Shown piece after piece: positions 1 through 64,000 of a stretch of 64,000 nt of DNA. The notes beneath the pieces were generated by a model. It was given only the letters and a program-made list of their open reading frames with translations. It was not told the DNA's origin and did not search any database. The translations under genes were made by a program, and so were the position numbers. Positions within the stretch are counted from its first letter, which is position 1. Each line of letters starts with the position of its first letter. The DNA comes from a virus: positions 32,001-96,000 of the IMG/VR virus record IMGVR_UViG_3300037483_001170; one strand, written 5' to 3'.

Positions 1-2
1 TT

Positions 3-581
3 CGTCGACGACTTCGGCGAGCACACGCTGGCCCCAGGGGTCTGGGAGAGAGCGGAGACGGCCTCGGCTGCTTTCTGGCCACGCTCTTCCGCGGCGCTGC
101 CGGCCCCACCCCGCAGGAAGCAGCTGCGGCGGCAGTGGCAGCGGCCAGACCCGACCTCGTCCCGTCCAGGCTGATGCCTGGCGCACCAGGGCATCCGCCC
201 GTGCCCCCGCGCACCGCTCCGGTCACCACAGGCAGCCCCGCTGACCTCGGAACCGGCACGGTCACCTGCAACGGTCAGGTCGTCCTCAGCAACGCCGACT
301 ACTCGACCGCCATGGGCATCGCAGCGGTGACGGCACGACGGAACCAGTCCCCGTGCACCGTACGAGTCACCGGCGGCGTCATCGGCTCACGCACGATCAC
401 GGTCGGCCCGAGCGGTCCCGCGGCCGTCTCCGGGCTCAGCGGCTGGGCGGACGGCATTCCGGTCATGGGCGCGCTCGTCGGAGCAGCCATCGGTGCAGGA
501 GTTGCCCATGCGGCGCAGCAGAACCCGGTCGCCGGTGGCGTGATCGGGGCTGTGATCGGTTCGCTCACGCGACAGACGTAA
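3..581 (+). CDS. 5'-truncated putative virion membrane protein (GLG motifs, C-terminal glycine-zipper hydrophobic segments)
   Basis: The frame of ORF 135..581 is open back to base 3: RRRLRRAHAGPRGLGESGDGLGCFL...SGLSGW...GALVGAAIGAGV...GGVIGAVIG. Confidence 0.6.
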   Translation, partial: RRRLRRAHAGPRGLGESGDGLGCFLATLFRGAAGPTPQEAAAAAVAAARPDLVPSRLMPGAPGHPPVPPRTAPVTTGSPADLGTGTVTCNGQVVLSNADYSTAMGIAAVTARRNQSPCTVRVTGGVIGSRTITVGPSGPAAVSGLSGWADGIPVMGALVGAAIGAGVAHAAQQNPVAGGVIGAVIGSLTRQT

Positions 582-584
582 AGC

Positions 585-1397
585 TCATCGCCGTGACCTA
601 TGGTGCCTACCCGAGCCGCCGCGTCCGAATGTCCGTGCCGGCGTCGGCGACGCCGTCAGCCTCGGTACCGCTTCGTCGAGCAGCTTTACGTCATATCCGG
701 CGTCTGACATTTGCTTTCTTACTCGCAAAGCAAGTGCCATGTCCCCCTCTCTAAGCATCCCAATCTTCACGAGAGGCATGCCGCGGCTCAAGAGTCGGTC
801 CGGCGCCCAATATGTCACGTTCAATCCGGCCATATTCAAATCATGAACTGACACGACGCACCCCGCCTTGAACCCAGCCGCACACATATGTGCCGTCAAG
901 CCATGTTCGTAACGCTGGATGATTTGCTGCTTGTCCTGGAGCGGTACCGCGTTTTCCCAAAACTCCGTGAACGCGGAAGAGGCGCAAACGCGCTGCTTGT
1001 AAACAAGGAAATATCCTTGGAGATTCCAGCCCATTTCCGTGCCATCTGTCATACCCCAGAAATCGCACGGATCTTCGCTCATCCGGTTCATCAAAGCACC
1101 AAGATCGCCCACTGGACCCAGGGTGCTGGAGTTCACGATGACTAGCTCATCGTAGTCCGATGCTGGCGTTTCCTTTAGCGTACTACGGTACATCTCCACG
1201 TCGAAACCGTCGTTTGGGATCTGACGCACCTGATCAACGAGAGGCCTCACGCCGTTGACTTGGGCCTCGCCCAGGCCAGCGGTTGAGACGAAAATCAGCC
1301 GTTCAGCAAGCGGACGCAGTGCCTTGAGCATGAACCTGACGTAGCCTTTGACCGTAGGTTCGCGGTCATAGTGCGCGTAGATGATAAGTCGCCTCAC
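585..1397 (-). CDS. Rhamnan synthesis F (RgpF)-like protein
   Basis: RLIIYAHYD, NDGFD, YDELVIVNSSTLGP, CDFWGMT, LQGYFL, IIQRYEHGLT match the RgpF-family pattern. Confidence 0.8.
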   Translation of the reverse strand: MRRLIIYAHYDREPTVKGYVRFMLKALRPLAERLIFVSTAGLGEAQVNGVRPLVDQVRQIPNDGFDVEMYRSTLKETPASDYDELVIVNSSTLGPVGDLGALMNRMSEDPCDFWGMTDGTEMGWNLQGYFLVYKQRVCASSAFTEFWENAVPLQDKQQIIQRYEHGLTAHMCAAGFKAGCVVSVHDLNMAGLNVTYWAPDRLLSRGMPLVKIGMLREGDMALALRVRKQMSDAGYDVKLLDEAVPRLTASPTPARTFGRGGSGRHHRSRR

Positions 1398-1404
1398 GAC
1401 GCTA

Positions 1405-2016
1405 TTACCTCCTGTAGACGACGATCATGCGACGTCGCACTTCGACGCGCAGCGCTGAGTCTGGCGGAAACTCGCCATCACAAAAGAACTCCCCGTCGTC
1501 TGGCCCGATTACTGTTTGCGAGAGCAGGCCACCGATCCTTCCCGGCTCGAACGCGGGGAGATGCCAGTCCTCGACCACATAGATGCCGCCCGCTCGAAGT
1601 AGTGGCCAGCATAGCGCGAAAGCCGCCTCGATCGACTCGTAACCGTGCGCGCCATCGTCAACGATCATGTCGAAGCTGCCAGGCGCAAAGTCGAGCTTCG
1701 TTGGCATTTTGCGATGAATGAACTCGATATCCAGTTCCGCCAATGCGGCCAGCGACCAGGCGCCTGGGGCGACGCAGTCAACGCCGACCACGCGCGCTTT
1801 CGGCCATAGCGAGCGCCACATTAGCAGGCTCCCGCCATCTGCAATGCCGATCTCAAGCACGGACTCTGGCGTTCGGCGGCCGAGCACCTCTTCGTAGGCC
1901 GCCAACGTCTGGCGGTCCTTCTGGTGCACAATGTCTTCGGCACATCGCTCTAGTGACCTAACGTACGACAACGAAGAGCCGCCGACGTTGATTCGCCCAC
2001 GAAATACATCCATCAC
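1405..2016 (-). CDS. Class I SAM-dependent methyltransferase (sugar O-methyltransferase-like)
   Basis: VLEIGIADGGSL motif I, VVGVD, FDMIVDDGAH, LRAGGIYVVED. Confidence 0.85.
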   Translation of the reverse strand: MMDVFRGRINVGGSSLSYVRSLERCAEDIVHQKDRQTLAAYEEVLGRRTPESVLEIGIADGGSLLMWRSLWPKARVVGVDCVAPGAWSLAALAELDIEFIHRKMPTKLDFAPGSFDMIVDDGAHGYESIEAAFALCWPLLRAGGIYVVEDWHLPAFEPGRIGGLLSQTVIGPDDGEFFCDGEFPPDSALRVEVRRRMIVVYRR

Positions 2017-3193
2017 GGCTCGCGCCTCTCGTTCGAAGCTGCCTGGGTTGCCTGCAAGTTGAACGGATGAATCCGCTTGTACGTCACGAGTGCGTCGACA
2101 GGCCAGACAGGCCCGTATCCCGCAGAAATCAACTGCCGATAGAACACGCCATCAGCAGCGTACTCGATTTCTTTCGATGCTATTGGCCATTGCGGCACCT
2201 TCTCGAAGACGACGCGCCGGTGCGCCACCTGCGACTGATCGAGCTTGCCGTACACGTCTGTCACCGGGCCGCCCGGAAACAGCCCGCGTTCTGCGTCTTC
2301 GTCTTCGAGCATGTACCGGAGCCGCCCGTACCCCATCACCTTGTCTGGGTCCGCAAAGATCGTGTCGAAGTGTCGAAAGCGCTCGGAGGCAAAAAAGTCG
2401 TCATCCGGGATGTAGTGAATCACGTCTCCCTTCACGAAGGTCAACGCATCATTGATGCGCTGCACTCGCGCGCACCCGGCGGGGGCCTGTCGGCCGCGAT
2501 CAGCAGACGGAACCGCGGATCGACATCTGTGAACGAACGAATGACGGACAACGTCTCCTCGTTCGACGCGTCGTCGCTCACGACGCACTCCCAGTTCGGC
2601 CGTGACTGCGTAACGATCGCTCGCAGCGTCTGCGCCACGTACTTCGGCCGGTTGTAGCTACCGACAACCACTGAATGCGTGATGGCACCTGGCGCCGCGG
2701 AGGCCATGTGCACGACGTCGGACCCTGGCAGCACACCCAGCGTCTGAAAACCGCTCCGCTCATAGAGCCGACGGGCCCGCTCGTTTGTGCCCTTCACGTC
2801 CAGCGTGACGCGCTCGAAGCCCATGGCGAACGCCTGGTCGACCACGGCCCGTAGCGCTCTGCGACCGTAGCCGCGGCCCGTCAGATCCGCGCGGCCTACA
2901 TAGAACCGGCCGAACGTGACGGTTCCTGTGTCGCGGTCCGCCCCGTACAGCGACACGTGTCCGATGACGCCGCAGGCTTCATCTCCGAACACCCAGACCA
3001 CCTGCCCGTCCACGTCCGGCTCGTACTTGGTCTCGTACCACGACATGTGCTCGTCGTACGACAGTTCCCTGTCGGTATGAAACTGCTGCCGGATTCGCGG
3101 ATCGGCGCGCCATGCCCTCGTCAGATTCAGCCACTGTGGCCCGAGAAGATCGAACCAAAGCCCCTCAGCCGCGAACCGCTTACGCAGCGTCAT
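2013..3193 (-). pseudogene. GNAT acetyltransferase - GT2 glycosyltransferase fusion, frameshifted near 2460-2480
   Basis: ORF from 3193 has GNAT (GRGYGRRAL, NERARRLYERSGF) then the GT2 N-terminus (SYNRP, VSDDAS). The GT2 C-terminus (INDAL, YIPDDD, LDQSQ, ADGVF) lies in another frame, collinear with paralog 5024..5695. Confidence 0.75.
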
Positions 3194-4356
3194 ACGGCTC
3201 TCGCGTAGAACTCGCCCACCGCGCCCATCACACGCACGACATCTGCACGCGTCACAGCAAGCGACATGGGCAGCGACACCGCACCCCTGCTCTTCTCCCA
3301 GGCTACCGGACAACGCTCCGCCTCGCCAGGCGCGTACATGGCGTATGCGCGGTTGTCCTTGTAGTGAACACCCGGATAGATGTCGTTTGCGTTCATGAAC
3401 ACCATCAACGCGTCGCGATCGTGCGCGACGATCTGATACAAGTGCCGCGACGAGCCGACCGAATGAGGCACCGCCTCAACGGCGCGCGTCCCATCTGGAA
3501 GCAGCGCGCGCCACGGCAGCAAATCGTCGTACCACTCCGCCAGCTGTCGCCGGTACGCATTGTCGTGGTCCAGGTACTTCAGCGACACGAGGCCGATGGC
3601 AGCCATAATGCTGTTGCCGTTGTACTTGTGTCCGACGTGCTCGACGTCGTAGTCCCACCTGTAACTGCCCTGCTGCCCAGTGCGCTGAAAGGTGTTCTTG
3701 TTGATGCCGAGCCACGACCACTTGCGTGCCCAGGTGTCCAGCGCGGCGTCCGCAAAGCACACCATGCCGCTGTCGGCCGTGGGCAGGTTCTTCACGGCCT
3801 GAAAACTGAAACAGGTCGCGTCCGCTTCATGTCCAACATGACGGCCCTGTACTCGCGTGCCGGCCATGTGTGCCGCATCGAGGATCAGGCGTAGCCCGCG
3901 CTCACGACAGAAGCTGCTCACTTCGCGAAGGTGAGCAGGGTTCCCGCCCATTCCGACAAACATCACGGCGCGCGTACGCTCCGACAGCACGGCCTCGATG
4001 CTGGCTACCGTGATGTTCAGCGTCTCGTCGACATCCGCGAACACGGGCTTCATGCCGGCATACAAGATCGCGTGATTGGTCGACACGAAGGTCAGCGGCG
4101 TCGTGATGATCTCATCGCCTTCCTTCCAGTCGCCGGCCATCTTCAAGCCTTCAACTGCCATGTGCAACGCGGCCGTCGCAGAGTTCACGAAGTGCGCGTA
4201 CGGCAACTCCGTGTACTCGCGCCAGGCCGCCTCGAACGCATCGGTCTTGAATCCGAGGCCCGTCCAGCCGACCTCCAGGCACTCCCTGACCGCCGCCAAT
4301 GTCTCCTCAATCCGATAACTTGGCGTGAAGAGCGCAATCCTTTTACCCGCCATCAC
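3190..4356 (-). CDS. DegT/DnrJ/EryC1/StrS PLP-dependent sugar aminotransferase
   Basis: NSATAALH, DEIITTPLTFVST, ILDAAH, FSFQAVKNL (PLP lysine), GVHY, VSLPM. Confidence 0.95.
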   Translation of the reverse strand: MMAGKRIALFTPSYRIEETLAAVRECLEVGWTGLGFKTDAFEAAWREYTELPYAHFVNSATAALHMAVEGLKMAGDWKEGDEIITTPLTFVSTNHAILYAGMKPVFADVDETLNITVASIEAVLSERTRAVMFVGMGGNPAHLREVSSFCRERGLRLILDAAHMAGTRVQGRHVGHEADATCFSFQAVKNLPTADSGMVCFADAALDTWARKWSWLGINKNTFQRTGQQGSYRWDYDVEHVGHKYNGNSIMAAIGLVSLKYLDHDNAYRRQLAEWYDDLLPWRALLPDGTRAVEAVPHSVGSSRHLYQIVAHDRDALMVFMNANDIYPGVHYKDNRAYAMYAPGEAERCPVAWEKSRGAVSLPMSLAVTRADVVRVMGAVGEFYARAV

Positions 4357-5027
4357 TCACTCCCGATTCCGTTGTATGGCACGATGAACGTTTCGCAATG
4401 CGGTAGGCCGCCCCACTTCGCGACATACCGGTCGCGGTTCGAATCGAATCGTCTATGGTGCTCCATCCTCTCGTCACGAGAGAAAGAGGCCACCGTCTGG
4501 CTACCGTTGTTCACGTGAACATACCGGCCAGGCGCCCGCGCCTCCGACGTGATGCCCGACAGGGTCATCCGACGGTGGAAATCGTTGTCCTCGTAGTATG
4601 CCGGCCAGAACTGCTCGTCGAACCAGCCGACCTTCTCGAAGAGACGCTTGCGCACGAGAAAGCACGAAAAGCCTCCGGGCTCTGGCGTGACGAAGTCGAA
4701 GTCGCCGTCTTCCATCACGCGCAGCGCGCTCCCGATCGTGTCCGGCTCGAACAGCACGTCGTCGGCAGCGATGAGCAGCGCGTCATCGTCGGTGAGCAGT
4801 ACATGTCGAGCCATCAGATTCCAAGATCTGGCACAGCCCAGATTCTCTCCGGGTACGTGAATGTCCAGCGCGAGACAGCGTAGGGCTTCGCCCGGCGCCA
4901 GCGAACCGCCGTTATCGACGACCATGAAGCGCTCCGGCGCGCGCGTACCTGTCTGCGCCGAGATGATCATCTTCTCCAGCAGGTCATAGCGACGCAGCGT
5001 CGGGCATCCGAGGGTCAGTCGCATCAT
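4353..5027 (-). CDS. Glycosyltransferase family 2
   Basis: VVDNGG, NLGCARSWN, ADDVLF, VGWFDEQFWPAYYEDND; start refined to ATG 5027 overlapping the upstream stop. Confidence 0.85.
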   Translation of the reverse strand: MMRLTLGCPTLRRYDLLEKMIISAQTGTRAPERFMVVDNGGSLAPGEALRCLALDIHVPGENLGCARSWNLMARHVLLTDDDALLIAADDVLFEPDTIGSALRVMEDGDFDFVTPEPGGFSCFLVRKRLFEKVGWFDEQFWPAYYEDNDFHRRMTLSGITSEARAPGRYVHVNNGSQTVASFSRDERMEHHRRFDSNRDRYVAKWGGLPHCETFIVPYNGIGSE

Positions 5028-5695
5028 TCGCGCTCGTCGATGCTGGAAGTGCCAGTGTTCTGAAGATTCTTCTCGTGACGGCGTTTGTAGCTCACGAGCG
5101 TGTCGATCGGATAGAACGAGTACCCGGCCGCAATCAGCTTCCGAAAGTACGCCGCGTCGAACGCGTAATCGCCTGCGGTCGCCGGCCACTCGGGGGCCTG
5201 CTGAAAGCACGAGAAGCGATGGCAGAACTGTCCGTGGTCCACGCGACAGACCGGATCTGTCAGCACGCGCCCGTGGTACAGCTCGCCGGCTGGCTCGTCG
5301 TTCTCGATGTACTTCAGGCGTCCATAGGCCACATCGCACAGGGGGTTGGCTTCAAAGAAGCGCTCGAACGCCGGGAAACGACCGGGCGCATACCAGTCGT
5401 CGTCCGGCAGATAGTGCACAAGATCGGCATCGATCAGTCGAATCGCGTCGTTGATGCACATCACGGCGCGGACGGCCGGGTCGGCAAGCTCACCCTCGCG
5501 CGGCCGATCCGAGTAGATGACACGGCAACGCGGATCTCCCGCAAACGCGAGGCTGATCGCCTGGCGCGTCTCCTCGTTCGAACCGTCGTCAGCGACGATT
5601 AGCTGGAACGAGCTGGCCTGCGTTCGCACCGACCGGATGGCCTTCGTGACCATGGTCGGACGGTTGTAGCTTGACAGTACGACCGCGTGACGCAC
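5024..5695 (-). CDS. Glycosyltransferase family 2
   Basis: SYNRP, LIVADDGS, INDAI, YLPDDD. Confidence 0.85.
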   Translation of the reverse strand: MRHAVVLSSYNRPTMVTKAIRSVRTQASSFQLIVADDGSNEETRQAISLAFAGDPRCRVIYSDRPREGELADPAVRAVMCINDAIRLIDADLVHYLPDDDWYAPGRFPAFERFFEANPLCDVAYGRLKYIENDEPAGELYHGRVLTDPVCRVDHGQFCHRFSCFQQAPEWPATAGDYAFDAAYFRKLIAAGYSFYPIDTLVSYKRRHEKNLQNTGTSSIDERE

Positions 5696-5698
5696 GGA

Positions 5699-6280
5699 TC
5701 ACTCCGACTTCGACGGCTCGACCTCGACCGGCGTCGAAGCCGCTGGCGGCGTCATGACGCTGGCGGCGGCCTGCACGGCCTTCTCGATGAACACGTCCGC
5801 GTTGACTTCGGCCTGCTCACGCAGCTCGCGCATCTTGGCGCGCTTGGCGACCTGCTCGCCCGGGGTGAACTCGCCCGCGCCCATGTTGCGCTTCGGCAAC
5901 AGCGTCAGCTGACCACAGGGTACGGGAATCCTGTTCCCCTGCGCATCGAGCACGAACTCACCCGTCTCGTCCTTCTCGTGCACGACCTGGCCCTTGTCGT
6001 CCTTCGCGACTCCGGAGCATGGGCCGGCGTAGTTCTCGACCTCGTCGCCCATCGCGGCAAGCTCTTCGGCATCGAAGCGGATCGTGCCCTCCCAGCCGCA
6101 CATGATGCAGCAGAACAAGCACTCGTTCGGGACCTGATCGCCACGCAGGCGCACGAGCGCCGAGCGCGCCTCTTCCTTGCCGCGAACAACCATCGCGGTA
6201 CGCGGCACATCGTCGTAGATCTTGACGGTCTGCGCCGAGTTGTCGACAGCCGGCTCCGGCTTGTTCTCTGTGTCGCTCAT
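5699..6280 (-). CDS. Hypothetical protein (Cys cluster)
   Basis: Operon-consistent ORF with high GC3; CLFCCIMCGW. Confidence 0.6.
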   Translation of the reverse strand: MSDTENKPEPAVDNSAQTVKIYDDVPRTAMVVRGKEEARSALVRLRGDQVPNECLFCCIMCGWEGTIRFDAEELAAMGDEVENYAGPCSGVAKDDKGQVVHEKDETGEFVLDAQGNRIPVPCGQLTLLPKRNMGAGEFTPGEQVAKRAKMRELREQAEVNADVFIEKAVQAAASVMTPPAASTPVEVEPSKSE

Positions 6281-6486
6281 GACTTTTTCCTCTTCACGGC
6301 CTTCTTCTTCTTCTTCGGCCGCTCATCACGGTAGTGATCGACGACGTGATTGATCGCGGCGCCAACGCTGTAACGTGCGCCGACCTTCAGTTCGTGGACC
6401 TCGGCCACCCGCTTCAGCTTTTCGACGCGAGACTTGTGCGTTCTGAACGTGATACGCACGTCCGTCGCCTTGTCATCTTCGATCAC
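6277..6486 (-). CDS. Small basic protein, possible ribbon-helix-helix DNA binder
   Basis: VRITFR strand followed by two helices and a Lys-rich tail; 4-bp overlaps on both sides. Confidence 0.5.
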   Translation of the reverse strand: MIEDDKATDVRITFRTHKSRVEKLKRVAEVHELKVGARYSVGAAINHVVDHYRDERPKKKKKAVKRKKS

Positions 6487-6788
6487 GGCTTCACCGCCCG
6501 TTCAGTGCGCACCATTGCGATGTCAGAGCCCAGTAGCGCAAACCGAAGGCTGCGCATCCGAGACTTCCCCTTCTCGGTTACCTGTTCGTTCACGTCGAAC
6601 TCCCAGATGTCGTCACCGTTGCCGACCTCGCGGAAGTCGACTGCGGCGAACGCAATCAGGTCCTGACCTGTCGCGATGCCCGCTCCGGCATCCGTGGTCA
6701 CGAGCCGGTGCCCTGGCTCTGTCTGTCTCATCAAGATCTCGACCGGACCGCTGCCGATCTGTCGAAGATAGGGTCCCATGCTACTCAT
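6483..6788 (-). CDS. Hypothetical protein
   Basis: ATG 6788 overlaps the GT4 stop (ATGA coupling). Confidence 0.55.
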   Translation of the reverse strand: MSSMGPYLRQIGSGPVEILMRQTEPGHRLVTTDAGAGIATGQDLIAFAAVDFREVGNGDDIWEFDVNEQVTEKGKSRMRSLRFALLGSDIAMVRTERAVKP

Positions 6789-7876
6789 GTTGTCGTTCTC
6801 CGCCATCGTTCCAGGCCATCGAGCCAGTCGCCCATCGCGAACTCCCAGCACCACGTGGCCGCTACCTCTTGATTGCGCTCGGCCTTCTCGCGCATATAGT
6901 CGAGTACCGGTGAACACGCCGAAGCCAATAGCACCGGCGCCAACACGTCTGCCTCGACTACCGGAGAGCTTCCCTCTTCGCCAAGAAGCGGCCCAAGGCG
7001 GTCGCTGGTGGCGACCCCAAGCCAGCCGCCCATCTCCGACAGAAAGTCCGTCTGTCCAGTTGAGTACGTCGTGATGAGCGGCGTTTGCGACACGCACGCG
7101 GCTAGCATCATCATCCCAAAACCTTCACACCGTGACGGCTGCACGACCACGTCAGCCGCCTCGTAGAGCACCGCCAGATCGTCCTCGGTACTTCCGCGGT
7201 CCTCGCCGATCACGATGTCGACGTCACGGAGGTTCAGGTCAGCGACTGTGTAGTGCACGTTCTCGTAGACATCCATCGGCACGTGCACGAGAAGCTCCGC
7301 GCGGCCGGCAAGGGCATCCTGCACATGGCTCCAGGCCAGAAGCAGCTGTTCGGTCCCCTTCCGGCCAGGCCAGCAGAAGTCAGTCGCGAGATGCAGGAAA
7401 CGCACGCGCTCGGACTTGCGGCGATTCTGCGGGACCGTCATGAATCGCGGCGAGACACCAAGCGGGACACGGCAGATCCAGGTTGGTTCGGCGCTCGCAT
7501 ACGACGCGACAGACCGACGTACCGTCTGCTCGCACCACGTCGATGGCACAAGCACGAGCCCCGCGCGGGCTGCGACGGCCGAACGCTCCCTGTCGAGCCG
7601 ATCGGTGTTCGGCGAGGAGAAGATCGCGATGCACTTCGGATCGTACTGAGACGCGTAGGCGCTGAAGAGCCAGTCCTGCGCATCTGCAATCATCACGACG
7701 TGCTGACCGCGAGCCCGCGGACCCGTGGGCCTGAAGTCGGCGTAGTCGTCGAGCCAGCGCTCCTCGATGTTCGTCACCGAGCCGAGGCGGCCTGCTCGGG
7801 CAAGCGCTCGGCAAAGCTGCGCGCCGATGGTCGCGTAGCTGAGCCTGGACCCGAAATGCCCGACGACGTCGATCAT
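6785..7876 (-). CDS. Glycosyltransferase family 4 (GT-B)
   Basis: VPSTW, VPLGV, RKG, ADVVVQPSRCEGFGM. Confidence 0.85.
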   Translation of the reverse strand: MIDVVGHFGSRLSYATIGAQLCRALARAGRLGSVTNIEERWLDDYADFRPTGPRARGQHVVMIADAQDWLFSAYASQYDPKCIAIFSSPNTDRLDRERSAVAARAGLVLVPSTWCEQTVRRSVASYASAEPTWICRVPLGVSPRFMTVPQNRRKSERVRFLHLATDFCWPGRKGTEQLLLAWSHVQDALAGRAELLVHVPMDVYENVHYTVADLNLRDVDIVIGEDRGSTEDDLAVLYEAADVVVQPSRCEGFGMMMLAACVSQTPLITTYSTGQTDFLSEMGGWLGVATSDRLGPLLGEEGSSPVVEADVLAPVLLASACSPVLDYMREKAERNQEVAATWCWEFAMGDWLDGLERWRRTTT

Positions 7877-9276
7877 GTGCCGCTCCAGCTGCGCAGCGTC
7901 TCCTCGTCAACGAACTCTCGAAGCGCTGCGACAAGCGTCGCGCGCGTCGCGTCGAACGAGAAGCGGCGCGTGACGTCCTGCGCCGTCTCGACGCTGCGGA
8001 CGCGGCCGGCGTCGTATGCTGCCCGCATCTGCGCCGCGAGCGCGTCGACCTCGTAATCGCCCCAGCACGACTTCGTGCTGAGAAGCGTGCTGTGCTTCAA
8101 CATGGCACGCGGCACAGGCGTCAGCTTGCTGGGGAACACGCGGAAGGCTGAAGAAGCGTCGGGCATCGAGCTGACCTCGCGCGCCAGATCGCCCACCGCG
8201 CCGAAGTCGCTTGTGACGACCGGCACACCCTGCGCCGCCGCCCAGATGAGCGGAATCCCGAGGCCCTCTCCGAAGCTCGGGTTCACGTAGCAGTCGAGAC
8301 CGCCGAGCCACTCGATCAGCTCCGCGTCAGTCACGCCGGTGCCGCCGAGCAGCTTGAACCGTGGCGATTCCCAGCCCGGCTTCTGGTAGTCGAGCTTGAT
8401 GGTGCCGATCTCGCCGAGCACCTGCCGCTCGAAGTCCATGAGCAAGGGCTGGTCACGTCCGCTGCCGAAGTAGCTCGTGCGGAGCGCCAAGATCACGTTG
8501 TCGCTTCGGCTGAACGCGGAGAGGTATGCACGCACGAGCTTGTGAAAGCCCTTGCGCTCATGCCAGCTGCCGTTCACGCCGAAGACGAAGGGCCCATCCG
8601 TGCGCGCTGGCCTCTGGTGCAGCATCGGGGTCCAGGGACCATCGCAGAGCGCAGGGCGGACGACGCAGATCTTGTTTGGATCGATACCAGACTCGATGTA
8701 GCAGCGGCGGGTGAACTCGCTGACGCACCAGATCCATGTCAGCTCCGGCGCTGCGCAGAGGCGTCGCGCGTACTCGCTCATCGGAGACGCCTCGAAAGCG
8801 ACGTACGAGACGAACGCGGGTGCACCGCGGTCAAGTCCGCGCAAGTCTGGCGGAAAGCTCGCGATGAATGCCTTCGGAATTCCGACTGACGTCTTAAGCC
8901 ATCTCATCAACATCGGCTCCCGATCTTCCGGGAATTTGCTGATGTCGATGTCCATCCCAGGGAACGGCGCGAGCATCGTCGGAGCGCCCAGGCGTTCCAG
9001 CATCGAGTGCAGCGCGACCGCGTGCGCGGCGTACCCAGAGCGCGTTCCGCATGGGAACGTGTGCCAGAGGCCGACGACGTCGTGACCCTCCGCTGGCTCC
9101 GCAACGTAGTGGTAGCCGAGGCGATCGCGGACGTCGCCCTCCATCTGCCTGTTGATCTGTTCGTGCTTCGACTTGAACTCCGCCGACGCGGGCGCGTAGC
9201 GGTTCTTTGCCTCAGCGATCTCTGCGGACGCTTCGTCCTCAGAGATCGGGAGCGATACAGGGGTAGTGTCAGACAT
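7873..9276 (-). CDS. Glycosyltransferase family 4 (GT-B)
   Basis: SGYA, VSEF, ERKG, DCYVNPSFGEGLGIP, GVPVVTSDFG. Confidence 0.88.
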   Translation of the reverse strand: MSDTTPVSLPISEDEASAEIAEAKNRYAPASAEFKSKHEQINRQMEGDVRDRLGYHYVAEPAEGHDVVGLWHTFPCGTRSGYAAHAVALHSMLERLGAPTMLAPFPGMDIDISKFPEDREPMLMRWLKTSVGIPKAFIASFPPDLRGLDRGAPAFVSYVAFEASPMSEYARRLCAAPELTWIWCVSEFTRRCYIESGIDPNKICVVRPALCDGPWTPMLHQRPARTDGPFVFGVNGSWHERKGFHKLVRAYLSAFSRSDNVILALRTSYFGSGRDQPLLMDFERQVLGEIGTIKLDYQKPGWESPRFKLLGGTGVTDAELIEWLGGLDCYVNPSFGEGLGIPLIWAAAQGVPVVTSDFGAVGDLAREVSSMPDASSAFRVFPSKLTPVPRAMLKHSTLLSTKSCWGDYEVDALAAQMRAAYDAGRVRSVETAQDVTRRFSFDATRATLVAALREFVDEETLRSWSGT

Positions 9277-9314
9277 TGGAGTGGGACCCTACAGCAGTTG
9301 TCAGACATGCACAA
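9267..9314 (-). promoter_or_regulatory. Promoter of the glycosylation operon with two TGTCTGACA palindromes
   Basis: Minus strand TTGTGC-17-TAGGGT-9-ATG; palindromes at 9267-9275 and 9299-9307. Confidence 0.55.
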
Positions 9315-9894
9315 GAGGCTCGTGCGCCTGAGTGGGCCACAGCCGGCTGGAAGCCAGCGCGTGGCCCACTTCGCCACTCTGGCCTCCCCAGAGCACGATG
9401 CAGCCGGCGTCGTACGCGTCTGGCGCGAGGCCGTCCGGAAGCCCAGGGAAGCGAGACCGTGTGACGAGCTTTGCAGCTGCTTTCAGCTCGGCTGACGTCC
9501 GCGCTCCCAGCCCCTTCAACATCGCGCCCTGCCACGTCTTCACGTTCACGCGCAGCAGTCGCTTCCTCGGGACTCGGTAGTGCCGAAGCACGCGCTCCCA
9601 GTCCCGCCAGGCGGCCCCCAGGCCGAGCAATGTCGACGCGTGCATCTTGCCGTCGCGCACGGCGCCGCCCGCCGTCCACTTCTCGCCCAGTACGATCAGA
9701 CCCAGGCCATGGGCGCGCGCTTCGGCAATCGCGGCCTCCACGACCTGGCACCGCTCGGCTTCGGCGCCGACGCGATCCCGAATCACGCCGACGCGCAACG
9801 AACCCGGTCGCCAGATGCCCCAGCCGCTTTGTGCGGCCGAGTCGATGCCGAGGATGACGACCTGGTGCGGCCTCCAGACGGGAGGAAGTGCCAC
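9301..9894 (-). CDS. RuvC-like Holliday junction resolvase
   Basis: ILGIDSAAQSGWGI, VLGEK, VKTWQ, DAYDAGCI: the RNase H-fold acidic residues. Confidence 0.7.
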   Translation of the reverse strand: MALPPVWRPHQVVILGIDSAAQSGWGIWRPGSLRVGVIRDRVGAEAERCQVVEAAIAEARAHGLGLIVLGEKWTAGGAVRDGKMHASTLLGLGAAWRDWERVLRHYRVPRKRLLRVNVKTWQGAMLKGLGARTSAELKAAAKLVTRSRFPGLPDGLAPDAYDAGCIVLWGGQSGEVGHALASSRLWPTQAHEPLVHV

Positions 9895-11378
9895 TAGCAG
9901 TGCGACCAGAGAGCCCGCTCACCGCAGACGCAGACCTGGAGCGCACGACGGCGGTCTTCGTCGTCAGTCCAGTCGTAGGCGAGGATCACGTCGTCATCCC
10001 CAACGTTCACGCCAGTGAGCGTTGCGTTTTGCGCGATCCGAACGAAACCGCCGACCTTGGACGGGATGCCCTTGCGCACCAGCGCGTCTGCAGCGCGAGC
10101 CCGCTCAGCCGCGCCCGGCTCCAGATCATCGAGCGAGAACAGCGCCTGCGTGGAACCTGAAACGCCGTACAGAGCGTGTCCCTGCACTTCCAGAACGGGA
10201 ACGATCCGTTCGTCGCCGATCGCCCACGGGCCATCTGCTGGATCGTCGTCGGGCAGGATGAACCCTGAAAAACCAGCAGCCTGTTCCATGGCGTCCAGTA
10301 CATCGATCGGCGCAGACCGTTTGCTGCCCACGGAGACGCTGGAGCCGCTGGCTGCCGAAGTGGTTCGCGCAAACGCGGGCTTCGAGTCCCGGAAGCGCTG
10401 GCTAAAGGCGTTGATGCTCTGCTCACTCTTCGTTGCCGGACCAAGAGCCGGAGGCGCGTAGGGCTCAGGCACGTCCGTGTCAGCGATAGCGTTGAAATCA
10501 GCAAAAACCTTGGCTTGGCGCTTTGCGCGCATCAAGCTCTCGCGGGGACGGGTCTCGCTGCCGTCTCGACGGATTTCGCCACGGAGCAGCCGGCGTCCAT
10601 ACTGGTACACCTCCGTACGCAAGAGCGCGACATCGCCGTCTGCCCGACCGAGACCCGACTCATACCCACAAAGAGCGAGCCGAAAACGCTCTGGATATTC
10701 GTTGATCGCAATCTCAAGCCGGCGATCTGCGCGCTGACCTTCCGGCAGTTCGCGAAAGTCTGACAGCCGTAGACCCGCGGCCACGTCAACGTTCCGTTCA
10801 TCGCTTGAACGCGTGTCCGGTTCGTACTCGCCCATCAAACGTACCGCGATTCCCAGCGCCAACTCGGCATACGGGACTGGAAGTGCCTGTCGAAACGTCA
10901 ACGCCTCTTGCGATTCACTGACCGCTTCCCACGCTTCCGTTGCTGCGGTCCTAACCGAAATCGCCTTGCAGAGTGCCAAATACAAGGCGAACGACATGGC
11001 ACGAGCGCGCTCGCTGTTGATGAACGCATATCTGGCGGCCTGATCGCGACGGAGATCGTCAATCTCCGCATGGCCATTGCGCTCCGGCGTCACTTCGCGC
11101 GCCAACGCGTCAGTCAGCATGAGCATGGTTTCGTTGCACGATCGATGGTGCAAAAACGCCGCCCACGTTCGCGGATCTCTCGCTACAAGCACACCAGCAA
11201 CGTCAGCTGGCGTTGCTGTGCCAGCTAGAAAGTCGAGAAGAGTCGTGCGCAGCACGGCGCGCCACTGGTGCTCCTCGGTTCTGAAGAATTCAACACACAC
11301 CCACGGGCCCGGGTCTCCGTCTTCGGCCGCGTCCAGTCGTGCCTGGAGCATCGCGCCATCCATTGCCTGAATGTCCAT
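9894..11378 (-). CDS. Hypothetical protein (494 aa)
   Basis: Long ORF abutting both neighbours by 1-bp overlaps; no motif recognised. Confidence 0.65.
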   Translation of the reverse strand: MDIQAMDGAMLQARLDAAEDGDPGPWVCVEFFRTEEHQWRAVLRTTLLDFLAGTATPADVAGVLVARDPRTWAAFLHHRSCNETMLMLTDALAREVTPERNGHAEIDDLRRDQAARYAFINSERARAMSFALYLALCKAISVRTAATEAWEAVSESQEALTFRQALPVPYAELALGIAVRLMGEYEPDTRSSDERNVDVAAGLRLSDFRELPEGQRADRRLEIAINEYPERFRLALCGYESGLGRADGDVALLRTEVYQYGRRLLRGEIRRDGSETRPRESLMRAKRQAKVFADFNAIADTDVPEPYAPPALGPATKSEQSINAFSQRFRDSKPAFARTTSAASGSSVSVGSKRSAPIDVLDAMEQAAGFSGFILPDDDPADGPWAIGDERIVPVLEVQGHALYGVSGSTQALFSLDDLEPGAAERARAADALVRKGIPSKVGGFVRIAQNATLTGVNVGDDDVILAYDWTDDEDRRRALQVCVCGERALWSHC

Positions 11379-11764
11379 CAGTCCTCCAGCGTCTGCTCAC
11401 GCGTCCGACGCGTGAACTCGGCGAGCACTGCACTCGCTTCGCTCAGGTCCTTCGCCACGCCTTCGTAGCCGTCGGACTCCATCAGCTTCGCGTGCTGCTC
11501 CAGTCGCTTCCGAGTCCGGTCGATTCCACGAAGAGGCCCATCGGTCGTGAAGAAGAGCCGCTCGTTCGGCGCGACCCGCTTCTTCTTGCCGAAGAACTTC
11601 TGCCAGAGCCAGAAGCCAACGGCCGCCGCCGCCAGAAGCAGGAGCAGCGTCCGAAGATCGAAGCCGCCTTCGCGCGCCAGTGGAACCGGCGCCTGCGCGA
11701 GCGACAGCGGATAGAGCTGTTGCTGCGCGCGGCCCGGCGGCAAGACCGGCGCGTGATAGCTCAC
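11378..11764 (-). CDS. Putative virion membrane protein
   Basis: GTG start (MSYHAP) overlapping the upstream stop; TM LLLLLAAAAVGFWLW followed by KKKRVAPN. Confidence 0.6.
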   Translation of the reverse strand: MSYHAPVLPPGRAQQQLYPLSLAQAPVPLAREGGFDLRTLLLLLAAAAVGFWLWQKFFGKKKRVAPNERLFFTTDGPLRGIDRTRKRLEQHAKLMESDGYEGVAKDLSEASAVLAEFTRRTREQTLED

Positions 11765-12348
11765 CGGGACGTGGCCTTCATGTCGATGGTCATCATCGTC
11801 GCGCCAGACATGTCCGTCATCGCGATCGAATCCGTGACCTTCACGCACCACGAGTGGCAGTAGTCGCAGATCCATCGCTCAGGGCTCGACACGATCGCGA
11901 TCTTGTCGTCCGACGCGGGCGCTCGACCGAGCTTGTTCTTGCAGTGCCAAGCCCAGTTAATCGCGAGGTGATTGCTGGGCGGCAGCTTGCCGTACTTCAC
12001 CCAGTCGAGAGACATCGCCTTGTTGCCCTCCTGGACGTGGAAGAAATTCTGCTGACCGTGCTCGGTCCAGCAGACGGGGCACTGTCCGACCAGCATGCAC
12101 TCGGCACGACCGTCGCTGCCCTGGGTCATCTGAATCTCACACTCGATCGTGCAGATCTCCTCGCCCTTGTTGGTGGCCTTCCACAAGATCCACGTCTTCG
12201 GCGCGAGGTCTTCCGAGTCCACCGATGTGCCGGCGAAGCGGCCATCGCCGGGGCGACCCGCGCGATCCATCAGCGCGCGGCCCGCTGCCCACTCGCGCTC
12301 GCCCATCTTGCCGCCGAAAATGCCGCCGTCCTTCGAGATCTTTCTCAT
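11761..12348 (-). CDS. Cys-rich putative zinc-binding protein
   Basis: CPVC and CDYCHSWC motifs. Confidence 0.6.
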   Translation of the reverse strand: MRKISKDGGIFGGKMGEREWAAGRALMDRAGRPGDGRFAGTSVDSEDLAPKTWILWKATNKGEEICTIECEIQMTQGSDGRAECMLVGQCPVCWTEHGQQNFFHVQEGNKAMSLDWVKYGKLPPSNHLAINWAWHCKNKLGRAPASDDKIAIVSSPERWICDYCHSWCVKVTDSIAMTDMSGATMMTIDMKATSR

Positions 12349-12354
12349 GCCCAG

Positions 12355-12735
12355 CTACCTCTTTCGCCGCCGCCGACGGCCATTCGCTTTGAGCTTCCCA
12401 GCTCGGAACTCCTGCAACACGCGATACGAAGCCCACATGCTCATCCCACTGAGCACGTAGAGCACGATCATCGGCGGCCCGAAGTAGGGGACGACGTACC
12501 GGCGGATCGTGGTGCGGATCGCCGGACCGACGATGTGCGTGTCGAGCGCCGCAACAATCCGCGGTCCCGCAGCAGCCAACGTTCTATCCGGATTCGAGAT
12601 CAGGCCGGCGGCAAGCGACGCGATGTTCGCCACGTCCTGGCCAGTGACCTGGCCCATGCCGTCGCCGCTGTCGTAGTTGCCGAGAGCGCGCGGACGACGA
12701 CGCGGGCGCATCGCGAGCATGGTTGCCGCGCTCAT
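12355..12735 (-). CDS. Putative virion membrane protein
   Basis: RPRRRPRALGNYDSGDGMGQ, C-terminal TM, KLKANGRRRRRKR tail. Confidence 0.6.
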   Translation of the reverse strand: MSAATMLAMRPRRRPRALGNYDSGDGMGQVTGQDVANIASLAAGLISNPDRTLAAAGPRIVAALDTHIVGPAIRTTIRRYVVPYFGPPMIVLYVLSGMSMWASYRVLQEFRAGKLKANGRRRRRKR

Positions 12736-13040
12736 CGGTGGCTCCACCACCAGTAGCCACCAGCCGCGAGCGCCACTGCGCCGACAGCCCAGAGAGCGGT
12801 CGACGACGAGCCTGCGCTGCCGACCTGACTCGGCACGGTACTCTGCGTGGTCGTGATCGCGACCTCACTTCCCGTCGGCACGCACTCGGGGGTCATGCCC
12901 ACGCGGGCCGAGATCGACATGCCAGGAGGGCACATGTAGCAGCTCGAATCGGGAGGAATGTTACGACACTCCATCCGCGCGAGGTTGAGCCCAGGACGCA
13001 CGGGAGTCGCCGTTCCGAGGCCAGACAGCGAATAGCTCAT
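12732..13040 (-). CDS. Putative virion membrane protein
   Basis: MSYSLSGLG start, four Cys, C-terminal TM ALWAVGAVALAAGGYWWW. Confidence 0.65.
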   Translation of the reverse strand: MSYSLSGLGTATPVRPGLNLARMECRNIPPDSSCYMCPPGMSISARVGMTPECVPTGSEVAITTTQSTVPSQVGSAGSSSTALWAVGAVALAAGGYWWWSHR

Positions 13041-13492
13041 CGCCGCCTCCGGCGCGCACCGTTCGAGGTCACGCGCTTCTTCTTGCCTGCGAAGTAGCCG
13101 GCCGCCAGGGCGAGCGGGATCCCGACGAACGTGCCGACCGCGGTGATCTTCGCGTACTCCACGAGCTGGGCGTACGCGACAGGCGCTGCCGCTGGACCGC
13201 CCCAGATGCTCGCAGCGGTCTGCGCGAATCGCGAGAGCACGGTGCCCTCCACGGCCTGCCCGAGCCCGAGAAGCGGCACGCCGCCGTTCCTGACGTAGTT
13301 CCCGTACACGTAGCGCGACCCGGGTCGAGCGCCGTCCAGGTTGATCTCCTGCTCCCCCCAGCGAAGCCGCGCCGGACTGTAGCCGGCGCCAGGAATCGGC
13401 GTGGTCGTGTCGTACGGATACGACCGGTACCGGCCGTAGTGACCCGGCAGGTACAACGCAGGCGTGTACGCCGGGAGCTGGAGCTTCGCCAT
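13037..13492 (-). CDS. Putative virion membrane protein
   Basis: Tyr/Gly-rich N-terminus, LLGLGQ, TM, GKKKRVTSNGARRRRR tail; ATG 13492 follows TTGCCC-17-GAGACT. Confidence 0.65.
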   Translation of the reverse strand: MAKLQLPAYTPALYLPGHYGRYRSYPYDTTTPIPGAGYSPARLRWGEQEINLDGARPGSRYVYGNYVRNGGVPLLGLGQAVEGTVLSRFAQTAASIWGGPAAAPVAYAQLVEYAKITAVGTFVGIPLALAAGYFAGKKKRVTSNGARRRRR

Positions 13493-13545
13493 GCCGAAAG
13501 TCTCGCGCACTCGGAGCCCAAGGGCAAGACCGAGGCGAACGACGA

Positions 13546-13848
13546 CTAGACCAGCTCGCCGACGATGTCCGACTCGTGCACGACCAGGTGCTCGACCCCG
13601 TCGAGAACGATCTCGATGCCCGAGTACTGGCCGATCACCACACGGTCGCCGGCCTTGACGCTCGGCTCGATGCGCTTGCCCTCGACGAGCGCGCCTGGGC
13701 CACACGCGATGACCGTCGCCTCCAGCGGCTTCGCCTTCGCGGTGTCGGGGAAGATGATGCCACCTGCGCTCTTCTCTGGCGGCTTCTCTCGGCGTACGAC
13801 GATGCGGTCGCCCAGCGGACGGATTTCGGTCTTCTTTTCCATGCTCAC
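13546..13848 (-). CDS. groES: Co-chaperonin GroES (Cpn10)
   Basis: IRPLGDRIVV, SAGGIIFPDTAKAKP, VKAGDRV, YSGIEI, ESDIVG. Confidence 0.95.
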   Translation of the reverse strand: MSMEKKTEIRPLGDRIVVRREKPPEKSAGGIIFPDTAKAKPLEATVIACGPGALVEGKRIEPSVKAGDRVVIGQYSGIEIVLDGVEHLVVHESDIVGELV

Positions 13849-13854
13849 TCCTTC

Positions 13855-14451
13855 TTACGGGTTCCAGATGCCTGACGAGACAGCCGGCGCCGACGCCGGC
13901 TTCGGCTTCTTCCTGCGACTCCCGCGCTTGCTCGTGCGCTTCGCTGGCTTTCCGGGCTCGACCGCAGCTGCCGGTCCGCGCTTCTTTCGTGACGTCCGCT
14001 TGGGCCCTGGAGCCTTCGGCTTCCGGCTCGTGCGCTTCGGCGACGCCTCAGCCGCCTGCTCTTCGGCCTCGCGTCCGCCGTCGGCGGCGAGCTTCGCGAT
14101 CACGAGCTTCTTCAGGTCGGCGCTGGCGAACCGTCCGGTCTTTCCTGCGAGCAGGTAGACGAGCTTGCCCTCCTCGTCGATGACGCCAACCGCCTGCGAG
14201 TCGAGCAGTTTCTTCGCCTCAGCAGAAAGGAAGCGGAACGTCGTCGACCGGTCGTAGACCGCGCGGCTCAGGTACTCCCTGAGCTGGATCCGGAAAGCAC
14301 CGCCAGCGTCGAGATGACATTCGATGGTTCGGTACCATCGTCCGGTACTGGGCGGGCCGGCTGTGCCGGAGGTTGGGGCGGCGGCGAGAGCTGCTGGGGC
14401 ACTGCGCTTGGCGCCGAACGCGCGACTGCCGTTGGAGCTGTTGTCGGACAT
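13855..14451 (-). CDS. Hypothetical protein with histone-like basic C-terminus
   Basis: MSDNSSN start after TTGCCA-18-TATGCT; repeated KRTS(R/K)K. Confidence 0.55.
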   Translation of the reverse strand: MSDNSSNGSRAFGAKRSAPAALAAAPTSGTAGPPSTGRWYRTIECHLDAGGAFRIQLREYLSRAVYDRSTTFRFLSAEAKKLLDSQAVGVIDEEGKLVYLLAGKTGRFASADLKKLVIAKLAADGGREAEEQAAEASPKRTSRKPKAPGPKRTSRKKRGPAAAVEPGKPAKRTSKRGSRRKKPKPASAPAVSSGIWNP

Positions 14452-14987
14452 CGGCCGGGAGCATACGCACGACTGTCGGACACTGGCAAGACCGCAATGC
14501 GAGATCTGCGAGCCCAGATCGGCCACGCTCGGCTCAGGTCCGGCTCGACGTACCAACGCGCCGTCAGCTTGTCGGGACGCCAGAGCGCTGGGACGACGAC
14601 GACGACGTAGTCCGCGACGCGCTGCCACTCGGCGAGGGCAACGTCTGGATGTTCCAGATGTTCGAGCACGTCGCACGCGAACAGCGCGCCAAAGTAGCGG
14701 TCTGACCACGGCATCGTGTAGTAGTTGCTGTAGCTGACGACGTTCGGCCCCGGCACGCACACGGGCGCGCACTCGTCGAGGTTCACGTCGCCGTAGAGAC
14801 GCGAGCCTAGGATCGATGCGCGTACGCTACGACCGCTCACGCCAGCGCCAAGGTTCACGAGCGGCTTCTGGCGCATCCGGGCGATCTTTCGCGCGATGCC
14901 TGCCATCTCGTACGGACGGGTGACGGCATCCCGCAGGTACGCCGCGCTGGCGATGCCGAGCCCCACCTTGATCAGTGCGTCGCGCAC
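14268..14987 (-). CDS. Methyltransferase type 11-like protein with hydrophobic N-terminus
   Basis: VNLGAG, DVNLD, ACDVLEHLEHPDVALAEWQRVA. Confidence 0.7.
   Translation of the reverse strand: MRDALIKVGLGIASAAYLRDAVTRPYEMAGIARKIARMRQKPLVNLGAGVSGRSVRASILGSRLYGDVNLDECAPVCVPGPNVVSYSNYYTMPWSDRYFGALFACDVLEHLEHPDVALAEWQRVADYVVVVVPALWRPDKLTARWYVEPDLSRAWPIWARRSRIAVLPVSDSRAYAPGRCPTTAPTAVARSAPSAVPQQLSPPPQPPAQPARPVPDDGTEPSNVISTLAVLSGSSSGST
14442..14489 (-). promoter_or_regulatory. Promoter with two TGTCCGACA palindromes
   Basis: Minus strand TTGCCA-18-TATGCT-8-ATG; palindromes at 14442-14450 and 14474-14482. Confidence 0.55.
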
Positions 14988-15038
14988 GCTTTAGGCTACC
15001 AGTTGCAGCACGTGGCGGCCATGAGCTACCATTTCCCC

Positions 15039-15347
15039 ATGAGCTACCAGCGGATCGCCGGGATGAGATCGAACCGTTTCCCTCTCATGGGCCTCGGCTG
15101 CGCGGGCTGCAACGGGCGCTGCGCGGGCACGGCCCCTGGCACGTCCGGCCTCGGCTGCGGAGGTGGCTGTGCGCCGCCGATCATGTCCGTCGCTGGCCTC
15201 GGGCACGCGCTCGGGCTCGACGTCGAAAGCGCTGCCTTCGGGCTCGGCATCGCGGCCGCAGGCTTCATCGGCCTCGGCGCCGGCTGGTTCGCACACGGCG
15301 CGCTCGCACCACGTCGTAACCGTGGGCGTCGTCGGCGCACGAACTGA
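15039..15347 (+). CDS. Putative virion membrane protein with three GLG motifs
   Basis: MSYQ start; LMGLGC, SGLGC, VAGLGH; TM; RRNRGRRRR tail. Confidence 0.65.
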   Translation: MSYQRIAGMRSNRFPLMGLGCAGCNGRCAGTAPGTSGLGCGGGCAPPIMSVAGLGHALGLDVESAAFGLGIAAAGFIGLGAGWFAHGALAPRRNRGRRRRTN

Positions 15348-15355
15348 ACGCCCTC

Positions 15356-15655
15356 ATGAGCTACAAGCACGGCTTCGGACAGGCGGTCGCCGAGGGCACC
15401 GTCTTCAGCCTCACCGATCCGGATGTTGCTGCTCAGCAGCCGCCGACGCCCGTGCCCTCCAGCAAGCCGAGCGGTGGCTCTCCAGCTCCGTACTACGGAC
15501 CGCCCGCCACCGTCGGCAAGACCTCGGGCACGCCGATCACGAGCGCGAGCTTGCCGACGTACGCGGCTGGCGCGCCGAACTGGATGCCGTGGGCGATCGG
15601 TGGAACGATCACCGTGGTCGGCATCGGGCTCGTACTGGCAGCGCTACGTCGCTGA
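15356..15655 (+). CDS. Putative virion membrane protein
   Basis: MSYKHGFGQ start, Pro-rich linker, C-terminal TM WAIGGTITVVGIGLVLAALRR. Confidence 0.65.
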   Translation: MSYKHGFGQAVAEGTVFSLTDPDVAAQQPPTPVPSSKPSGGSPAPYYGPPATVGKTSGTPITSASLPTYAAGAPNWMPWAIGGTITVVGIGLVLAALRR

Positions 15656-15940
15656 TCAGGTAGGCGCCGCGGGCGTTCGACGCTCTGCACACAGCAGGCA
15701 GCAGGCGAAGCCCACCACGCGTAGCGCCGTCCCCGTCTCGTACAGCCACGTCCAGCGTGTAGCGAGGCCACACCGTGCGCACTGGCCGACGTCGACGACT
15801 GCGACGCGGTACAGCGTCGATCCGTCAGCGTAGGTCGCCATAGGCTCGGGCGTCGTCACGCACGCCTCCGCCGTCGCGACGAGCGCACGGGCACCGCGAC
15901 GACGAGCGTCACCATCAGACCGCTGATCTCGACACGCGCT

Positions 15941-16243
15941 TCACCGTGGACATGCAGACGGCAGCCGAGGATGCCGCCAGCCCCGAAGTACGTCGGCTGG
16001 CATCTGCGCATGTGCAGCCATCTGGGCCCGATAGTCGTACCGACGTAGGGCACGAACCTCTTCCTCGATCTGCGCAGCTGGCCAGCGATGACGCAGGCCT
16101 CGCTCTCGTACGAGCTTCTCCATCTCAGCCTTTGCCTGCTCGACCGCCGACGCGGGCGACAGCGCATCGAGAACGAGTACCGAGATCTCGTCGTACCACG
16201 TGATACAAACGGAGTACTCGACCGATGCGCCGTCTGCTTGCAT
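15941..16243 (-). CDS. Hypothetical protein
   Basis: ATG 16243 coupled to the upstream stop. Confidence 0.45.
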   Translation of the reverse strand: MQADGASVEYSVCITWYDEISVLVLDALSPASAVEQAKAEMEKLVRERGLRHRWPAAQIEEEVRALRRYDYRAQMAAHAQMPADVLRGWRHPRLPSACPR

Positions 16244-17385
16244 CAGACCGTCTCGTACACGTACGTGCCGCGCTCGCCGGTACGCGTCAGCTTGCCGGCC
16301 TTCACCAGGTTGTAGACCGTCTGCATGACGACGTCCTGATCGATGTGCGAGAGCTTCGCGATGAGAGCGCCCATCTTCATCGGCGATCGGCACGCGTCGA
16401 GCACGGCGCCGACGCGAGAGCCAGGCGGCGCGATCTTCTTGGCCTTCTTGGTACCGGACTTCAGCGACACACCCTCGCGGGACGCTTCGGACTCGATCGC
16501 GCGATCCAGCTGCGCGCGCGCTGCCACGGCCGCCGCCTTCGCCTTGACCGGCTTGGCCGACGCCTTCGGAAGCGTGTAGAGGTACTGGTAGCGCGCACCC
16601 GTGCGCACCAGCCTGCCCGTGCGCACCAGTTCGCTGACCGCTGCGTTCACCGTGCTCTCCGTCGCCGCCGCGCCGACGCGTGCGCGAACGGCACCCATGT
16701 TCATCGGAACGTCGCCACACGCAGCCAGTATGGCGTCGCGCGCGGTCATCGGCGCCGGCAGCACGTTCACGACGGCTGACGCCGTCGACTCGCTCGGCAG
16801 CGCGTAGAGGTACTTGCCAGACGAGCCGGTGCGCACCAGCAGCTTGGCCTTCACGAGCGCCAAGATCGCCGGTCGCACCGAGTTGTCGTCAGCGTCGATG
16901 CGCATGCGCTGACGAAGCTCGGTCGTCCCGATACCGACTGCGCGCCCGGCTGCGCGCACCGCCAGCAACACCTTCTCGCGCATGGTGCCCGGCGCAGCGA
17001 TCACGCGCTCACGCACAGCGTTCGGCGCCTTCGTGGTCTCGGCCCCCTTGACGCTCTTCGTTACCAGCATCTTCGCGGCCGTGGCCGTGAGCTGAGCCTC
17101 GGGCGTGCCGATCTGCATCGAGCCGAAGTGGCTGGTCAGCACACTGATCGCGTCGTCGAGGATCGCGATGCCATCCACGAGCCGCTGCCGCTCCTCTTCC
17201 GTCGACACCACCGACGCTCGCAGCTCGTACAGACGCGCATCGCGTTCGCCGAGTAGCGCAGCTCGCTTCGAGCGCTCGCCCTGCATCTCGCCCAGAGCCT
17301 TCCGCGCCTGCGCGATGTGCTCGCCCATGGTGTGAGCGAGCTGTTGCGCCATCTTCGTCACGTCCACCGTCTTCGCTGTCGTCAT
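16243..17385 (-). CDS. Coiled-coil protein with three tandem winged-HTH-like repeats
   Basis: Repeats LVKAKLLVRTG..Y, LVRTGRLVRTG..Y, LVKAGKLTRTG..Y. Confidence 0.7.
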   Translation of the reverse strand: MTTAKTVDVTKMAQQLAHTMGEHIAQARKALGEMQGERSKRAALLGERDARLYELRASVVSTEEERQRLVDGIAILDDAISVLTSHFGSMQIGTPEAQLTATAAKMLVTKSVKGAETTKAPNAVRERVIAAPGTMREKVLLAVRAAGRAVGIGTTELRQRMRIDADDNSVRPAILALVKAKLLVRTGSSGKYLYALPSESTASAVVNVLPAPMTARDAILAACGDVPMNMGAVRARVGAAATESTVNAAVSELVRTGRLVRTGARYQYLYTLPKASAKPVKAKAAAVAARAQLDRAIESEASREGVSLKSGTKKAKKIAPPGSRVGAVLDACRSPMKMGALIAKLSHIDQDVVMQTVYNLVKAGKLTRTGERGTYVYETV

Positions 17386-17450
17386 CTTCCCAGTCTTTCT
17401 TTTCTTCTGCCCAGATCTGCCCAGAAGCGCGCCGTTCGGACGCGCCTCGC

Positions 17451-17744
17451 TTACCTGCCGTCCATCACACGGCGCCACTTGTCGAGTACGCGCTCGATCG
17501 CGTCTGGATCAGGCGTTGCCTGCTGGTCTGCCCAGGCCTCCAGCGCCTCCTGGAACACGTCCTGAAGCGCGAGCAGCGTATCGATACGCTCGCCGTTGAC
17601 CTTAGAGATCACGCGATCGATCGCTTCCAGCGCCCACTCTGCGTTGGCCGAACGATCCGCCTTACGAACGGTTTCCGCCGCCTCATCGTCGAGAAGAGCC
17701 GCACGCACACGCGCCCTGTACTGCCCCCGAGTCGCTGCGCTCAC
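17451..17744 (-). CDS. Hypothetical protein
   Basis: GTGA-coupled ORF. Confidence 0.5.
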   Translation of the reverse strand: MSAATRGQYRARVRAALLDDEAAETVRKADRSANAEWALEAIDRVISKVNGERIDTLLALQDVFQEALEAWADQQATPDPDAIERVLDKWRRVMDGR

Positions 17745-18037
17745 GAAAGCCCCCACGTCGCCTCACGCGCCGAGACCGCCGAGTCGTGGATCACCTGCTG
17801 CGAGAGGCCATCGAGACCCGCCTCGAACATCGCGCGCAGCTCCGGATGATCACGCAACGCATCGGCCCGCGCGTGGCTCGGCCCTTCGAACAAAAGGGCG
17901 CAGATCTCACGCGCGACCTCCGCACGACGCTGATCGTCGCTGAGTCGGCGAAAACCGACGCCCCATCGCGTCGCCGCGCGAATCGCGCACTTGCGGCCAA
18001 CCGTTCGAAGCAGGTCGTGCGTATGTTCGGTGAGCAT
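17741..18037 (-). CDS. Hypothetical early protein
   Basis: First gene after promoter P1, with AAGGA RBS. Confidence 0.55.
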   Translation of the reverse strand: MLTEHTHDLLRTVGRKCAIRAATRWGVGFRRLSDDQRRAEVAREICALLFEGPSHARADALRDHPELRAMFEAGLDGLSQQVIHDSAVSAREATWGLS

Positions 18038-18053
18038 CTGAACGTTCCTTCCG

Positions 18054-18135
18054 GCCGGCATGGTCGCCAGCTCAACGAGCGTGATTCTAGTCAGCCATCG
18101 GTCGCTGTCAAGCGCCTAGCGCAACAAAGCGCAGC
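18054..18135 (-). promoter_or_regulatory. Early promoter P1 with upstream box and leader hairpin
   Basis: GCTGCGCTTTGTTGCG...TTGACA-16-TAGAAT...GCTGGC-GACCAT-GCCGGC. Confidence 0.75.
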
Positions 18136-18145
18136 AACGTCCGAC

Positions 18146-18481
18146 CTAGCGCCAGAAATAGATCGTCGAGTAGTTGCCCCCGGTCTTGCTCGCGAAGTTC
18201 GCCGCCGCCAGGATCTCCGCCGCGTCGCAGCACTTTCCGACGTCGCGCGTGGCGATGATGTCAAGCAGCACGCGCTTGGCCGAGTCGTGCAGCCAGCCCC
18301 CGTCGTCGAAGAGCAGGCTGGCAGCGGGTGACCGCGGAACATCGCGGTACGGGTCGCCGAGCGTTGGGCAGTTGCCTCGCGCGTCGAACAGCTCCGCCAA
18401 CCTCTTCGCGTCGTCCACGGCCTTCTCCTCAGCTTCGTGCTCGGCCCACTCGCGATGATGCCGCTTCTCTCGGCGGCTCAC
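18146..18481 (-). CDS. Hypothetical protein
   Basis: GTGA-coupled ORF. Confidence 0.5.
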   Translation of the reverse strand: MSRREKRHHREWAEHEAEEKAVDDAKRLAELFDARGNCPTLGDPYRDVPRSPAASLLFDDGGWLHDSAKRVLLDIIATRDVGKCCDAAEILAAANFASKTGGNYSTIYFWR

Positions 18482-18777
18482 GACTTCGCCGCCCGCTCGC
18501 CCATCAGCGGCATCACCGCCGCAGCGAAGCCCGCGTCCGTGTGCGTCTCGCGCTTCCGGATGCAGTCGGCTTCCGCTTGCTCCAGCGTGTCGCCGCCGCC
18601 GAACGTCTCGTCGCGGCGTCCGTGGGGACCGCGCGCCTTCGGCCTCAGCGTACGAACGCTGACCGTCCACGACGAACCGTCGCGCATGACGCCGAAGCGA
18701 ACCTCTACGTCCTCCGCGTTGCAGCCGAACGCAGCGGCCACGCGCTTGACGGTGGCGATGAACTTCTGATCCTTCAT
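18478..18777 (-). CDS. Hypothetical early protein
   Basis: First gene after promoter P2, with GGAG RBS. Confidence 0.6.
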   Translation of the reverse strand: MKDQKFIATVKRVAAAFGCNAEDVEVRFGVMRDGSSWTVSVRTLRPKARGPHGRRDETFGGGDTLEQAEADCIRKRETHTDAGFAAAVMPLMGERAAKS

Positions 18778-18790
18778 GACGCTCTCCCGA

Positions 18791-18846
18791 GCCAGCTTGT
18801 TGGCCGGCTTCCCAGCTCACACTAGCCATCGCCAGAACGGTGTCAA
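18791..18846 (-). promoter_or_regulatory. Early promoter P2 with leader hairpin
   Basis: TTGACA-16-TAGTGT...GCCGGC-CAACAA-GCTGGC. Confidence 0.75.
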
Positions 18847-18847
18847 G

Positions 18848-19372
18848 CTACTTACGCTCTTCTGGTTTTCCGCAGAACAGGCAGTAGTCGTGACACGTGT
18901 CTTCGTCATCGTCGTAGACGCACTTCGGAAGGGGGTTCTCCGCAGCCGGGCACTCGTGATAGCCCACGAAAGGGTTCTCGATCGATGCAGTCAGCTTCTC
19001 GACCGCCCGTGCGCCCAGGAGTGCGTACTGCTTGCTGCGCGCCTCACGGAGCCTCTCGATCTGAGCATCGAGCTTCGCGATGCGCGCGAGAAGCGCCGCA
19101 GCCTCTGCCGACGGGACACGACGAACAGCCGGCTCGCCGCGTCGCACACGCCGACCCGACAGCATCTTGCCGATCTTCTTGGCCAGCTCAGCGTGCAGAT
19201 CCCGATCGAGCACATCGCCAAGGCTGAGGCCGCCCCGCCCAAACGTGCCACTCGTGCGCGTCGTCCACCGACCGTCCGACCTCACCTGCACCTTGACGAG
19301 CGCGGCGTCGTCATCGCAGCGCGACACGAGAGCCCGGTACTTCACACCATCGTGCTGAACCTGCGAAATCAT
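18848..19372 (-). CDS. Hypothetical protein with C-terminal Cys/His zinc-binding motif
   Basis: HECP..CVYD..CHDYCLFCGKPEERK; start after GAGGAG. Confidence 0.65.
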   Translation of the reverse strand: MISQVQHDGVKYRALVSRCDDDAALVKVQVRSDGRWTTRTSGTFGRGGLSLGDVLDRDLHAELAKKIGKMLSGRRVRRGEPAVRRVPSAEAAALLARIAKLDAQIERLREARSKQYALLGARAVEKLTASIENPFVGYHECPAAENPLPKCVYDDDEDTCHDYCLFCGKPEERK

Positions 19373-19391
19373 GGTTTCCGCTCTCCTCTGA

Positions 19392-19472
19392 GCCAGCTTG
19401 TTGGCCGGCTTCAGCCAAGACAATAACACCTCCTCTCCGCGCGTCAAGCGTCAGACCACAACAGATCGCAGC
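19392..19472 (-). promoter_or_regulatory. Early promoter P3 with upstream box and leader hairpin
   Basis: GCTGCGATCTGTTG...TTGACG-16-TATTGT...GCCGGC-CAACAA-GCTGGC. Confidence 0.75.
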
Positions 19473-19796
19473 ACAGCCAAGACAGTATCCATGCCAGCGG
19501 CCGTCCACCTCATCGCCAATTTCATTACTAGCGGACGAGGCCGGCGCCTGGAGGGAGATTCCAGTAGTAGCCTGTAGGACAACGCGAAACCATTGGTTTT
19601 TTCTGCCATCGCCAGTTTCCGTGCCAGCCGGACAGGCCGAGCCCCAGCCCCTTCGGTGCTACCCGTGGTCGTCTGAAAACGGCGGGGCGTAGACGGGCGC
19701 TGGCGGGCGGCAATCCACGTGGTCACGTATGGTTATTCCAGAAGGCTCGATATACCTCTCTCTATGCACGAAACAGCATCTTGTTGGACCCCGCGC

Positions 19797-19852
19797 TTGA
19801 CACCGGTCTAACCATCGCTAGAGTCGTGGGGTGAGCCAGCAAACACGCTGGC
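19797..19852 (+). promoter_or_regulatory. Early promoter P4 with leader hairpin
   Basis: TTGACA-16-TAGAGT...GCCAGC-AAACAC-GCTGGC. Confidence 0.75.
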
Positions 19853-19869
19853 CGGACGGAAAGAGATAG

Positions 19870-20295
19870 ATGGCACAGTTCACCACGATCCAGTTCCGCA
19901 ACCGCTTGGGCGGCATCGAGTATCCGGGCTCGCGCGAGGAAGCGACCTTCCGCGGACCGGACCAGCACCGTGATGCCAGCGACGTGCTCGACCGGCTCGT
20001 TGCGTCTGACCCCGAGACGTGGGCAGATGCTGGTCTGACGCTCGTGACGCACGAGATCGACGATGCGGCGATCGCGACCGGCGCCGACGCACCGCTGCAT
20101 CCCGGGCACGCGGTCCTTCGCGTTCTGATCCCCGACACCGCCGCGAGACGCGCCTTCGTACAGAAGGCGTGTTCGGTTGCCGAGTGGTACCCGCCGCACC
20201 TCATCGCTGCCGTGGCCGAAGCGAACGGCCGCAAGCCGGTGAACGTGAGCCCCGAAGACGCGCGATCGGTGCGCGCCTTCATCGAAAGCATCTGA
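19870..20295 (+). CDS. Hypothetical early protein
   Basis: First ORF after P4, high GC3. Confidence 0.65.
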   Translation: MAQFTTIQFRNRLGGIEYPGSREEATFRGPDQHRDASDVLDRLVASDPETWADAGLTLVTHEIDDAAIATGADAPLHPGHAVLRVLIPDTAARRAFVQKACSVAEWYPPHLIAAVAEANGRKPVNVSPEDARSVRAFIESI

Positions 20296-20305
20296 GGAGA
20301 GTCTC

Positions 20306-20629
20306 ATGCACAACAACACGGACGAAGACAAGATCGCGTACCTCATCGTGAGCGAACCCGGCGGTGTGGACGGCCGCGATTCCGCGGACAAGGGCGGGCA
20401 CATCCACACGGCGACGTTCGACAAGACCACGGCCGAAGCGCTGCACAAGAAGCTCGGACCGGGCTGGTACCGCATCGACACGAAGATCGTCGTCGGCGTG
20501 GCCAAGTCGCGCGAGACCGCGATCAAGAAGCTCAGCGCGCTCGACCGGCTGCTCATCCTCGGCGAGAAGATCACCACGACCCGTCGCGCGGTTCGGGAGC
20601 GGGACCATTCGGAAGGGAACCGCGGCTGA
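20306..20629 (+). CDS. Hypothetical protein
   Basis: GAGGAG RBS, high GC3. Confidence 0.65.
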   Translation: MHNNTDEDKIAYLIVSEPGGVDGRDSADKGGHIHTATFDKTTAEALHKKLGPGWYRIDTKIVVGVAKSRETAIKKLSALDRLLILGEKITTTRRAVRERDHSEGNRG

Positions 20630-20634
20630 CGCCC

Positions 20635-20838
20635 ATGGCACACAACGAAGCGGACGACTACCGTCGAGCCGCCGCGCACTACCGGGCGTGGACGCGTGTC
20701 GACGGTCTGCACAGCGACGAGCACTACAGCCTGGTCATGACCATCGAGGAGATGGTGAAGATGGCCAAGCAGTGCGAGCGTCGCGATACTGCAACGGAAC
20801 GGTTTCTTGCCGGCGAAGACGAAAGCGAGGCTCCATGA
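20635..20838 (+). CDS. Hypothetical protein
   Basis: Operon-consistent small ORF. Confidence 0.55.
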   Translation: MAHNEADDYRRAAAHYRAWTRVDGLHSDEHYSLVMTIEEMVKMAKQCERRDTATERFLAGEDESEAP

Positions 20839-21254
20839 ACAAGACCGCAGAAACGACCGTCCCCGACTCCGACGACCTTGCGTGCTGGGCACGCCCTGGC
20901 GTTGGCGCGTCGCCGTTCATCATGCTCATCAAGCGTCTGCGAGAGACGCGTGGACTCGGACTGCTCGACGCGAAAGTCCTGGTCGAAGCCTGGCAGCAGT
21001 CGGGGGCATTGCCGTTCCGAACGGACGTGCCCGCCGTACCGACGCACGTCCAGCTTCTGACCGGTCACCAAGTGCTCTGCAAGCTGGTGTCAAACACGGC
21101 CAAGCGCCGAGACGTCATCCGCATCGGCTGCGACGACCTGCTCTCCGGCGTGTGGAGCGCTTACCATCTGAAGTGTGCGTCGAAAGCGTGCATCGGCCGA
21201 GAGCCGACCGTCGGTGAGATCGCCGCCGTACGCGCGTTCTTCGAATCGCTCTGA
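20835..21254 (+). CDS. Hypothetical protein with L7/L12 C-terminal-domain-like motif
   Basis: IMLIKRLRETRGLGLLDAKVLVE resembles bL12 IKxVRxxTGLGLKEAKxLVE. Confidence 0.55.
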   Translation: MNKTAETTVPDSDDLACWARPGVGASPFIMLIKRLRETRGLGLLDAKVLVEAWQQSGALPFRTDVPAVPTHVQLLTGHQVLCKLVSNTAKRRDVIRIGCDDLLSGVWSAYHLKCASKACIGREPTVGEIAAVRAFFESL

Positions 21255-21264
21255 CGGGAACCGC

Positions 21265-21321
21265 TTGACAGCGCTTCGGTCGTAGCTAGAGTGTTCTTCG
21301 TGAGTCGCCCAACACGGCGGC
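21265..21321 (+). promoter_or_regulatory. Early promoter P5 with leader hairpin
   Basis: TTGACA-16-TAGAGT...GTCGCC-CAACAC-GGCGGC. Confidence 0.75.
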
Positions 21322-21335
21322 CGGAGGGTGAGCGG

Positions 21336-21626
21336 ATGGCGAAGACGACGCACGAACAGGACATCGCGTGGCTCTGCGTCCAGGATGCCATGAAAGTGCT
21401 CGGAACGGGCTGGAACCACGTCAGCGACGACGTTCGCTGGGGTCTGGTCGCGTCGGAGATTCTCAGCGTCGTCGTCGGACAGTCGGCGCTGACCGACGAC
21501 GAGTACGCCACTGACAAGCGCCTCGGCGGCGTCGCGCTCTACACGCGAGAGCTGTGGCGCGTCGGCATGGCCATCAAGGACAACGGCTGGAAGCGTCCGT
21601 GGGCGGTCAAGGCGGTGAAGTCGTGA
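21336..21626 (+). CDS. Hypothetical early protein
   Basis: First ORF after P5, with GGAGG RBS. Confidence 0.6.
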   Translation: MAKTTHEQDIAWLCVQDAMKVLGTGWNHVSDDVRWGLVASEILSVVVGQSALTDDEYATDKRLGGVALYTRELWRVGMAIKDNGWKRPWAVKAVKS

Positions 21627-22573
21627 CGCTGCGTGGAACGTGCCCGGCGTGCTTCCGGGACATGCCGGTCGGTCAGGTCGTCGCAGGCCCCGTGATGACG
21701 CGCCACGGCTGGCAGGAACAGGGCGGTCGCCAGGTCGGCGTGTACGGCCAGGCGTGGCATGCGGGTCAGTGCTTCGGCGTCGGCTGGACGCCGTTCGAAC
21801 TCAGCACAGCGGGCACCGTCGCGTTCATCACGCAGGTTCTCTTCCCGCGTGCTCTCACACAGGAGAACGCACTCGCGCATCTCGCGACGCGGCCCCCGCT
21901 CATCATCGACTTCGAGAACGAGGGCTATCTCCCGGGCTCGTCGCTGGTCGGAAAGTCGCGGGAGAAGTACAAGGCGCCGTACCAGGCCCGACTCGTGGAC
22001 GGCTTCCCGGGCGCACCGCGCACGACCCTCTACGTCGGCAACGAGAGCATCTACCTCGTCGGCCTTTCGTCGTACCAGGATGCGCTTCAGAGCGAGATCG
22101 ACCAGCATCGGGCTCTGCTCGGCTCGTTACGGCGCGAAGCGCTCGACTGCTTCGCCGCCATCTCCACGTGGAAGCTCGGGGAGCTTCGCGACGAAGAGCG
22201 CGTTCCGACGCGGCACTACAAGAACGAGGGCGCGCGGGTGCCGTTCTGCGGCTCACGGAGCCACGGCATCTTCTCGACCGACGACGAGTCCATCGTGACG
22301 TGTTCACGGTGCAAGAAGGCGCTCGATGCGGACAAGGCCCTAGCCGCCAAGAACGCGCAGGTGCGAGCGGACAGCGCCGCGCTCACCGAGTGGCTCACGA
22401 AGCTCGGCAAGCACGCCAAGATCGCCGAGATCAAGAAGGGACTCGGATGGGACACCAAGCGCATCAACGCGGCGTTCGACGTGGCGCGGCGCGCGAAGAA
22501 GGCGGATCACACCTTCTGGCTCGGCAACGCAACGGGGACGTGGTACTTCGCGCCGCCGCTGGTGCGAACGTGA
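21623..22573 (+). CDS. Hypothetical protein with zinc-binding motifs
   Basis: GTCPACFR..HG..C; H..CG..VTCSRC. Confidence 0.7.
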   Translation: MTLRGTCPACFRDMPVGQVVAGPVMTRHGWQEQGGRQVGVYGQAWHAGQCFGVGWTPFELSTAGTVAFITQVLFPRALTQENALAHLATRPPLIIDFENEGYLPGSSLVGKSREKYKAPYQARLVDGFPGAPRTTLYVGNESIYLVGLSSYQDALQSEIDQHRALLGSLRREALDCFAAISTWKLGELRDEERVPTRHYKNEGARVPFCGSRSHGIFSTDDESIVTCSRCKKALDADKALAAKNAQVRADSAALTEWLTKLGKHAKIAEIKKGLGWDTKRINAAFDVARRAKKADHTFWLGNATGTWYFAPPLVRT

Positions 22574-22583
22574 GGAGCGCGCG

Positions 22584-22796
22584 ATGAAGATCACGTCCGC
22601 AGACGAGAAGTACGTGCACATCATGCTCACCCAGTCGCCTGGGAAGCGGCGCGATCGCGCGATCGCAGAGCTGCTACGTCAGTCGGCCATCGCCATCGGC
22701 GAGGCGTGCGAATGCGGCTCGACGGACGTCGAGGAAGGCGCGCCGGGCCAGTACCGGTGCTGCGACTGCGACACGCGATGGGGACGGCACGAATGA
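22584..22796 (+). CDS. Small zinc-ribbon protein
   Basis: CECG...CCDC. Confidence 0.55.
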   Translation: MKITSADEKYVHIMLTQSPGKRRDRAIAELLRQSAIAIGEACECGSTDVEEGAPGQYRCCDCDTRWGRHE

Positions 22797-22999
22797 CCCA
22801 GAGCGCGAACAAGGCGCACCCCAAGCGCGTCGTCCTGACCGCGGCCGCGCTCGGCGCGATGAACTCCGCAGTCTCCGCTGCGCTTTCCGGCGAAGAGGGC
22901 GAAGGCGACTGCGCCGACGTCACGTTTGCCGACCTCGAACGTGCGCAGGACTGGATTCACGCCGAATACGCCAGGCGCGCGAAGAGGCGGCGCGTCTGA
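22793..22999 (+). CDS. Hypothetical protein
   Basis: ATGA-coupled ORF. Confidence 0.5.
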   Translation: MTQSANKAHPKRVVLTAAALGAMNSAVSAALSGEEGEGDCADVTFADLERAQDWIHAEYARRAKRRRV

Positions 23000-23085
23000 C
23001 AGCGCTGCGCTTTGTTGCGTCCGCTGCTTGACAGCGTACTGGCACATCGCTAGGATGGATCGAGTGAGCCGGCAAACACGCTGGC
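22994..23085 (+). promoter_or_regulatory. Early promoter P6 with upstream box and leader hairpin
   Basis: GTCTGAC-N3-GCTGCGCTTTGTTGCG...TTGACA-17-TAGGAT...GCCGGC-AAACAC-GCTGGC. Confidence 0.78.
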
Positions 23086-23096
23086 CGAGGAGACGG

Positions 23097-23444
23097 ATGA
23101 TGAGCAAGAACCGACGCGTGGTGGTCTACGACTTCTCCTGGGACGACCAGGGTGATCTGGGCCTGTGGGTCTTCGACGGGCGCGAGGAAGTGCTCGTGGA
23201 GGCCATGGAGCGCATCTCGACGGAGGTCGAAACGCGCTACAACCGTCTCGGAGAGCCCAGCGGCGAGTACACGCTCGTCTCGGGCAAGCTACCGGAGGGC
23301 GCTGGCGTGCTGCTCCCGGGCGCGGCGAAGCCCGTCTTCGGCGTGGCCGCGGAGAGCGCGTGGGATCGCCTCGTGCGCGCTTCGCATGAGGGCGCGATGG
23401 TCGATAACGGTCGCGGCGTCGGCGGCATCGAGAGGGCGTCGTGA
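23097..23444 (+). CDS. Hypothetical early protein
   Basis: First ORF after P6, with GAGGAG RBS. Confidence 0.6.
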   Translation: MMSKNRRVVVYDFSWDDQGDLGLWVFDGREEVLVEAMERISTEVETRYNRLGEPSGEYTLVSGKLPEGAGVLLPGAAKPVFGVAAESAWDRLVRASHEGAMVDNGRGVGGIERAS

Positions 23445-23788
23445 GCAGCAACCTGGAAGACGTCGCCTGCTTCGTCGCCGTGCTCGCGCGCTACGCGCCG
23501 GCCGCGAAGCCTGCACAACTGATCGCGCGTGAGGCGCTCGCGATTCGCGATGATGCGGCTCGCCTGCACGCGCTCGCGGAGCACGAGTGCAACCGTGGGC
23601 TCACGGCGCAAGAGACCGCGCGCGAGCAGCGCATCCAGCAGCGTGTCGTCGCGGTGCTCGCCGAGTACGGGGTCACGCCCGACAACATCCGCTTCAACGG
23701 CGACCCGCGTGGGGCGGCGCTCAAGATTCGCTTCAAGAACGGCGAGACCCACGGCGACTTCGGCGGCGAAGGGCTCTGGTGCGTCTGA
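23441..23788 (+). CDS. Hypothetical phage protein
   Basis: LAEHECN...FNGDPRGAALKI, coupled ORF. Confidence 0.65.
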   Translation: MSSNLEDVACFVAVLARYAPAAKPAQLIAREALAIRDDAARLHALAEHECNRGLTAQETAREQRIQQRVVAVLAEYGVTPDNIRFNGDPRGAALKIRFKNGETHGDFGGEGLWCV

Positions 23789-24045
23789 TGAGCGACACAA
23801 CCCCCATCGCGCTCATCGAGCGCCTCGCGGCTCGCATGGGCGTCTCCAAGCACCGCATCAACCTGGACTTCCGCATCTACTCGGAAGAGGACGGCGGCCC
23901 CTCCTGGAGCATCTACGCGTCGATCCCGCAGAAGGACAAGCGCAAGGTCGACAGGACGCTGCACGCGGGCGGGCCGACGCTCGACGAAGCCGAGATCGAG
24001 ATGCTGGAGACGTTCAGGCGCATGCAAGAGCGCGGAGAAGCCTGA
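23788..24045 (+). CDS. Hypothetical protein
   Basis: TGATG coupling. Confidence 0.55.
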   Translation: MSDTTPIALIERLAARMGVSKHRINLDFRIYSEEDGGPSWSIYASIPQKDKRKVDRTLHAGGPTLDEAEIEMLETFRRMQERGEA

Positions 24046-24410
24046 TGGACAAGACGCCGAAGCCGATCGCGGCCGATCCGTATCTCAGCACCGATCGGAC
24101 CGTACGCCGCGCGCTCATCCTCGACCAGGCGCGCGGCACGACGCTGGATCTGATCTCGGGGACCGCGAAGTGGGTCCGCAGCAGATTTCGAGATCTGGAA
24201 CAGGATCTCCGCGAGATAGCCACCAGCGGCGCCGTCGATGCGAGCGATCTCATCCGCCAGCTGGCCTGCCTGCAAGGGCTGACGCATCAGCTCCACGCAC
24301 AGAACACGGCGATGCTCGTGCTCTACGATCTGGCCACCGAGTGGCCGGCGGACGTCGAAGTCACGGTGCCTGCGTACACGGACTTCGTCCCCACGGAGAA
24401 GTCCACTTGA
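24045..24410 (+). CDS. Hypothetical protein
   Basis: TGATG coupling. Confidence 0.55.
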   Translation: MDKTPKPIAADPYLSTDRTVRRALILDQARGTTLDLISGTAKWVRSRFRDLEQDLREIATSGAVDASDLIRQLACLQGLTHQLHAQNTAMLVLYDLATEWPADVEVTVPAYTDFVPTEKST

Positions 24411-24820
24411 GCGACTTCTACGAGAAGCGGGCCGCCGAGTACGAGAAGCGGTGGCAGGACGAGATCGCCGCCGGCAAGATCGTGCGCGCGGAGCGCGACG
24501 AGGCTCGACGCCTGCTGCGGCTCGCCGAGGCGACGCGCATGGAGGTCGACCGTGTTCACGCCGAGGCCGGCGCGCCGTACGGAACGCCAGCCGACACGCG
24601 CGAGCTGGTGAAGCGTGTCATCGCATCGTGCGACGGCGACGGGCACACTTCGGTTCCGCAGACGTTCTGGGTGCTCAAGCACCAGAGCGGCCTGTACATG
24701 AGGGACGGGCAAGGAGGCCCCGTCAGCAAGCCGCTCGATGCTGCGGCGTTTCACGTCAAGCCCGTCGCTCCCAGCGACTACAAGGTCATGCGCGTCTGCG
24801 TCTACGAAGAGGAGGACTGA
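24407..24820 (+). CDS. Hypothetical protein
   Basis: TTGA-coupled start after GGAG. Confidence 0.5.
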   Translation: MSDFYEKRAAEYEKRWQDEIAAGKIVRAERDEARRLLRLAEATRMEVDRVHAEAGAPYGTPADTRELVKRVIASCDGDGHTSVPQTFWVLKHQSGLYMRDGQGGPVSKPLDAAAFHVKPVAPSDYKVMRVCVYEEED

Positions 24821-24967
24821 CGTGCACTTCTGCACCGACGAAGCGCTCGCGCTCGCTGCGGCCGTGCCGATCATCGGCTTCGCGCTCCGTATGGGGCTCA
24901 CGAGCCTGATCGGGCTCTACCGCCAGGCACGCACGCGGGTCACGCAGTTCCTAAACGGGAGAGACTG

Positions 24968-25642
24968 ATGAGCTACACCATCAATCACTGGATCCTCATC
25001 AACGGCGGCATCGAGGAGGTTGCCTGGGCACACACCCTGGCCACGCAGATCTTCCCGCCCGAGCAGGTCTCGGCCGTCCTACGCGCGGCCATCAACTACG
25101 GAGGCTACCTCAGCGTCGCACCAGACGGCAGCAAGGAGGGCTGGGACGTCTCGGACGATTTCGATCGGCGCCGAGCCGAGTTCATGGCCTCACTGCTCGT
25201 CGGCCGGCTGCTACATGACCATGTCATGTCGTGGACCGTCTTCGGGCTCGGTGAAGACGGCGAGGGGCCATCGATCATGGAGTACCACGACCCCCTGTTC
25301 TACGCGCTGCTCGAAGGCGAGCCCGTTCACGAGTACCACAACCTGACGCTCGCCCACGCGCTCACGCCTCTCGACATCCTCGTACCCGGACGGGAAAACG
25401 AGCGATGGCGCGGGTGCGTCAAGGCGCGGGTGGCCGCGATGTCAGACGCGGCCACAGGTCTAGTCGAGATCGTCTCGGCCGAAACAATGGTGCTAGCCAA
25501 GCTGCTCGATGCTCCCGACAAGTACGGAGCCATCGGCACGCCCGACAAGCTCAGCACGGGTGCGCGCGCGTTCTACGACGAACTCCTCGCCGATGCGCAT
25601 CACGCCTTTCCCGGCGCTCACGCGAGCGTCCGATTCCGATGA
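24968..25642 (+). CDS. Hypothetical phage protein
   Basis: APDGSKEGWDVSD motif, GGAG RBS. Confidence 0.65.
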   Translation: MSYTINHWILINGGIEEVAWAHTLATQIFPPEQVSAVLRAAINYGGYLSVAPDGSKEGWDVSDDFDRRRAEFMASLLVGRLLHDHVMSWTVFGLGEDGEGPSIMEYHDPLFYALLEGEPVHEYHNLTLAHALTPLDILVPGRENERWRGCVKARVAAMSDAATGLVEIVSAETMVLAKLLDAPDKYGAIGTPDKLSTGARAFYDELLADAHHAFPGAHASVRFR

Positions 25643-25872
25643 CCGCACGCTCCACCACCGTCGTCCACGCCGGCCGGACGTGGCTCGTAGAGCTTCCGCC
25701 GGTCACGAGCCGGCACGAGTGCCCCCGCGTCGACGGGACGCCGGCTGACGACCCCGAGGACGTCCGGATGTTCGCGTACAAGCTCGGCGACCGCTGGCAC
25801 TCGCCGGGCTACACGCACCCGGGGCTCGCTGCGGCGTTCAACACCGCGATCGGCGCGCTCGAAAGCAGCTGA
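25639..25872 (+). CDS. Hypothetical protein
   Basis: ATGA-coupled ORF. Confidence 0.5.
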   Translation: MTARSTTVVHAGRTWLVELPPVTSRHECPRVDGTPADDPEDVRMFAYKLGDRWHSPGYTHPGLAAAFNTAIGALESS

Positions 25873-25873
25873 C

Positions 25874-25956
25874 TGTCAGACAATCTTGCGCCCTGCCACT
25901 TGCACTCGGTCGGTGGCGTGCTACATTGATTTCCGTTGAGCCCGCCGACAAGCGGG
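25874..25956 (+). promoter_or_regulatory. Early promoter P7 with TGTCAGACA site and leader hairpin
   Basis: TGTCAGACA...TTGCAC-16-TACATT...CCCGC-CGACAA-GCGGG. Confidence 0.7.
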
Positions 25957-25973
25957 ACGAGGAGCGAGAGACC

Positions 25974-26270
25974 ATGGAGCGGACAAGCGACGACCTGGAG
26001 GCGGATGCGATCTTCGAGGAAGAAGATCGCGAAGACGAAGAGCGCCAGATGGAGCGGTACCTGCCGTTCGAGCGGCTCGTCGAAGAAGAGAAGTCCATGC
26101 GGGCGGAGATCATCGCGCTCCGGCGCCATGTGAGGCGGCTGGAGCGCGAGAAGGCCGCGCTCATGGGCAGCTGGCTCGCGGCTACCGAGCGCGCCAGTAG
26201 TAATATGCTGCTGGCAGCGCTCGCCGGTGCCTTCGACCAGAAGCCAGAAGCCGGAAAGGAGGGCGCATGA
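25974..26270 (+). CDS. Acidic coiled-coil hypothetical protein
   Basis: First ORF after P7, with GAGGAG RBS. Confidence 0.6.
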   Translation: MERTSDDLEADAIFEEEDREDEERQMERYLPFERLVEEEKSMRAEIIALRRHVRRLEREKAALMGSWLAATERASSNMLLAALAGAFDQKPEAGKEGA

Positions 26271-26470
26271 CGACGTACGCCGCGCGCGACCTGTTCCTCT
26301 ACGTGAAGGGCAGGCTCATCACCGCCCAGTCGTTCTCGCTCGTCCTCTCAGACAACGGCATCACCATCAAGCTGCCGAGCGGTACCGAGGTCACCGACTA
26401 CGACCTGGACACTGCCATCAAGGTGGCCAACCACGTCCTCACGGAAGCCGGAAAGGTGGAAGCGCCATGA
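26267..26470 (+). CDS. Hypothetical protein
   Basis: AGGAGG RBS, coupled. Confidence 0.55.
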   Translation: MTTYAARDLFLYVKGRLITAQSFSLVLSDNGITIKLPSGTEVTDYDLDTAIKVANHVLTEAGKVEAP

Positions 26471-26769
26471 GCACGTCGAAGACCCTCGGTAACGCCGAGC
26501 CAACCGATGCCGAGCGCCAGCGGATGATCGTCGTTCTCGACGGTCTCCGGGAGCGGTTGTTCAACGCTCGTGGCAGCAGGTTCCATCCCGCAGCCTTCAA
26601 CGAGGACGACGGCACGGTCGAGCTTCGCCATGTCGATGGTGGCCGAGCCTTGATCTCGGCCTGGATCCACGGCGAGGGCAGCAGCCGTGCGCTGCTCGTG
26701 TGGCGTCATCCGACGTACCGCTACGAACAGGATGACGCGTACCTGCACGCGGCGAAGGTGACGAAGTGA
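26467..26769 (+). CDS. Hypothetical protein
   Basis: ATGA-coupled ORF. Confidence 0.5.
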   Translation: MSTSKTLGNAEPTDAERQRMIVVLDGLRERLFNARGSRFHPAAFNEDDGTVELRHVDGGRALISAWIHGEGSSRALLVWRHPTYRYEQDDAYLHAAKVTK

Positions 26770-28226
26770 CCGCCCCGCACTTCGAGGTCGACCGCGTCGG
26801 CCTCCGCAAGCTGCTCGCCCGGCGCGGCATCGAGTTCGCGGCGCTGGAGCTGCTTCAGAACGCGCTCGACGAGAAGTCGACGTGCGTGCACGTGAAGCTC
26901 GAACCGCACGCGACGCGCGGCTCGTACGTGCTCACGGTCGCGGACGACAACCCCGATGGCTTCGCCGACCTGCGTCACGCCTACACGCTCTTCGCGGAGT
27001 CGGCCAAGAAGGGCAACCCCGAGCAGCGCGGCCGCTTCAACCTCGGCGAGAAGCTGGTCATCGCGGCGGCCACGCATGCGGAGATCGTGACCACGACGGG
27101 TCACATCGTCTTCGATGAAGACGGCCGTCGCAGCCAGCGCAGTCGCACGGAGTCCGGCAGCGTCGTCACCGCGCGCCTGCGCATGACGAAGGATGACGTC
27201 GAACGCACCGAGCGCGCGCTTCGCACCGTGCTCGTGCCGCCGGATGTCGTCGTGACGCTGAACGGGGGGCGCCTGCCGTCGCGCATCATGCAGGCCTCGT
27301 TCGAAGCGCGACTGGCCACTGAGATCGCCGACGACGATGGCTACCTCAGGCCGACCGAGCGCCTCACGCGCGTGAACCTCTACCCCGTCGAAGGTGGCGA
27401 GACGCCCACGCTCTACGAGATGGGCATCCCGGTCGTCACGCTCGACGGTGCATGGCACGTCGACGTCTGCCAGAAGGTTCCGCTCAACACCGACCGCGAC
27501 AACGTCACGCCCGCATACGCGCGGCGCATCCGGGCGCTGGTCGTCAACGAGATGCACGGTCAGCTCGGCGAGCACGCGAAGGCTGCGTGGGTCGACGACG
27601 CCATCGAGAGCAAGCTCGTAAGCGACGAGGCGGTCACGGCCGTGCTCACCGAACGCTACGGCGAGCGGCGCGTCATCCGCGACCTGAACGACCCCGAGGG
27701 CACCAAGCTCGCGATGAGCAAGGGGTACTCGATCATCGAGCCCGGCAGCTTCTCGGGGCCAGCCTGGGAATCCATCCGCCGAGCAGGAGCTGCGCTACCC
27801 GCCGGCAAGGTCACCCCGAGCCCGAAGGTCGTGTTCTCCGCTGGTGGCGAGGACGTCAGCGTGGATCCGAGCACGTGGAGCGCGGGCATGCGCCGCGTCG
27901 TCGACTTCACCGATGCACTCGGCCCGAAGCTGCTCAACGGCGTGCGAATCCGCGTCGACATCGTCAACGACCCGAGGGGCTACGCCGCGTGCTTCGGTGA
28001 CGGCACGCTGCTCTTCAACCTGCGCCGTCTCGGTCGCGTGTGGTTCGAGAAGGGGCCCCTCGACGAGGAAGTGCTCCAGCTCATCATTCATGAGGTCGGA
28101 CATTTCTACGTTTCAGATCACCTCAGCGAGGGCTACCACGACGCGCTGTGCAAGCTCGGAGCGCGCCTCAGCCGCCTTGCACTCGACGAGCCCGCGTTCT
28201 TCTCGCGCTGGCGGTGGGCGTCGTGA
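26766..28226 (+). CDS. GHKL (HATPase_c) ATPase with C-terminal HExxH motif
   Basis: ELLQNALD, VADDNPDGF, RGRFNLGEK, GSVVT; IIHEVGH...H...YH. Confidence 0.8.
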   Translation: MTAPHFEVDRVGLRKLLARRGIEFAALELLQNALDEKSTCVHVKLEPHATRGSYVLTVADDNPDGFADLRHAYTLFAESAKKGNPEQRGRFNLGEKLVIAAATHAEIVTTTGHIVFDEDGRRSQRSRTESGSVVTARLRMTKDDVERTERALRTVLVPPDVVVTLNGGRLPSRIMQASFEARLATEIADDDGYLRPTERLTRVNLYPVEGGETPTLYEMGIPVVTLDGAWHVDVCQKVPLNTDRDNVTPAYARRIRALVVNEMHGQLGEHAKAAWVDDAIESKLVSDEAVTAVLTERYGERRVIRDLNDPEGTKLAMSKGYSIIEPGSFSGPAWESIRRAGAALPAGKVTPSPKVVFSAGGEDVSVDPSTWSAGMRRVVDFTDALGPKLLNGVRIRVDIVNDPRGYAACFGDGTLLFNLRRLGRVWFEKGPLDEEVLQLIIHEVGHFYVSDHLSEGYHDALCKLGARLSRLALDEPAFFSRWRWAS

Positions 28227-28479
28227 CCCGGGGACGTCTATACGTCGACCGAGTCGATGACCTGCCGGATGATAACGCGCCGAAGGCCCGCTCGCCGATG
28301 AGCGACAAGACCGCCCTCGCGACGGAAGAGCGGATGACCGCGGAGTGCATCGCCCTGAAGAAGCAGATCGAGAAGCTCCAAAGGAAGTACTCGCTGCTCT
28401 CCAGCAAGCGCCTGAAGTTCATCTACAAACACGACATGTTCAACGTCCGTGCACGGGCGCTCGGACTCCCGGAGAAGCC

Positions 28480-28749
28480 GTGAGCCACTACCACTACAAC
28501 GCGATCGCGGCGCTGGTCGGCGTCTATCCGGCGGAGGACCTTCGCGCGCTCGAAGTCTTCTTCGAGGAGCAAGAAGAGACCGGCGACTACGACAACATGG
28601 ACAACGTCCGCGTCGCGCGCAGCGCCGACGTCGTGCAATGCGGAGTGTACTGGGCTGCCGAAAACGACGGCTGCTGCGGCAGCTTCGACGACGTGTTCAC
28701 GGCTCCATCGGGTGCCAAGTACCTCGTCGGCTTCAACTACGGACACTGA
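28480..28749 (+). CDS. Hypothetical phage protein
   Basis: DNVR...GCCGSFD...VGFNYGH. Confidence 0.6.
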   Translation: MSHYHYNAIAALVGVYPAEDLRALEVFFEEQEETGDYDNMDNVRVARSADVVQCGVYWAAENDGCCGSFDDVFTAPSGAKYLVGFNYGH

Positions 28750-29028
28750 CCATGCGCATTCATCACAAGCATCCGGACGTCCGATGGCTTCCGAACGGGC
28801 GCTGGATACTCAGCGTCCGTGAAGCCGGTCGCATCACACACTGGGGCGGCTACACGTCCGCGAGCGGCGAGCACCTGGCAGACGGCGTCTGCGCGTCCTG
28901 GCCCGTCGCGCACCGCAAGCAGGGCCGAGGTCTCGGCGCGCGCAAGCGCCGCATGCGCGAGGCTCGCGCACAGCGCGCGGCATGCACGCGCCAGCAACAG
29001 GGATGGCGCTAGCAGCGCAAGGCGTGCG

Positions 29029-29090
29029 GTCTGACACCGCTGTGCTTTGTTGCGCGCGCGCTTGACAGCGCGCTCGTGTGAACTCAGAAT
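29029..29090 (+). promoter_or_regulatory. Promoter with upstream box but no leader hairpin
   Basis: GTCTGAC-N3-GCTGTGCTTTGTTGCG...TTGACA-17-CAGAAT. Confidence 0.65.
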
Positions 29091-29116
29091 CCGGCAACTC
29101 GTTGATCCTTCTGCGA

Positions 29117-30922
29117 ATGGATGAGGCCACAGTGAAGAAGAAGGCAGCGCACGTTCGGCGCCCGGTGACCAAGGCGGCTTCGAAGAAGCTGCCCGCCATG
29201 ATCTCCGGCAAGGGCTGGAAGATCGCCAACATCCACGCGCACGCAGAGTGCGTGCTGGTGATCACGAGCGAGGCGTTCTTCAACAAGATCAACTCGTGGG
29301 ACAGCGACGTGCTCCCGTACCAGCAGCGCTGGCAGCTCAAGGAGTGCGGACAGGCCGCGATTTCGCTGAGCGCCGTCCTGGGAAGTCACCGCTACGCGGA
29401 CCTGAAAGAGGCCGAGCCCGCGTTCGCGGTCGCCATCGGCCGCGTTGCCGGGCTGCGTCGCGCGGTGATCGACAAGCTGGTCGCGACTGACGCGCCGGTC
29501 CCGTTCGCACTCCTCGCCGAAACACTCGCGCGTTACAAGGGGCAACCGATTGTCCTGCACGTCCACGGCGCAGAGCTTGCCGTGACGATGGTCCATGCGA
29601 CGGACGTCTACGAGTTCGGCAGCAGAAGCGTCGTCGTCGAGTACAATGTGCTGCATTGGATGCCGGGCTGCAATCAGCTCGCATGGGGCATCGGCCGTCG
29701 CAGCTTCCACGAATACACTGAGCCGCAGACGATCTCCCGACTGGGCATCGACACGTCGCTGTCGACCGCAACGCGAGAACGGCTGATCGCACGCGGGCGA
29801 CGTGCATGCGACCTCAACGCCACCACGGCGTACGTCCACCTGGACTCGACCATGCAGCAGAAGCTCTCCTGGGCGTGGCACGACGTGGCAATGGCCCGTG
29901 GCCGCGTCGTCGTCGATCCGACGGGTCACGCGATGATCGATGCACACGACAGCATGAGCGACCTGGAGGGCCTGCCAGAACGGGACCGCACGGACGCCAT
30001 GCTCGACCACACGACGCTCACGGCCGCTCAGGCGCTGTGCGTGGAGCCCTGGCTGACGGTGTTCTCGTTCTCCGCGAAGAAGTGGGGTCGCACCTCGGTC
30101 GACAGGGTCTCGCTGATCAAGTTCCGGGACGATGCATTCGAGAAGCTCGTGCTGCCCGCGGCCGACAAGCGGCTGGTCATGGCCCTCGTGCAGCACACGC
30201 AGGCTGCGGACGTGTCGGACATCATCGACGGCAAGGGCGGCGGATGCTCGCTGCTGTTTCACGGTGAGCCGGGCAGGGGCAAGACGCTCACCGCTGAGGC
30301 GGTCGCAGAAGACCTGCGCAGGCCGCTCTACGCCTTCGGCGTCGGCGAGCTGGGGACCGACCCGCAGGGCCTCGAACGGAAGCTGCACTCCGTGCTCCAG
30401 ATCGCCGAACGCTGGAACGCGGTGCTGCTCCTCGATGAGGCCGACGTCTTCCTCGAAGCGCGTGCGGATGGCGACGTCGATCGCAACGCGATGGTCACGA
30501 CGTTCCTGCGCCTCATCGAGTACTACAACGGCGTACTGGTCTTGACGACGAACCGCGTTCGCAACATCGACAAGGCGTTCTACTCGCGCCTGAGCCTCGC
30601 CATCCAGTTCGAGGACTTCACGCTGGAGTCGCGGCAGCAGGTCATCCGGAACCTGCTGAGCGCGAACGGCGTGACGCTCAGCGACGACGAGATCTACGCG
30701 CTCGGCGAGATGGGCGTGAACGGGCGGCAGATCAAGAAGGCCATCATCGGCGCGCGCAGCCTCGCCCGGTCCGAAGGGCGTCCCGGCGTCATCAGTAACG
30801 CGGACGTCACCGAGCTGCTGAATCGGCTTCGCGACTTCGGGGCCGACAAGGACGGCGCAGAGCGCGGCGGGCCGAGCTGCAACTGGCGCGGGCACGTCAC
30901 CGACGCGAACGGCGTCCAGTAG
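29117..30922 (+). CDS. AAA+ ATPase
   Basis: Walker A GEPGRGKT, Walker B LLLDEAD, sensor 1 LTTNR, Arg finger AFYSRL. Confidence 0.92.
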   Translation: MDEATVKKKAAHVRRPVTKAASKKLPAMISGKGWKIANIHAHAECVLVITSEAFFNKINSWDSDVLPYQQRWQLKECGQAAISLSAVLGSHRYADLKEAEPAFAVAIGRVAGLRRAVIDKLVATDAPVPFALLAETLARYKGQPIVLHVHGAELAVTMVHATDVYEFGSRSVVVEYNVLHWMPGCNQLAWGIGRRSFHEYTEPQTISRLGIDTSLSTATRERLIARGRRACDLNATTAYVHLDSTMQQKLSWAWHDVAMARGRVVVDPTGHAMIDAHDSMSDLEGLPERDRTDAMLDHTTLTAAQALCVEPWLTVFSFSAKKWGRTSVDRVSLIKFRDDAFEKLVLPAADKRLVMALVQHTQAADVSDIIDGKGGGCSLLFHGEPGRGKTLTAEAVAEDLRRPLYAFGVGELGTDPQGLERKLHSVLQIAERWNAVLLLDEADVFLEARADGDVDRNAMVTTFLRLIEYYNGVLVLTTNRVRNIDKAFYSRLSLAIQFEDFTLESRQQVIRNLLSANGVTLSDDEIYALGEMGVNGRQIKKAIIGARSLARSEGRPGVISNADVTELLNRLRDFGADKDGAERGGPSCNWRGHVTDANGVQ

Positions 30923-30924
30923 TC

Positions 30925-31203
30925 ATGGGCGCTACGCCGCTCCACTGGAAGTGCGGTAAGTGCAAACGCCGCACGATCAACACCACGGGTCCAAACGGGC
31001 CTGACTTCTACCACGCGTCAGGGCGACCCGTGCCGACCGGGCGCGTATGGCACCCAGAGGCCTACCGGCCAGTCATCGAGTACCGCTGCGAGGAGTGCGG
31101 GCACGTCGGGCGCACACGGCATCCGCACGCCGTCTCCCGGGCGCGCGGCGCAGGGTTCTGCCCCGCGTACAGCCCGCGCAGCGGGAAGGCCAAAACGTCA
31201 TGA
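30925..31203 (+). CDS. Zinc-ribbon protein
   Basis: CGKC...CEECGH. Confidence 0.55.
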   Translation: MGATPLHWKCGKCKRRTINTTGPNGPDFYHASGRPVPTGRVWHPEAYRPVIEYRCEECGHVGRTRHPHAVSRARGAGFCPAYSPRSGKAKTS

Positions 31204-31381
31204 GCAAGCTCGACACGCGCGCACTGAGACTTCGTGCGGTTGCGCGCGATCTTGTCAGCGCCGCAGGCCGCGGCCAATCGGTGGGCGCGTCCCTCCGTAG
31301 GCTCACCCCAGGCGAGATCCTTGCCTACCGCCGCGCCGCTCGCGTACTACACGCCGAAGCGCGTCGAGTTATGCGAGACCT

Positions 31382-32074
31382 ATGACTACTCACGTCATCA
31401 AGAGTCCGGTGAAGACCCGCGTCTCGATGCCCGGCTACGCCAAGCTCGTGGGCATCCCGCTCGACAGGTGGGAGGGCAACTGCTTCGCGGTCGCCAGCAA
31501 GCTCGCGCCGCACTTCGGCGGCACCGCAGTGTACGGCCACTGGCTCGGCGAGATCAGCCCAGACGCGAAGTTCTGGGCTAGCAAACGTGGAACGGGCTTC
31601 GCGCAGCACGGATGGATCGTGCTCCCGGACAAGCACGGCAAGTACTCGCTCGACGGAGAGATCGTCGACCCCACGCGCTGGTCGTTCGAGGCCAAGAAGC
31701 CGTATCTCTGGAAGGGCAAGAACGACGGCGCGTACGACGAAGGTGGAAACGGGTTTCGCATGGCGATGCGCGGCTCTAGGCCGCCGGACGTCGATGATGG
31801 CCGTGAGCCCGTCACGATCGAGCTGGGCTGCGAAGAGCTATACGAGAAGGTCCGCCACATCTGTCGCATGGGACCGCTCACGGAGTTCTCCGATGAGTAC
31901 CCGTTCCTCTACCACGCAGACGTCGCGTGGCTTGCGAACACGTCGCCAGAGAAGATCGGATGGTTCGTGGTCGCCGAAGTCTATGAGGCCATCGCGAAAG
32001 CCGGATGCCGTGGGTACATACCGATCGACAACTGGAAGATGGTCGACCGGCTCTGCGGTCTGAAGGATATCTGA
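31382..32074 (+). CDS. Hypothetical protein (possible Cys-His-Asp transglutaminase-like triad)
   Basis: GNC...HGWI...IVDPT. Confidence 0.55.
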   Translation: MTTHVIKSPVKTRVSMPGYAKLVGIPLDRWEGNCFAVASKLAPHFGGTAVYGHWLGEISPDAKFWASKRGTGFAQHGWIVLPDKHGKYSLDGEIVDPTRWSFEAKKPYLWKGKNDGAYDEGGNGFRMAMRGSRPPDVDDGREPVTIELGCEELYEKVRHICRMGPLTEFSDEYPFLYHADVAWLANTSPEKIGWFVVAEVYEAIAKAGCRGYIPIDNWKMVDRLCGLKDI

Positions 32075-32322
32075 TGCTGTCAGCTTCCGATACCGTGACC
32101 CGCGTCGCCGAAATCGACGAGACCGTCGCTCAGATTGACGATCACCTCGTCGCCGCCGAGCGCAGGCTCTACGAGATGAGGAGCTGCATCGAGACGATGG
32201 AGGTGCTCCTCGCACAGTCGCGCCACAAGATGGCCGAGGCAGAACAGAGACGAGAAGACATTCACGCGCAACGGCTCAAGCTCGTAGAGCTGCGCCGACG
32301 CACCATCGGAGGAAGCTCATGA
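32074..32322 (+). CDS. Coiled-coil hypothetical protein
   Basis: TGATG coupling. Confidence 0.5.
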   Translation: MLSASDTVTRVAEIDETVAQIDDHLVAAERRLYEMRSCIETMEVLLAQSRHKMAEAEQRREDIHAQRLKLVELRRRTIGGSS

Positions 32323-32678
32323 CGAACACGCCGCAGTGGATGCTCGACGAGAAACTCTTGCCGGCCCACCTCTGGGAGAAGCGCGCGCGCGAGCAGACCG
32401 CGCGTGCCGAGGCTGCCGAAAATCGCGCTGCCAAGGCAGAAACCGCCCTCGGCGACGCCGAGTGGGCGGCGCCCAAGGCGGTCGGCAAGACGCCAGAAGA
32501 CGCCATCAAGGCACTCTCGAAGGCCAAGGGCTGGGGCCAGGTCAAGATGGGCGAGCCGCTAGAGAATGGTCCAGACGCCAAGTACTCATGGGGCTTTCGT
32601 TTCCACGCTGGCGGCACGAGCTTCAAGGCCGCCGGCCATGAACTGCCTGGCGGTGTAACCCTCACATGGTGGAAGTGA
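32319..32678 (+). CDS. Hypothetical protein
   Basis: GGAGG RBS, coupled. Confidence 0.6.
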   Translation: MTNTPQWMLDEKLLPAHLWEKRAREQTARAEAAENRAAKAETALGDAEWAAPKAVGKTPEDAIKALSKAKGWGQVKMGEPLENGPDAKYSWGFRFHAGGTSFKAAGHELPGGVTLTWWK

Positions 32679-33379
32679 TGAAGAACGACGAGAAGACCAC
32701 GATCGAATGGGACGGCGTATCCATCCCGCCTGCACGCTGGGGCCAAGATCACTGGTCGACGCTACTGTACATCGAGACGCTCATCGTCGATGGCAGAGGT
32801 GACGGGTACGCGCGGCCCGCCGTCGCGCGCATGCGACAGGACTCCAATCGCCCACGGCGCGGCCACGGGAAGGACGACCCAGGGCTCGACAGCTCGAAAG
32901 AGCGGTATCCGACCATACTGCTCGGTGGCCACGAGGTACTCGGGCACGACGACTTCGACTGTCTCGATGACATGGAGGTCGAGGGCGTCCTCATCGTCGA
33001 TGGCACCGGCGCGCAGCCGCTCATCAGGCTCACCGACTACGGATACACCCTGGTCGCGGCCCTGCGCAGGCACCGTGGACAGACCGGCGGAAGCGCGGGC
33101 TTCGCTCCGACATCTCGGCCACCCGAAGCACCCGTGCCCGCCAAGCGGCGGCCTCCCGCCGTCGGCGACGTGCTCGACGTCGACCATACCCGCAAGGGCT
33201 CGCTCGTACTGCGCGTCACGAAGCTCGACAAGACGTGGATGACCGGAACGATCGTCGAAGGCGTCGCCCGAGCCATGAACCCGGACAACGTCCGCGAGGC
33301 CGGCGAAGAGGTCACGCTTCGGCGCTCGATGATCACGCGGCAGAAGCGCGTACTCGACAAGCCGGCGAGCGCCCCGTAG
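32675..33379 (+). CDS. Hypothetical protein
   Basis: WGQDHWSTLLYIE, HDDFDCLDD. Confidence 0.6.
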   Translation: MMKNDEKTTIEWDGVSIPPARWGQDHWSTLLYIETLIVDGRGDGYARPAVARMRQDSNRPRRGHGKDDPGLDSSKERYPTILLGGHEVLGHDDFDCLDDMEVEGVLIVDGTGAQPLIRLTDYGYTLVAALRRHRGQTGGSAGFAPTSRPPEAPVPAKRRPPAVGDVLDVDHTRKGSLVLRVTKLDKTWMTGTIVEGVARAMNPDNVREAGEEVTLRRSMITRQKRVLDKPASAP

Positions 33380-33400
33380 TATGTCGCAAGCGAGGACACG

Positions 33401-33772
33401 ATGACCGAACGCAGACTGCGCAGTCGCGCGCACATTCACGTCAACAAGTACATCAGCCTCAGCCTACCGCTCGACGAGATCTTCGACGCGGCGCGCGAGA
33501 TCGGCCGACGAGCCCTTGCCGCGGTCGCGCATCCCGGTCGAAGTCGCGACCGGCTGACGAAGGCGCGCGTGGACGATGAGATCGTCGAGCACGCAGCAGC
33601 TTCCGAGAGGAAGCGGAAGTTCGCCGACGCAGAGAAGGCGCTCGTCGGCCTCGGGTTCAAGAAGGCCGAAGCGCGCGCTGCACTCGACAGCATGGGTCCG
33701 CTCTCTGATGAACAGCCGCACACCATCATGGCGGCGGCGCTCAGAGCGTCGAAGGCGCCGGTGCCGACATGA
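33401..33772 (+). CDS. Protein with RuvA C-terminal (domain III)-like module
   Basis: DAEKALVGLGFKKAEARAAL...IMAAALR. Confidence 0.65.
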   Translation: MTERRLRSRAHIHVNKYISLSLPLDEIFDAAREIGRRALAAVAHPGRSRDRLTKARVDDEIVEHAAASERKRKFADAEKALVGLGFKKAEARAALDSMGPLSDEQPHTIMAAALRASKAPVPT

Positions 33773-34026
33773 TCACGCCAGACACGTCCGATCCGGATCA
33801 CTTCCACCAGGTCTGCAAAGATGCTGCGGACCAGTTCGGCGTCGAGCTTGGCAACTCCAGCTTCTCGGCTCGGGTTCAGGAGATCGAGATCGTGGTGATG
33901 ACCGACGAGAAGTTCCTCTCGGAGCGGGGTGTCGCACGCGTCGGAGGCGAGCAGAAGGCGCTGCACCGGTTCCGTGATGCCGTGCGCTTCTGGTGGCCCA
34001 AGTGCGCGATCACGGTGACCGCGTGA
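33769..34026 (+). CDS. Hypothetical protein
   Basis: ATGA-coupled ORF. Confidence 0.5.
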   Translation: MITPDTSDPDHFHQVCKDAADQFGVELGNSSFSARVQEIEIVVMTDEKFLSERGVARVGGEQKALHRFRDAVRFWWPKCAITVTA

Positions 34027-34197
34027 GCACGTTCCTGTCCGACTCGCAGCGTGAGCATCTGAAGCGCTTCCTGCGCTTTCAACGGTGGCGCGCTCGTACG
34101 GTTGAGCCGCGCGACGTCAAGCACCTCATCTACCTCGATCCAGACTTCGTCATCGCCAAGTACGTCGCATGGCTGGAGGCCGGCGAGCCGGACGGGC

Positions 34198-34557
34198 TCA
34201 GCGCTTCGGAGGGATCGCGCGAGAGTTCCACGGATGGCTGGCGTCCGGACGGCGAGAGCTAGGACGCTTCTGGGTTGCTGCCGGCACGATCTCCACGTCC
34301 TCCGTGGGGCGCTGGCGTAGAGCTTCGTAGCGAGCTTGAAGGCTCGCAAGCTGGCTTTTGGCGCCGTCAAGATCCCGTCGCACGCCGATGGCAGCACGAG
34401 CCAGGGACAAGATCGCGTCATCGCTGACGGTCGACAGAAGCTGCTCGACGGCGAAGTCCAGTTCTGCGCGGAGACGCGTCAAGCGCTTCTTCACGGCAGC
34501 GCTTTGCTCGAAGATCTGCTCCTCTTCACTCGTCCGACGTCGACGCGCTGCGACCAT
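34198..34557 (-). CDS. Coiled-coil hypothetical protein
   Basis: ATG after TTGACC-17-TACCGT. Confidence 0.5.
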   Translation of the reverse strand: MVAARRRRTSEEEQIFEQSAAVKKRLTRLRAELDFAVEQLLSTVSDDAILSLARAAIGVRRDLDGAKSQLASLQARYEALRQRPTEDVEIVPAATQKRPSSRRPDASHPWNSRAIPPKR

Positions 34558-34620
34558 TGGGCGACGGTAGTGGTCTAGTGCAAGCAGGTCAAGAACGGCG
34601 TACGGGGACACGCCGGGCAG

Positions 34621-35319
34621 CTAGTTCGCGCCTGAATCAGGTCCAGGGCTCGCCTGCGTTGTCCAGTACCCGGGCATCCCGAACGGCGACCACTTCGACT
34701 GCGGCACCGTGAGAAACGAGAAGACCTGATCGCCGGTGACCGGTCGACCGTCCGCCGTCTTCACCGACAGCGTCCAGCCAGTCATGGGCCCGTTCGAGTG
34801 CGTGAGCACGAGATTCAGGCCGGCGACCGAGAGCGATGCGCCGCTTGTGGCCTGCATGGTTTCCAAGAATGCTGGCGGAAACCCGGTGAGCGAGCCGCGA
34901 AGCTCTGGCGCGAACATCGCCGCTGCCTCTGGCTGCACGCTCGCCGGAGCTGACGAGCGTCTTGAGCGTTCGGCGGCGCCGGCATCAGCATGGCGGTCAC
35001 CGTTCCAGCACCACTCTGGCCAGTAGAACATCGCCTGTCCGGTCGGAGTCTCGTTGGCAGTCGGGAAGCCGTGGGCCTCCGTGAGACCGGCGGTCGCCAT
35101 GCGCGCACCAACGGCCGTTGCCCGCTCGCCGGCTGCGAGCTGTGGATCGAAGCCTACGCAGCCCAAGAACTCGACTGGAAAATAGCCAGCGCGTCGCACA
35201 ATGGCCTTCAGGCCCTCTGACGTCGGCGCCTTGCGCTCAGCAGCGTCTGCCGCGAGGTGGCACTTCTTGTACTTCCTGCCGGACCCGCAGTGGCACTCGT
35301 CGTTTCTGCCTAGGCTCAT
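34621..35319 (-). CDS. SEC-C motif protein
   Basis: LGRNDECHCGSGRKYKKCH. Confidence 0.8.
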   Translation of the reverse strand: MSLGRNDECHCGSGRKYKKCHLAADAAERKAPTSEGLKAIVRRAGYFPVEFLGCVGFDPQLAAGERATAVGARMATAGLTEAHGFPTANETPTGQAMFYWPEWCWNGDRHADAGAAERSRRSSAPASVQPEAAAMFAPELRGSLTGFPPAFLETMQATSGASLSVAGLNLVLTHSNGPMTGWTLSVKTADGRPVTGDQVFSFLTVPQSKWSPFGMPGYWTTQASPGPDSGAN

Positions 35320-35810
35320 CACCGCACCGTTGCTGCGATCCAGACCACGCCGACCACCGCCGCTCCGATCACTGCCCAAAGCAGCGGAGCGTCGTACCAC
35401 TGCCGTTCAGCTGCGCGACGCGCTTGCTCCTGCGTCGCCTGAACCTGCGTCACGAGTTCCGTCTGCCGCGCGGTCCAGAGGTCGTCGCGCAGCGTCAGGC
35501 GCTCCTCAGCGGCGAGAACGTGTGCGTGCTCGATCTGCACCCGCACGTCGCACCGCTCGGAATCGCGCTCGGCCGTGCGCGTCAGCAGGTAGCGCATGCG
35601 TTCGTACTCGTTGCGAATCTGAAGCAGATCAGCCGCTTCGATCAGAAGCCCATCGTGCGGCGCGGCCGCCCCGCGGCGAAGCGGCAGCACCTCTCCTGTC
35701 TCCGGCAGCTGGAACTGCTCGGGGGTGCCGGGGGCGATCGCGTCCTGTCCGGAAGCCACGGCGGGCACTAGGGCCATCGCGGCAAACGCGAGCGCGTGGA
35801 AGTACTTCAT
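35319..35810 (-). CDS. Signal-peptide coiled-coil protein with C-terminal TM (spanin-like candidate)
   Basis: MKYFHALAFAAMALVPAVASG; coiled coil; WYDAPLLWAVIGAAVVGVVWI. Confidence 0.55.
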   Translation of the reverse strand: MKYFHALAFAAMALVPAVASGQDAIAPGTPEQFQLPETGEVLPLRRGAAAPHDGLLIEAADLLQIRNEYERMRYLLTRTAERDSERCDVRVQIEHAHVLAAEERLTLRDDLWTARQTELVTQVQATQEQARRAAERQWYDAPLLWAVIGAAVVGVVWIAATVR

Positions 35811-36205
35811 CGAACACCCGCTGCGACTTTCCAGGCGGACGGCTGATCTCGCCACGCGATTCGCTGTACTGCATCGCATTTGCCACAGCGGTAGATGTGT
35901 TCGTGCGATTCGTGCTTCAACGTCTCGTCCCACACATGACGCCGACCAACCGTGGGCCCGTCGAAGCACTCATCTGGGTTCGCGAACTGCGTCATCATCG
36001 TCGAGATGACGATGTCCTTCGCGGGCCCTCTGTACGGCTGCTCGCCTGCCGTTAGTACGGCACGAGCCGTGCGGCTGAACCAGCCCTCACGCTCGTTCGT
36101 GTCGAAGATGTTCCAGCCGAGCGCGGTACGGCCGATCAGACGGCCAGCCCTGGACGGTAATTCGCGCTCCCAGGCGCGGCGCATCCCTTCCTCATTCGTC
36201 GTCAT
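35807..36205 (-). CDS. Hypothetical protein with His/Cys motif
   Basis: C..RRHVW..YRCGKC. Confidence 0.55.
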   Translation of the reverse strand: MTTNEEGMRRAWERELPSRAGRLIGRTALGWNIFDTNEREGWFSRTARAVLTAGEQPYRGPAKDIVISTMMTQFANPDECFDGPTVGRRHVWDETLKHESHEHIYRCGKCDAVQRIAWRDQPSAWKVAAGVR

Positions 36206-36761
36206 CCGCAATGCCCCTGCTCCGCTTCCAGTCCGCGATGTCCATAACCTGTTTCAGATCGCGCGCCGCCACGAGACCGAGGTATCTCTTGGCCACTTCC
36301 AGCGTCTTCTTGCGATCAATATCCCAGCCAAGAATCGTCGCCACGTCGCTGTCGTCCTTGGGCCTCCCGGCCCAGATCTTCAAGACCAAAATGTACTCCG
36401 GCGGCACTACGCGCAGCGCGAAGCCTGAGACCTTGATCGCGGCAAGTCGCGCCTCCTCGTACAGGTCGGCCACCTCATCATCGCGCGCGATGAAGTCGGT
36501 GGGTACGCCGCCCACGACGGCACGGATGCCGCCGAAGGAAAGGCGCTTAAGCGCCTTAACGTCATCCGGAACCTCAGCAACCAGCACGTCCAGATCGCCG
36601 GTCAAACGGCGCGAACCGAATGCCTGGAGAGCGTAGCCGCCTACCAGGACTGCCTTCGAGTCGATCTTTGCGACCGCCTTGCAGGCGCGATGAAGCACTT
36701 CTGGCGATAGGAACTTCGCCTTCGGCTTGCTACCTCGCTTGCTACCGCGACGCTCCGTCAT
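36192..36761 (-). CDS. Pol-beta-superfamily nucleotidyltransferase (AbiEii/DUF6036-like)
   Basis: VLVGGYAL, RLTGDLDVL, ILVLKIWAGRPKDDSD. Confidence 0.75.
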   Translation of the reverse strand: MTERRGSKRGSKPKAKFLSPEVLHRACKAVAKIDSKAVLVGGYALQAFGSRRLTGDLDVLVAEVPDDVKALKRLSFGGIRAVVGGVPTDFIARDDEVADLYEEARLAAIKVSGFALRVVPPEYILVLKIWAGRPKDDSDVATILGWDIDRKKTLEVAKRYLGLVAARDLKQVMDIADWKRSRGIADDDE

Positions 36762-36780
36762 GATGCGCGCTGTAGCACGA

Positions 36781-37140
36781 TCACGTGCCGCCGTCTCTTC
36801 GCCGCGTCCGCGACCAGCTGCTGAGTAGCTCCGCGGCGGCCTCAAGATCGTCGCCGCCGCGAAGGGCTTCGTACTCAGCATGCTGTCTGGCGTCGAACGC
36901 CGCAAGATCATCCGCGAACTTCTCCTCGATCGCTTCCATGCGTGCCTCGCCGGCCTGCACGGCGGCATCAAGACGCTCTGCGATCACAGCCTCGCCAGGA
37001 CCAGCGTCGATGCCGGTCGTGATCGGCTCTCCGCCACCATCGTGCATGGGGCCGCAGCCACGGCCGGCGACGAACACGACAAGCAGCAGAAGAACGGCCG
37101 CTACGGCGACAAGAATCAGCTGCGTGCGTGTGAGCGTCAC
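36781..37140 (-). CDS. N-terminal TM coiled-coil protein (spanin-like candidate)
   Basis: LILVAVAAVLLLLVVFVAGRGC followed by a helical segment. Confidence 0.5.
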   Translation of the reverse strand: MTLTRTQLILVAVAAVLLLLVVFVAGRGCGPMHDGGGEPITTGIDAGPGEAVIAERLDAAVQAGEARMEAIEEKFADDLAAFDARQHAEYEALRGGDDLEAAAELLSSWSRTRRRDGGT

Positions 37141-37208
37141 GTGAACACGTCCGACAGGAACGAGACCATCCAGACGAGAAGGAGATGGAAGAACCACAGG
37201 ATGCTCAT
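37137..37208 (-). CDS. 23-aa hydrophobic microprotein
   Basis: MSILWFFHLLLVWMVSFLSDVFT, coupled by ATGA and GTGA overlaps. Confidence 0.45.
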   Translation of the reverse strand: MSILWFFHLLLVWMVSFLSDVFT

Positions 37209-37795
37209 GGCGCGTTCTCCATCTTTCGCTTCACTTCGGCCTCCATGGCCTCGCGTTCCGCGTCGGCGTCGACGAGCGTTTCGGTCGACGAACTTGGATC
37301 CGAGGCAGGCTTGGGCGTGGCCGGAACTGCCGGAGGTGTCAAGGCGGGCGGTGGCTGGCTCTGCGACGGCAGTCCGAGCTTCGAGCGCACCCATGGAACA
37401 ATGAGCGCGGCAACGCGCGGCACCTGCGCGGTGATCGACTCGACAAGCAGTCCCACTTGGCCGTTCAGCATCCCAGCAAATCCACCGAACCATAGGACAG
37501 CGCTCGGCTGGCTACTGATGAACTCCGGACGTGGCAGGCCTGGGATGAACGCGACGGCGACGCCGACAAGCGCAGGATGCGCCGCACGTGTGATTGCCCA
37601 AGCGCGAAACAGGACCGGCCACTTCGGATCGCTTTCTTCGGTCTTTCCACGCAGGAAGCCCTTCGCCGACGGTACAAACGCCAGCGCGATTCGATTCGCG
37701 GTAACGCCGCCGCCATAGATGCCCAGCGCGATGACGAACGTCGGCCAGAGCTGCTCGAAGAACCACCAAAAATCCTTGGTCGCCTCGGTGTCCAT
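37205..37795 (-). CDS. Multi-TM membrane protein (holin candidate)
   Basis: About three hydrophobic segments and a charged C-terminal tail; heads the membrane-gene cassette. Confidence 0.5.
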   Translation of the reverse strand: MDTEATKDFWWFFEQLWPTFVIALGIYGGGVTANRIALAFVPSAKGFLRGKTEESDPKWPVLFRAWAITRAAHPALVGVAVAFIPGLPRPEFISSQPSAVLWFGGFAGMLNGQVGLLVESITAQVPRVAALIVPWVRSKLGLPSQSQPPPALTPPAVPATPKPASDPSSSTETLVDADAEREAMEAEVKRKMENAP

Positions 37796-37854
37796 GCCGA
37801 CAGGGTACACCGGACGCGCTACGGTAGCCAAGGTCGTGGCAAAGCGCTGCGAGC

Positions 37855-38163
37855 CTAGAGCCAGCGGAGAATCCTCTCCGAGTGCTCCGGAAGTGTCGCC
37901 CGGACGTGCGTCGCGAAACGGCTGACCGCCGCGGCGCGGCTCGGCAGACGGTCACGCGCCGGCTTCGCCGTCATCAGCAGCGCCACCGCCAGATCGACGT
38001 CCAGCTTCTCGAAGTCGAGCGCGCGCAACGTACTGTCGACTTCCGCGAACTCGCCATCGCCCAGAGCATCGTCGAGCGCGCCCATCGCAACATCGAGACC
38101 GCGGTGGACCTCCCCGTCCGCTGCCAGGTGCTGCGCATACGCGATGTGGTCGACGAGCTTCAT
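37855..38163 (-). CDS. Hypothetical protein
   Basis: ATGA-coupled to NAMPT. Confidence 0.6.
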   Translation of the reverse strand: MKLVDHIAYAQHLAADGEVHRGLDVAMGALDDALGDGEFAEVDSTLRALDFEKLDVDLAVALLMTAKPARDRLPSRAAAVSRFATHVRATLPEHSERILRWL

Positions 38164-39566
38164 CCTTCCGACGCGCGCCGCCTAACGTCCGCGAATGTCT
38201 GGCGCCGCAGCACCTCGCCGTTGCGGAAGACCGGCTCCAGCAGCGTCTGGCTCTGCGCTGTCTGACCGCGGAGTATGACGTCCTGCGGCACGGTCATGAA
38301 CTCGCCTGCGTCGTTCCGCACGAGCGCCAGACGGCCGGCTTTCGACTTCTTACCCGGATCGGTGATCGGGTCCTTCAGCACGTCGCGCCACTCGCCATTC
38401 ACCTGAATCGCGGAGCACTTGATCGCGCACTTCTGCGTGTCGCGGTTCACCTTCTGAAGAAGACCGCCGCCGGAACCGAACGCGACGTTGTCCGCGGACC
38501 ACCCGTTCGCGGTCATCGCGCTGAGGATCTTGCAGATCATCTCGAAGTCGATGCCGTCGCCCTGGATCACGCGCACGTGCGGATCCAGCACCTTGAAGCC
38601 CTTCGCGTTCGTCGAGAAGCCGAAGCGCTCGCCCAGGATGTTCAGCACCTCGCACACGACTGCGACCGGGGGACCGCTGTCGGGGCGGATGACCAGGCAG
38701 CCGTCGCGGGCGAGGACGCGGTCACGCAGCTGCGTGCCCCACAGGTCGCGGCACGCTGCGTAGATGTCGTAGCTGTCTGACACGCACGCGACGAGACCGG
38801 TCGGGAACTGATCGAGCAGGTTCCGATACGCGTCGACCTCGTGCTCGCGACCCCAGGACGTGATCGTGCTGTGCTCGCTCGCCGGAATCGAGTGGCCACC
38901 CATGGGCTCCTCGTAGTAGTCAGCGAGCAGATCCAGCGCAGGCGTCGTATCGGTGCCCCTGAAGCTGGTCATGTGAGCCGCGCCTCCGATAGCGGCCGAC
39001 TCCACCGACGTGCTCCCACGGAAGCCGAAGTCATGGACCTTGTAGTCGATCAGCCCAGGGTCTCCCGTACGTTCTAGCGCGCCCAGCACGAGCTTGTGCA
39101 TCGCGCGGCTCTGCGATGCGACCGTCATCGGGTACCACACCATGCTCTTGAGTGTTTCGAGCCAGTTCGACAGCCACGGCACATGCGGATCTGTGTTGCA
39201 GATGGTCATCATCACGTTGCGCGTCGGAACGACCGTACCTTCAGGCACGGCGCAGATCTCGACCGGCAGTCGACCACCGTGCTTCTCGATGATGTACCTC
39301 CAACCGTCCACATTGAAGATCCTGTCAGTTCCGAGATGCGCTGCCCAGAACCGCTCCGCCCTTTGCAGGTCAGCTGGCGTAACAACGACGCCCTCAAAGT
39401 ACTCCATCAGGTAGTACTGAAGTCCGAAGAAGACGGTCTCCGGGAACACGCCGCCACGGCTCTCGAAGAACGAGTAGACATGCTCCGCACCAGGCGGGAG
39501 CTGACGATGATGGCTCGCCTTGTACGAGTCGGTGGCCGTCAGGAGATTCAACCGTTTCATGCTCAT
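38160..39566 (-). CDS. nadV: Nicotinamide phosphoribosyltransferase
   Basis: TDSYKASH, HDFGFRG, FRGTDT, PASEHS, VSDSYD, IRPDSG, IQGDG, FGSGGGLLQKVNRDT, KKSKAG. Confidence 0.96.
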   Translation of the reverse strand: MSMKRLNLLTATDSYKASHHRQLPPGAEHVYSFFESRGGVFPETVFFGLQYYLMEYFEGVVVTPADLQRAERFWAAHLGTDRIFNVDGWRYIIEKHGGRLPVEICAVPEGTVVPTRNVMMTICNTDPHVPWLSNWLETLKSMVWYPMTVASQSRAMHKLVLGALERTGDPGLIDYKVHDFGFRGSTSVESAAIGGAAHMTSFRGTDTTPALDLLADYYEEPMGGHSIPASEHSTITSWGREHEVDAYRNLLDQFPTGLVACVSDSYDIYAACRDLWGTQLRDRVLARDGCLVIRPDSGPPVAVVCEVLNILGERFGFSTNAKGFKVLDPHVRVIQGDGIDFEMICKILSAMTANGWSADNVAFGSGGGLLQKVNRDTQKCAIKCSAIQVNGEWRDVLKDPITDPGKKSKAGRLALVRNDAGEFMTVPQDVILRGQTAQSQTLLEPVFRNGEVLRRQTFADVRRRASEG

Positions 39567-39726
39567 CCTCCATTCAACCATTCAACCATCTAGCTGTCGT
39601 AGGCCGACTGACCTGAGGGCACTGCCGAAGTCCGTCGCAACGACGAAGTGTCGACGTGAACACCTCGTCGTCCGCCAGCCTCCACTGTCGCCAGCAGCTC
39701 TTCCAGCTCAGCTCGTGCAGCAATGC

Positions 39727-40584
39727 TCACGGTAGAATCAACCCGTCTAGCAGCGCCTGCGGCAGATCGTTCTTCCAGCGTTCCGGCGCGAGCGCACCGA
39801 GGCCGAGCGCCAGAGCTGCTAGCGTGTCGACGTCTCCGCCGAGCGCCACACAGCCGATCAAGAGCTTGTGCAGCGAGTCGTGACGCAAGAGCATTCCGAG
39901 CGCAGCCTGCACAATGTCCTTGCCGCGCGTAGTGCCACGGGCCCACTGGGACGGAGACCACGCGTCCGGCGCTGGCCAGTCGACTATCCTGGTCGCGGTC
40001 GCCATGCACTCATCCGTCTTACCTGCGCCGTCGTTCAGGTCCCACGAAAGTCCTGCCACAACGATCGCGGCATCAATCGAATCCGGATGGTGATGCGTTA
40101 CCCGCGCCTGTTCTGTCGCGAGGGCCTCGACCAGTCCGGGGCCATACCCGCGGGCTTTTGCGAGCGTTCCACAGGGGAGAGCCCTCATGGCGGCGCCACA
40201 CGTGTCGACCAGCCGCTCGCCGGCAACGACCACATCACGGCCAGCCGCGATCAGTGCTCGGCCGGGCTCAGGCTGCCGCAGCGACCACTCCAGCCGTTCC
40301 CTCATTCGGCTTCCATAACCGGGCGCCGGATTCGCCCGATACGCCTCGCAGAACTCATCGGCAAACCCGATGCGAAAACTGGCATGCTTCACGATGCTCG
40401 ACGCGACGGCCAGCGTCATCTGCGTGTCGTCGGTGGTCATGCCCGGACAGTGGGCCTTGTCGAGCCCGTGCTGCCGGTACGTCAGGCCGTCGTTGAACTC
40501 CTCGACGTACTCAGGCGGCTTCATCTCGAAGCCACTTCCATAAGCATCCCCAACCATGAAACACTCCAACCACGGCTCGCTCAC
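39727..40584 (-). CDS. ADP-ribosylglycohydrolase (DraG/ARH family)
   Basis: GDAYG, TTDDTQMT, GAAMR, VTHHHP, GGDVDTLAAL; GTG start after GGAGG. Confidence 0.9.
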   Translation of the reverse strand: MSEPWLECFMVGDAYGSGFEMKPPEYVEEFNDGLTYRQHGLDKAHCPGMTTDDTQMTLAVASSIVKHASFRIGFADEFCEAYRANPAPGYGSRMRERLEWSLRQPEPGRALIAAGRDVVVAGERLVDTCGAAMRALPCGTLAKARGYGPGLVEALATEQARVTHHHPDSIDAAIVVAGLSWDLNDGAGKTDECMATATRIVDWPAPDAWSPSQWARGTTRGKDIVQAALGMLLRHDSLHKLLIGCVALGGDVDTLAALALGLGALAPERWKNDLPQALLDGLILP

Positions 40585-40621
40585 GGTTCCTCCACTGTCC
40601 ACGCACACGAAGGCTTCGTCG

Positions 40622-41281
40622 ATGAAAACGTTCGATCCTCAAGACATTGTCGGCTCTCAGTGCAACGCTCTCAGGATCCTCGCGTTGTCCAAGAAAGTGC
40701 CTAGGGCCAACCATCCTGGCGACTACATCTACTTCTATTCATGCCTCTGCGAATGCGGCGTAACCGTCGAAAAGCGCCGAGGCAACTTGGTTACGCACCA
40801 CGTTTACTCCTGTGGCTGTAGACGTCGCCGTAGCGGCAACAAAAGTCCGTGTTGGACCGGCCACGGCGAGATCAGTCGACGCTTGTGGACACACATCGAA
40901 CGCCACGCAAAGGATCGTGGCCTCGCGTTCTCGGTATCTATTGAAGACGCCTGGGCCAAGTTCGAGCAGCAAGGCAGAAGGTGTGCGCTTAGCGGCGTCG
41001 CTCTGAGCATGACACTCCACAAGGCCGCGTATGCCATGCGAACCGCGTCCCTTGATCGCATTGACAACGCCAAGGGATACACGACCGGTAACATTCAATG
41101 GCTGCATAAGGATGTGAACCGGATGAAGGGCGCGTTTTCTACGGACCGATTTATCGAACTCTGTGTATCCGTTGCGATTCACCCTCCTCAGGCGTTCACG
41201 GTGCCCGACGCAAACGTCGCCGCCGATGAGAGCGTAACCGGTCGCATCACCACCACCGCTCGCGCGCGGCATGCACGCTGA
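40622..41281 (+). CDS. HNH-type (homing-endonuclease-like) protein, antisense within the NAD operon
   Basis: CLCECG..SCGC N-terminus; CALSG, ASLDRIDNAKGYTTGNIQWLHKDVNRMKG; lower GC. Confidence 0.85.
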   Translation: MKTFDPQDIVGSQCNALRILALSKKVPRANHPGDYIYFYSCLCECGVTVEKRRGNLVTHHVYSCGCRRRRSGNKSPCWTGHGEISRRLWTHIERHAKDRGLAFSVSIEDAWAKFEQQGRRCALSGVALSMTLHKAAYAMRTASLDRIDNAKGYTTGNIQWLHKDVNRMKGAFSTDRFIELCVSVAIHPPQAFTVPDANVAADESVTGRITTTARARHAR

Positions 41282-42161
41282 GCATCTTCACGAGCGGTCG
41301 GTGCTCCTCGACCAACTTTCCCTCGATGTCCGGGATCGAATGCCATGTCAGCGCGCCGTCCATGTCGTCCGACGCCTTTGGCGCGCCGAAGACGTGGGTC
41401 GCAGCGAACAGCGTCGTCATGATCGTGTCGCGCGTGTTCCGGTACCGCCAGTCGTCGACCTTCGTGGATCCGACGTACCGAAAGTCCGCCAGCTCCAGGC
41501 CGCCGGTCTCTTCGAATGCCTCGCGCTTCGCGGCCATTTCGAGGCTCGCGTCCGACGGGTCGACGAAGCCGCCCACGAAGCGGAGAAGACCCTCGTCCTC
41601 CAGCTTCGCGCCGAGCAGCACCTGCGAGCGGTCACCGTTCACGATGGCGATGTCCACGGTCTGGAAGACGAGCGGCGGACGGGTCGTCGCCGTGTACACG
41701 ACGCCTGCACGGAACTCGCGCGAGAGCGCAGGATGGTCGACGGCATCCTGACGCAGCGCCGTTCCGGAGAGGTCGTGCGTCTCCGGCAGCTCGATGCACG
41801 GGTACTTGCCGCAGTAGCTTGGGATGAAGCTGGCGCGCGATCCGTAGAGCGAGAACTCCGTCTGCTTCGGGTACGCCGCTGCGATCGTCGCGTCGAGCAG
41901 CTGGCTCCAGCGCGCGTTCGAACGGCAATCCCGATGCGTCACGATCTTCGCGGCGGGGTAGTGATGAAGCACCATCTGCTCGCGGCGAGCGACGTCCAGC
42001 GGATTGTGGAACGTCGGCACGTAGGTCCGGGCCACGCCGAGCACGACGAGCACGTGCCGGTGGCGTGCGCTCACTTCATCGAGTAGCGCGCGATGACCCG
42101 CATGCAGCTCCGTGGTCTGGAACCGCGCGATGACGACGCCGACGCCGGGCTGCTGGGTCAC
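41247..42161 (-). CDS. Bifunctional NMN adenylyltransferase / Nudix ADP-ribose hydrolase (NadM-Nudix)
   Basis: ARFQ..LHAGH, HNPL, SGTALR; Nudix box GGFVDPSDASLEMAAKREAFEETGG. Confidence 0.92.
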   Translation of the reverse strand: MTQQPGVGVVIARFQTTELHAGHRALLDEVSARHRHVLVVLGVARTYVPTFHNPLDVARREQMVLHHYPAAKIVTHRDCRSNARWSQLLDATIAAAYPKQTEFSLYGSRASFIPSYCGKYPCIELPETHDLSGTALRQDAVDHPALSREFRAGVVYTATTRPPLVFQTVDIAIVNGDRSQVLLGAKLEDEGLLRFVGGFVDPSDASLEMAAKREAFEETGGLELADFRYVGSTKVDDWRYRNTRDTIMTTLFAATHVFGAPKASDDMDGALTWHSIPDIEGKLVEEHRPLVKMLSVHAARERWW

Positions 42162-42412
42162 TGACGGCCCGATCTCGCATCATCCACCGCATGGATGATG
42201 TCGCGCACGAACTCGATGGGGTGCACGGTTCCGCAGACGGCAGGGGCATCGCCGAAGCCGAACAGGCTGAAGCCTCCGCGCGCCACGGCCGCGTACAGAG
42301 CCCGATAGACGAGAGCTTCGTCTCGCGACAGGCCCTCGAACCACCTGCGGCCCGCATCGGAGGATTCGGGCCAAATTCCCTTCGGATACTTCCGCGGGTC
42401 GAGATCGTTCAT
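42158..42412 (-). CDS. Hypothetical protein
   Basis: Coupled ORF. Confidence 0.5.
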   Translation of the reverse strand: MNDLDPRKYPKGIWPESSDAGRRWFEGLSRDEALVYRALYAAVARGGFSLFGFGDAPAVCGTVHPIEFVRDIIHAVDDARSGRQ

Positions 42413-42708
42413 CAGCCGGCCAGCCTGACGCACGTCTGCTCGTAGAAGGCCCGGAACAGGTCGGACGCGGCTCCCAGCTCGGCGAGATCGGCCGGCGGCT
42501 CGTTGAGCCGGTAGATGCCGGTGCCATCGTTCGCGCGGCGACAGAAGCGCTGCTGGAGCATCACGGCCTGGTCGTGCGTGTCCGTGCTGAACGTCGGCAG
42601 GGCTCCACGCGAAAGCGGCTGGTCACGCTCCCGGATGAAGACGGCGCCATCTGCGGTCACGCCGAGAAAGAAGCGGCGATCCAGATCTGCGCGTTGCATC
42701 GGCATGAG
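42412..42708 (-). CDS. Hypothetical protein
   Basis: GGAGG RBS; downstream of the upstream-box motif at 42750-42763. Confidence 0.55.
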   Translation of the reverse strand, partial: LMPMQRADLDRRFFLGVTADGAVFIRERDQPLSRGALPTFSTDTHDQAVMLQQRFCRRANDGTGIYRLNEPPADLAELGAASDLFRAFYEQTCVRLAG

Positions 42709-42767
42709 CACCTCCCACGAGTACATAGCGCTTCATTCGCTGCGCGCAACAACAAATCGCAGCATCG

Positions 42768-43004
42768 TCAGACGCGTGTCTTCTTCAGATACGCCGTCGT
42801 CTCTTCCAGGCGCATGCGCGCGGCCGCTACGCGGATCGCGCAGAAGGCCTCTGCGTCGACGTCGCCGGAGTCGCGCGCGTGATCCTCGTCTAGTGCCTCC
42901 AGCAGTTCCGTGACAGCGTCGAGCAGCTTCTGGAGACGGCGCGACTCGCTGCGTGCGTCATCCTGGGCATCGCGCAACGCCTCGTCCCGGCTGTCGCCGT
43001 TCAC
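42768..43004 (-). CDS. Hypothetical protein
   Basis: GTGA-coupled ORF. Confidence 0.5.
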   Translation of the reverse strand: MNGDSRDEALRDAQDDARSESRRLQKLLDAVTELLEALDEDHARDSGDVDAEAFCAIRVAAARMRLEETTAYLKKTRV

Positions 43005-43315
43005 GTTCGCGGAGCCACCCGGACCTCGAACGTTCGCTCGCCGGTCTCAGAGTCGGCAACACGCTCGTCGCAGGTCCACGGATAGCCGATCGGCAGCGCA
43101 TCGAAGCGCTCGTGGTAACGCTGCGGCGCCGCCGCAATCTGCGAGAACGGCGCGTAGCCCGCGCGCAAGTCTACCGTCGACTGCGCCAGCCACACGCCCG
43201 AGAAACCATTCAGCGCATCCGCCTCATCGGTGCCCTGGGCAACGACGTCAACGTCGAGACAGGTGGCAACCCATGCACACGTGTCGTACATCATCAGAAT
43301 CCGCAGTGACTTCAC
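43001..43315 (-). CDS. HicB-like protein
   Basis: WVATCLDVDVVAQGTDEADAL. Confidence 0.6.
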   Translation of the reverse strand: MKSLRILMMYDTCAWVATCLDVDVVAQGTDEADALNGFSGVWLAQSTVDLRAGYAPFSQIAAAPQRYHERFDALPIGYPWTCDERVADSETGERTFEVRVAPRT

Positions 43316-43326
43316 GGGGCCTCCTG

Positions 43327-44190
43327 TTACTTCACGTCGATGCGGCGAACGTGTGTCCTGAACAACTCGCCTGCGCGCTTGCCGATCGCCTGGCGAGCCT
43401 CCTTGGTGTCGACGAACTCGCCCGCACCTTCGCGTAGGACATCCTCGGTCATCGCACGAATCACGTCGCCGGTCTTCTCGATGCCGATGCCCTGCGGCAG
43501 CTTGTCGAGTACGTGCTGGAGCCTCGTCGAGGTGCACCACTCGGTCGCGATCGCCGACGCATTCGTCAGCACTTCGAGCTGGCTGGGATCGACGACCTTG
43601 CGCGGCGTCGCCGTCTCGCGTTCGTCGTCACGCTTGTGCTTGGCCACGATGCGATCGGTGCCGTATCGAAGCTCTACGAGCGGCCGCAGTACCACGCCCT
43701 CTCGTGGCTTGTCCCCCTCGACGCCGTTGCGCTTCGCTTGTTCAGACGGTGCGTCGCGCTCTGCATCAAGCACGGCGAGGTCGGTCGAACACCGAACGTA
43801 GTGCACGAACTCCAGGCCGAGCTTGCCAGCCACGTCCGCCGCCTCGGGAACAGAAAGCCAGACGTCGCCGATCTGCACCTCGAACGCCGCGAACTTCAGC
43901 GTCGGTCCGTAGCGCCACGCCTGCTTCTGGCAGCTACCACCGTACGCCTCGCCGTAGACGACCAGGGCCTGATGACCGAACCTCTCGAACACGGCCGTGA
44001 GCGCCGGCTCGTCGAAGAGCGCCGCGAATCTGACCTGCGACTCTCCGCCCGGCGAGAACCACACCTTGCCCTGACGCCACGACACGTGAGTTGACGTGCC
44101 GTGGAGCTTCTCCATGGCGTAGCACTCCCGGAACAGCAGGATCGTCTGCCCCTCCGGGCGGTACAGGTTTGCGATCGACGCGTATGACAT
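43327..44190 (-). CDS. RNA ligase, Rnl2-like
   Basis: Motif I EKLHGT, III YGEAYG, IIIa FAAFEV, IV REGVVLRP, V VAKHK. Confidence 0.85.
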   Translation of the reverse strand: MSYASIANLYRPEGQTILLFRECYAMEKLHGTSTHVSWRQGKVWFSPGGESQVRFAALFDEPALTAVFERFGHQALVVYGEAYGGSCQKQAWRYGPTLKFAAFEVQIGDVWLSVPEAADVAGKLGLEFVHYVRCSTDLAVLDAERDAPSEQAKRNGVEGDKPREGVVLRPLVELRYGTDRIVAKHKRDDERETATPRKVVDPSQLEVLTNASAIATEWCTSTRLQHVLDKLPQGIGIEKTGDVIRAMTEDVLREGAGEFVDTKEARQAIGKRAGELFRTHVRRIDVK

Positions 44191-44193
44191 GAG

Positions 44194-44445
44194 CTACGCC
44201 TTTCCCGGCTTGTTGGCTGAATGATTCGGCTGGCCATGTGGCGCCACGACGTCGAGCTTCAGACGCGCGAGCGTCTCTTCGAGAGAAGCGATCATGTCTT
44301 CGCGCGTCGCTGTCGACATGTACGTCATGAAGCCCTTGTCGCCGTAGTCGAACAAGAACAGCGTGTAGCCCATGCTCGGCGGCAACATGCCCTTGAGCGC
44401 ACGACCCAGCTCGCGCAACTTTGCTTCCAGGTCCAGCAGCGCCAT
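44194..44445 (-). CDS. Hypothetical phage protein
   Basis: GYTLFLFDYG..YMSTATREDMI. Confidence 0.6.
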   Translation of the reverse strand: MALLDLEAKLRELGRALKGMLPPSMGYTLFLFDYGDKGFMTYMSTATREDMIASLEETLARLKLDVVAPHGQPNHSANKPGKA

Positions 44446-44446
44446 T

Positions 44447-44884
44447 TCAGACCCCCGCTCGTGACAGCCAGGACCGTAGCGTCGCGGCAATCTCGTCCCG
44501 ATCTCCGTACCACGCCTGACGCGAGACTTCCGTGTACCCGCGCTCGCCCAGCAGCCGCTCCATGCGCGGCGACTCGACGTCGTTCGACGACCAGATCAAC
44601 ACGGGCGCGGTCAACACGAGCATCTGCTCGACCGCGTCGATCCCGTCGAGTCCGTCCGGATCCTGAAGGCTCACGGGCATCGAGTAGCCGCCCAAGTCGT
44701 GGTCGAGCACGATGGCCTTCACGTCCGACGACACATGCCTCTGGCAGAGCAAGAGAAACTCACACACCAGCGGCGTCGAGTGCAACGTGCAGCCGTACGA
44801 GTCGCAGATCCCTCGCAGCCACCGGATACGAGACTCGGTGTCCTCCAGGCAGAGCACCACCTTCTTGTTCAGCTCGGTCTTCAT
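44447..44884 (-). CDS. Cyclic-phosphate-processing receiver-like domain protein
   Basis: LCLED, IVLDHDLG, DG, IWSSN. Confidence 0.65.
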   Translation of the reverse strand: MKTELNKKVVLCLEDTESRIRWLRGICDSYGCTLHSTPLVCEFLLLCQRHVSSDVKAIVLDHDLGGYSMPVSLQDPDGLDGIDAVEQMLVLTAPVLIWSSNDVESPRMERLLGERGYTEVSRQAWYGDRDEIAATLRSWLSRAGV

Positions 44885-44900
44885 GGTCGCAACTCCTGAG

Positions 44901-45287
44901 TCAGTTCACGTACCGCGGAAACACAAAGCCCTTGCTCAACAACCCGGTTGCAAGCCCAGCCGCGCTCGTGCGCTTCAGAAAGCGCGCCTCGTACATGCGC
45001 TGCGCTTCCGAGTCCAAGAACTCACGAGTGTTCCACTTCTCGCAGAACACGTGCCAGGTCCGCAATGCCTCTTCAGGACTGAGCTTTCCGAGCGGCCCGA
45101 TGTCTATCGAAAACTCCTTGCCCTGCGTCTTCAGCACAACGAATAGCCATGGGCCGCTCGTCGGAGCCTCGCCGTTCCCGGCGACGTGCACGAAGATGTC
45201 TTCGCTGGCGAACCCAAGCCGTCGCAGCGCCTCGTGCACAGCCCATGTATCTACGAGCACCTGCGGGTAGTCTTGCATTCGCTTCAT
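44901..45287 (-). CDS. Hypothetical protein
   Basis: HEALRRLGFASEDIFV. Confidence 0.55.
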   Translation of the reverse strand: MKRMQDYPQVLVDTWAVHEALRRLGFASEDIFVHVAGNGEAPTSGPWLFVVLKTQGKEFSIDIGPLGKLSPEEALRTWHVFCEKWNTREFLDSEAQRMYEARFLKRTSAAGLATGLLSKGFVFPRYVN

Positions 45288-45499
45288 CCGCAGCACTCCT
45301 GGCACATGCACGTCGGCGCGTGCGTCTCCCACAGAACACGCCGCTTCATGCGGTGAAGTTGCGCTCGACACCGCTCGTTGCAGAACAACAGACCGTCTTT
45401 CTCCGTGTATGCTTCCGCAAACAACAAGTCACCGCAGACCTCGCACGGATCCGCCAGAAACGCGAACGCGTTCGCGCGGCGACGGACCCGGTCGCCCAC
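45284..45499 (-). CDS. Small Cys-rich zinc-finger protein
   Basis: CEVC..FCNERC..CMCQEC. Confidence 0.5.
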   Translation of the reverse strand: MGDRVRRRANAFAFLADPCEVCGDLLFAEAYTEKDGLLFCNERCRAQLHRMKRRVLWETHAPTCMCQECCG

Positions 45500-45939
45500 T
45501 AGCGCTTCCTCAGCAGCCAGTCGACGAACGTCTGGTTGCCCAAGGAGTTGGCGCGGCGCTCTCGAATCCTTTCGATGACGGCGTGGGCCGGAAGGCCTGA
45601 CTGGATGAGGTACTCGGCGACGACGGTTGCCGACCGATTCCTGCCGGCCGCACACGTCACGAGGACGCTGTGCCCGCACTGCCGCGCTTGCGCGACGAGC
45701 TTTACCGCACGCAAGATCTCTGGCACCTGCGGCTCGATGTCGCCATTGTCGTTGTCATCCAGTCGGGCGTGCTCCACGCGGCGCCCTTGCACGACATCGC
45801 CCGCCGACACCAGCTCCCAAGCCACGTTCATCACGAACCCGAATTCCTGAAGCGGCTCGCCATACGCGAGCAAGCCGCCGACGGCGATCTCGTCGCTCAC
45901 GAACGAGTACGGGGCAAATGGCATGAGCAGGCGCTTCAC
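45499..45939 (-). CDS. Dual-specificity protein phosphatase family
   Basis: VLVTCAAGRNRSATVVAEYL (Cx5R), LDD acid loop, NQTF. Confidence 0.85.
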   Translation of the reverse strand: MKRLLMPFAPYSFVSDEIAVGGLLAYGEPLQEFGFVMNVAWELVSAGDVVQGRRVEHARLDDNDNGDIEPQVPEILRAVKLVAQARQCGHSVLVTCAAGRNRSATVVAEYLIQSGLPAHAVIERIRERRANSLGNQTFVDWLLRKR

Positions 45940-46766
45940 GGGGCACCCCATCGCCGCGGCTTGTACCCTGTATCATCCAGAAGCGGCTCATCCGCTTCCA
46001 ACGTCTCCGCAATCTCCAGCGCCAGCTCCGACGTGTCGAGCGCCGCCTGATGTGCGCGCTTGATGTCGCCGACCGTCAACGCGGACGTCACGTCGTACGC
46101 GGCGCGCACGAGCGCCCAGGCCGTCCCAGCCACGGTACGCGCCGGTGCGACCGGCACGACTACCTTGGCAGGCGCCGTCGGCAAAACGATGCTTGCGAGC
46201 TGCGACGCCAGCGTCACCTTCAACGGCGGGTGACGACGGCTCGGCGGCACACGACGCTCGCGAATCTGCTCCAGAGTGAGATCTTCATTCGCGCGCGCGC
46301 CGTTACACGGCGCACACATCGTTCGCATGTTTTCGAGCGTGCCCGGACCGCTCAAGCTCTTCGGACGGATGTGGTCTTTCGTCATCAAGACCAGAACACC
46401 GTCTTCCTCCGCGTAGAGATTGAAGTGTGCCGCATGCGCTGCCTTCTCGTCCGCTGGCGCGTCCAAGATCAGCCTGGTTCCTTCCAGGCCGCAGGCGACG
46501 CAGGCCCGGTTCTGCTTGAAGAGCCGATACCTCACGCTGCCCAGCTTCACCGAGTACACCCGACCGGCCACCGTGTAGTCCCGGCGCGGCTCGACGCGTC
46601 GTAGCTCGGGGGACTCCCGCCACTCGACCTCGTCAACGACAAACGGTAAGACGGCGTCAAGCGCGAACTCCGCCAGATGCGTCACGCCCGAAACGTGAAC
46701 GCGGCCAGTCAGAGCGCTAGACGCGTCTGTGGCGGCGGCGCGACATTCGACAGCGCTGTCAGACAT
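45936..46766 (-). CDS. HNH endonuclease
   Basis: CVACG, HFNLY, MTKDHIRPKS, ENMRTMCAPCN. Confidence 0.85.
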   Translation of the reverse strand: MSDSAVECRAAATDASSALTGRVHVSGVTHLAEFALDAVLPFVVDEVEWRESPELRRVEPRRDYTVAGRVYSVKLGSVRYRLFKQNRACVACGLEGTRLILDAPADEKAAHAAHFNLYAEEDGVLVLMTKDHIRPKSLSGPGTLENMRTMCAPCNGARANEDLTLEQIRERRVPPSRRHPPLKVTLASQLASIVLPTAPAKVVVPVAPARTVAGTAWALVRAAYDVTSALTVGDIKRAHQAALDTSELALEIAETLEADEPLLDDTGYKPRRWGAP

Positions 46767-47467
46767 TGCACCCCGGGATACCCCGAAAGACGGGCATGTG
46801 CAAGCTCAAGCGACTTCAGCGACAGATCGTTGCCCCAAAAGCTACGGCCGGCCTTGAGCGCCGCCTCGCCTGCCGATGCGCTCCCCATGAACGGATCGAT
46901 GACGATCTCACCGGGCTGCGTGCTCTGCTCGATCAGGATGCGGTTCAGCTCGACCGGCTTCTCGGTCGGGTACCGTCCCCGCACCTTCGGCACTGGAAGG
47001 ACGTCGCAGATCGAGAGACTATTCAGCTTTCGCTTCCCCTTCTCGAAGAAGAGGATGAACTCCCTGCTGGAGCGCCAGTGGTAACCGAGCCCAGGATCGA
47101 GCTTGCAGCGATTCTTCGAGCCTACCTTGACCCAGACGAGCGACTTCCAGAACGTGAACCCGGCGGCGCGGCCTAGTGGCTTCACGACGTCCGCTGTTTC
47201 TTCATCGCAGAAGAAGTAGAGATGGCGGTCCTTCTTTAGGACCCGGTAGCACTCGCGGAGAAAGCCTGGGAAGTAGCTGTTCTGCACCACGTCAAACCAG
47301 GCGTTGCTGCTTCCGTCGCTGACCTTCAGGCGCGTGGTCGTGCCAACCTTTCGGTGTTTTTCGAGCGAGGCGTATGCCGGATCTGTGTCAATCAGGTCAA
47401 CGCTGGCGTCCGGCAGCGTTCTCAGCCACTCCGTCGCATCGCCTTGATGCAGCCACAGATCGCTCAT
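46709..47467 (-). CDS. N6-adenine/N4-cytosine DNA methyltransferase (beta class)
   Basis: DLIDTDPAY, YPTEKP, VIDPFMGSAS. Confidence 0.9.
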   Translation of the reverse strand: MSDLWLHQGDATEWLRTLPDASVDLIDTDPAYASLEKHRKVGTTTRLKVSDGSSNAWFDVVQNSYFPGFLRECYRVLKKDRHLYFFCDEETADVVKPLGRAAGFTFWKSLVWVKVGSKNRCKLDPGLGYHWRSSREFILFFEKGKRKLNSLSICDVLPVPKVRGRYPTEKPVELNRILIEQSTQPGEIVIDPFMGSASAGEAALKAGRSFWGNDLSLKSLELAHARLSGYPGVQCLTALSNVAPPPQTRLAL

Positions 47468-47886
47468 GGCGCCTGTCTCTGTTTCTCCGCAAAGATCTCG
47501 GCAGCACGGTTCACGCACGGCTCGCAGATGTACACGGCCTCTCCGCATACGAGCCGGGCTCGCTCTCCGCAGAACGAGCAGTGCCCGTCGACCAGGCGTA
47601 CGCTGTCGTCCGCCGCAAACGCCTTTCGTTTCGCCCGCCACTGCTCTAGCGTCTGCGCATCGAACGGCGGACTTTCGCGGAGGTTGGTCTCCACGCCGCA
47701 TGCCGCACACGTGAACGACCACATCTGGTCCAGGTCTCGACCCATGAAAGACCGCTCCCACGTGTACACGTCAGCCTGCTCGACAAGCAGAGTGGCGCCA
47801 CAGCCGCCGCCGTCGCGGCCCTTGCCTGTGCACTCGAACTCCTTGGCCCAGCCCTTCTGCGCCCTACCAGGCTTCAGGACCTTCAT
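47464..47886 (-). CDS. Protein with ClpX C4-type zinc finger
   Basis: HCSFCG...VYICEPCVNRAAEI; additional GCGA..CAACG. Confidence 0.7.
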   Translation of the reverse strand: MKVLKPGRAQKGWAKEFECTGKGRDGGGCGATLLVEQADVYTWERSFMGRDLDQMWSFTCAACGVETNLRESPPFDAQTLEQWRAKRKAFAADDSVRLVDGHCSFCGERARLVCGEAVYICEPCVNRAAEIFAEKQRQAP

Positions 47887-48314
47887 TCGTTGGCCCTACC
47901 GTTCCCTGCATCCAGACGACGCTGCACGATCGCGCCCATACGTCTGAACTCCTCTTTCCTCTCTTCGAGGGCTGCGACCATGCCATTGCAGAGCTGGACC
48001 AGGCGCTCTTTCGTGACGAAATCGTCTCCTTCGCGCGGTGGATACGATATGACCTGGCAGAAGTCCTTTGAAGTGCCAGTCGTGGCCGGATGGTCTGTCA
48101 GCCTGACCTTCAGACAGAAGACGAGATCGTACGACCTCACGTCCGACGCGAACTCGGCAACCAGATCTCTGCCATATCCATGCGTGTAATGATGGTGCGT
48201 GTTGCCCAGCTTCATGCTGATGTCGTACGGACCTGTGGTCGGCAGGTCTTTCAGTACCGTATCGGCATCGGCGATGGTCTTGATGTCCTCGCCGTCAACC
48301 TTGATCTTCGTCAC
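47883..48314 (-). CDS. Hypothetical protein
   Basis: Coupled ORF. Confidence 0.55.
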   Translation of the reverse strand: MTKIKVDGEDIKTIADADTVLKDLPTTGPYDISMKLGNTHHHYTHGYGRDLVAEFASDVRSYDLVFCLKVRLTDHPATTGTSKDFCQVISYPPREGDDFVTKERLVQLCNGMVAALEERKEEFRRMGAIVQRRLDAGNGRANE

Positions 48315-48514
48315 GAGCCGTCTCCCTTGTCGCCGCCGAGCAGCCCCACCTGGTTCAGGTTCGCATCCGGCGAGATCGCCTCCGCCAGCTCACGAATCGG
48401 CCGCTTCATCTTCAGGATGCGCTTGCCGGCCTCGGCGAGAACATGCACCGCGACCTTGTCGAGCCCTGATAGCTCCATCCTGGCCGCATGCTTCACTGCG
48501 TCGTCGAGGGTCAC
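48311..48514 (-). CDS. Hypothetical protein
   Basis: Coupled ORF. Confidence 0.5.
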   Translation of the reverse strand: MTLDDAVKHAARMELSGLDKVAVHVLAEAGKRILKMKRPIRELAEAISPDANLNQVGLLGGDKGDGS

Positions 48515-49104
48515 TCTCCACTCCCCAGCATCGGCATCCAGGGCGCCGTTCCTGTCCGGTACGACTCCGCCAGTGCCGGCAGCGCCTGGGAGCCCACGGT
48601 CTTGCCGTTCGGCATCAGCATGTCCGCGAGGAACTCGCGCTCGACCGTCGAGTCGCCGGTCGCGATCATCTCCAGCTTCGCCTTCACGAGCAGCAGCTGT
48701 GCACGCCAGCGGCGGCGCTCTTCAGCCGCAATCCAGTGCGCTGCGCGATCGCCCTCGCTCTTCTCGTGCTTCGCCAGCTCGCGCGCGTACTCCGCAGCGA
48801 GCTTCCTGTCACGCTCTTCGCGCAGCGTTTTCTCCCGAGCGCTTTCCCACTTCTTCGGCTTCGTCAGCGCGGGCTCAACCGGCGCCTGCTTCTTTTTCGG
48901 CGCCTGCTCGCGGCGCGGCGTCCGCACTTCAAGACGGAACATTCGCTCCGCGAGCTTGAAGCCCACCATCGACGAGCCCGTCTTCTCATCCGAGGCGGAG
49001 AAGAATGCGGTCGCGCCGTTCTTCTTGAGCAACAGCTCGATCTCGGCGCGCGACTTCTCGACCGTCACCGATGTGCCGTCGGCGTAGCGCCTGGGTCCAG
49101 TCAC
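48511..49104 (-). CDS. Phage-type hypothetical protein
   Basis: YADGTSV..SRAEIE..RWRAQLLLVKAKLE..EREFLA..PNGKTVG. Confidence 0.7.
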   Translation of the reverse strand: MTGPRRYADGTSVTVEKSRAEIELLLKKNGATAFFSASDEKTGSSMVGFKLAERMFRLEVRTPRREQAPKKKQAPVEPALTKPKKWESAREKTLREERDRKLAAEYARELAKHEKSEGDRAAHWIAAEERRRWRAQLLLVKAKLEMIATGDSTVEREFLADMLMPNGKTVGSQALPALAESYRTGTAPWMPMLGSGE

Positions 49105-49565
49105 GACCGCTCCTTGAACGCGAGCTTTTCGCCGCATCCCAAGCGCAGGGCGTGCGGCAGGCACACCTGGTGCTCACCCGTGCGCGGCGGATAGTCCTCG
49201 TATTGAGACCAGGTGCAGCCCTCGACCTCGCACTTCGGGATCCGAGCGTTTTCTTCTGGCGTCCTACGCCAGTACCCCTGGTCGCCGCGGAACGTAATCG
49301 CTGGCGGCGGCGCGTTGCCTTCTGTACTCACCGGCGGCCTTTCATGAGGGACTGGATGACTTGCATGGTCAGCTCGCTATCGTGACGTCGCCGCTCCAGC
49401 GCCGCCGGCAGATCTGGTTCATTCGCCAGCGCAATCAGCTTCGACGCCTGAGCGTGCTCGTACGCAGCGCGTTCTTTCTTATCGCGTGCCCACAGCTCGT
49501 CTGCAAGCCTACGAAGCTCTGCCGCCTCAGCGCGTAGCTCTGCCCGCTTGACGGCGTGCGGATCG

Positions 49566-49922
49566 CTAGTCATCAAGGACGACGACCCGCAGCTCGTCTC
49601 GAAGCCGCTTCAGGTACCCAGTGTCCGACAGTGCAACGCGGCCGACCTTCGGATCGTGGTACATCATCTTCGTTCGATACGGCATGTTGTCGCCTGGAAA
49701 ATCATCGTGGCCGTACCAGCGGGCTTGCTCCTCCTGATCTGGGCGCTCCGCGGTGGGCTCGTACGGCTCTGCCCACATTTTGAAACCGCGAGCGAATGCC
49801 TGGCACTGCCGGATCGCCTCCTCGTCTGTATAGGCCGTAATCCGGTACGCGTCCGGCGTCTGCTCGTTGTACTCGTCGGTCACGACGACGACGTAGTCTC
49901 TTGCCCGCTGCTCGTCCGTCAT
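49566..49922 (-). CDS. Hypothetical protein
   Basis: ATGA-coupled ORF. Confidence 0.5.
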   Translation of the reverse strand: MTDEQRARDYVVVVTDEYNEQTPDAYRITAYTDEEAIRQCQAFARGFKMWAEPYEPTAERPDQEEQARWYGHDDFPGDNMPYRTKMMYHDPKVGRVALSDTGYLKRLRDELRVVVLDD

Positions 49923-50314
49923 GCGCACTCCAGCTTCGGATCGTCGTAGTCCGACTCGGAACCGTGGTTCGCGTCGACCAGTGGGCCCGCCTTCGCCTCC
50001 AGCGCGCCGTGCTCGATCAGCCACGTCGTGAGGTCGTCCTGATCGGCCACGGTCACGGGTCCCACGTTCCTGTTCGTGCCGTATCGACGGTTGCACTGCG
50101 TGCACCGGCGACGGGTGCAGAGGCGATGGACGAACGCACCCGTATCAGGGCCGCCGCCGATACCAAGCTGACGACTTTCCACGAAGTCGATCATGTCCAT
50201 CAGCAGCGTATCGTGATGGTCCGGCGTCCACTCGATCGGGAACCGCGCGATGAGCATGAACCCGAACTCAGCGTACTCGCCGACCTTCCGCTTCTTTCGC
50301 AGCCGACGCCTCAT
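49919..50314 (-). CDS. YggL/DUF469-like protein
   Basis: RRLRKKRKVGEYAEFGF...IGGG...GPLVDA. Confidence 0.7.
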   Translation of the reverse strand: MRRRLRKKRKVGEYAEFGFMLIARFPIEWTPDHHDTLLMDMIDFVESRQLGIGGGPDTGAFVHRLCTRRRCTQCNRRYGTNRNVGPVTVADQDDLTTWLIEHGALEAKAGPLVDANHGSESDYDDPKLECA

Positions 50315-50549
50315 GTCCGCCTCGCAATGCGCCTGAACAGCGCCTCCAGCGGATCGCACTCCAGAAAAAGCGCGAGCGTCTTGTTCCGTACATCACTAGC
50401 GCTCGTGAGCTGCGCAAGCGCCTCGCGTACCTCGGGCGACATGCGCTCCACGATCTCGCCCGGCACGCCGGTCGGCGGCCTCATCTTTGACTGGCGCGTC
50501 CGCCACCAGAGACCACGATCGATCGTCAGGCGAAGTGCGTCGTCAGGCC

Positions 50550-50882
50550 TCACGTACTTGCCCCATACTTCTTCTGGAGCGCCGCGAGCGTGTCGCGTTC
50601 ATCCTGCTCTTTTTTCGTCGCCCGTGCGGCTCTACGCGCAGCAGCGACCTCTTCGCGCCAGACGTCCAGCGGCACGAGAACGCTCGCGCCTATCTCGTAG
50701 ATCTCTACAGACTCGCGCTCCGACTCGCCAGACGTCCACTCGCTGACCTGATCTTTATCAGCGCGTAGCCGCTCCAGGCAGTCATCCATCGATTCGGCCC
50801 TCATCATGTCCACTCGGACGCCACAGCCGATCGTGTAGTCGCAGCCGTTCGCCTGTCTCTCGACGATCAGAAAGTTCTTCAT
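50550..50882 (-). CDS. Hypothetical phage protein
   Basis: GCDYTIGCG; C-terminal LQKKYG. Confidence 0.6.
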   Translation of the reverse strand: MKNFLIVERQANGCDYTIGCGVRVDMMRAESMDDCLERLRADKDQVSEWTSGESERESVEIYEIGASVLVPLDVWREEVAAARRAARATKKEQDERDTLAALQKKYGAST

Positions 50883-51703
50883 CCGCACGCCCTCCGCACA
50901 ATGCCCGGGCTTGGAGCGTCGAGGCCATCGCCCGTGAGCACCAGGCCCTTCGCGATCCACGGTCGCGCCAGCCGGCGCGACAGTAGCGCAACGTCTTGGT
51001 GCGCTAGCAGCTTCGCCAGCTGGCCCTTGGACACCACTTCGGCGAGCGCCTGTACGCGAGCCGGATCGTAGACCTCGTCGAGCGTGTTGAAGTCGCGCAG
51101 CAGCTTCGCTGCCGTCTTCGCGCCAAAGCCAGGCACGCCGGGAATCCCGTCCGCCGTATCACCCACCAGGCCGAGATAGTCGTACAGCTGTCGCGGCTGG
51201 ATGCCGAAGCGCTCCACGAATGTCTCGCGCGTGACGTCCGCGCCCTTCATCGGATCGTGGTAGCCCACGTTCTCGAACGCGAGACAGCCGAGCAGGTCCT
51301 TGTCCGACGACACGACGACATAGCGCGCGCCGGCCTCCTGGCCCAGAAGCGTGACGATCAGATCGTCAGCTTCGTACGCATCACGTTCGATGACAGCAAC
51401 GCTCACGTCCTTGAGCGCCTCGAAGAACCGCGGCGCCTGCGCCGCGAACACCGGATAGTGCGCCTTCCGCTCGGCCTTGTAGGCCGGATACTCAGCGCAG
51501 CGCAGCGATGGGACAATCGAATCCCGGACAACTGCCATGCGTTTCACGTCGAGCTTCTCCATCGTATTCGCGAGCATGCCGCACGCGTGAGCGATGAACT
51601 TGTCGTCAGTCGTCGGTGTCGTCGCAGCAGTGTCGCCGTAGACGACGTACATCGCGCGATGCAGGTAGGCTGCGATGTCGAAGAGGAAGATGGGGTCGGA
51701 CAT
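50879..51703 (-). CDS. 5'-3' exonuclease / flap endonuclease
   Basis: YPAYKAERK, YEADD, SSDKD, LVGDTADGIPGVPGFGAKTA. Confidence 0.92.
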   Translation of the reverse strand: MSDPIFLFDIAAYLHRAMYVVYGDTAATTPTTDDKFIAHACGMLANTMEKLDVKRMAVVRDSIVPSLRCAEYPAYKAERKAHYPVFAAQAPRFFEALKDVSVAVIERDAYEADDLIVTLLGQEAGARYVVVSSDKDLLGCLAFENVGYHDPMKGADVTRETFVERFGIQPRQLYDYLGLVGDTADGIPGVPGFGAKTAAKLLRDFNTLDEVYDPARVQALAEVVSKGQLAKLLAHQDVALLSRRLARPWIAKGLVLTGDGLDAPSPGIVRRACG

Positions 51704-51911
51704 CCCTACGGCACCCAGTCGGGAGTCCGGCCGACGTAGCCATCGACCGCGCTGGCGCTGACCGCGGACGATGGCTTCCAGATGACGATCGCGTCCTTCG
51801 GGCCGGTCTTGGCCTTTCGGATCACGGCGAGCGCCTCGTCGACGCTGACCGGATCGCGCTCGTCGAAGAACGCGTAGGAGCCGCCGCATCGGAAGTAGTT
51901 GTTCGTCGCCA

Positions 51912-52377
51912 TCAGCCGTCTTTCTTCTGTCGTCGAGCGTCGTCGAGCCCGTATGCCGCGATGAGTCGCACGTCGAACTCGCGCGCGGCGATTAGCAATG
52001 CTTGCGTGCCCTTGCGATCGCCCTTCGCCCACGCCTCATCGGCCTGCTTACGTCGGTCGGCAGCCTCCGTGCGCAGGCTCTCCAGATGATAGGAGTCGAT
52101 CATCTGATTTAGCGCGCGGATGATCGTGTCCGAGTGACGCACGCATGGAAGCTCGCCTATCTCCCCTAGAGCTGCCATGCGCTCGGCGCGACGCTCGTCA
52201 GCGCTCAATGCGGCGGCCGTCTGTCCGTCCCGCATCTCCTCGTAACGCTGAAGAAGCACGATGAGCTTCTCGTCGATCCTGTATGTAGCCTGGCCCACCC
52301 GGTCGATGTCCTGCCGAAGCACATGGGTGTCTCCGCTCACAAGCGCGGCCCGGAGCGACGACACCCATGCGTCCATT
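51912..52377 (-). CDS. Hypothetical protein
   Basis: Helical ORF in operon orientation; start uncertain. Confidence 0.45.
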
Positions 52378-52395
52378 TCGGCAGAGGTCACGCGT

Positions 52396-52806
52396 TCACT
52401 TCTTCGGAGCAGACGGGAAGTACTTCGTCGCGCGCTTCTGGCCCTTGCGGGAGATGAGCTTCGCCGCGAGCAGCTTCTTGATCGGGAGAGCAAGGGCCGC
52501 GGTGCCGATCTTCAGGCCGGGGCCGATCTGCTCCACGCCCTGACCCGGGTTGGCCTTGATGTACTCGCCGGTCGCGTTCACCAGCGAAGCGAGCGCCTCT
52601 GGATCGCGCTTCTGGCCCGTCTTCCCGGTCACCGCACGCTTTCCGTGACCGTTGCTGCCGTTCGTACGGTGAACCTTGCCAGTCGTCGGGCCGCCGATGG
52701 CCGAGAGCGCCTTCATCGCATCCTGGAGGCCCTCCTGCCTAGCGATGACGCTGAGCCTGGTAGCAAAGGACTCGATCTCGGCACGAATCTGAGAGGAAAC
52801 GGTCAT
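52396..52806 (-). CDS. Basic wHTH DNA-binding protein of a type I associate with Polyangia myxobacteria
   Basis: GQKRDP..YIKANPGQGVEQI..LALPIKKLL..KGQKRATKYF. Confidence 0.65.
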   Translation of the reverse strand: MTVSSQIRAEIESFATRLSVIARQEGLQDAMKALSAIGGPTTGKVHRTNGSNGHGKRAVTGKTGQKRDPEALASLVNATGEYIKANPGQGVEQIGPGLKIGTAALALPIKKLLAAKLISRKGQKRATKYFPSAPKK

Positions 52807-52917
52807 GGTCTGGAACTCCAGTCTTGTATGGTGTGCAACGCTTGCACGCTCGCGGCCATCATAACCGCCATGATGGAACATGCAAGTTCCGTCTCGACTA
52901 ACGGCCTCCCGCGCGCT

Positions 52918-53490
52918 TCAGAAGGGTATGGCAGCGCCGAGAATCTCCTTCATCTGGAGATCGCCGAGCGCCGCACGAATGGTCGCCAGCTGACCTTCGG
53001 CACACCTTAGCTTCACGCTACTCTCCTTCAGTGCAGCACGGTGCTCCACGAGCGCGGCGTTAAGAGCGCGAAGGTTCGTGTCCGCGCGAGAGCGCTCGCG
53101 CTCCACCTGCTTCTCGGACTCCGCGAGCGCGTCGGCTACCTTCTCGCTGTCCTTGACGAGGGTTTCGATCTGCGCGTTCAGGCTGCGCGTGCAGTCTTCC
53201 AGGTCTTGAATCTTCAGACGAAACTCTGCCGCCTCGGTCTCGCGGCTCTTCACAAGAAGGAAGCGAAGCACCGTGCCGATTTGCTCGCCGCGCACCTCAG
53301 GCGTGGTCGTCCAGCCATTCGACTGCGAGCTGTACTCCGCAGCCTTCACCACGTACGAAATAGGCGCAGAACACGGCAACGGCCGCACAAGCCGCCAGCC
53401 GTCGCGCGTAAAACGCTCCAGGTTCCCCTCGTCCGTCACCGTGTGCGTGCCGTCCTCGTACACGATGCCGGCCCCGTTGCAGTCGTTCAT
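52918..53490 (-). CDS. Coiled-coil hypothetical protein
   Basis: ATG 53490 after TTGACG-18-AAGGGT, whose spacer contains the palindrome. Confidence 0.6.
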   Translation of the reverse strand: MNDCNGAGIVYEDGTHTVTDEGNLERFTRDGWRLVRPLPCSAPISYVVKAAEYSSQSNGWTTTPEVRGEQIGTVLRFLLVKSRETEAAEFRLKIQDLEDCTRSLNAQIETLVKDSEKVADALAESEKQVERERSRADTNLRALNAALVEHRAALKESSVKLRCAEGQLATIRAALGDLQMKEILGAAIPF

Positions 53491-53572
53491 GGCCTCGACC
53501 CTTGCACAGGTGTCCGACACGCGTCAAGAGCTTCCGACACACTTTTCTGGGACCCGTGCTACGGTTGCCCGC

Positions 53573-53815
53573 ATGTCGAAGTACGCGATCATCCATCGCG
53601 AGCGCGGGCTGCTGGAAGTCGTCGACGGATCCCGCGCCGACGCCTTGCGAGCGGCCTCAGACCTAACGGACGGTCCGGTCTGGTTCGACTGCGAGAACGG
53701 CCAACAGCTGTTGGCCGACTACGTGAGCGGTGGGATCCCCTTCACCGCGTACGACATCGTCGTCATCCCCTGCGAAGACCGTAGCGGGCTTCTCGTGACG
53801 ACCAGCCGCGGCTAA
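53573..53815 (+). CDS. Hypothetical protein
   Basis: Divergent ORF after TACGGT. Confidence 0.5.
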   Translation: MSKYAIIHRERGLLEVVDGSRADALRAASDLTDGPVWFDCENGQQLLADYVSGGIPFTAYDIVVIPCEDRSGLLVTTSRG

Positions 53816-53821
53816 GATGCG

Positions 53822-55444
53822 TTAGGCCTCGCTCTCGTTGTCCGCTTCGCGAGTCAGCTCGTCAGCGTACGATTCGTCGTGCTGATCGGCGGTATCGTCC
53901 GGCTCGCCTGCGTCAGCGTCATCGTCAGCGTCGTCCATTCCCGTCAGGCACGCAAGACGCTTCAGGTCCACGGTAGAACTGGCGCTTGTAGCGACGACCT
54001 GAGCAAGGATCTGAGCGCAATAGTCGCCCGCTTTGTACGTGGGGTCCGGTATGCCGAGGCTCTTCTCCCACGACCGCATGTACGACTCGATGTTCTCCCG
54101 GCCGACGGGATTCGCCGAGTGCACGTACCACCTGGGCACGCCATAGCCATTCTCGAACAGCCAGCGCAGAAACCGTACCGCGTCGTAGCGTTCGTCCGGG
54201 CGCTTGGCGTCACATCCGAGATCGTGATCCAGCGCCATCGTGTTCGGCAGCCCGTACTCCTCGACCATGCGGATGGCGTGGTCGACCGACTTCGCCCAGC
54301 GCCAGTCGACGTCTAGCAGGCCGTTCTCGACATACTGCGCGTACCGGGTGCCGAGGCATGCCTCGCCATTGTCCGGAGCGAGTACGACGCGCGGGTCGCG
54401 CTCGTCATCGAGCCACAGGTACCACGTGCCCTGCTCGCGCTTCACGCGCTCGGCATTCCGCGTCGACTCCTTCTCGCAGAGAACGCGTGCGGCGGAAATG
54501 CCCGCCATGATGCCGTCCCGCGTCATGGCGCGGTCGGCGATCGTGCCGTCATTCACGAACGCGCGAAAGATCTCAGAGTCGGTCATGAGCTGGAACGCAG
54601 GCAGACGCGTGCGCCAGCCGGCAGGCGCCGACCAATGACGGTCCTGAGCGTGCTGCCATCGCCACCGCTGCGTCGAGAGACGCTCCTCCGGCGACATCAA
54701 CCGCCCATAGTCCGAGAGCACTTCGGCCGCAAACGCGTCCAATCCAGGAACGCCGGGGCCATCGAGACGCGAGTCCACGAGAGAGACATTCGAGAGCCAG
54801 CCGTCCACAACCGCTCGCACCGTATCAGGCGGCGGCGGCTTACCGCTCACCTGGTCGCACGCGCTCAACAGCATCGCCGACAGCTCTCGCAACGGCAGAC
54901 TGAACACGGCCGACGGCACTGCCTGGCGCCAAGGGTTCTCAGTGGCCAGAGGTTCGCCGTCGACATGAACGCGAATCCGACCGCGCGGCCGCTTGTCCGA
55001 TCCCTCCACCACCACCAGGTACTCACCGCCGCCGAACCTCTTGGCGATTTCCTTCTCTGTGGTCAGCCGATCTCGATAGCCCTCGCGATGAACCGGCCCA
55101 TGGTCGAGCCAGTCCCTCTCGACGAAGCCGGGACGAGCGCTCGGCAGCGACCGCTTGTAGCCTGGCACGCGATACAAGGTCCATTCGAGGCCAGGCCCCT
55201 CGTAGCCATCCAGGAAATCGGCGAGTGTCTTAGGCCCGAAAGCCTCGGCCTCCATCTCGCACGTCTTCTCCGGCCACAGAGCGCCGAGACGCCTGGCAGT
55301 CCTGTCCCAGCCCAGCTCATGGTCTCCGCTGTCTTCGAGCGCCGAGATCGCCTCCGTACTGTCCCAGGCCGGCAAGAACTTGTCTCGCCCGCCGAAGATG
55401 CTGGACGAGAAGATCCCGCCGTAGTCGTCATCCCAGTCGGTCAT
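53822..55444 (-). CDS. Multidomain protein with C-terminal cyclic-phosphate-processing receiver-like domain
   Basis: LWLDDERDP, WAKS, ALDHDLG, VHSANPVGRENI; GGAGG RBS. Confidence 0.75.
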   Translation of the reverse strand: MTDWDDDYGGIFSSSIFGGRDKFLPAWDSTEAISALEDSGDHELGWDRTARRLGALWPEKTCEMEAEAFGPKTLADFLDGYEGPGLEWTLYRVPGYKRSLPSARPGFVERDWLDHGPVHREGYRDRLTTEKEIAKRFGGGEYLVVVEGSDKRPRGRIRVHVDGEPLATENPWRQAVPSAVFSLPLRELSAMLLSACDQVSGKPPPPDTVRAVVDGWLSNVSLVDSRLDGPGVPGLDAFAAEVLSDYGRLMSPEERLSTQRWRWQHAQDRHWSAPAGWRTRLPAFQLMTDSEIFRAFVNDGTIADRAMTRDGIMAGISAARVLCEKESTRNAERVKREQGTWYLWLDDERDPRVVLAPDNGEACLGTRYAQYVENGLLDVDWRWAKSVDHAIRMVEEYGLPNTMALDHDLGCDAKRPDERYDAVRFLRWLFENGYGVPRWYVHSANPVGRENIESYMRSWEKSLGIPDPTYKAGDYCAQILAQVVATSASSTVDLKRLACLTGMDDADDDADAGEPDDTADQHDESYADELTREADNESEA

Positions 55445-55481
55445 CGCGATCCTCCGGCGAGCGCCCAGCTCGCGCCCGAGA

Positions 55482-55841
55482 CTACTCGCCCAGAATCTTG
55501 CCTACTAGCACGCCGAGTCGGTCGAGCTTTTCGTGCGCCAGCAGGTGTTCGAGAGCGAGCCGGTGCCATTCTTCGGCGACACACCAGGCACGACCCACCG
55601 CGAGGGCCTCGGCGCACTCCTCGAAGATCGGCATGCTCCAGAGCGACGGCTTGGCCTCGGTGCCCGTAACGCCTGGAGCCACATCAACAAACCGCCAGAC
55701 CTCAACCCGCCACCGCCGCGCGCCGCCGTATCGGTTCAACGTCAGCTGGGCTTGCACCAGCCACTCGCCTCGCGTCTGACTGCGATCGCTGACCCACGTC
55801 CAGTCGTCACGGCATGGCACAACACTGTCTGACACGGCCAT
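55482..55841 (-). CDS. Hypothetical protein
   Basis: Operon-consistent ORF. Confidence 0.5.
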   Translation of the reverse strand: MAVSDSVVPCRDDWTWVSDRSQTRGEWLVQAQLTLNRYGGARRWRVEVWRFVDVAPGVTGTEAKPSLWSMPIFEECAEALAVGRAWCVAEEWHRLALEHLLAHEKLDRLGVLVGKILGE

Positions 55842-55843
55842 GG

Positions 55844-56041
55844 CTACGCCGCAACCTCGACTGCGTCCTGTGGCCGCACCTCGACGAGCTTTCGGCCGAT
55901 CTTCAGCACAAGGAGAACCTTCCGGCCGTCCGCCCGAAAGCGACGGAACTCGCCGATGACGTCGTCGCCACCCTTGCTGCGTACCTTCACCCTGAGCCCA
56001 ACGCGAGGCGACCCATCAGCCATGAACTCCGCGATCTTCAT
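55844..56041 (-). CDS. Small SH3/KOW-like protein divergent from the recombinase
   Basis: Beta-rich VGLRVKV..VIGEF..LVEV; promoter TTGACT-17-CATCCT. Confidence 0.5.
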   Translation of the reverse strand: MKIAEFMADGSPRVGLRVKVRSKGGDDVIGEFRRFRADGRKVLLVLKIGRKLVEVRPQDAVEVAA

Positions 56042-56101
56042 GATGGGGCAGGATGTCGGACACTGGCCAGAGAGTCAACAGGCGTGGCACACTCGGGCCC
56101 G

Positions 56102-57136
56102 ATGGCACAGCCGCTGGCGCACATCGTCCCCACTCCCACCGACCGCGGTCTCGTGCTCAGTCTCGGCGGCGATGACCCGCGGCGTACGCGCGAGATCATC
56201 ATGGCGATGTACGCGTACCTGATCGACAAGCCGATCAACACGCGACGCACGTACCGACAGGGCATCCGACAGTTTCTCGATCTGACGCGGTGGAGGGACG
56301 TCCGGCAGATCTCGCTCGCCGACGCGGCGCACTACAAGCAGTGGCTCATCAACCAGAACTACAGCAAGAGCACCATCTGCACGCGGCTCGCTGCCGTCGA
56401 CGGCTTCTTCGGCTACCTCGCTCGGAAGCAGATCCTCACGCAGAACCCGTTCGACCTCGTCACCCGAAAAGACGTCCTGCCGACGCCGGTCCCCTGCGTA
56501 CCGGTCGAGGATGACGACTTCCAGAAGATGCTCGATGCACTGCCCACAGATCCGATCGGCATGCGCGACCGCGCCGTCCTCATCTTCCTGGCCTACACCG
56601 GACGCCGCCGCTCCGAGGCCGCGGCTCTGCGCATCGCTGACCTGAACATCAACACGAGCCCCCGCACCTACCGCGTAACCATGAGGGACGGTCAAGAGAA
56701 GACGTTCGAACTGCCGGACGAGGTCTACCAGGCGATGCGCTCGCACTGGCTCAGCTCGCAGCGCCTGAAAGACCTAGGACCCGACAGCGCCGTCTTCGGC
56801 GAAGCGAAGCCCTGCCCGATGGCAGCCGGCATGAATCCGGAACGAGTCCTACACCACGACCTCATCTGGCAGATCGTGAACCGCGCAGCCGTACGCGCCG
56901 GCCTAGAACCGTCGAAGATCAAGATTCACGGCCTGCGACACATGGCGGCGCGCGATCTTGGCAAGAGCGGCGCACGTCTTCGAGACGTCCAGGCGTTCCT
57001 TGGCCATGCGTGGCCCAGCGCTGCGCAGCGCTATCTTGGACAGCTCCGTGAACCGCCCGCCGTTCTCCGTGATGCGCTACGGAGCGTACGACGCGCGGCC
57101 GCACAGAGCGCCGAGCCGATCGTAGACGTCGCCTGA
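56102..57136 (+). CDS. Tyrosine recombinase / integrase
   Basis: NTRRTY, TICTRLAAV, RDRAVL..TGRRRSE, HGLRH, LGH, QRY. Confidence 0.9.
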   Translation: MAQPLAHIVPTPTDRGLVLSLGGDDPRRTREIIMAMYAYLIDKPINTRRTYRQGIRQFLDLTRWRDVRQISLADAAHYKQWLINQNYSKSTICTRLAAVDGFFGYLARKQILTQNPFDLVTRKDVLPTPVPCVPVEDDDFQKMLDALPTDPIGMRDRAVLIFLAYTGRRRSEAAALRIADLNINTSPRTYRVTMRDGQEKTFELPDEVYQAMRSHWLSSQRLKDLGPDSAVFGEAKPCPMAAGMNPERVLHHDLIWQIVNRAAVRAGLEPSKIKIHGLRHMAARDLGKSGARLRDVQAFLGHAWPSAAQRYLGQLREPPAVLRDALRSVRRAAAQSAEPIVDVA

Positions 57137-57183
57137 CTGACCCGTCTGCGCCCTTGCGCCACCTTCAGTCGACGGGACCGGTC

Positions 57184-57993
57184 TCACGTCTTCAGCTTCG
57201 GCTGCCGCGCTGCCCAGATCGCCAGGCCACCCATCAGAAGTGCGCCACCGCCACCCGCCACAACCCACGGAACCCAGCTAGGTACGCCAGCAAAAACGCT
57301 CCGCTGAGCCGTGTGCCCCTCATGTTCAATCGTCACGTAGTTCTCGGGCCAACCGATTGAACCCCCGCGGGGCGCACTGTCACCCCCCTCCGAGAGGTAC
57401 CAGTTTCCGTCTCGCATCACGATGCGTGACTGCGGGTTCCGGCGCATGAAGCTGGCCGACACAGTCGCGTCGGCGAAGTCCGTCGCACGTGGCACAGCGT
57501 TCGGCGTGCGCGCCTGCGCCCAGCGAAGCACCGTCGGCGCAGACGGCAGACTGTCCCACGAACGGCTTGCTGCTTCCTGGCGGCGCGCCAGCTGCGACGG
57601 CGTACACCGATCTGGATGTGCCACACAGCCCGATCCGGACATCGAAGCCCAGATCGGATTCACCGGCTGACTGTGCGCGCGCACGAGTGAGGCGAGGTTC
57701 GAGCCCTGACGGTTCGCCAGCCGCTGCGCGTACGTCCAGAGCGTCGCGTTCTTATTGCCGCCCTCGTACTGGATCGAGCGTGCAAGCCAGAGCGCGTCCT
57801 CCGGTGTGATCTGGTACGACCAGCCGTCTGCCGTTCTGATGCGACCCAGCTGGGAAGCAACAGGCGCCGCACCCAGGCCCATCGCCTCGCGCGAGATGCG
57901 CCAAGACGGAATTGGCACAGCTTTCACCGTGCGAAAAGACGAGCCCCGATGCAGATCGAGGTCATACAGCGGTACTCCGGCGCGGTAGCTCAT
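57184..57993 (-). CDS. Membrane-anchored SleB/Hydrolase_2-like cell-wall hydrolase candidate
   Basis: EDALWLARSIQYEG; MSY start, MGLG, C-terminal TM. Confidence 0.5.
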   Translation of the reverse strand: MSYRAGVPLYDLDLHRGSSFRTVKAVPIPSWRISREAMGLGAAPVASQLGRIRTADGWSYQITPEDALWLARSIQYEGGNKNATLWTYAQRLANRQGSNLASLVRAHSQPVNPIWASMSGSGCVAHPDRCTPSQLARRQEAASRSWDSLPSAPTVLRWAQARTPNAVPRATDFADATVSASFMRRNPQSRIVMRDGNWYLSEGGDSAPRGGSIGWPENYVTIEHEGHTAQRSVFAGVPSWVPWVVAGGGGALLMGGLAIWAARQPKLKT

Positions 57994-58030
57994 GTGCAAA
58001 GCGTAGCGCATCACGAGCAAAACTTGCCAG

Positions 58031-58039
58031 TGTCCGACA
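58031..58039. promoter_or_regulatory. TGTCCGACA palindrome between divergent promoters
   Basis: Intergenic; TATGCT on the + strand and TACGCT on the - strand nearby. Confidence 0.5.
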
Positions 58040-58077
58040 CTTGTGGCAGTGTGTCGTATGCTCCATCAGCACGAGGA

Positions 58078-59496
58078 ATGTTCATGACCGGTCGCGAGGT
58101 AAGCGAGAGGGCCGCCTACGTCACCGAGAAGGCCCGAGCCGACGCCGCCGAGGCCGAGCTGGCGGCGCTGCGTGAGACGGCACGCGAAGTTCTCGACTCG
58201 GACGTGGCGCTCTCGTGCGCCCGCTCGTCCAACATGGACGTCGGCGGCGCGACCGACGAACAGGTCCGGGAGACGCAGCACAGGGCTGACCGCGCGCTCG
58301 GCTCGCTCCGCGCCGCCCTCACCGCCCCCGCCGCGCCCGAGCACAAGGCGAGCGAGCGAGAGGTGGTCGCCGACGCGCAGCCGTTCGACCGCGAACTGCG
58401 CGCGCTGATCAACAAGCACTCGCGCGAGAACGGCAGCGACACGCCCGACTTCATCCTCACGGCGTTCCTCATGCAGTCGCTCGCGGCGTTCGACCACGCG
58501 ACGAAGAGCCGCAGCGAGTGGTACGCGCCGCCGGTCGAGGCGAGCGAGATGGACATGGACGCCGCTGGGCCCGCCACCCCACCCACGACCTCGGCGCAGC
58601 GCGTACCACACGCCGCGACGACCGACGCCGTGCTCGCGAAGCTCCGCGCGATGACGCCGGACGAGGCGCTCGCGACGTTCGTGGCTGCGGGCACCCACAA
58701 CGCCGACGGCTCGCTGACGGCGACGTACGGGGGCGACGCGCAGCGCGGAGGGGATGCGCTGGGGGAGTGGCTGTTGAAACTGTGCAGCGTCGAACACGCC
58801 CACGGGCACAGCGTCGGCCAGCGCGCCGACGCCATCCTCGCCCGCGTCGGCCCGCCTCCCTCGCCCGCGCGAGACGACGGGGCGCCGCTGCACTGCGATG
58901 CGCTGGCGACGTGCATGCGCTCGCGCGGACACGATGGCCCGTGCATCTCCCCTGACGACGTTCGCGGGTCCCCTGCCGATCGGAACTACCTTCGCGGCGT
59001 CGTGACGCTGGCGCGCGCGGAGCCATCGCTACCCGTCGAGTCGGTCATGTACCAAGCGGGCGTGCCGGGCCGTGTCGGCGATGCGGAGCACGAAGCCGCG
59101 TACGCCCTCGGCCATCCTTCCGGCCCGCCCCCCTCGCCCGCGTTCACCGAGGCGGACCTGGACGCACACGTGGAGAGCGCGGCTGTTGCGTTTCTCGCAG
59201 CATGGGACAACGACGGCGACGTTCTCGGCGCGCGATGCGATCTGCGGTCTGCGATCGACCGCGCACAGTTTGCCCGCCGGCTTCCCGATCGTGCAGGCCA
59301 CGTGTTCTTCGCCGAGGCCGATCTGATCAAGGTGGCAACGAAGGCGCGAGAGACGACGCTGGACGCCGTGGAGTGGATCGCCAAGGAGGCCGCACGCACG
59401 GTTCGCCACAACGCCGACGAGGACCCGTACATCACGGCCCGGTCGAACATGGGCCTTCTCGTCGCCGCGTACGTGGCGGAGCGGGGTGCGAGGTGA
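58078..59496 (+). CDS. Mosaic hypothetical protein
   Basis: Contains LINKHSRENGSDTPDFIL module and a duplicated GPPPSPA linker. Confidence 0.6.
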   Translation: MFMTGREVSERAAYVTEKARADAAEAELAALRETAREVLDSDVALSCARSSNMDVGGATDEQVRETQHRADRALGSLRAALTAPAAPEHKASEREVVADAQPFDRELRALINKHSRENGSDTPDFILTAFLMQSLAAFDHATKSRSEWYAPPVEASEMDMDAAGPATPPTTSAQRVPHAATTDAVLAKLRAMTPDEALATFVAAGTHNADGSLTATYGGDAQRGGDALGEWLLKLCSVEHAHGHSVGQRADAILARVGPPPSPARDDGAPLHCDALATCMRSRGHDGPCISPDDVRGSPADRNYLRGVVTLARAEPSLPVESVMYQAGVPGRVGDAEHEAAYALGHPSGPPPSPAFTEADLDAHVESAAVAFLAAWDNDGDVLGARCDLRSAIDRAQFARRLPDRAGHVFFAEADLIKVATKARETTLDAVEWIAKEAARTVRHNADEDPYITARSNMGLLVAAYVAERGAR

Positions 59497-59876
59497 GCAC
59501 TAAGACCAACGCGTGCGATGCGTGTGGCCGGTCGCCCTCTATGCCGGTCGTCGAAGGCGCCCCGTGCATCGCGTTCGGCGGCGACTGCGGCGGGCGATTC
59601 GCGCGCATGTTCCCGGTGCACGAGGGATCGCGTCGTCGTGTCCCCAGCTGCCCGAGGTCGGTCCCGTGGGGAGTGCTCGCGTCGCACGAGCGGCAGGCCG
59701 TCCAGAACCACAGCCAGTCGCTAGAGCGCCTCGCCGAGCGCGGCGGGCTCGACCTCGTGGAGATGGTCTGCGTGCTGACCGACGTTCCGTGGCGCGCCGT
59801 GGAGATGACCGAGCGCGAGGCGTTGCCCGTCGTGCTGGCCGCCGTCGCTGAGTACGTCGCCCGGAGCCGCTCATGA
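59493..59876 (+). CDS. Hypothetical phage protein
   Basis: HERQAVQNHSQSLERLAERGGL. Confidence 0.6.
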   Translation: MSTKTNACDACGRSPSMPVVEGAPCIAFGGDCGGRFARMFPVHEGSRRRVPSCPRSVPWGVLASHERQAVQNHSQSLERLAERGGLDLVEMVCVLTDVPWRAVEMTEREALPVVLAAVAEYVARSRS

Positions 59877-60217
59877 CCCGCCCCACGACTCGCCGCGCGA
59901 AGCCCGCGCTGGTGAAGCACAAGGCCGGATGTGAGCGCCGCCGCTGCGACGGCTGCGAGTGCGTCTGCACATGCGGCGCGACGGTTCCGCCGTGGGCCGC
60001 CGACCGCGTCGCGAAGCCCGTGAACCTGAGCCACCCGCCTGTGACGCGGAGAGGGCCTCGGGGCGTCGAGTTCAACGACGCGATCGCGAAACTGAACGCT
60101 GAGAAGGCGGGGCTGGTGAAAGCACCTAGTAGAGGCGGCATGAAGAAGCGCGCGAAGCTCGTGAAAACATATCCCCTCCGCTCCGTCCTCGCCGCGCCTC
60201 GTCGGGGTGCGCGGTGA
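59873..60217 (+). CDS. Basic Cys-rich hypothetical protein
   Basis: Coupled ORF. Confidence 0.5.
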   Translation: MTRPTTRRAKPALVKHKAGCERRRCDGCECVCTCGATVPPWAADRVAKPVNLSHPPVTRRGPRGVEFNDAIAKLNAEKAGLVKAPSRGGMKKRAKLVKTYPLRSVLAAPRRGAR

Positions 60218-60401
60218 CGGCCAGGTGCGCGGTGTGCGGGTGGAAGCGGTTCTACCCCATGCCGCAGAAGAGCACGATCCGCGAGGGCCACCTCCGGACG
60301 ATCTACTGCTTCAACGCCGAGGCGCGCGACCGGCACACGCTCTGCGCTTGGTGCCTTGAACGGCGCGGCTTCTCTCCCCTCAGTCGATCGACGGTGACGC
60401 C

Positions 60402-60611
60402 ATGACCCGCGTCACGCTGACATCGGACCGCGGGTGGAAGCCCGGCGAGCCGCACGACTGGAAGCCGCAGGAGCGCGTGCTCGTCTTGCTCGAAACGCCC
60501 GGCCGCGCTGGCACCGTCGTGTTCGCGGGGGCCGCGCCGCACGACATCGCCGCCGCGCAGGGCATCCACGCCGCCGTTTCCGCCGTTCTCGACAAAGCAG
60601 ACCGCGCATGA
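60402..60611 (+). CDS. Hypothetical protein
   Basis: Coupled ORF. Confidence 0.5.
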   Translation: MTRVTLTSDRGWKPGEPHDWKPQERVLVLLETPGRAGTVVFAGAAPHDIAAAQGIHAAVSAVLDKADRA

Positions 60612-61324
60612 GCATGCGGCGCATGTATTCCAACGGTCAGCGCTTCGGAAAGTGGACGATCACCGAAGCGTACCTGCCCGACCAGCCGAACTACGCGCGC
60701 TGTCAATGCGACTGCGGAACCGTTCGCGTGCTGTCGCGGTCCGCGCTCCAGGCCGGCCGGACCACGCAGTGCCGCCGCTGCTGGATTCCGCAGTCTCGTG
60801 AGTACTTCAACGGTCAGCGCTTCGGGAGCTGGACCATCATCGAGGCGTACGCGCCTGCTCCGCCAGAAGGGCAGGCCGTCTGTCAGTGCGACTGCGGTAC
60901 GGTGAAGCGCATCCAGCGCGGCCAGTTGCGGCACGGTTTAACGAAGCGATGCATGCGCTGTAAGCTAGCGTGGTCGGAACGGCTGATCGGCAAGAAGTTC
61001 CGGTCGCTCGTGATCACCGAGGTCGACGTTGCCGGTAGAATGGCGACGCTGAAATGCGAACGGTGCGAGCGATGTATCGTGCGCGACCTGCAATACGCCC
61101 GCGGCCGTAGTGACAGGAACAGGGTCGGTCGCTGCCCGTACTGCGACGTGGTCGGGAACCCCACCGCGCTTCTTCGCACCGGTGTTACGCGGCAAGCCGT
61201 CTTCGCTCGCATCGAGCGCGGCTGGACACGGGAAGAGGCGACGACGTATCCAAAGGGACAGGCTCCTGAGCGGATCAAGGCGCTGTGGAGCAAGCGGGGG
61301 CCGAAGCCAGGGAGCCCGGTGTGA
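60608..61324 (+). CDS. Protein of tandem CxCxCG zinc modules (homing-endonuclease-associated DNA-binding type)
   Basis: GQRFGxWTI..CQCDCGT twice, a degenerate third copy, C-terminal RIERGWTREEA. Confidence 0.7.
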   Translation: MSMRRMYSNGQRFGKWTITEAYLPDQPNYARCQCDCGTVRVLSRSALQAGRTTQCRRCWIPQSREYFNGQRFGSWTIIEAYAPAPPEGQAVCQCDCGTVKRIQRGQLRHGLTKRCMRCKLAWSERLIGKKFRSLVITEVDVAGRMATLKCERCERCIVRDLQYARGRSDRNRVGRCPYCDVVGNPTALLRTGVTRQAVFARIERGWTREEATTYPKGQAPERIKALWSKRGPKPGSPV

Positions 61325-61671
61325 ACAGGCCGATCCATCTCAAGCCGTTCGTCTCCAGCGGTGAGGTCTTCCTCGTGCCAGGCGAAGCCACGCCCATTAT
61401 CGTACCGATGCAGCTGTTCCAGACATCGGGCGGCGCGGTCGTGCTCCGCATCGGCGATACAACCTACTGGTTCGACGCGAACGGGAAGTACGACGGCCCG
61501 GAGATGAACGTGCGTGCGGTTCCGACGCCTGAGAAGATCGCCGAGATCGCACAGCTACTCGATGACTGCGTGCCCAACAAGGGCCAGGCGCCTGCTACGT
61601 CGTACTTCGGACCAGGTTGCCCAGGCTACGACGCGGAAGTCGCAGGCTGGCCACGAAAGCTGGACTCGTGA
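61321..61671 (+). CDS. Hypothetical protein
   Basis: GTGA-coupled ORF. Confidence 0.55.
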   Translation: MNRPIHLKPFVSSGEVFLVPGEATPIIVPMQLFQTSGGAVVLRIGDTTYWFDANGKYDGPEMNVRAVPTPEKIAEIAQLLDDCVPNKGQAPATSYFGPGCPGYDAEVAGWPRKLDS

Positions 61672-62081
61672 AGAAGAAGATCAAGAAGACGCCCGCGGTT
61701 GTGAAGGGCAAACGCGCCGGCAAAGTGCGCGACTCGTCGCACAAGGGCAAGAAGCGCAGCGGTAGGCTCGTTGCCAGCTCGCCCAAGGCCAAGGAAGTCT
61801 CGAAAGAAAAACTGCGGGGCCAGGACTTCCTGAAGAAGCTGCGGGCGCAGGGTAGCGCATGGTGGACAGATCGCGCCGCAGACACGCGATGCCTCATCAC
61901 GTCAGAGGCGCCGAATGCAGACACCTACTCCAGGGTGCTCGTTGTCGTGGGCAACAAGCTGCGCGTCGGCGCCATCGCCGACAAGCAAGGCCTCCTCGTC
62001 TGCTGCACGGACGGCATACATGCGTTCGTTCCATGGAAGAACGTCGTCGGTCTCGTTCTGGAGACCAAAAAGCGCATGTAG
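61668..62081 (+). CDS. Lys-rich hypothetical protein
   Basis: GTGA-coupled ORF. Confidence 0.55.
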   Translation: MKKKIKKTPAVVKGKRAGKVRDSSHKGKKRSGRLVASSPKAKEVSKEKLRGQDFLKKLRAQGSAWWTDRAADTRCLITSEAPNADTYSRVLVVVGNKLRVGAIADKQGLLVCCTDGIHAFVPWKNVVGLVLETKKRM

Positions 62082-62128
62082 TCGAGAGCCACTTGCAAGA
62101 CGGAGCGGGCCATGCTCATCCTCCCGGC

Positions 62129-62380
62129 ATGGCCAACACGCGTACAGCAACACTCATCCGTGACGAGTTCGAACAGTGGCTCGACGACCACCGTGACGAG
62201 GTGATGGATCACCTCGATCAGCGGCCTCGCAGTCTCGGCAACTGGATCATGGCCTTCAGCAAGGCGATGGCAGCCACCGCCGAGGAGCACGGTCACGAGG
62301 ATGACGAGGGTATCGACGGCGCCTTCGGCAATGAAGAGGGCGACGTGCCCAGCATCTTCGGCGACCTCGACGAGGGCTGA
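62129..62380 (+). CDS. Acidic hypothetical protein
   Basis: ATG after TTGCAA-18-CATCCT. Confidence 0.6.
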   Translation: MANTRTATLIRDEFEQWLDDHRDEVMDHLDQRPRSLGNWIMAFSKAMAATAEEHGHEDDEGIDGAFGNEEGDVPSIFGDLDEG

Positions 62381-63216
62381 TGCGTTTTCGTCTAGGTGAA
62401 GATGAGCATCGGTACCTCACGCTACGCAGCGAGGTCTACCTACGTCTCTTGCCGCACCTGCCGCAGAAGACGCTCGTAGAGGTCATGCGCAACCTCGGCA
62501 AGCTCGAAGCCATGAGCTACGGCGAGGGAATCAAGCAGGGCATGGCGGTCGCGTACCTCGGCACGGCCGAGCTAGATGCGATGATGCCGATCGCGGCGCA
62601 CTCCGTCTTCTATGGAGATGCGTCGACGCCGCTCGGACGCGTCGAGAGCGCTCTCGCCCACGCGGACGACGCCGCTCATCCGTGGCTCACGCAGAAGCCG
62701 GTGGAGTTTCCTCCTCAGACGCTCGCCGAGGCGCTCGCCGCGTACGGTCCGACGCTGGACGCTGCTCCCAACGCAGAAGCGCCGGCACCGCGTACCCGTC
62801 CCGGATGGGTGCGCGTCGAACCGGACCCTGGCGCCGAGCAGGTTGTAGCAGCCCTCGCTGCCCTCGATGAGCTACCGGAAGAGGGCGACGCGCCCGATCC
62901 GTTCGAAGAGCAGATCGCACAGGACACTGCTGACGCGAAAGAGCGCGGAGAAGATCGCGCGCAGAGCCCTGACTACCTCGATCGCGCTCGCTCGACGATC
63001 CAGACGGAAATGAAGAACGGCTGGGAACCGAAAACCTGGACCGACCTCATCTTGCGGCTGATGGCCGTCATGCAGGTCGACGGCGGATTTCTCGACCTTC
63101 AACTCGGCGGAGAGCAGGGACGCGCAGTACTCGATCAGTGCGGACTGCTCAACATCAACCCAGGGGCCGGCGTACTGGTCGATGCCGAAGGGAAGTTCAA
63201 GGGCGTGCGTACGTGA
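62380..63216 (+). CDS. Hypothetical protein
   Basis: TGATG coupling, 278 aa. Confidence 0.65.
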   Translation: MRFRLGEDEHRYLTLRSEVYLRLLPHLPQKTLVEVMRNLGKLEAMSYGEGIKQGMAVAYLGTAELDAMMPIAAHSVFYGDASTPLGRVESALAHADDAAHPWLTQKPVEFPPQTLAEALAAYGPTLDAAPNAEAPAPRTRPGWVRVEPDPGAEQVVAALAALDELPEEGDAPDPFEEQIAQDTADAKERGEDRAQSPDYLDRARSTIQTEMKNGWEPKTWTDLILRLMAVMQVDGGFLDLQLGGEQGRAVLDQCGLLNINPGAGVLVDAEGKFKGVRT

Positions 63217-63506
63217 AGGGCCGGCGTGTGACGGAAATACGCGAGGCGCTCGGCCTGAACCGTGGCCAGTTCGCAGAACTGATGGGCGTCCACTCCGCTT
63301 CGGTCTACCGGTGGGAATCCGCGCGCGGAGAGCTGATTGTCGACCCCTTCCATGGCCGCCTGCTCGCGCTGATGGACAGCACAAAAGCAGGTGCACTTCC
63401 GCGGCTAGGACGGCGCGTTATACCCGCGCTGATGACGCGCGGGCCGCTATACGCGCTGCACCGGTTGTTGGCGGGCCTGTTCAAGCCTAGTACGCTTCGG
63501 GGATGA
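63213..63506 (+). CDS. Xre/Cro-family HTH transcriptional regulator
   Basis: IREALGLNRGQFAELMGVHSASVYRWE. Confidence 0.85.
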   Translation: MKGRRVTEIREALGLNRGQFAELMGVHSASVYRWESARGELIVDPFHGRLLALMDSTKAGALPRLGRRVIPALMTRGPLYALHRLLAGLFKPSTLRG

Positions 63507-64000
63507 AACGAGCAGGCCGGCTGCGGCGAAACGGCGACGACGAAAAACGCCGCATCTCAGCGTCCGACGCTCGCGCCATCTGGCGCGATCTCGGCAGGCC
63601 AGACGTCGATCTGGAGCAGCTTCGGATCGGCATCGAGATCGAACAGGAACACACGGACGACCTGCGCGACGCCGGACGCATCGCGCTCGATCACCTGAAC
63701 GAGTTCAGCGACTACTACACGCGGCTCACGAAGATGGAAGCGCGCGCGAAAGCGGGCCTCCCTCCGAATCCGCAGCTTCACGTGAAGCTCACGCGCGCAC
63801 AGGAAGATCTCATCGGCGAGTTCGATAACATCAACTGGCTCATCGAGGTGGGCCTCACGTACCAGGACGGAACGATCTCAGGCGACCGGGATGCGATGCG
63901 CATGCTCCTCGGCGCGTACGAAGACCGAGCCGATCCGGACGGCGACTGGGACGGCATCGGGGCGCCAGAGCGCCGGACGGCGAGAGCCGCCGTCGCCAAA
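63503..64000 (+). CDS. DUF5661-like protein, 3'-truncated (absent from the ORF track)
   Basis: My translation: MKRAGRLRRNG...LRIGIEIEQEHTDD..IALDHLNEFSDYYTRL..GLPPNP; no stop before the window end. Confidence 0.7.
   Translation, partial: MKRAGRLRRNGDDEKRRISASDARAIWRDLGRPDVDLEQLRIGIEIEQEHTDDLRDAGRIALDHLNEFSDYYTRLTKMEARAKAGLPPNPQLHVKLTRAQEDLIGEFDNINWLIEVGLTYQDGTISGDRDAMRMLLGAYEDRADPDGDWDGIGAPERRTARAAVAK

Follow-up and report, generated by a model that had tools for sequence, protein, structure and literature searches.

Shared terminal tags probably mark membrane proteins of the virus particle in a lineage of large viruses without recognisable head, tail or DNA-packaging genes

The DNA analysed here (the window, 64 000 nucleotides) comes from a 107-kb IMG/VR viral contig that is about 47% complete. 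The contig has a G+C content of 64% and numerous spurious open reading frames (ORFs) in all six frames. Seven ORFs of the window carry shared terminal tags. They are listed below with one possible further member and with neighbouring genes.

1..581, plus strand: tagged protein 1 (280 aa), which starts 261 bases before the window and opens with MSYRAPIRRPGLGQ
6785..9276, minus strand: pair of GT4 glycosyltransferase genes (products of 363 and 467 aa) that belong to the core of the lineage and are syntenic with the tagged genes
11378..11875, minus strand: possible further member (165 aa), with a central transmembrane (TM) helix followed by KKKRVAPN
11761..12348, minus strand: Cys-rich core protein (195 aa), always adjoining tagged genes
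12355..12735, minus strand: tagged protein 2 (126 aa), with a variable N-terminal leader, ALGNYDSGDGMGQV, a conserved body, a TM helix and a KLKANGRRRRRKR tail
12732..13040, minus strand: tagged protein 3 (102 aa), with the start MSYSLSGLGT, a C-terminal TM helix and the end WWWSHR
13037..13492, minus strand: tagged protein 4 (151 aa), with a conserved 75-aa N-terminal domain, a linker, a TM helix and a KKKRVTSNGARRRRR tail
13546..13842, minus strand: GroES-like co-chaperonin gene, assigned from its sequence (MSMEKKTEIRPLGDRIVVRR in the translation), directly downstream of tagged genes
15039..15347, plus strand: tagged protein 5 (102 aa), with MSYQRIAGMRSNRFPLMGLGC, SGLG, VAGLG, FGLG, a TM helix and a PRRNRGRRRRTN tail
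15356..15655, plus strand: tagged protein 6 (99 aa), with MSYKHGFGQAVAEGTV, a Pro-rich linker, a TM helix and the end ALRR
57184..57993, minus strand: tagged protein 7 (269 aa), with MSYRAG, AMGLGA at residues 39–45 and a C-terminal TM helix

The motifs quoted for these ORFs in a first-pass annotation of the window were all found in place, and the observation proved stronger than first reported. A hydrophobic helix near the C-terminus, previously ascribed to nearly all of the ORFs, was present in 7/7. The ORF at 3..581 (plus strand) is cut by the window edge; its full form in the contig has the MSY/GLGQ head, and its orthologues in the related genomes G001, G003 and G004 begin MSY..GLGQAK or MSY..GMGQ. 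The sequence AKxVPGQ[IL]SF that follows GLGQ is likewise conserved in this family (−261..581). Tagged protein 1 also contains the internal motifs IMGLGM, RGLGESGDGLGC and SGLSG, and ends in a Gly-zipper hydrophobic helix without a polyArg tail. Neither this protein nor tagged protein 3, whose gene overlaps at its start with the stop of the gene upstream, matched a PHROG or NCBIfam family. Tagged protein 2 carries the quoted motif RALGNYDSGDGMGQ, and G[LM]GQV and [AP]N-RRRR were invariant in a four-genome alignment. The N-terminal domain of tagged protein 4 terminates in VPLLGLGQ and is followed by a variable linker. P-L-x-G-x-G was invariant among its 21 metagenomic homologues, and related viral contigs were also identified; P73, L74, G76, N144 and R147 were invariant in the family alignment (A1).

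The head of tagged protein 5 reads MSYQ..LMGLGC and its tail is identical in the G001 orthologue. Tagged protein 6 opens with MSYKHGFGQ, its MSYKHGFGQAVAEGTV being comparable to GLGQAVEGTV of tagged protein 4, and its G001 neighbour opens with MSYHGEGFGQ. Tagged protein 7 is encoded by a core gene adjoining a tyrosine integrase, and its conserved globular domain includes GWSYQITPEDALWLARS; the orthologues (45–77% identity) open with MSYAMMGLGQ in G004 and MSYATKRTSLGQ in G003. Asn-polyArg endings were found in 3/7 tagged ORFs (NGRRRRRKR, NGARRRRR and NRGRRRRTN). Where polyArg follows a single TM helix, the ordinary positive-inside rule accounts for it, and such a tail does not by itself require DNA binding. 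The product of 11378..11875 (minus strand) has a YPLSLAQAP stretch in common with a core protein (41684–42355) of the virion-like module of G003, and this sequence likeness suggests that it may belong to the tagged set.

Neighbouring genes were also conserved. Identities in G001, G003 and G004 were 45–70% for the Cys-rich protein, which matched no Pfam or PHROG family, and 35–74% for the GT4 glycosyltransferases; the G001 orthologue of the GroES-like protein was 70% identical. Peptidoglycan hydrolases bear the anchor of the tagged proteins as well; in an M23 peptidase it consists of the TM helix and a PNRRRR tail.

Three relatives with the same tag grammar were identified, each 90–100% complete. 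G001 (298 kb) is in part collinear with the contig of the window, and G003 (161.5 kb) is complete and has direct terminal repeats. The relatives measure 161–298 kb. The proposal that the tagged ORFs belong to a large virus-like genome was upheld, and these ORFs are real and conserved. Many genes for replication and auxiliary functions are of phage type (helicases, NAMPT, integrase, exonuclease and methylases). No published description of the tags was found in the literature.

Tag statistics were computed on the 1175 called proteins of four related genomes. MSY starts were found in 56/1175 proteins, the frequency of the dipeptide being 0.18% (p 2e-58). Among these 56 proteins, 27 had [GA][LMF]G within 30 residues (odds ratio 15), 29 had a C-terminal TM helix, and 16 combined a TM helix with an Asn-polyArg tail, compared with 21 of the 1119 other proteins. 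Odds ratios of 10–21 linked the MSY start to the early G[LMF]G, the C-terminal TM helix and the Asn-polyArg tail. The early motif was most often followed by Gln (13/27 MSY proteins with the motif), and Gln was 3.9-fold enriched when every G[LMF]G site was counted. The signature that is conserved reads G-[LMF]-G-Q. In the contig itself, a test for GLG enrichment, as proposed earlier, gave a positive result with within-protein shuffles (34 observed, 17 expected, z 4.3); G[LMIVF]G as a class was weakly enriched (z 1.8).

The leader measured 7–27 residues among MSY proteins with an early motif, and the families concerned are unrelated. In the 12355 and 57184 families, the motif lies where a leader of variable length gives way to a conserved body. 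Some 5–19 proteins per genome have a membrane helix, then a conserved Asn and an Arg run, and motif, Asn and Arg were invariant or nearly so across family alignments. Both codon families are used for the Ser of MSY and all six Arg codons in the tails, which shows that selection operates at the level of the peptide rather than the DNA. The tags occur far more often than chance allows, are under selection as peptides and are conserved in distant relatives. About half of the MSY proteins lack either the motif or the anchor. The SNF2 helicase and other cytoplasmic enzymes are among these, so that MSY on its own represents a general preference within the lineage.

The tags cluster in a conserved module of genes without known families: most tagged genes of G001, G003 and G004 sit in a conserved block without Pfam or PHROG matches. 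The main module is missing from the contig of the window because this contig is only about 47% complete, and the virion argument therefore rests on the relatives. The module encodes a protamine-like protein of 680–921 aa built of ANGRRR repeats, as well as a transglutaminase-like protein of 190–200 aa with a Cys-His-Asp core (C120, H156/H158 and D175 invariant in alignment A4). The latter had an Atlas feature score of 0.97 to Transglut_core clusters; only one Atlas cluster carried Peptidase_C93, as a minority label. PF01841 gave 17.3 bits on the G001 orthologue, below the 23-bit cut-off, and the Pfam scan of the G003 protein gave no match.

Two further core proteins of the module, of 270 and 314 aa and highly conserved, were modelled. 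The 270-aa protein has 79 family representatives in a 50%-identity library and its model reached pLDDT 76. The 314-aa protein had 218 hit clusters, with at least 60% identity among the 120 listed, and its model was poor (pLDDT 60). The top PDB match in VIA was SPV1 6oj0_T in both cases (270 aa: Z 7.7, rmsd 3.5 over 136 aa; 314 aa: Z 7.7, rmsd 4.3 over 140 aa), below the caution line of Z 8 set by VIA itself. The next matches of the 270-aa model were jelly rolls of STIV, HHIV-2, HCIV-1, P23-77, FLiP and PRD1 P5. With Foldseek against the PDB, the best E value for fold models of the module was only 7e-3; PRD1 P3 matched the 270-aa model at E 0.03, and this model holds a single sandwich. Judging from the models, both proteins look like beta-sandwiches that weakly resemble the SPV1 jelly-roll capsid protein. 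Fold matches of this middling strength indicate a predicted beta-sandwich, not a capsid.

The absence of tailed-phage structural genes, noted earlier for the window, extended at profile-HMM sensitivity to the rest of the contig and to the three relatives. The finding named at first as refuting (HK97 capsid, portal and tail elsewhere) was sought there and did not turn up. Six-frame searches at E ≤ 1 gave no match to the HK97 capsid (PF05065) in G000–G004, nor to portal (PF04860) and terminase (PF03237/PF17289) in the genomes and records searched. PHROG and Pfam scans of essentially all G003 proteins of at least 300 aa revealed no head, tail or packaging family. A PHROG 'terminase' match in G003 was an intein inside a helicase, and a 'portal' match was a Nudix domain. 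Hallmarks of membrane-containing viruses, also put forward as checks, were not recovered either: the NCLDV-type double-jelly-roll capsid (PF04451) had no match in the six-frame searches of these genomes, the A32 packaging ATPase (PF04665) had none, and FtsK (PF01580) gave a sub-threshold match of 16 bits inside the SNF2 helicase. Besides helicases, no core protein with a Walker-A motif (P-loop ATPase) was found.

Cleavage by an adenain-type protease had been proposed for the Gly motifs. No match at E ≤ 1 was obtained for adenain (Peptidase_C5, PF00770) in six-frame searches of the contig and G001–G004, nor for Ulp1 (C48, PF02902) in G000, G001, G003 and G004; a very divergent adenain homologue could have escaped these searches. 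The adenain consensus showed no enrichment ([LMI]xGxG, 34 sites against 30.1 expected; [LMI]xGGx, 26 against 30.2). Of the 300 G[LMF]G sites, only 22% had M/L/I at P4 (background 14%). From the first interpretation, the idea of a large non-tailed virus thus survives and the adenain reading fails.

The tags were compared with known systems. The substrates of adenovirus adenain (AVP), namely pVI, pVII, pX/Mu, pIIIa, pVIII and pTP, are unrelated virion proteins that have a short Gly-containing site in common, as the tagged proteins do, and they include Arg-rich DNA-condensing core proteins. Some instances here, MSGLG, MNGMG, LLGLG and LMGLG, also fit (M/L/I)XGX-G. However, in the signature conserved here G-[LMF]-G-Q comes after MSY at the very N-terminus, and the proposed substrates would be membrane-anchored and the host bacterial. 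The internal proteins of T4 carry a short N-terminal capsid-targeting leader that is cut at a fixed motif after delivery into the assembling particle, and the single short head on unrelated proteins (27/56 MSY proteins) is similar. The sites of T4 gp21 and phiKZ-type gp175 contain Glu (L/I-x-E and S/A/G-x-E) and go with S77-type or related proteases and HK97-fold heads. In contrast, no HK97 head, portal or terminase was found here, and the tagged proteins bear a membrane helix, in many cases together with an Arg tail.

An abundance of small membrane proteins encoded by the virus is a trait shared with icosahedral internal-membrane viruses (SPV1/Portogloboviridae, P23-77, HHIV-2, HCIV-1, PRD1, PM2 and FLiP). 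In SPV1, whose type of jelly-roll capsid protein gave the best, though weak (Z 7.7), fold matches of the two core proteins, the membrane wraps a nucleoprotein core. PRD1-like phages have particle-associated peptidoglycan hydrolases; here, a hydrolase has the anchor of the tagged proteins. Internal-membrane jelly-roll viruses have genomes of about 10–45 kb, against 160–300 kb here, and differ in that no A32 ATPase or double jelly roll was detected in this lineage and FtsK was sub-threshold. We know of no MSY/GLGQ head or Asn-polyArg tail in any of them. Terminal Arg runs or Arg-rich proteins neutralize packaged nucleic acid in nodavirus-type ARMs, adenovirus VII/Mu and baculovirus P6.9. Unlike these, the Arg run here is preceded by a conserved Asn and a membrane helix, and its DNA binding is putative. 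BTLCPs (Peptidase_C93, e.g. LapG) are transglutaminase-fold Cys-His-Asp proteases that act site-specifically at a small-residue motif and cut off the N-terminal module of a membrane-associated protein. The candidate viral enzyme, predicted from sequence, has a comparable Cys-His-Asp core, with PF01841 sub-threshold.

A reading that we consider about evenly balanced between right and wrong is that the tagged ORFs encode structural or morphogenetic membrane proteins of large bacterial viruses, probably not tailed, with three roles for the tags. The N-terminal head (MSY, 0–25 variable residues and G-[L/M/F]-G(-Q)) would be a recognition signal during particle assembly and most likely a leader, cut off at or beside the Gly motif by a virus-encoded enzyme. 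The candidate for this enzyme is the transglutaminase-like protein of the module and not adenain. The helix near the C-terminus would anchor the proteins in a virus-associated lipid membrane; the many TM proteins of the conserved module suggest that this membrane may lie inside the particle. The Asn-polyArg tail of some tagged proteins would be on the DNA side and would neutralize or hold the packaged genome jointly with the protamine-like protein.

Alternatively, the head motif could be a docking signal for a capsid or scaffold, or its Gln an acyl donor through which a true transglutaminase would cross-link the membrane proteins with the shell. We regard this as unlikely but credible: the excess of Gln (13/27, 3.9-fold) and the transglutaminase-type core of the only conserved enzyme candidate of the module agree with it, and conservation of AKxVPGQ[IL]SF after GLGQ is expected of a binding element. 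However, Gln is missing from half of the early motifs, and the position of the motif exactly at the leader/body border in two families is typical of a processing site. Cross-linking, docking and cleavage are indistinguishable by sequence. It is improbable that the lineage is a tailed jumbo phage with capsid, portal and terminase too divergent for HMMs, the tagged proteins acting in the host membrane (lysis, exclusion, compartment) or inside the head with a T4-like leader. Genome size, the terminal repeats of G003, CheckV estimates and the many phage-type replication and auxiliary genes fit such a phage, whose hallmark proteins often escape Pfam. Against it stand the lack of matches for PF05065, PF04860, PF03237 and PF17289 at E ≤ 1 in the genomes and records searched, the lack of any head, tail or packaging PHROG in G003 (proteins from about 300 aa upwards, the intein and Nudix exceptions being explained), the helicases as sole core P-loop ATPases found, and the best-conserved core proteins, which model as beta-sandwiches and not as HK97 folds.

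That the C-terminal part is a sorting signal borrowed from the host (in the style of GlyGly-CTERM/rhombosortase, PEP-CTERM/exosortase or LPXTG/sortase) is very improbable. The TM helix followed by an Arg cluster superficially resembles tripartite signals and GLG lies beside the helix in a few members, but the conserved Asn follows the helix instead of preceding it, the Gly motif is usually far N-terminal (50–250 residues from the helix), and 0/7 tagged proteins matched NCBIfam at E ≤ 0.1, a collection that presumably holds models for such signals. An origin of the motifs as a by-product of a G+C-rich genome (64%; Gly, Ala, Leu and Arg abundant) with many wrong-frame ORFs, with which the weak z of 1.8 for the G[LMIVF]G class would agree, is refuted: GLG keeps its z of 4.3 under composition-preserving shuffles, the MSY excess (p 2e-58) and the feature associations (odds ratios 10–21) are strong, motif residues are invariant in homologues from independent metagenomes, and codon choice varies at conserved residues.

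The preferred reading is that of tagged membrane proteins acting in the structure or assembly of the particle. The shared tags probably mark the membrane proteins of a virus particle without recognisable head, tail or DNA-packaging genes, and the lineage is probably one of undescribed, tailless, large bacterial viruses of about 160–300 kb.

The tagged class was delimited by an MSY start, an early glycine motif of the form G-[LMF]-G (in cases followed by Gln), a C-terminal transmembrane (TM) helix and, often, an Asn-polyArg tail. All motifs quoted in the first-pass annotation were present in the seven window proteins. For the ORF at 3..581 the motifs stood but the start had to be revised: the window edge cuts this ORF, and its true start lies 261 bases upstream with MSYRAPIRRPGLGQ. 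A hydrophobic helix was found near the C-terminus of all seven proteins and an Asn-polyArg end in three of them. The GLG enrichment test proposed in that annotation gave 34 occurrences in the contig, where shuffling within proteins predicted 17 (z 4.3). Lineage-wide counts were made on the 1175 called proteins of four genomes, i.e. the contig and its relatives G001, G003 and G004. MSY was by far the most frequent start (56 proteins; p 2e-58 against an SY dipeptide frequency of 0.18%), followed by MSD (29 proteins), and the other tags were enriched among the MSY proteins.

Tag elements in MSY proteins and in all other proteins of the four genomes
[GA][LMF]G in the first 30 residues: 27/56 MSY proteins, 64/1119 others, odds ratio 15
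C-terminal TM helix: 29/56 MSY proteins, 105/1119 others, odds ratio 10
TM helix plus Asn-polyArg tail: 16/56 MSY proteins, 21/1119 others, odds ratio 21

Gln directly followed the early motif in 13 of the 27 proteins, and the tails (n = 37) had a consensus near [T/S]-[P/A]-N-R-R-R-R. Since cytoplasmic enzymes, the SNF2 helicase and a DnaQ-like exonuclease among them, also begin with MSY, this start alone is a general preference of the lineage, which suggests that an N-terminal Ser-Tyr is favoured once Met has been removed. The membrane class is defined by the glycine motif, the helix and the tail jointly.

The tags were conserved within protein families. For the protein at 13037..13492, 21 metagenomic homologues were aligned; they share a 75-residue N-terminal domain ending in an invariant P-L-x-G-x-G, followed by a variable linker, a helix and an invariant Asn and Arg within the polyArg tail. 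In the families of the proteins at 12355..12735 and 57184..57993, the N-terminal leader varies in length and the body is conserved, with the glycine motif lying exactly at the border of the two.

The window covers positions 32001-96000 of one linear IMG/VR viral contig of 106,780 bp and 64% G+C, about 47% complete according to CheckV, on which a codon-bias gene caller placed about 185 tightly packed genes with many start/stop overlaps. Replication and auxiliary genes were the sole named functions (PHROG, Pfam): SNF2 and other helicases, together with an AAA ATPase, NAMPT, a tyrosine integrase, a 5'-3' exonuclease, a DNA methylase, a dual-specificity phosphatase and the sugar-modification island described below.

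Genes of the window (window positions)
13546-13842, GroES-like gene, identified from its translation only
29078-30922 (+), AAA ATPase
38160-39560 (-), NAMPT (phrog_448, E 3e-162)
45499-45939 (-), dual-specificity phosphatase
46709-47467 (-), N6/N4 DNA methylase
50879-51703 (-), 5'-3' exonuclease

The gene at 13855-14451 (-), beside the GroES-like gene, encodes 198 residues, of which the C-terminal half is rich in Lys, Arg and Pro (KRTSRKPKAPGPKRTSRKKRGPAAA...); this protein is 77% identical in G001 and may be another DNA-binding protein. The tyrosine integrase (55814-57136, +) lies beside the tagged gene at 57184-57993 (-); it was kept in four of four genomes (34-61% identity), always adjacent to a tagged gene of the 57184 type, and G001 has it twice. 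Such an integrase is unexpected in a virus of 160-300 kb with terminal repeats. A sugar-modification island occupies 585-9276 (-) and encodes an RgpF-like rhamnan synthesis protein, a methyltransferase, a GNAT domain fused to the start of a GT2, a DegT-type aminotransferase, two GT2 and two GT4 glycosyltransferases. Both GT4 genes belong to the core of the lineage and adjoin tagged genes. The island hints at virus-encoded glycosylation of host-surface or particle components.

Megablast of window positions 1-20000 against GenBank phages gave no match. Eight related contigs were recovered from IMG/VR by a scan with an alignment as query; single-protein queries (the 13037 protein and a 486-aa protein) found no related loci, and the alignment query alone succeeded. 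Three relatives were retrieved whole.

Relatives retrieved whole, with the position of their conserved block
G001: 298 kb, 90% complete; block at 205-253 kb
G003: 161.5 kb, direct terminal repeats, 100% complete; block at 23-52 kb
G004: 171 kb, 100% complete; block at 139-167 kb

The contig and the stretch of G001 from about 10 to 146 kb are collinear, their proteins being 50-80% identical, and about 35 genes are common to the contig, G003 and G004, among them the tagged genes 12355, 13037 and 57184. Most tagged genes of the three relatives lie within the conserved block, and the window's contig is without it.

Structure predictions covered two capsid candidates of this block. The 270-aa protein keeps about 70% identity from genome to genome, and 79 representatives of its family turned up in a library clustered at 50% identity. 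Its model is a beta-sandwich (pLDDT 76, pTM 0.76) whose top PDB match by VIA was the SPV1 capsid protein (Z 7.7 over 136 residues, below the tool's caution line), followed by the jelly rolls of STIV, HHIV-2, HCIV-1, P23-77, FLiP and PRD1 P5. Foldseek returned weak rows with low TM-scores (best E 7e-3 in PDB and 6.7e-4 in BFVD), mostly jelly-roll capsid proteins. The family of the 314-aa protein spans 218 hit clusters (E ≤ 0.001), and the 120 matches listed all had at least 60% identity. Its model is poor (pLDDT 60); the top match was the same SPV1 chain (Z 7.7 over 140 residues, again below the caution line), and nearly all rows beneath it match the long N-terminal helix. Both proteins are thus predicted beta-sandwiches, at most compatible with a jelly-roll capsid. 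No homology between their alignments was detected by hhalign, and a complex prediction of the pair scored 0.00, which speaks neither for nor against binding. Homologues of the 314-aa protein were also found on contigs (loci L046-L052) binned into metagenome-assembled genomes (MAGs) of Lentisphaeraceae, Planctomycetota, Pirellulales, Bifidobacteriaceae, Deltaproteobacteria and Pseudomonadales. These bins are inconsistent as a host assignment and are probably binning artefacts; in the farther relatives from such bins, proteins with MSY starts and with C-terminal helices recur, and the Asn-polyArg tail was seen once. The block also encodes a muramidase-like protein. Just outside the window, at contig positions 102479-103303 (L003:7482-8303, -), an M23 peptidoglycan endopeptidase domain is fused to a TM helix at its C-terminal end, with the tail PNRRRRARAA; this protein was kept in G003 and G004, the RMQPNRRR tail included.

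Two further block proteins bear on the possible function of the tags.

Transglutaminase-like protein, 190-200 aa
G003 47236-47832 (L014:7239-7832, -)
G001 247996-248571
G004 143491-144141
Protamine-like protein, 680-921 aa
G003 33931-36696 (L013:13934-16696, -)
G001 218134-220176, orthologue

The transglutaminase-like protein is a core protein whose orthologues share 70-82% identity; a Cys, a His and an Asp that follow the transglutaminase order are invariant. It is the sole enzyme-like candidate within the conserved module. The ESM Atlas grouped it with Transglut_core clusters (0.97); PF01841 scored 17.3 bits on the G001 orthologue, below the 23-bit cut-off, and had no other match in G001. 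A profile search against PDB sequences gave spurious matches only (designed Kelch repeats). The protamine-like protein carries repeated (T/A)ANGRRRSRR units, the unit found in the membrane-protein tails, and repeated EYV(D/S)QPM(S/N)G(L/M)G cassettes in its C-terminal region; it had no match in Pfam, PHROG or NCBIfam. On the best reading, which we hold at even odds, the tagged proteins are virion membrane proteins. Their N-terminal head would be a common assembly or processing signal, most likely a leader cut off by the candidate transglutaminase-fold enzyme; the helix would anchor the protein in a viral membrane; and the Asn-polyArg tail would, with the protamine-like protein, face and neutralise the DNA. 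The analysis shows that the tags exist, are conserved and occur together, and in what genomic setting they lie; that the proteins are in the particle and its membrane, bind DNA and are cleaved is inferred.

The particle might instead be that of a tailed jumbo phage whose hallmark genes escape recognition. The first-pass annotation had proposed a large membrane-containing tailless virus, against which an HK97 capsid, portal and tail elsewhere would count; none was found in the contig and its relatives. Six-frame Pfam searches of the contig and G001-G004 gave no match at E ≤ 1 for PF05065, PF04860, PF03237 and PF17289. The double-jelly-roll capsid and FtsK/A32 ATPase that the annotation had suggested looking for did not appear in these searches either: PF04451 and PF04665 had no match at the same threshold, and the single match of PF01580 was sub-threshold and inside the SNF2 helicase. 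Essentially all G003 proteins of at least about 300 residues were scanned against PHROGs, and many against Pfam, with no head, tail or packaging family among them. A 'terminase large subunit' PHROG match is accounted for by an intein, composed of a Hint domain and a LAGLIDADG homing endonuclease, that splits a core superfamily-2 helicase (G003 81383-84505; L016:1383-4502, +), and a 'portal' match was a Nudix domain. No core Walker-A protein was found beyond the helicases. We regard a tailed jumbo phage as improbable. A conjugative element, considered on account of ParB-like and PcfJ-like genes, was rejected: no VirB4, VirD4 or relaxase family was found among the large proteins scanned.

The head also admits other readings. 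The adenain-type protease system of the first-pass annotation was not borne out: Peptidase_C5 and Ulp1/C48 proteases were searched for in the viral genomes and none was found, and adenain consensus forms occurred in the contig at the expectation from within-protein shuffles. P4 of the G[LMF]G sites was M/L/I in 22% of cases against a background of 14%, and Gln after the motif was enriched 3.9-fold, so the signature is G-[LMF]-G-Q and not the adenain consensus, some instances fitting both alike. The lipobox reading of GLGC was dropped on inspection (no hydrophobic signal region, Gly at position -3). A non-cleaved docking signal, or one for cross-linking by the transglutaminase, is a minority view to which we give a little more weight than to the jumbo phage. 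A cellular-type sorting signal is very unlikely and had no NCBIfam match; PHROG and NCBIfam matched 0/7 tagged proteins, and the Pfam run, which covered just the 57184 protein, gave no match either. We give still less credence to a compositional artefact: both Ser codon families are used at MSY and all six Arg codons in the tails, so selection acts on the peptide.

Beyond the particle-protein reading, we tentatively propose, with more doubt than belief, that these contigs stem from tailless bacterial viruses of giant size (160-300 kb) which form a deep lineage not yet described. The genome would be condensed within a lipid vesicle by the protamine-like protein together with up to about 20 membrane proteins, acting through their Asn-polyArg tails; around the vesicle would lie a shell of single-jelly-roll proteins, with assembly needing no terminase or FtsK/A32-type packaging motor, and the transglutaminase-fold enzyme would mature the particle at a universal MSY...G-L-G-Q head. 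Full-text literature searches met with no account of such viruses or of the tags. Genomes of the membrane-containing phages known so far measure about 10-20 kb; to our knowledge, the bacterial viruses described with more than 100 kb have tails and HK97-fold heads. In the relatives of 160-300 kb no genes for head, tail or packaging can be recognised, but tagged membrane proteins are many and the protamine-like protein is present. The lineage appears widespread, because the capsid-candidate family spans its 218 hit clusters across several public metagenome sources. The tags offer a simple sequence signature for finding the probable structural proteins of these viruses, at present annotated by no database, and the transglutaminase-like protein and the G-L-G-Q head may form an enzyme-substrate pair that can be tested at the bench. 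If the best explanation is true, it would mean a new architecture for large bacterial viruses.

Follow-up and report, generated by a model that had tools for sequence, protein, structure and literature searches.

The DNA analysed here (the window, 64 kb) belongs to the 106.8-kb virus record of a large, high-GC uncultured sediment phage, and it contains seven cassettes in which a promoter and a small leader hairpin precede a start codon. Three of these lie on the minus strand. In cassette 1, a TTGACA-16-TAGAAT promoter (18084..18111) is followed by a hairpin at 18052..18074 with a 2-bp lower stem, a bulged A and GCTGGC-GACCAT-GCCGGC (18054-18071), and by an ATG at 18037. Cassettes 2 and 3 share the upper stem-loop GCCGGC-CAACAA-GCTGGC and a bulged A: the former combines TTGACA-16-TAGTGT (18819..18846) with a hairpin at 18789..18811 (upper stem-loop 18791-18808, lower stem G-C/A-U, ATG 18777), the latter TTGACG-16-TATTGT (19420..19447) with a hairpin at 19390..19412 (upper stem-loop 19392-19409, lower stem of up to 4 bp, CUGA/UCAG, ATG 19372). 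On the plus strand, cassette 4 has TTGACA-16-TAGAGT (19797..19824) and a hairpin at 19832..19854 formed by GCCAGC-AAACAC-GCTGGC (19835-19852) with lower stem and bulged A (ATG 19870), and cassette 5 has TTGACA-16-TAGAGT (21265..21292) and a hairpin at 21301..21323 formed by GTCGCC-CAACAC-GGCGGC (21304-21321; ATG 21336). Cassette 6, with a terminator-like hairpin (22987-23008) upstream of its promoter, consists of TTGACA-17-TAGGAT (23028..23056) and a hairpin at 23065..23087 with GCCGGC-AAACAC-GCTGGC (23068-23085; ATG 23097). In cassette 7, a TGTCAGACA palindrome (25874-25882) lies upstream of a weaker promoter, TTGCAC-16-TACATT (25902..25929), and the hairpin at 25937..25959 is (G)CCCGC-CGACAA-GCGGG(A), with a 5-bp upper stem (25941-25956; ATG 25974). 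The earlier note had listed these stem-loops, and we recovered each with the coordinates and sequence it gave; it had also placed each downstream of a promoter, and a sigma-70-type promoter was found for all seven.

The cassettes follow the order TTGAC(A/G)-16-TAnnnT promoter, spacer, 2-bp lower stem, bulged A, 6-bp upper stem and hexaloop; the covarying lower stem and the bulged A are additions to the earlier description. The -10 hexamer is separated from the 6-bp upper stem by 8–12 nt, a short distance as previously proposed, although the figure of 10–14 nt did not hold. The outermost pair is absent in exactly two copies, those with the shortest -10-to-stem distance, which favors a 5'-terminal position. 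The hairpin comes after the -10 hexamer and lacks a U-tract; the Shine-Dalgarno (SD) core begins 2–6 nt past the structure, in keeping with the claim that the hairpin sits just before it, and the start codon follows 11–19 nt past the stem. The loop consensus is N-R-A-C-A-H, closed by an invariant C-G pair of the upper stem. Loop length 6 and C4-A5, which the earlier note had called invariant, are constant in all 27 copies collected from three phages, and its consensus N-R-M-C-A-H stands in these respects; position 2, by contrast, is a purine in 24 of 26 copies and C in two GCACAT loops, and position 3 is A in all but one of the 26. The stems covary freely, yet loop, bulge and stem length stay the same in all three phages. 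Predicted stem stabilities are -10 to -15 kcal/mol, and single-sequence folding energies are ordinary for the GC content (z from -1.8 to +0.2).

A covariance-model scan, as the earlier note had proposed, recovered 12 copies in the full record, and 15 more are present in two relatives. In the 107-kb record the 12 matches scored 21.9–41.6 bits and the next best 15.3 bits; outside the window they comprise four further promoter cassettes and one copy inside an operon that lacks a promoter (L055:4262-4301), indicating that a 5' end is not needed by every copy. The two closest metagenomic relatives, L064 and L065, whose proteins are about 50% identical to those of this phage, contain seven and eight copies, and a promoter precedes 26 of the 27 copies in total. 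Conversely, 11 of the 12 strong promoters in the record carry the hairpin. In more distant relatives the promoters are present and the hairpin is absent. A loose hairpin grammar matched 45 sites in the window, counting both strands, and seven of these share one 5-nt register behind seven of the eight credible promoter-like sites; this common register, together with the gap in covariance-model scores, excludes a chance origin of the association. Rfam gave no match in the window at the gathering threshold, and at E<=5 the region 17900-26100 returned two unrelated chance matches, both away from the hairpins, in line with the view that this was no named family. The hairpin is thus a genuine cis-acting RNA element absent from Rfam, found at the head of host-RNA-polymerase transcripts in a small phage clade whose members are large, high in GC and uncultured. 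The transcripts that carry it are presumably early, judging from their host-type promoters and small ORFan genes.

Evidence that selection acts on base pairing comes from the alignment of 26 copies, in which 98.1% of upper-stem cells are paired and double changes occur at five of six pairs (19 such cells). None of 500 shuffles reached this level, a control that somewhat overstates independence because copies within a genome are paralogues, and slid registers gave 14–47% pairing. When the lower stem is included, 95.2% of cells are paired, with double changes at seven of eight pairs (33 cells). The copies show 17 distinct stem versions. Wobble-capable non-Watson-Crick cells in the upper stem, read on the sense strand, comprise 20 G-U and no A-C, and every copy is oriented with its downstream gene, so that ACA is always on the sense strand. 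The covariation, the sense-only G-U pairs and the co-orientation with the gene together indicate that the hairpin is an RNA signal and not a DNA operator, as the earlier note had suggested, and with the relatives added the compensatory changes are statistically solid. Pairwise identity is 0.37 (near random) in the promoter spacers versus 0.67–0.72 in the arms and loop, arguing that the copies are maintained by selection and are not recent duplicates. The leader of the gene in L064 that is orthologous to the one behind hairpin 5 is nearly unchanged, with an identical 5' arm; the proteins are 44% identical.

These patterns bear directly on readings in which the structure would act, or persist, as DNA. 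An inverted repeat at about +3 to +23, with 18 bp of imperfect palindrome over the start site and about 12 bp between half-site centers, is what a dimeric repressor of early promoters might bind, in a position like that of lac O1 and as with classic repressors. Such an operator is scarcely credible here, because the half-sites differ among sites yet change jointly within a site, across 17 stem versions, because each of the 20 wobble cells reads G-T, and none A-C, on the sense strand, and because the asymmetric center ACA always faces the gene. The same genome offers a plausible real DNA operator for comparison, TGTCNGACA, present in 13 copies against 1.08 expected, whose half-sites, unlike those of the hairpin, are invariant. 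An N4-type hairpin promoter formed on the template strand was also rejected: it needs a 3-nt loop (with the transcription start about 11–14 nt downstream) where the loop here has 6 nt, and given G-T pairs on the sense strand it would bear A-C mismatches. We also considered that terminator, promoter, hairpin and SD persist together as a recombination substrate that shuffles early genes, the hairpin itself having no role. ORFan-rich regions do contain repeated cassettes, hairpin types and orthologous genes come in different combinations in the three phages, several -35 boxes have terminator-like tails upstream, and one contig of the source sample links 19825 directly to 21298, running from one cassette into the following one, a weak case in which one side spans 30 nt. 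Recombination, however, needs sequence identity and not pairing, so that this account predicts no compensatory changes, whereas they are present, and the sequence between the two promoter hexamers is close to random. The PeSL cassettes of T4-type phages (PMC2839356, PMC4122927) likewise show repeated sigma-70-like early promoters, a stem-loop, an SD, ORFan-rich regions and hints of shuffling, but their stem-loop lies upstream of the promoter as a terminator (PMC4122927), whereas here the conserved hairpin is transcribed as a leader and a separate terminator-like element is sometimes found upstream. A purely mobile cassette is therefore very doubtful, although shuffling may well occur as a side effect.

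Two further readings accept an RNA element and differ in what it would do. A nascent hairpin could load a factor onto RNA polymerase for terminator read-through, like boxB of lambda and P22 or the leader hairpin of the NusG paralogue LoaP; antitermination of the boxB/put type was among the three candidate functions in the earlier note (antitermination, stability, translation) and is the one we favor least. The promoter-proximal leader position, shared with the nut sites of lambda and P22, whose small hairpin is read by a phage protein, would suit it, as would the GACAA in six loops (GACAA is the loop sequence of P22 boxB), the terminator-like hairpins with a GCTTTGTTGCG tail upstream of several promoters, and the one hairpin copy within an operon, as in nutR. 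Yet no boxA is present, and with only 8–12 nt between -10 and stem at most about 5 nt would be transcribed ahead of the hairpin; boxB combines a GNRA-like pentaloop with a stem of about 5 bp, whereas all 27 copies here have a 6-nt loop and a stem built of 6 bp, a bulge and 2 bp. Unlike nut sites, moreover, the hairpin has a bulged A, adjoins the SD and occurs at nearly every promoter. Terminator-like sites are not enriched (10 found versus 7.7 expected), and promoters recur every 0.6–3 kb, so that read-through would add little. Among the scanned products there was no match of weight to the N or Q families, although N proteins are so short and diverse that one could have escaped detection, and the sole antiterminator-like match, phrog_6060 (E=4.5e-4), covers 36 residues of a CxxCxGxG zinc-finger protein and is not credible. 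Antitermination is thus improbable. A passive hairpin that shields the 5' end, keeps upstream RNA away from the SD or restrains backtracking, with no reader of its sequence and a loop fixed by descent, agrees with the position 0–4 nt from the inferred 5' end and with the stable stems, and the stabilizer leaders of E. coli ompA and papA similarly place a hairpin a few nucleotides from the mRNA 5' end and upstream of the SD. The T7 phi10 leader is another 5'-terminal stabilizer stem-loop. That such structures stabilize mRNA is known from work reviewed, with 5'-terminal base pairing and mRNA decay as its subject, in PMC3997798, which lists Emory, Bouvet and Belasco (1992). But ompA/papA-type stabilizers need no set loop, bulge or stem length, nor does a passive role call for an exact 6-nt loop, C4-A5, a closing C-G, a 6-bp stem or a bulged A; all of these are kept in 27 copies from three phages with about 50% identical proteins, while stems and spacers vary freely, and we consider protection by a passive hairpin rather unlikely to be the whole account.

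A stem that varies in sequence while loop, bulge and closing pair stay fixed points to a sequence-specific reader, and the earlier proposal of a protein-recognized leader would fit this pattern. In our preferred reading, to which we give about an even chance, the hairpin is 5'-terminal in the leader, where it would protect the end of the mRNA and offer a protein reader a docking place beside the ribosome site. Judged from promoter geometry, transcription would start 6–8 nt past the -10 hexamer, placing the hairpin 0–4 nt from the 5' end. The paired end would hinder the entry of RppH and RNase E and so lengthen mRNA life, as happens with the leaders of ompA and papA. The reader, most likely a phage-encoded protein and perhaps an Aca-type HTH regulator, would dock on the features that do not vary, namely loop, bulge and closing pair. 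Bound 2–6 nt from the SD, it would lie inside the 30S footprint and could switch translation of the whole early regulon in one step, with mRNA decay following. In T4, RegA and RegB do a comparable early-regulon job by other means. Pfam gave no significant match for 20 products of hairpin-led operons, including 10 of the 12 genes directly behind a hairpin, nor did PHROGs for the ten of these also scanned; no HTH family exceeded threshold in the 20 early products, the best being a weak MqsA-HTH hit (E=0.02) at window:25974-26270. More tentatively, the hairpin may be a regulon-wide RNA tag, in which a dedicated phage protein, from a family not yet recognized as RNA-binding, would read the bulged A and ACA loop on every host-polymerase transcript and time the early-to-middle switch post-transcriptionally, first protecting and activating early messages and then silencing them; it might then be one case of a wider, undescribed habit of large phages, the marking of early mRNAs with lineage-specific 5' hairpins.

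Phage early genes house host-takeover and anti-defense functions, and their timing is known for few model phages. The present set offers a clean, covariation-backed case of one small RNA structure on nearly every presumed early promoter of a phage clade. Should the reader be found, it would define a new RNA-protein recognition pair, and the hairpin could serve as a marker for early, candidate anti-defense genes in uncultured phage genomes and as a small 5' leader element when expression constructs are designed for high-GC bacteria.

Several known systems resemble the hairpin in part. Like the hairpin here, the coat-protein operators of MS2 and PP7 set a 5'-side bulged A at a constant spacing from an adenine in the loop and leave the stem sequence free, a bulge-loop grammar that is a classic mark of protein-dimer recognition beside a ribosome site. 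Here 6 bp separate bulge and loop (MS2 has 2 bp, PP7 4 bp), and phage type and protein are unrelated; the likeness is no more than a resemblance. Cluster K mycobacteriophages also carry multi-copy motifs at the translation starts of non-structural genes, namely SAS, a 13-bp sequence that includes the SD, and ESAS, an inverted repeat just upstream with 17-bp arms, a conserved consensus, a variable spacer and no promoter tie (PMC3203893). By description, the closest parallels appear to be the 5'-UTR motifs of Aca1 and Aca2. The Aca1 motif, a roughly 20-nt inverted repeat directly downstream of the transcription start, consists of a lower stem, some unpaired bases and an upper stem that covaries, and Aca1 binds it; Aca2, when bound, blocks the ribosome-binding site, and some motif copies lie between the genes of an operon (PMC13551039). 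Both the Aca motifs and the phage hairpin thus have an upper stem that covaries, a lower stem and one or more unpaired bases after the transcription start (inferred here from the promoter), in several operons per genome and with an occasional intra-operon copy. They differ in loop, bulge and stem lengths, and in that the hairpin serves at least 12 operons per genome versus one to three for Aca. No aca-like HTH gene was found in the 20 early products, and no promoter-overlapping DNA inverted repeat of the Aca type was seen, the spacers having 37% identity and no common repeat. Taken with the Aca1 and Aca2 results, the hairpin suggests that 5'-UTR hairpin control is commoner in phages than databases show.

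All seven stem-loops listed in the earlier note are present in the window with the sequences it reported (18054-18071, 18791-18808 and 19392-19409 on the minus strand; 19835-19852, 21304-21321, 23068-23085 and 25941-25956 on the plus strand), and each is preceded, as it had proposed, by a promoter, in every case of the form TTGAC(A/G)-16/17-TAnnnT. In the 14–30 kb interval, a consensus scan counted seven promoter-like sites where 1.1 would be expected, and scanning the whole record revealed four extra cassettes of promoter, leader hairpin and Shine-Dalgarno sequence (SD) upstream of the window, with -35 boxes at record positions 8371, 10484, 13124 and 17308. Using these 11 promoter-borne copies, we built a covariance model that recovered them from the record at 24–41.6 bits and added one copy at 21.9 bits; the next match reached 15.3 bits, whether or not filters were applied. 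This twelfth copy (GCGCGC-GGACAT-GCGCGC; L055:4262-4301, in a stretch of the record outside the window) has no promoter; it is flanked on one side by a stop codon and on the other by the SD of a gene encoding a ParB-like HTH protein. Only one window promoter of this class lacks the hairpin, a strong one (TTGACA-17-CAGAAT, window 29062-29090) before an AAA ATPase gene. Two consensus patterns of the hairpin, searched as exact patterns in IMG/VR, gave 48 chance matches, none in promoter context, and 0 matches.

To look for the cassette in relatives, we took homologues of a 316-aa protein from the operon behind the 21265 promoter out of a large protein collection, aligned them and searched contig collections with the alignment. 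The genome contig collection gave no match to this alignment, nor did single-protein locus searches in IMG/VR. The two closest loci were metagenomic: a 12.7-kb contig (L064, 50% amino acid identity) and the end of a 259-kb contig (L065, 47%). The cassette occurs seven times in L064 and eight times in L065, and every strong promoter in these two stretches carries the hairpin. In relatives at 34–39% identity (L057, L058, L066 and others), sigma-70-like promoters precede the homologous genes but the hairpin is absent, the best model matches there being 20.5 bits and below and within coding sequence; a 21.5-bit match in a further locus (L081), obtained with one covariance model of the hairpin (R1), was likewise discounted as lying within coding sequence. 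Because it is restricted to the closest relatives and absent at 34–39% identity, the hairpin is, on sequence comparison, an invention that arose within one clade.

Gap-free alignment of 26 copies defined the anatomy of the element. The upper stem begins 8–12 nt (mode 10) after the -10 hexamer, an interval taken up in part by a lower stem of 2 bp and a single unpaired residue (A in 23/26 copies); RNAalifold independently recovered this lower stem and bulge, which the earlier note had missed. The upper stem has 6 bp, closed by a C-G pair in all copies, and the hexaloop reads N-R-A-C-A-H, with A3 in 25/26. The constancy claimed for loop length six and for C4 and A5 extends to all aligned copies. 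A seventh base pair, between loop positions 1 and 6, was rejected, as these form G-U in 8/26 copies only. The SD core follows 2–6 nt past the 3' arms, and the start codon 11–19 nt past the stem.

Pairing is kept while the stem sequence changes, as had been noted for the initial seven: 98.1% of 156 upper-stem cells are standard pairs, with two-sided changes in five of the six pairs (19 cells), and none of 500 column shuffles reached the observed pairing or covariation score, although the copies, being paralogues, are incompletely independent in these statistics. Sliding the partner by 1–3 columns lowered pairing to 14–47%. With the lower stem added, 95.2% of 208 cells are paired and double changes occur in 7/8 pairs (33 cells); the 26 copies comprise 17 distinct stem versions. 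The 16-nt promoter spacers have a pairwise identity of 0.37, whereas the arms and loop reach 0.67–0.72, which indicates that the copies are old and that selection has held the hairpin. Two bases separate the leaders of one orthologous pair (window 21304-21321; L064:3291-3330), whose downstream proteins are 44% identical. Single-sequence folding z-scores were uninformative at the record's GC content, and contigs of three DNA runs held no usable variation at the hairpins.

The earlier note had favored an RNA over a DNA site, and four observations on the sense strand side with it, making a DNA operator very unlikely. The arms differ among sites and co-change within a site, which a homodimeric DNA-binding protein would not require. 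The upper stem contains 20 G-U cells and no A-C, so that the opposite strand would have 20 mismatches, and the asymmetric loop (ACA) is oriented toward the gene in 27/27 copies. By contrast, a plausible DNA operator of the same genome, the palindrome TGTCNGACA, which is found in 13 copies against 1.08 expected, has invariant half-sites, and next to it the hairpin's variable arms favor RNA. Arm co-change, G-U polarity and loop orientation, together with loop size, also exclude an N4-type promoter hairpin on the template strand, and an ops-like non-template hairpin would not fit into a transcription bubble.

Promoter geometry places the hairpin close to the end of the transcript: with a start 6–8 nt past the -10 hexamer, the lower stem would begin 0–4 nt from the transcript's 5' end. 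A purine occupies position 8 in 19/24 promoters. The outermost pair is missing in exactly two copies; both have the minimum spacing of 8 nt, which would place the pair's base at or before the start, a suggestive fit to a 5'-terminal hairpin. A paired 5' end is a classical protection against 5'-end-dependent decay (review PMC3997798, with the Belasco papers listed there), and such shielding would follow from geometry alone. A passive hairpin, in which structure acts without sequence-specific reading, fails to explain the features that are fixed, leaving the loop and bulge unaccounted for. The loop of exactly six, the ACA, the closing pair, the six-pair stem and the bulged A hold across three phages with ~50% protein identity; geometry does not explain them, and they call for a reader, a protein that recognizes the hairpin. 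A reader bound 2–6 nt from the SD would be inside the 30S footprint and could thereby control how the entire early regulon is translated, a translation-level task comparable to that of T4 RegA and RegB on unstructured sites (PMC3014915). On this analysis, the leader hairpin is probably both a 5'-end shield and a protein docking site. The hairpin-led operons comprise about 40 small genes. Among their products, Pfam (20 products) gave no significant family and PHROGs (ten of the 20) no significant match, and these searches, with Atlas (one product), returned no credible RNA-binding or HTH protein. A Q-like PHROG match on a CxxCxGxG zinc-finger protein (E=4.5e-4) and an MqsA-HTH match on window 25974-26270 (E=0.02) were too weak to be credible, and CsrA, Hfq, MazF and N4-promoter readings were dropped, since the loop shows neither a constant GGA nor ARN repeats and their geometry does not match.

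Two further explanations were weighed. Antitermination through a boxB-like signal is possible, but there is no boxA, the loop size is wrong, the promoters are closely spaced and terminator-like sites are not enriched (10 versus 7.7). As for a PeSL-like recombination cassette, shuffling may take place as a side effect: hairpin types are distributed differently over the genes from one phage to another, and the full unit often has an upstream terminator-like element with the tail GCTTTGTTGCG. A contig from the source sample, weak evidence with 30 nt on its shorter side, fuses window 19825 to 21298, omitting the 1.5-kb first operon; the fusion runs from the end of one cassette's -10 hexamer to just past that of the next and may reflect cassette-mediated gene shuffling in a related strain. 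Recombination of this type leaves the compensatory changes unexplained. For a shield and docking site, the nearest parallels on record are RNA motifs of the Aca regulators. Aca1 binds a ~20-nt inverted repeat directly past the transcription start, in which unpaired bases accompany a lower stem and an upper stem that covaries; Aca2 blocks the ribosome-binding site through binding to its own leader hairpins; and Aca motifs occur on several adjacent operons and also between genes (PMC13551039). Rfam 15 gave no match, in agreement with the view that this is no named family, and the literature offered analogues (Aca motifs, PeSL and others), none with the hairpin's structure. The hairpin, which Rfam does not contain, is real; what it does we infer, and we class it with phage 5'-leader hairpin operators or stabilizers.

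The 106,780-bp record has a G+C content of 64.8% and an estimated completeness of 47%; the latter, with the 259-kb relative, suggests genomes of ~200 kb or more. Runs containing its DNA are sediment and soil metagenomes only. The recognizable genes are phage-like: NAMPT (window 38160-39581) and a NUDIX-domain protein (41247-42179; a Rhizobium phage homologue is annotated NadM-Nudix), which form an NAD salvage pair, an Rnl-type RNA ligase (43327-44193), a 559-aa protein (53822-55501) with cREC_REC, a domain of RNA-repair systems, the AAA ATPase, and SNF2-type and UvrD-type helicases. Outside the window, a 1047-aa UvrD-like helicase (L055:6364-9507, record 26264-29407) is split by an intein, its two helicase halves flanking Hint and intein-splicing domains, and neighboring genes with a PEP-utilizing mobile domain and a PPDK_N ATP-binding domain (L054:14935-17283, another stretch of the record) resemble a split PEP synthase or rifampicin-phosphotransferase-like enzyme, unusual in a phage. 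The closest named phages are Rhizobium phages at ~45% protein identity, including by tblastn with the AAA ATPase; Megablast of the region against GenBank phages gave 0 matches, and cassette promoters were not found in the early region of phage B1VFA.

Other repeats were noted. The perfect palindrome TGTCNGACA (window 9267, 9299, 14442, 14474, 25874, 30213, 38774, 46757, 49622, 53511, 55826, 56054 and 58031) likely marks a DNA operator regulon; its copy at 25874-25882 precedes by ~59 nt the start inferred for the hairpin promoter at 25902, which has a weak -35 box, and by sequence this is a typical activator position. Related GTCNGAC cores occur in the loops of terminator-like hairpins preceding other promoters. 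In several cassettes the motif GCTG(C/T)GCTTTGTTGCG (window 18120-18140 on the minus strand, 23005-23020 and 29040-29055; L054:8345-8360; L065:985-1010, minus strand) precedes the -35 box by ~10 nt, often behind a short GC hairpin, and it is kept in the 259-kb relative. It is probably an intrinsic terminator tail, in which case the full unit would comprise terminator, promoter, leader hairpin and SD, a PeSL-like composite. Finally, a gap-free non-coding repeat of ~211 bp (window 19557-19767 and L054:8120-8330, 88% identical), both copies of which are just upstream of a rightward hairpin promoter, has substitutions in blocks, apparently partly complementary, and elevated read depth in the source run; possible identities are a structured RNA and an origin-like element.
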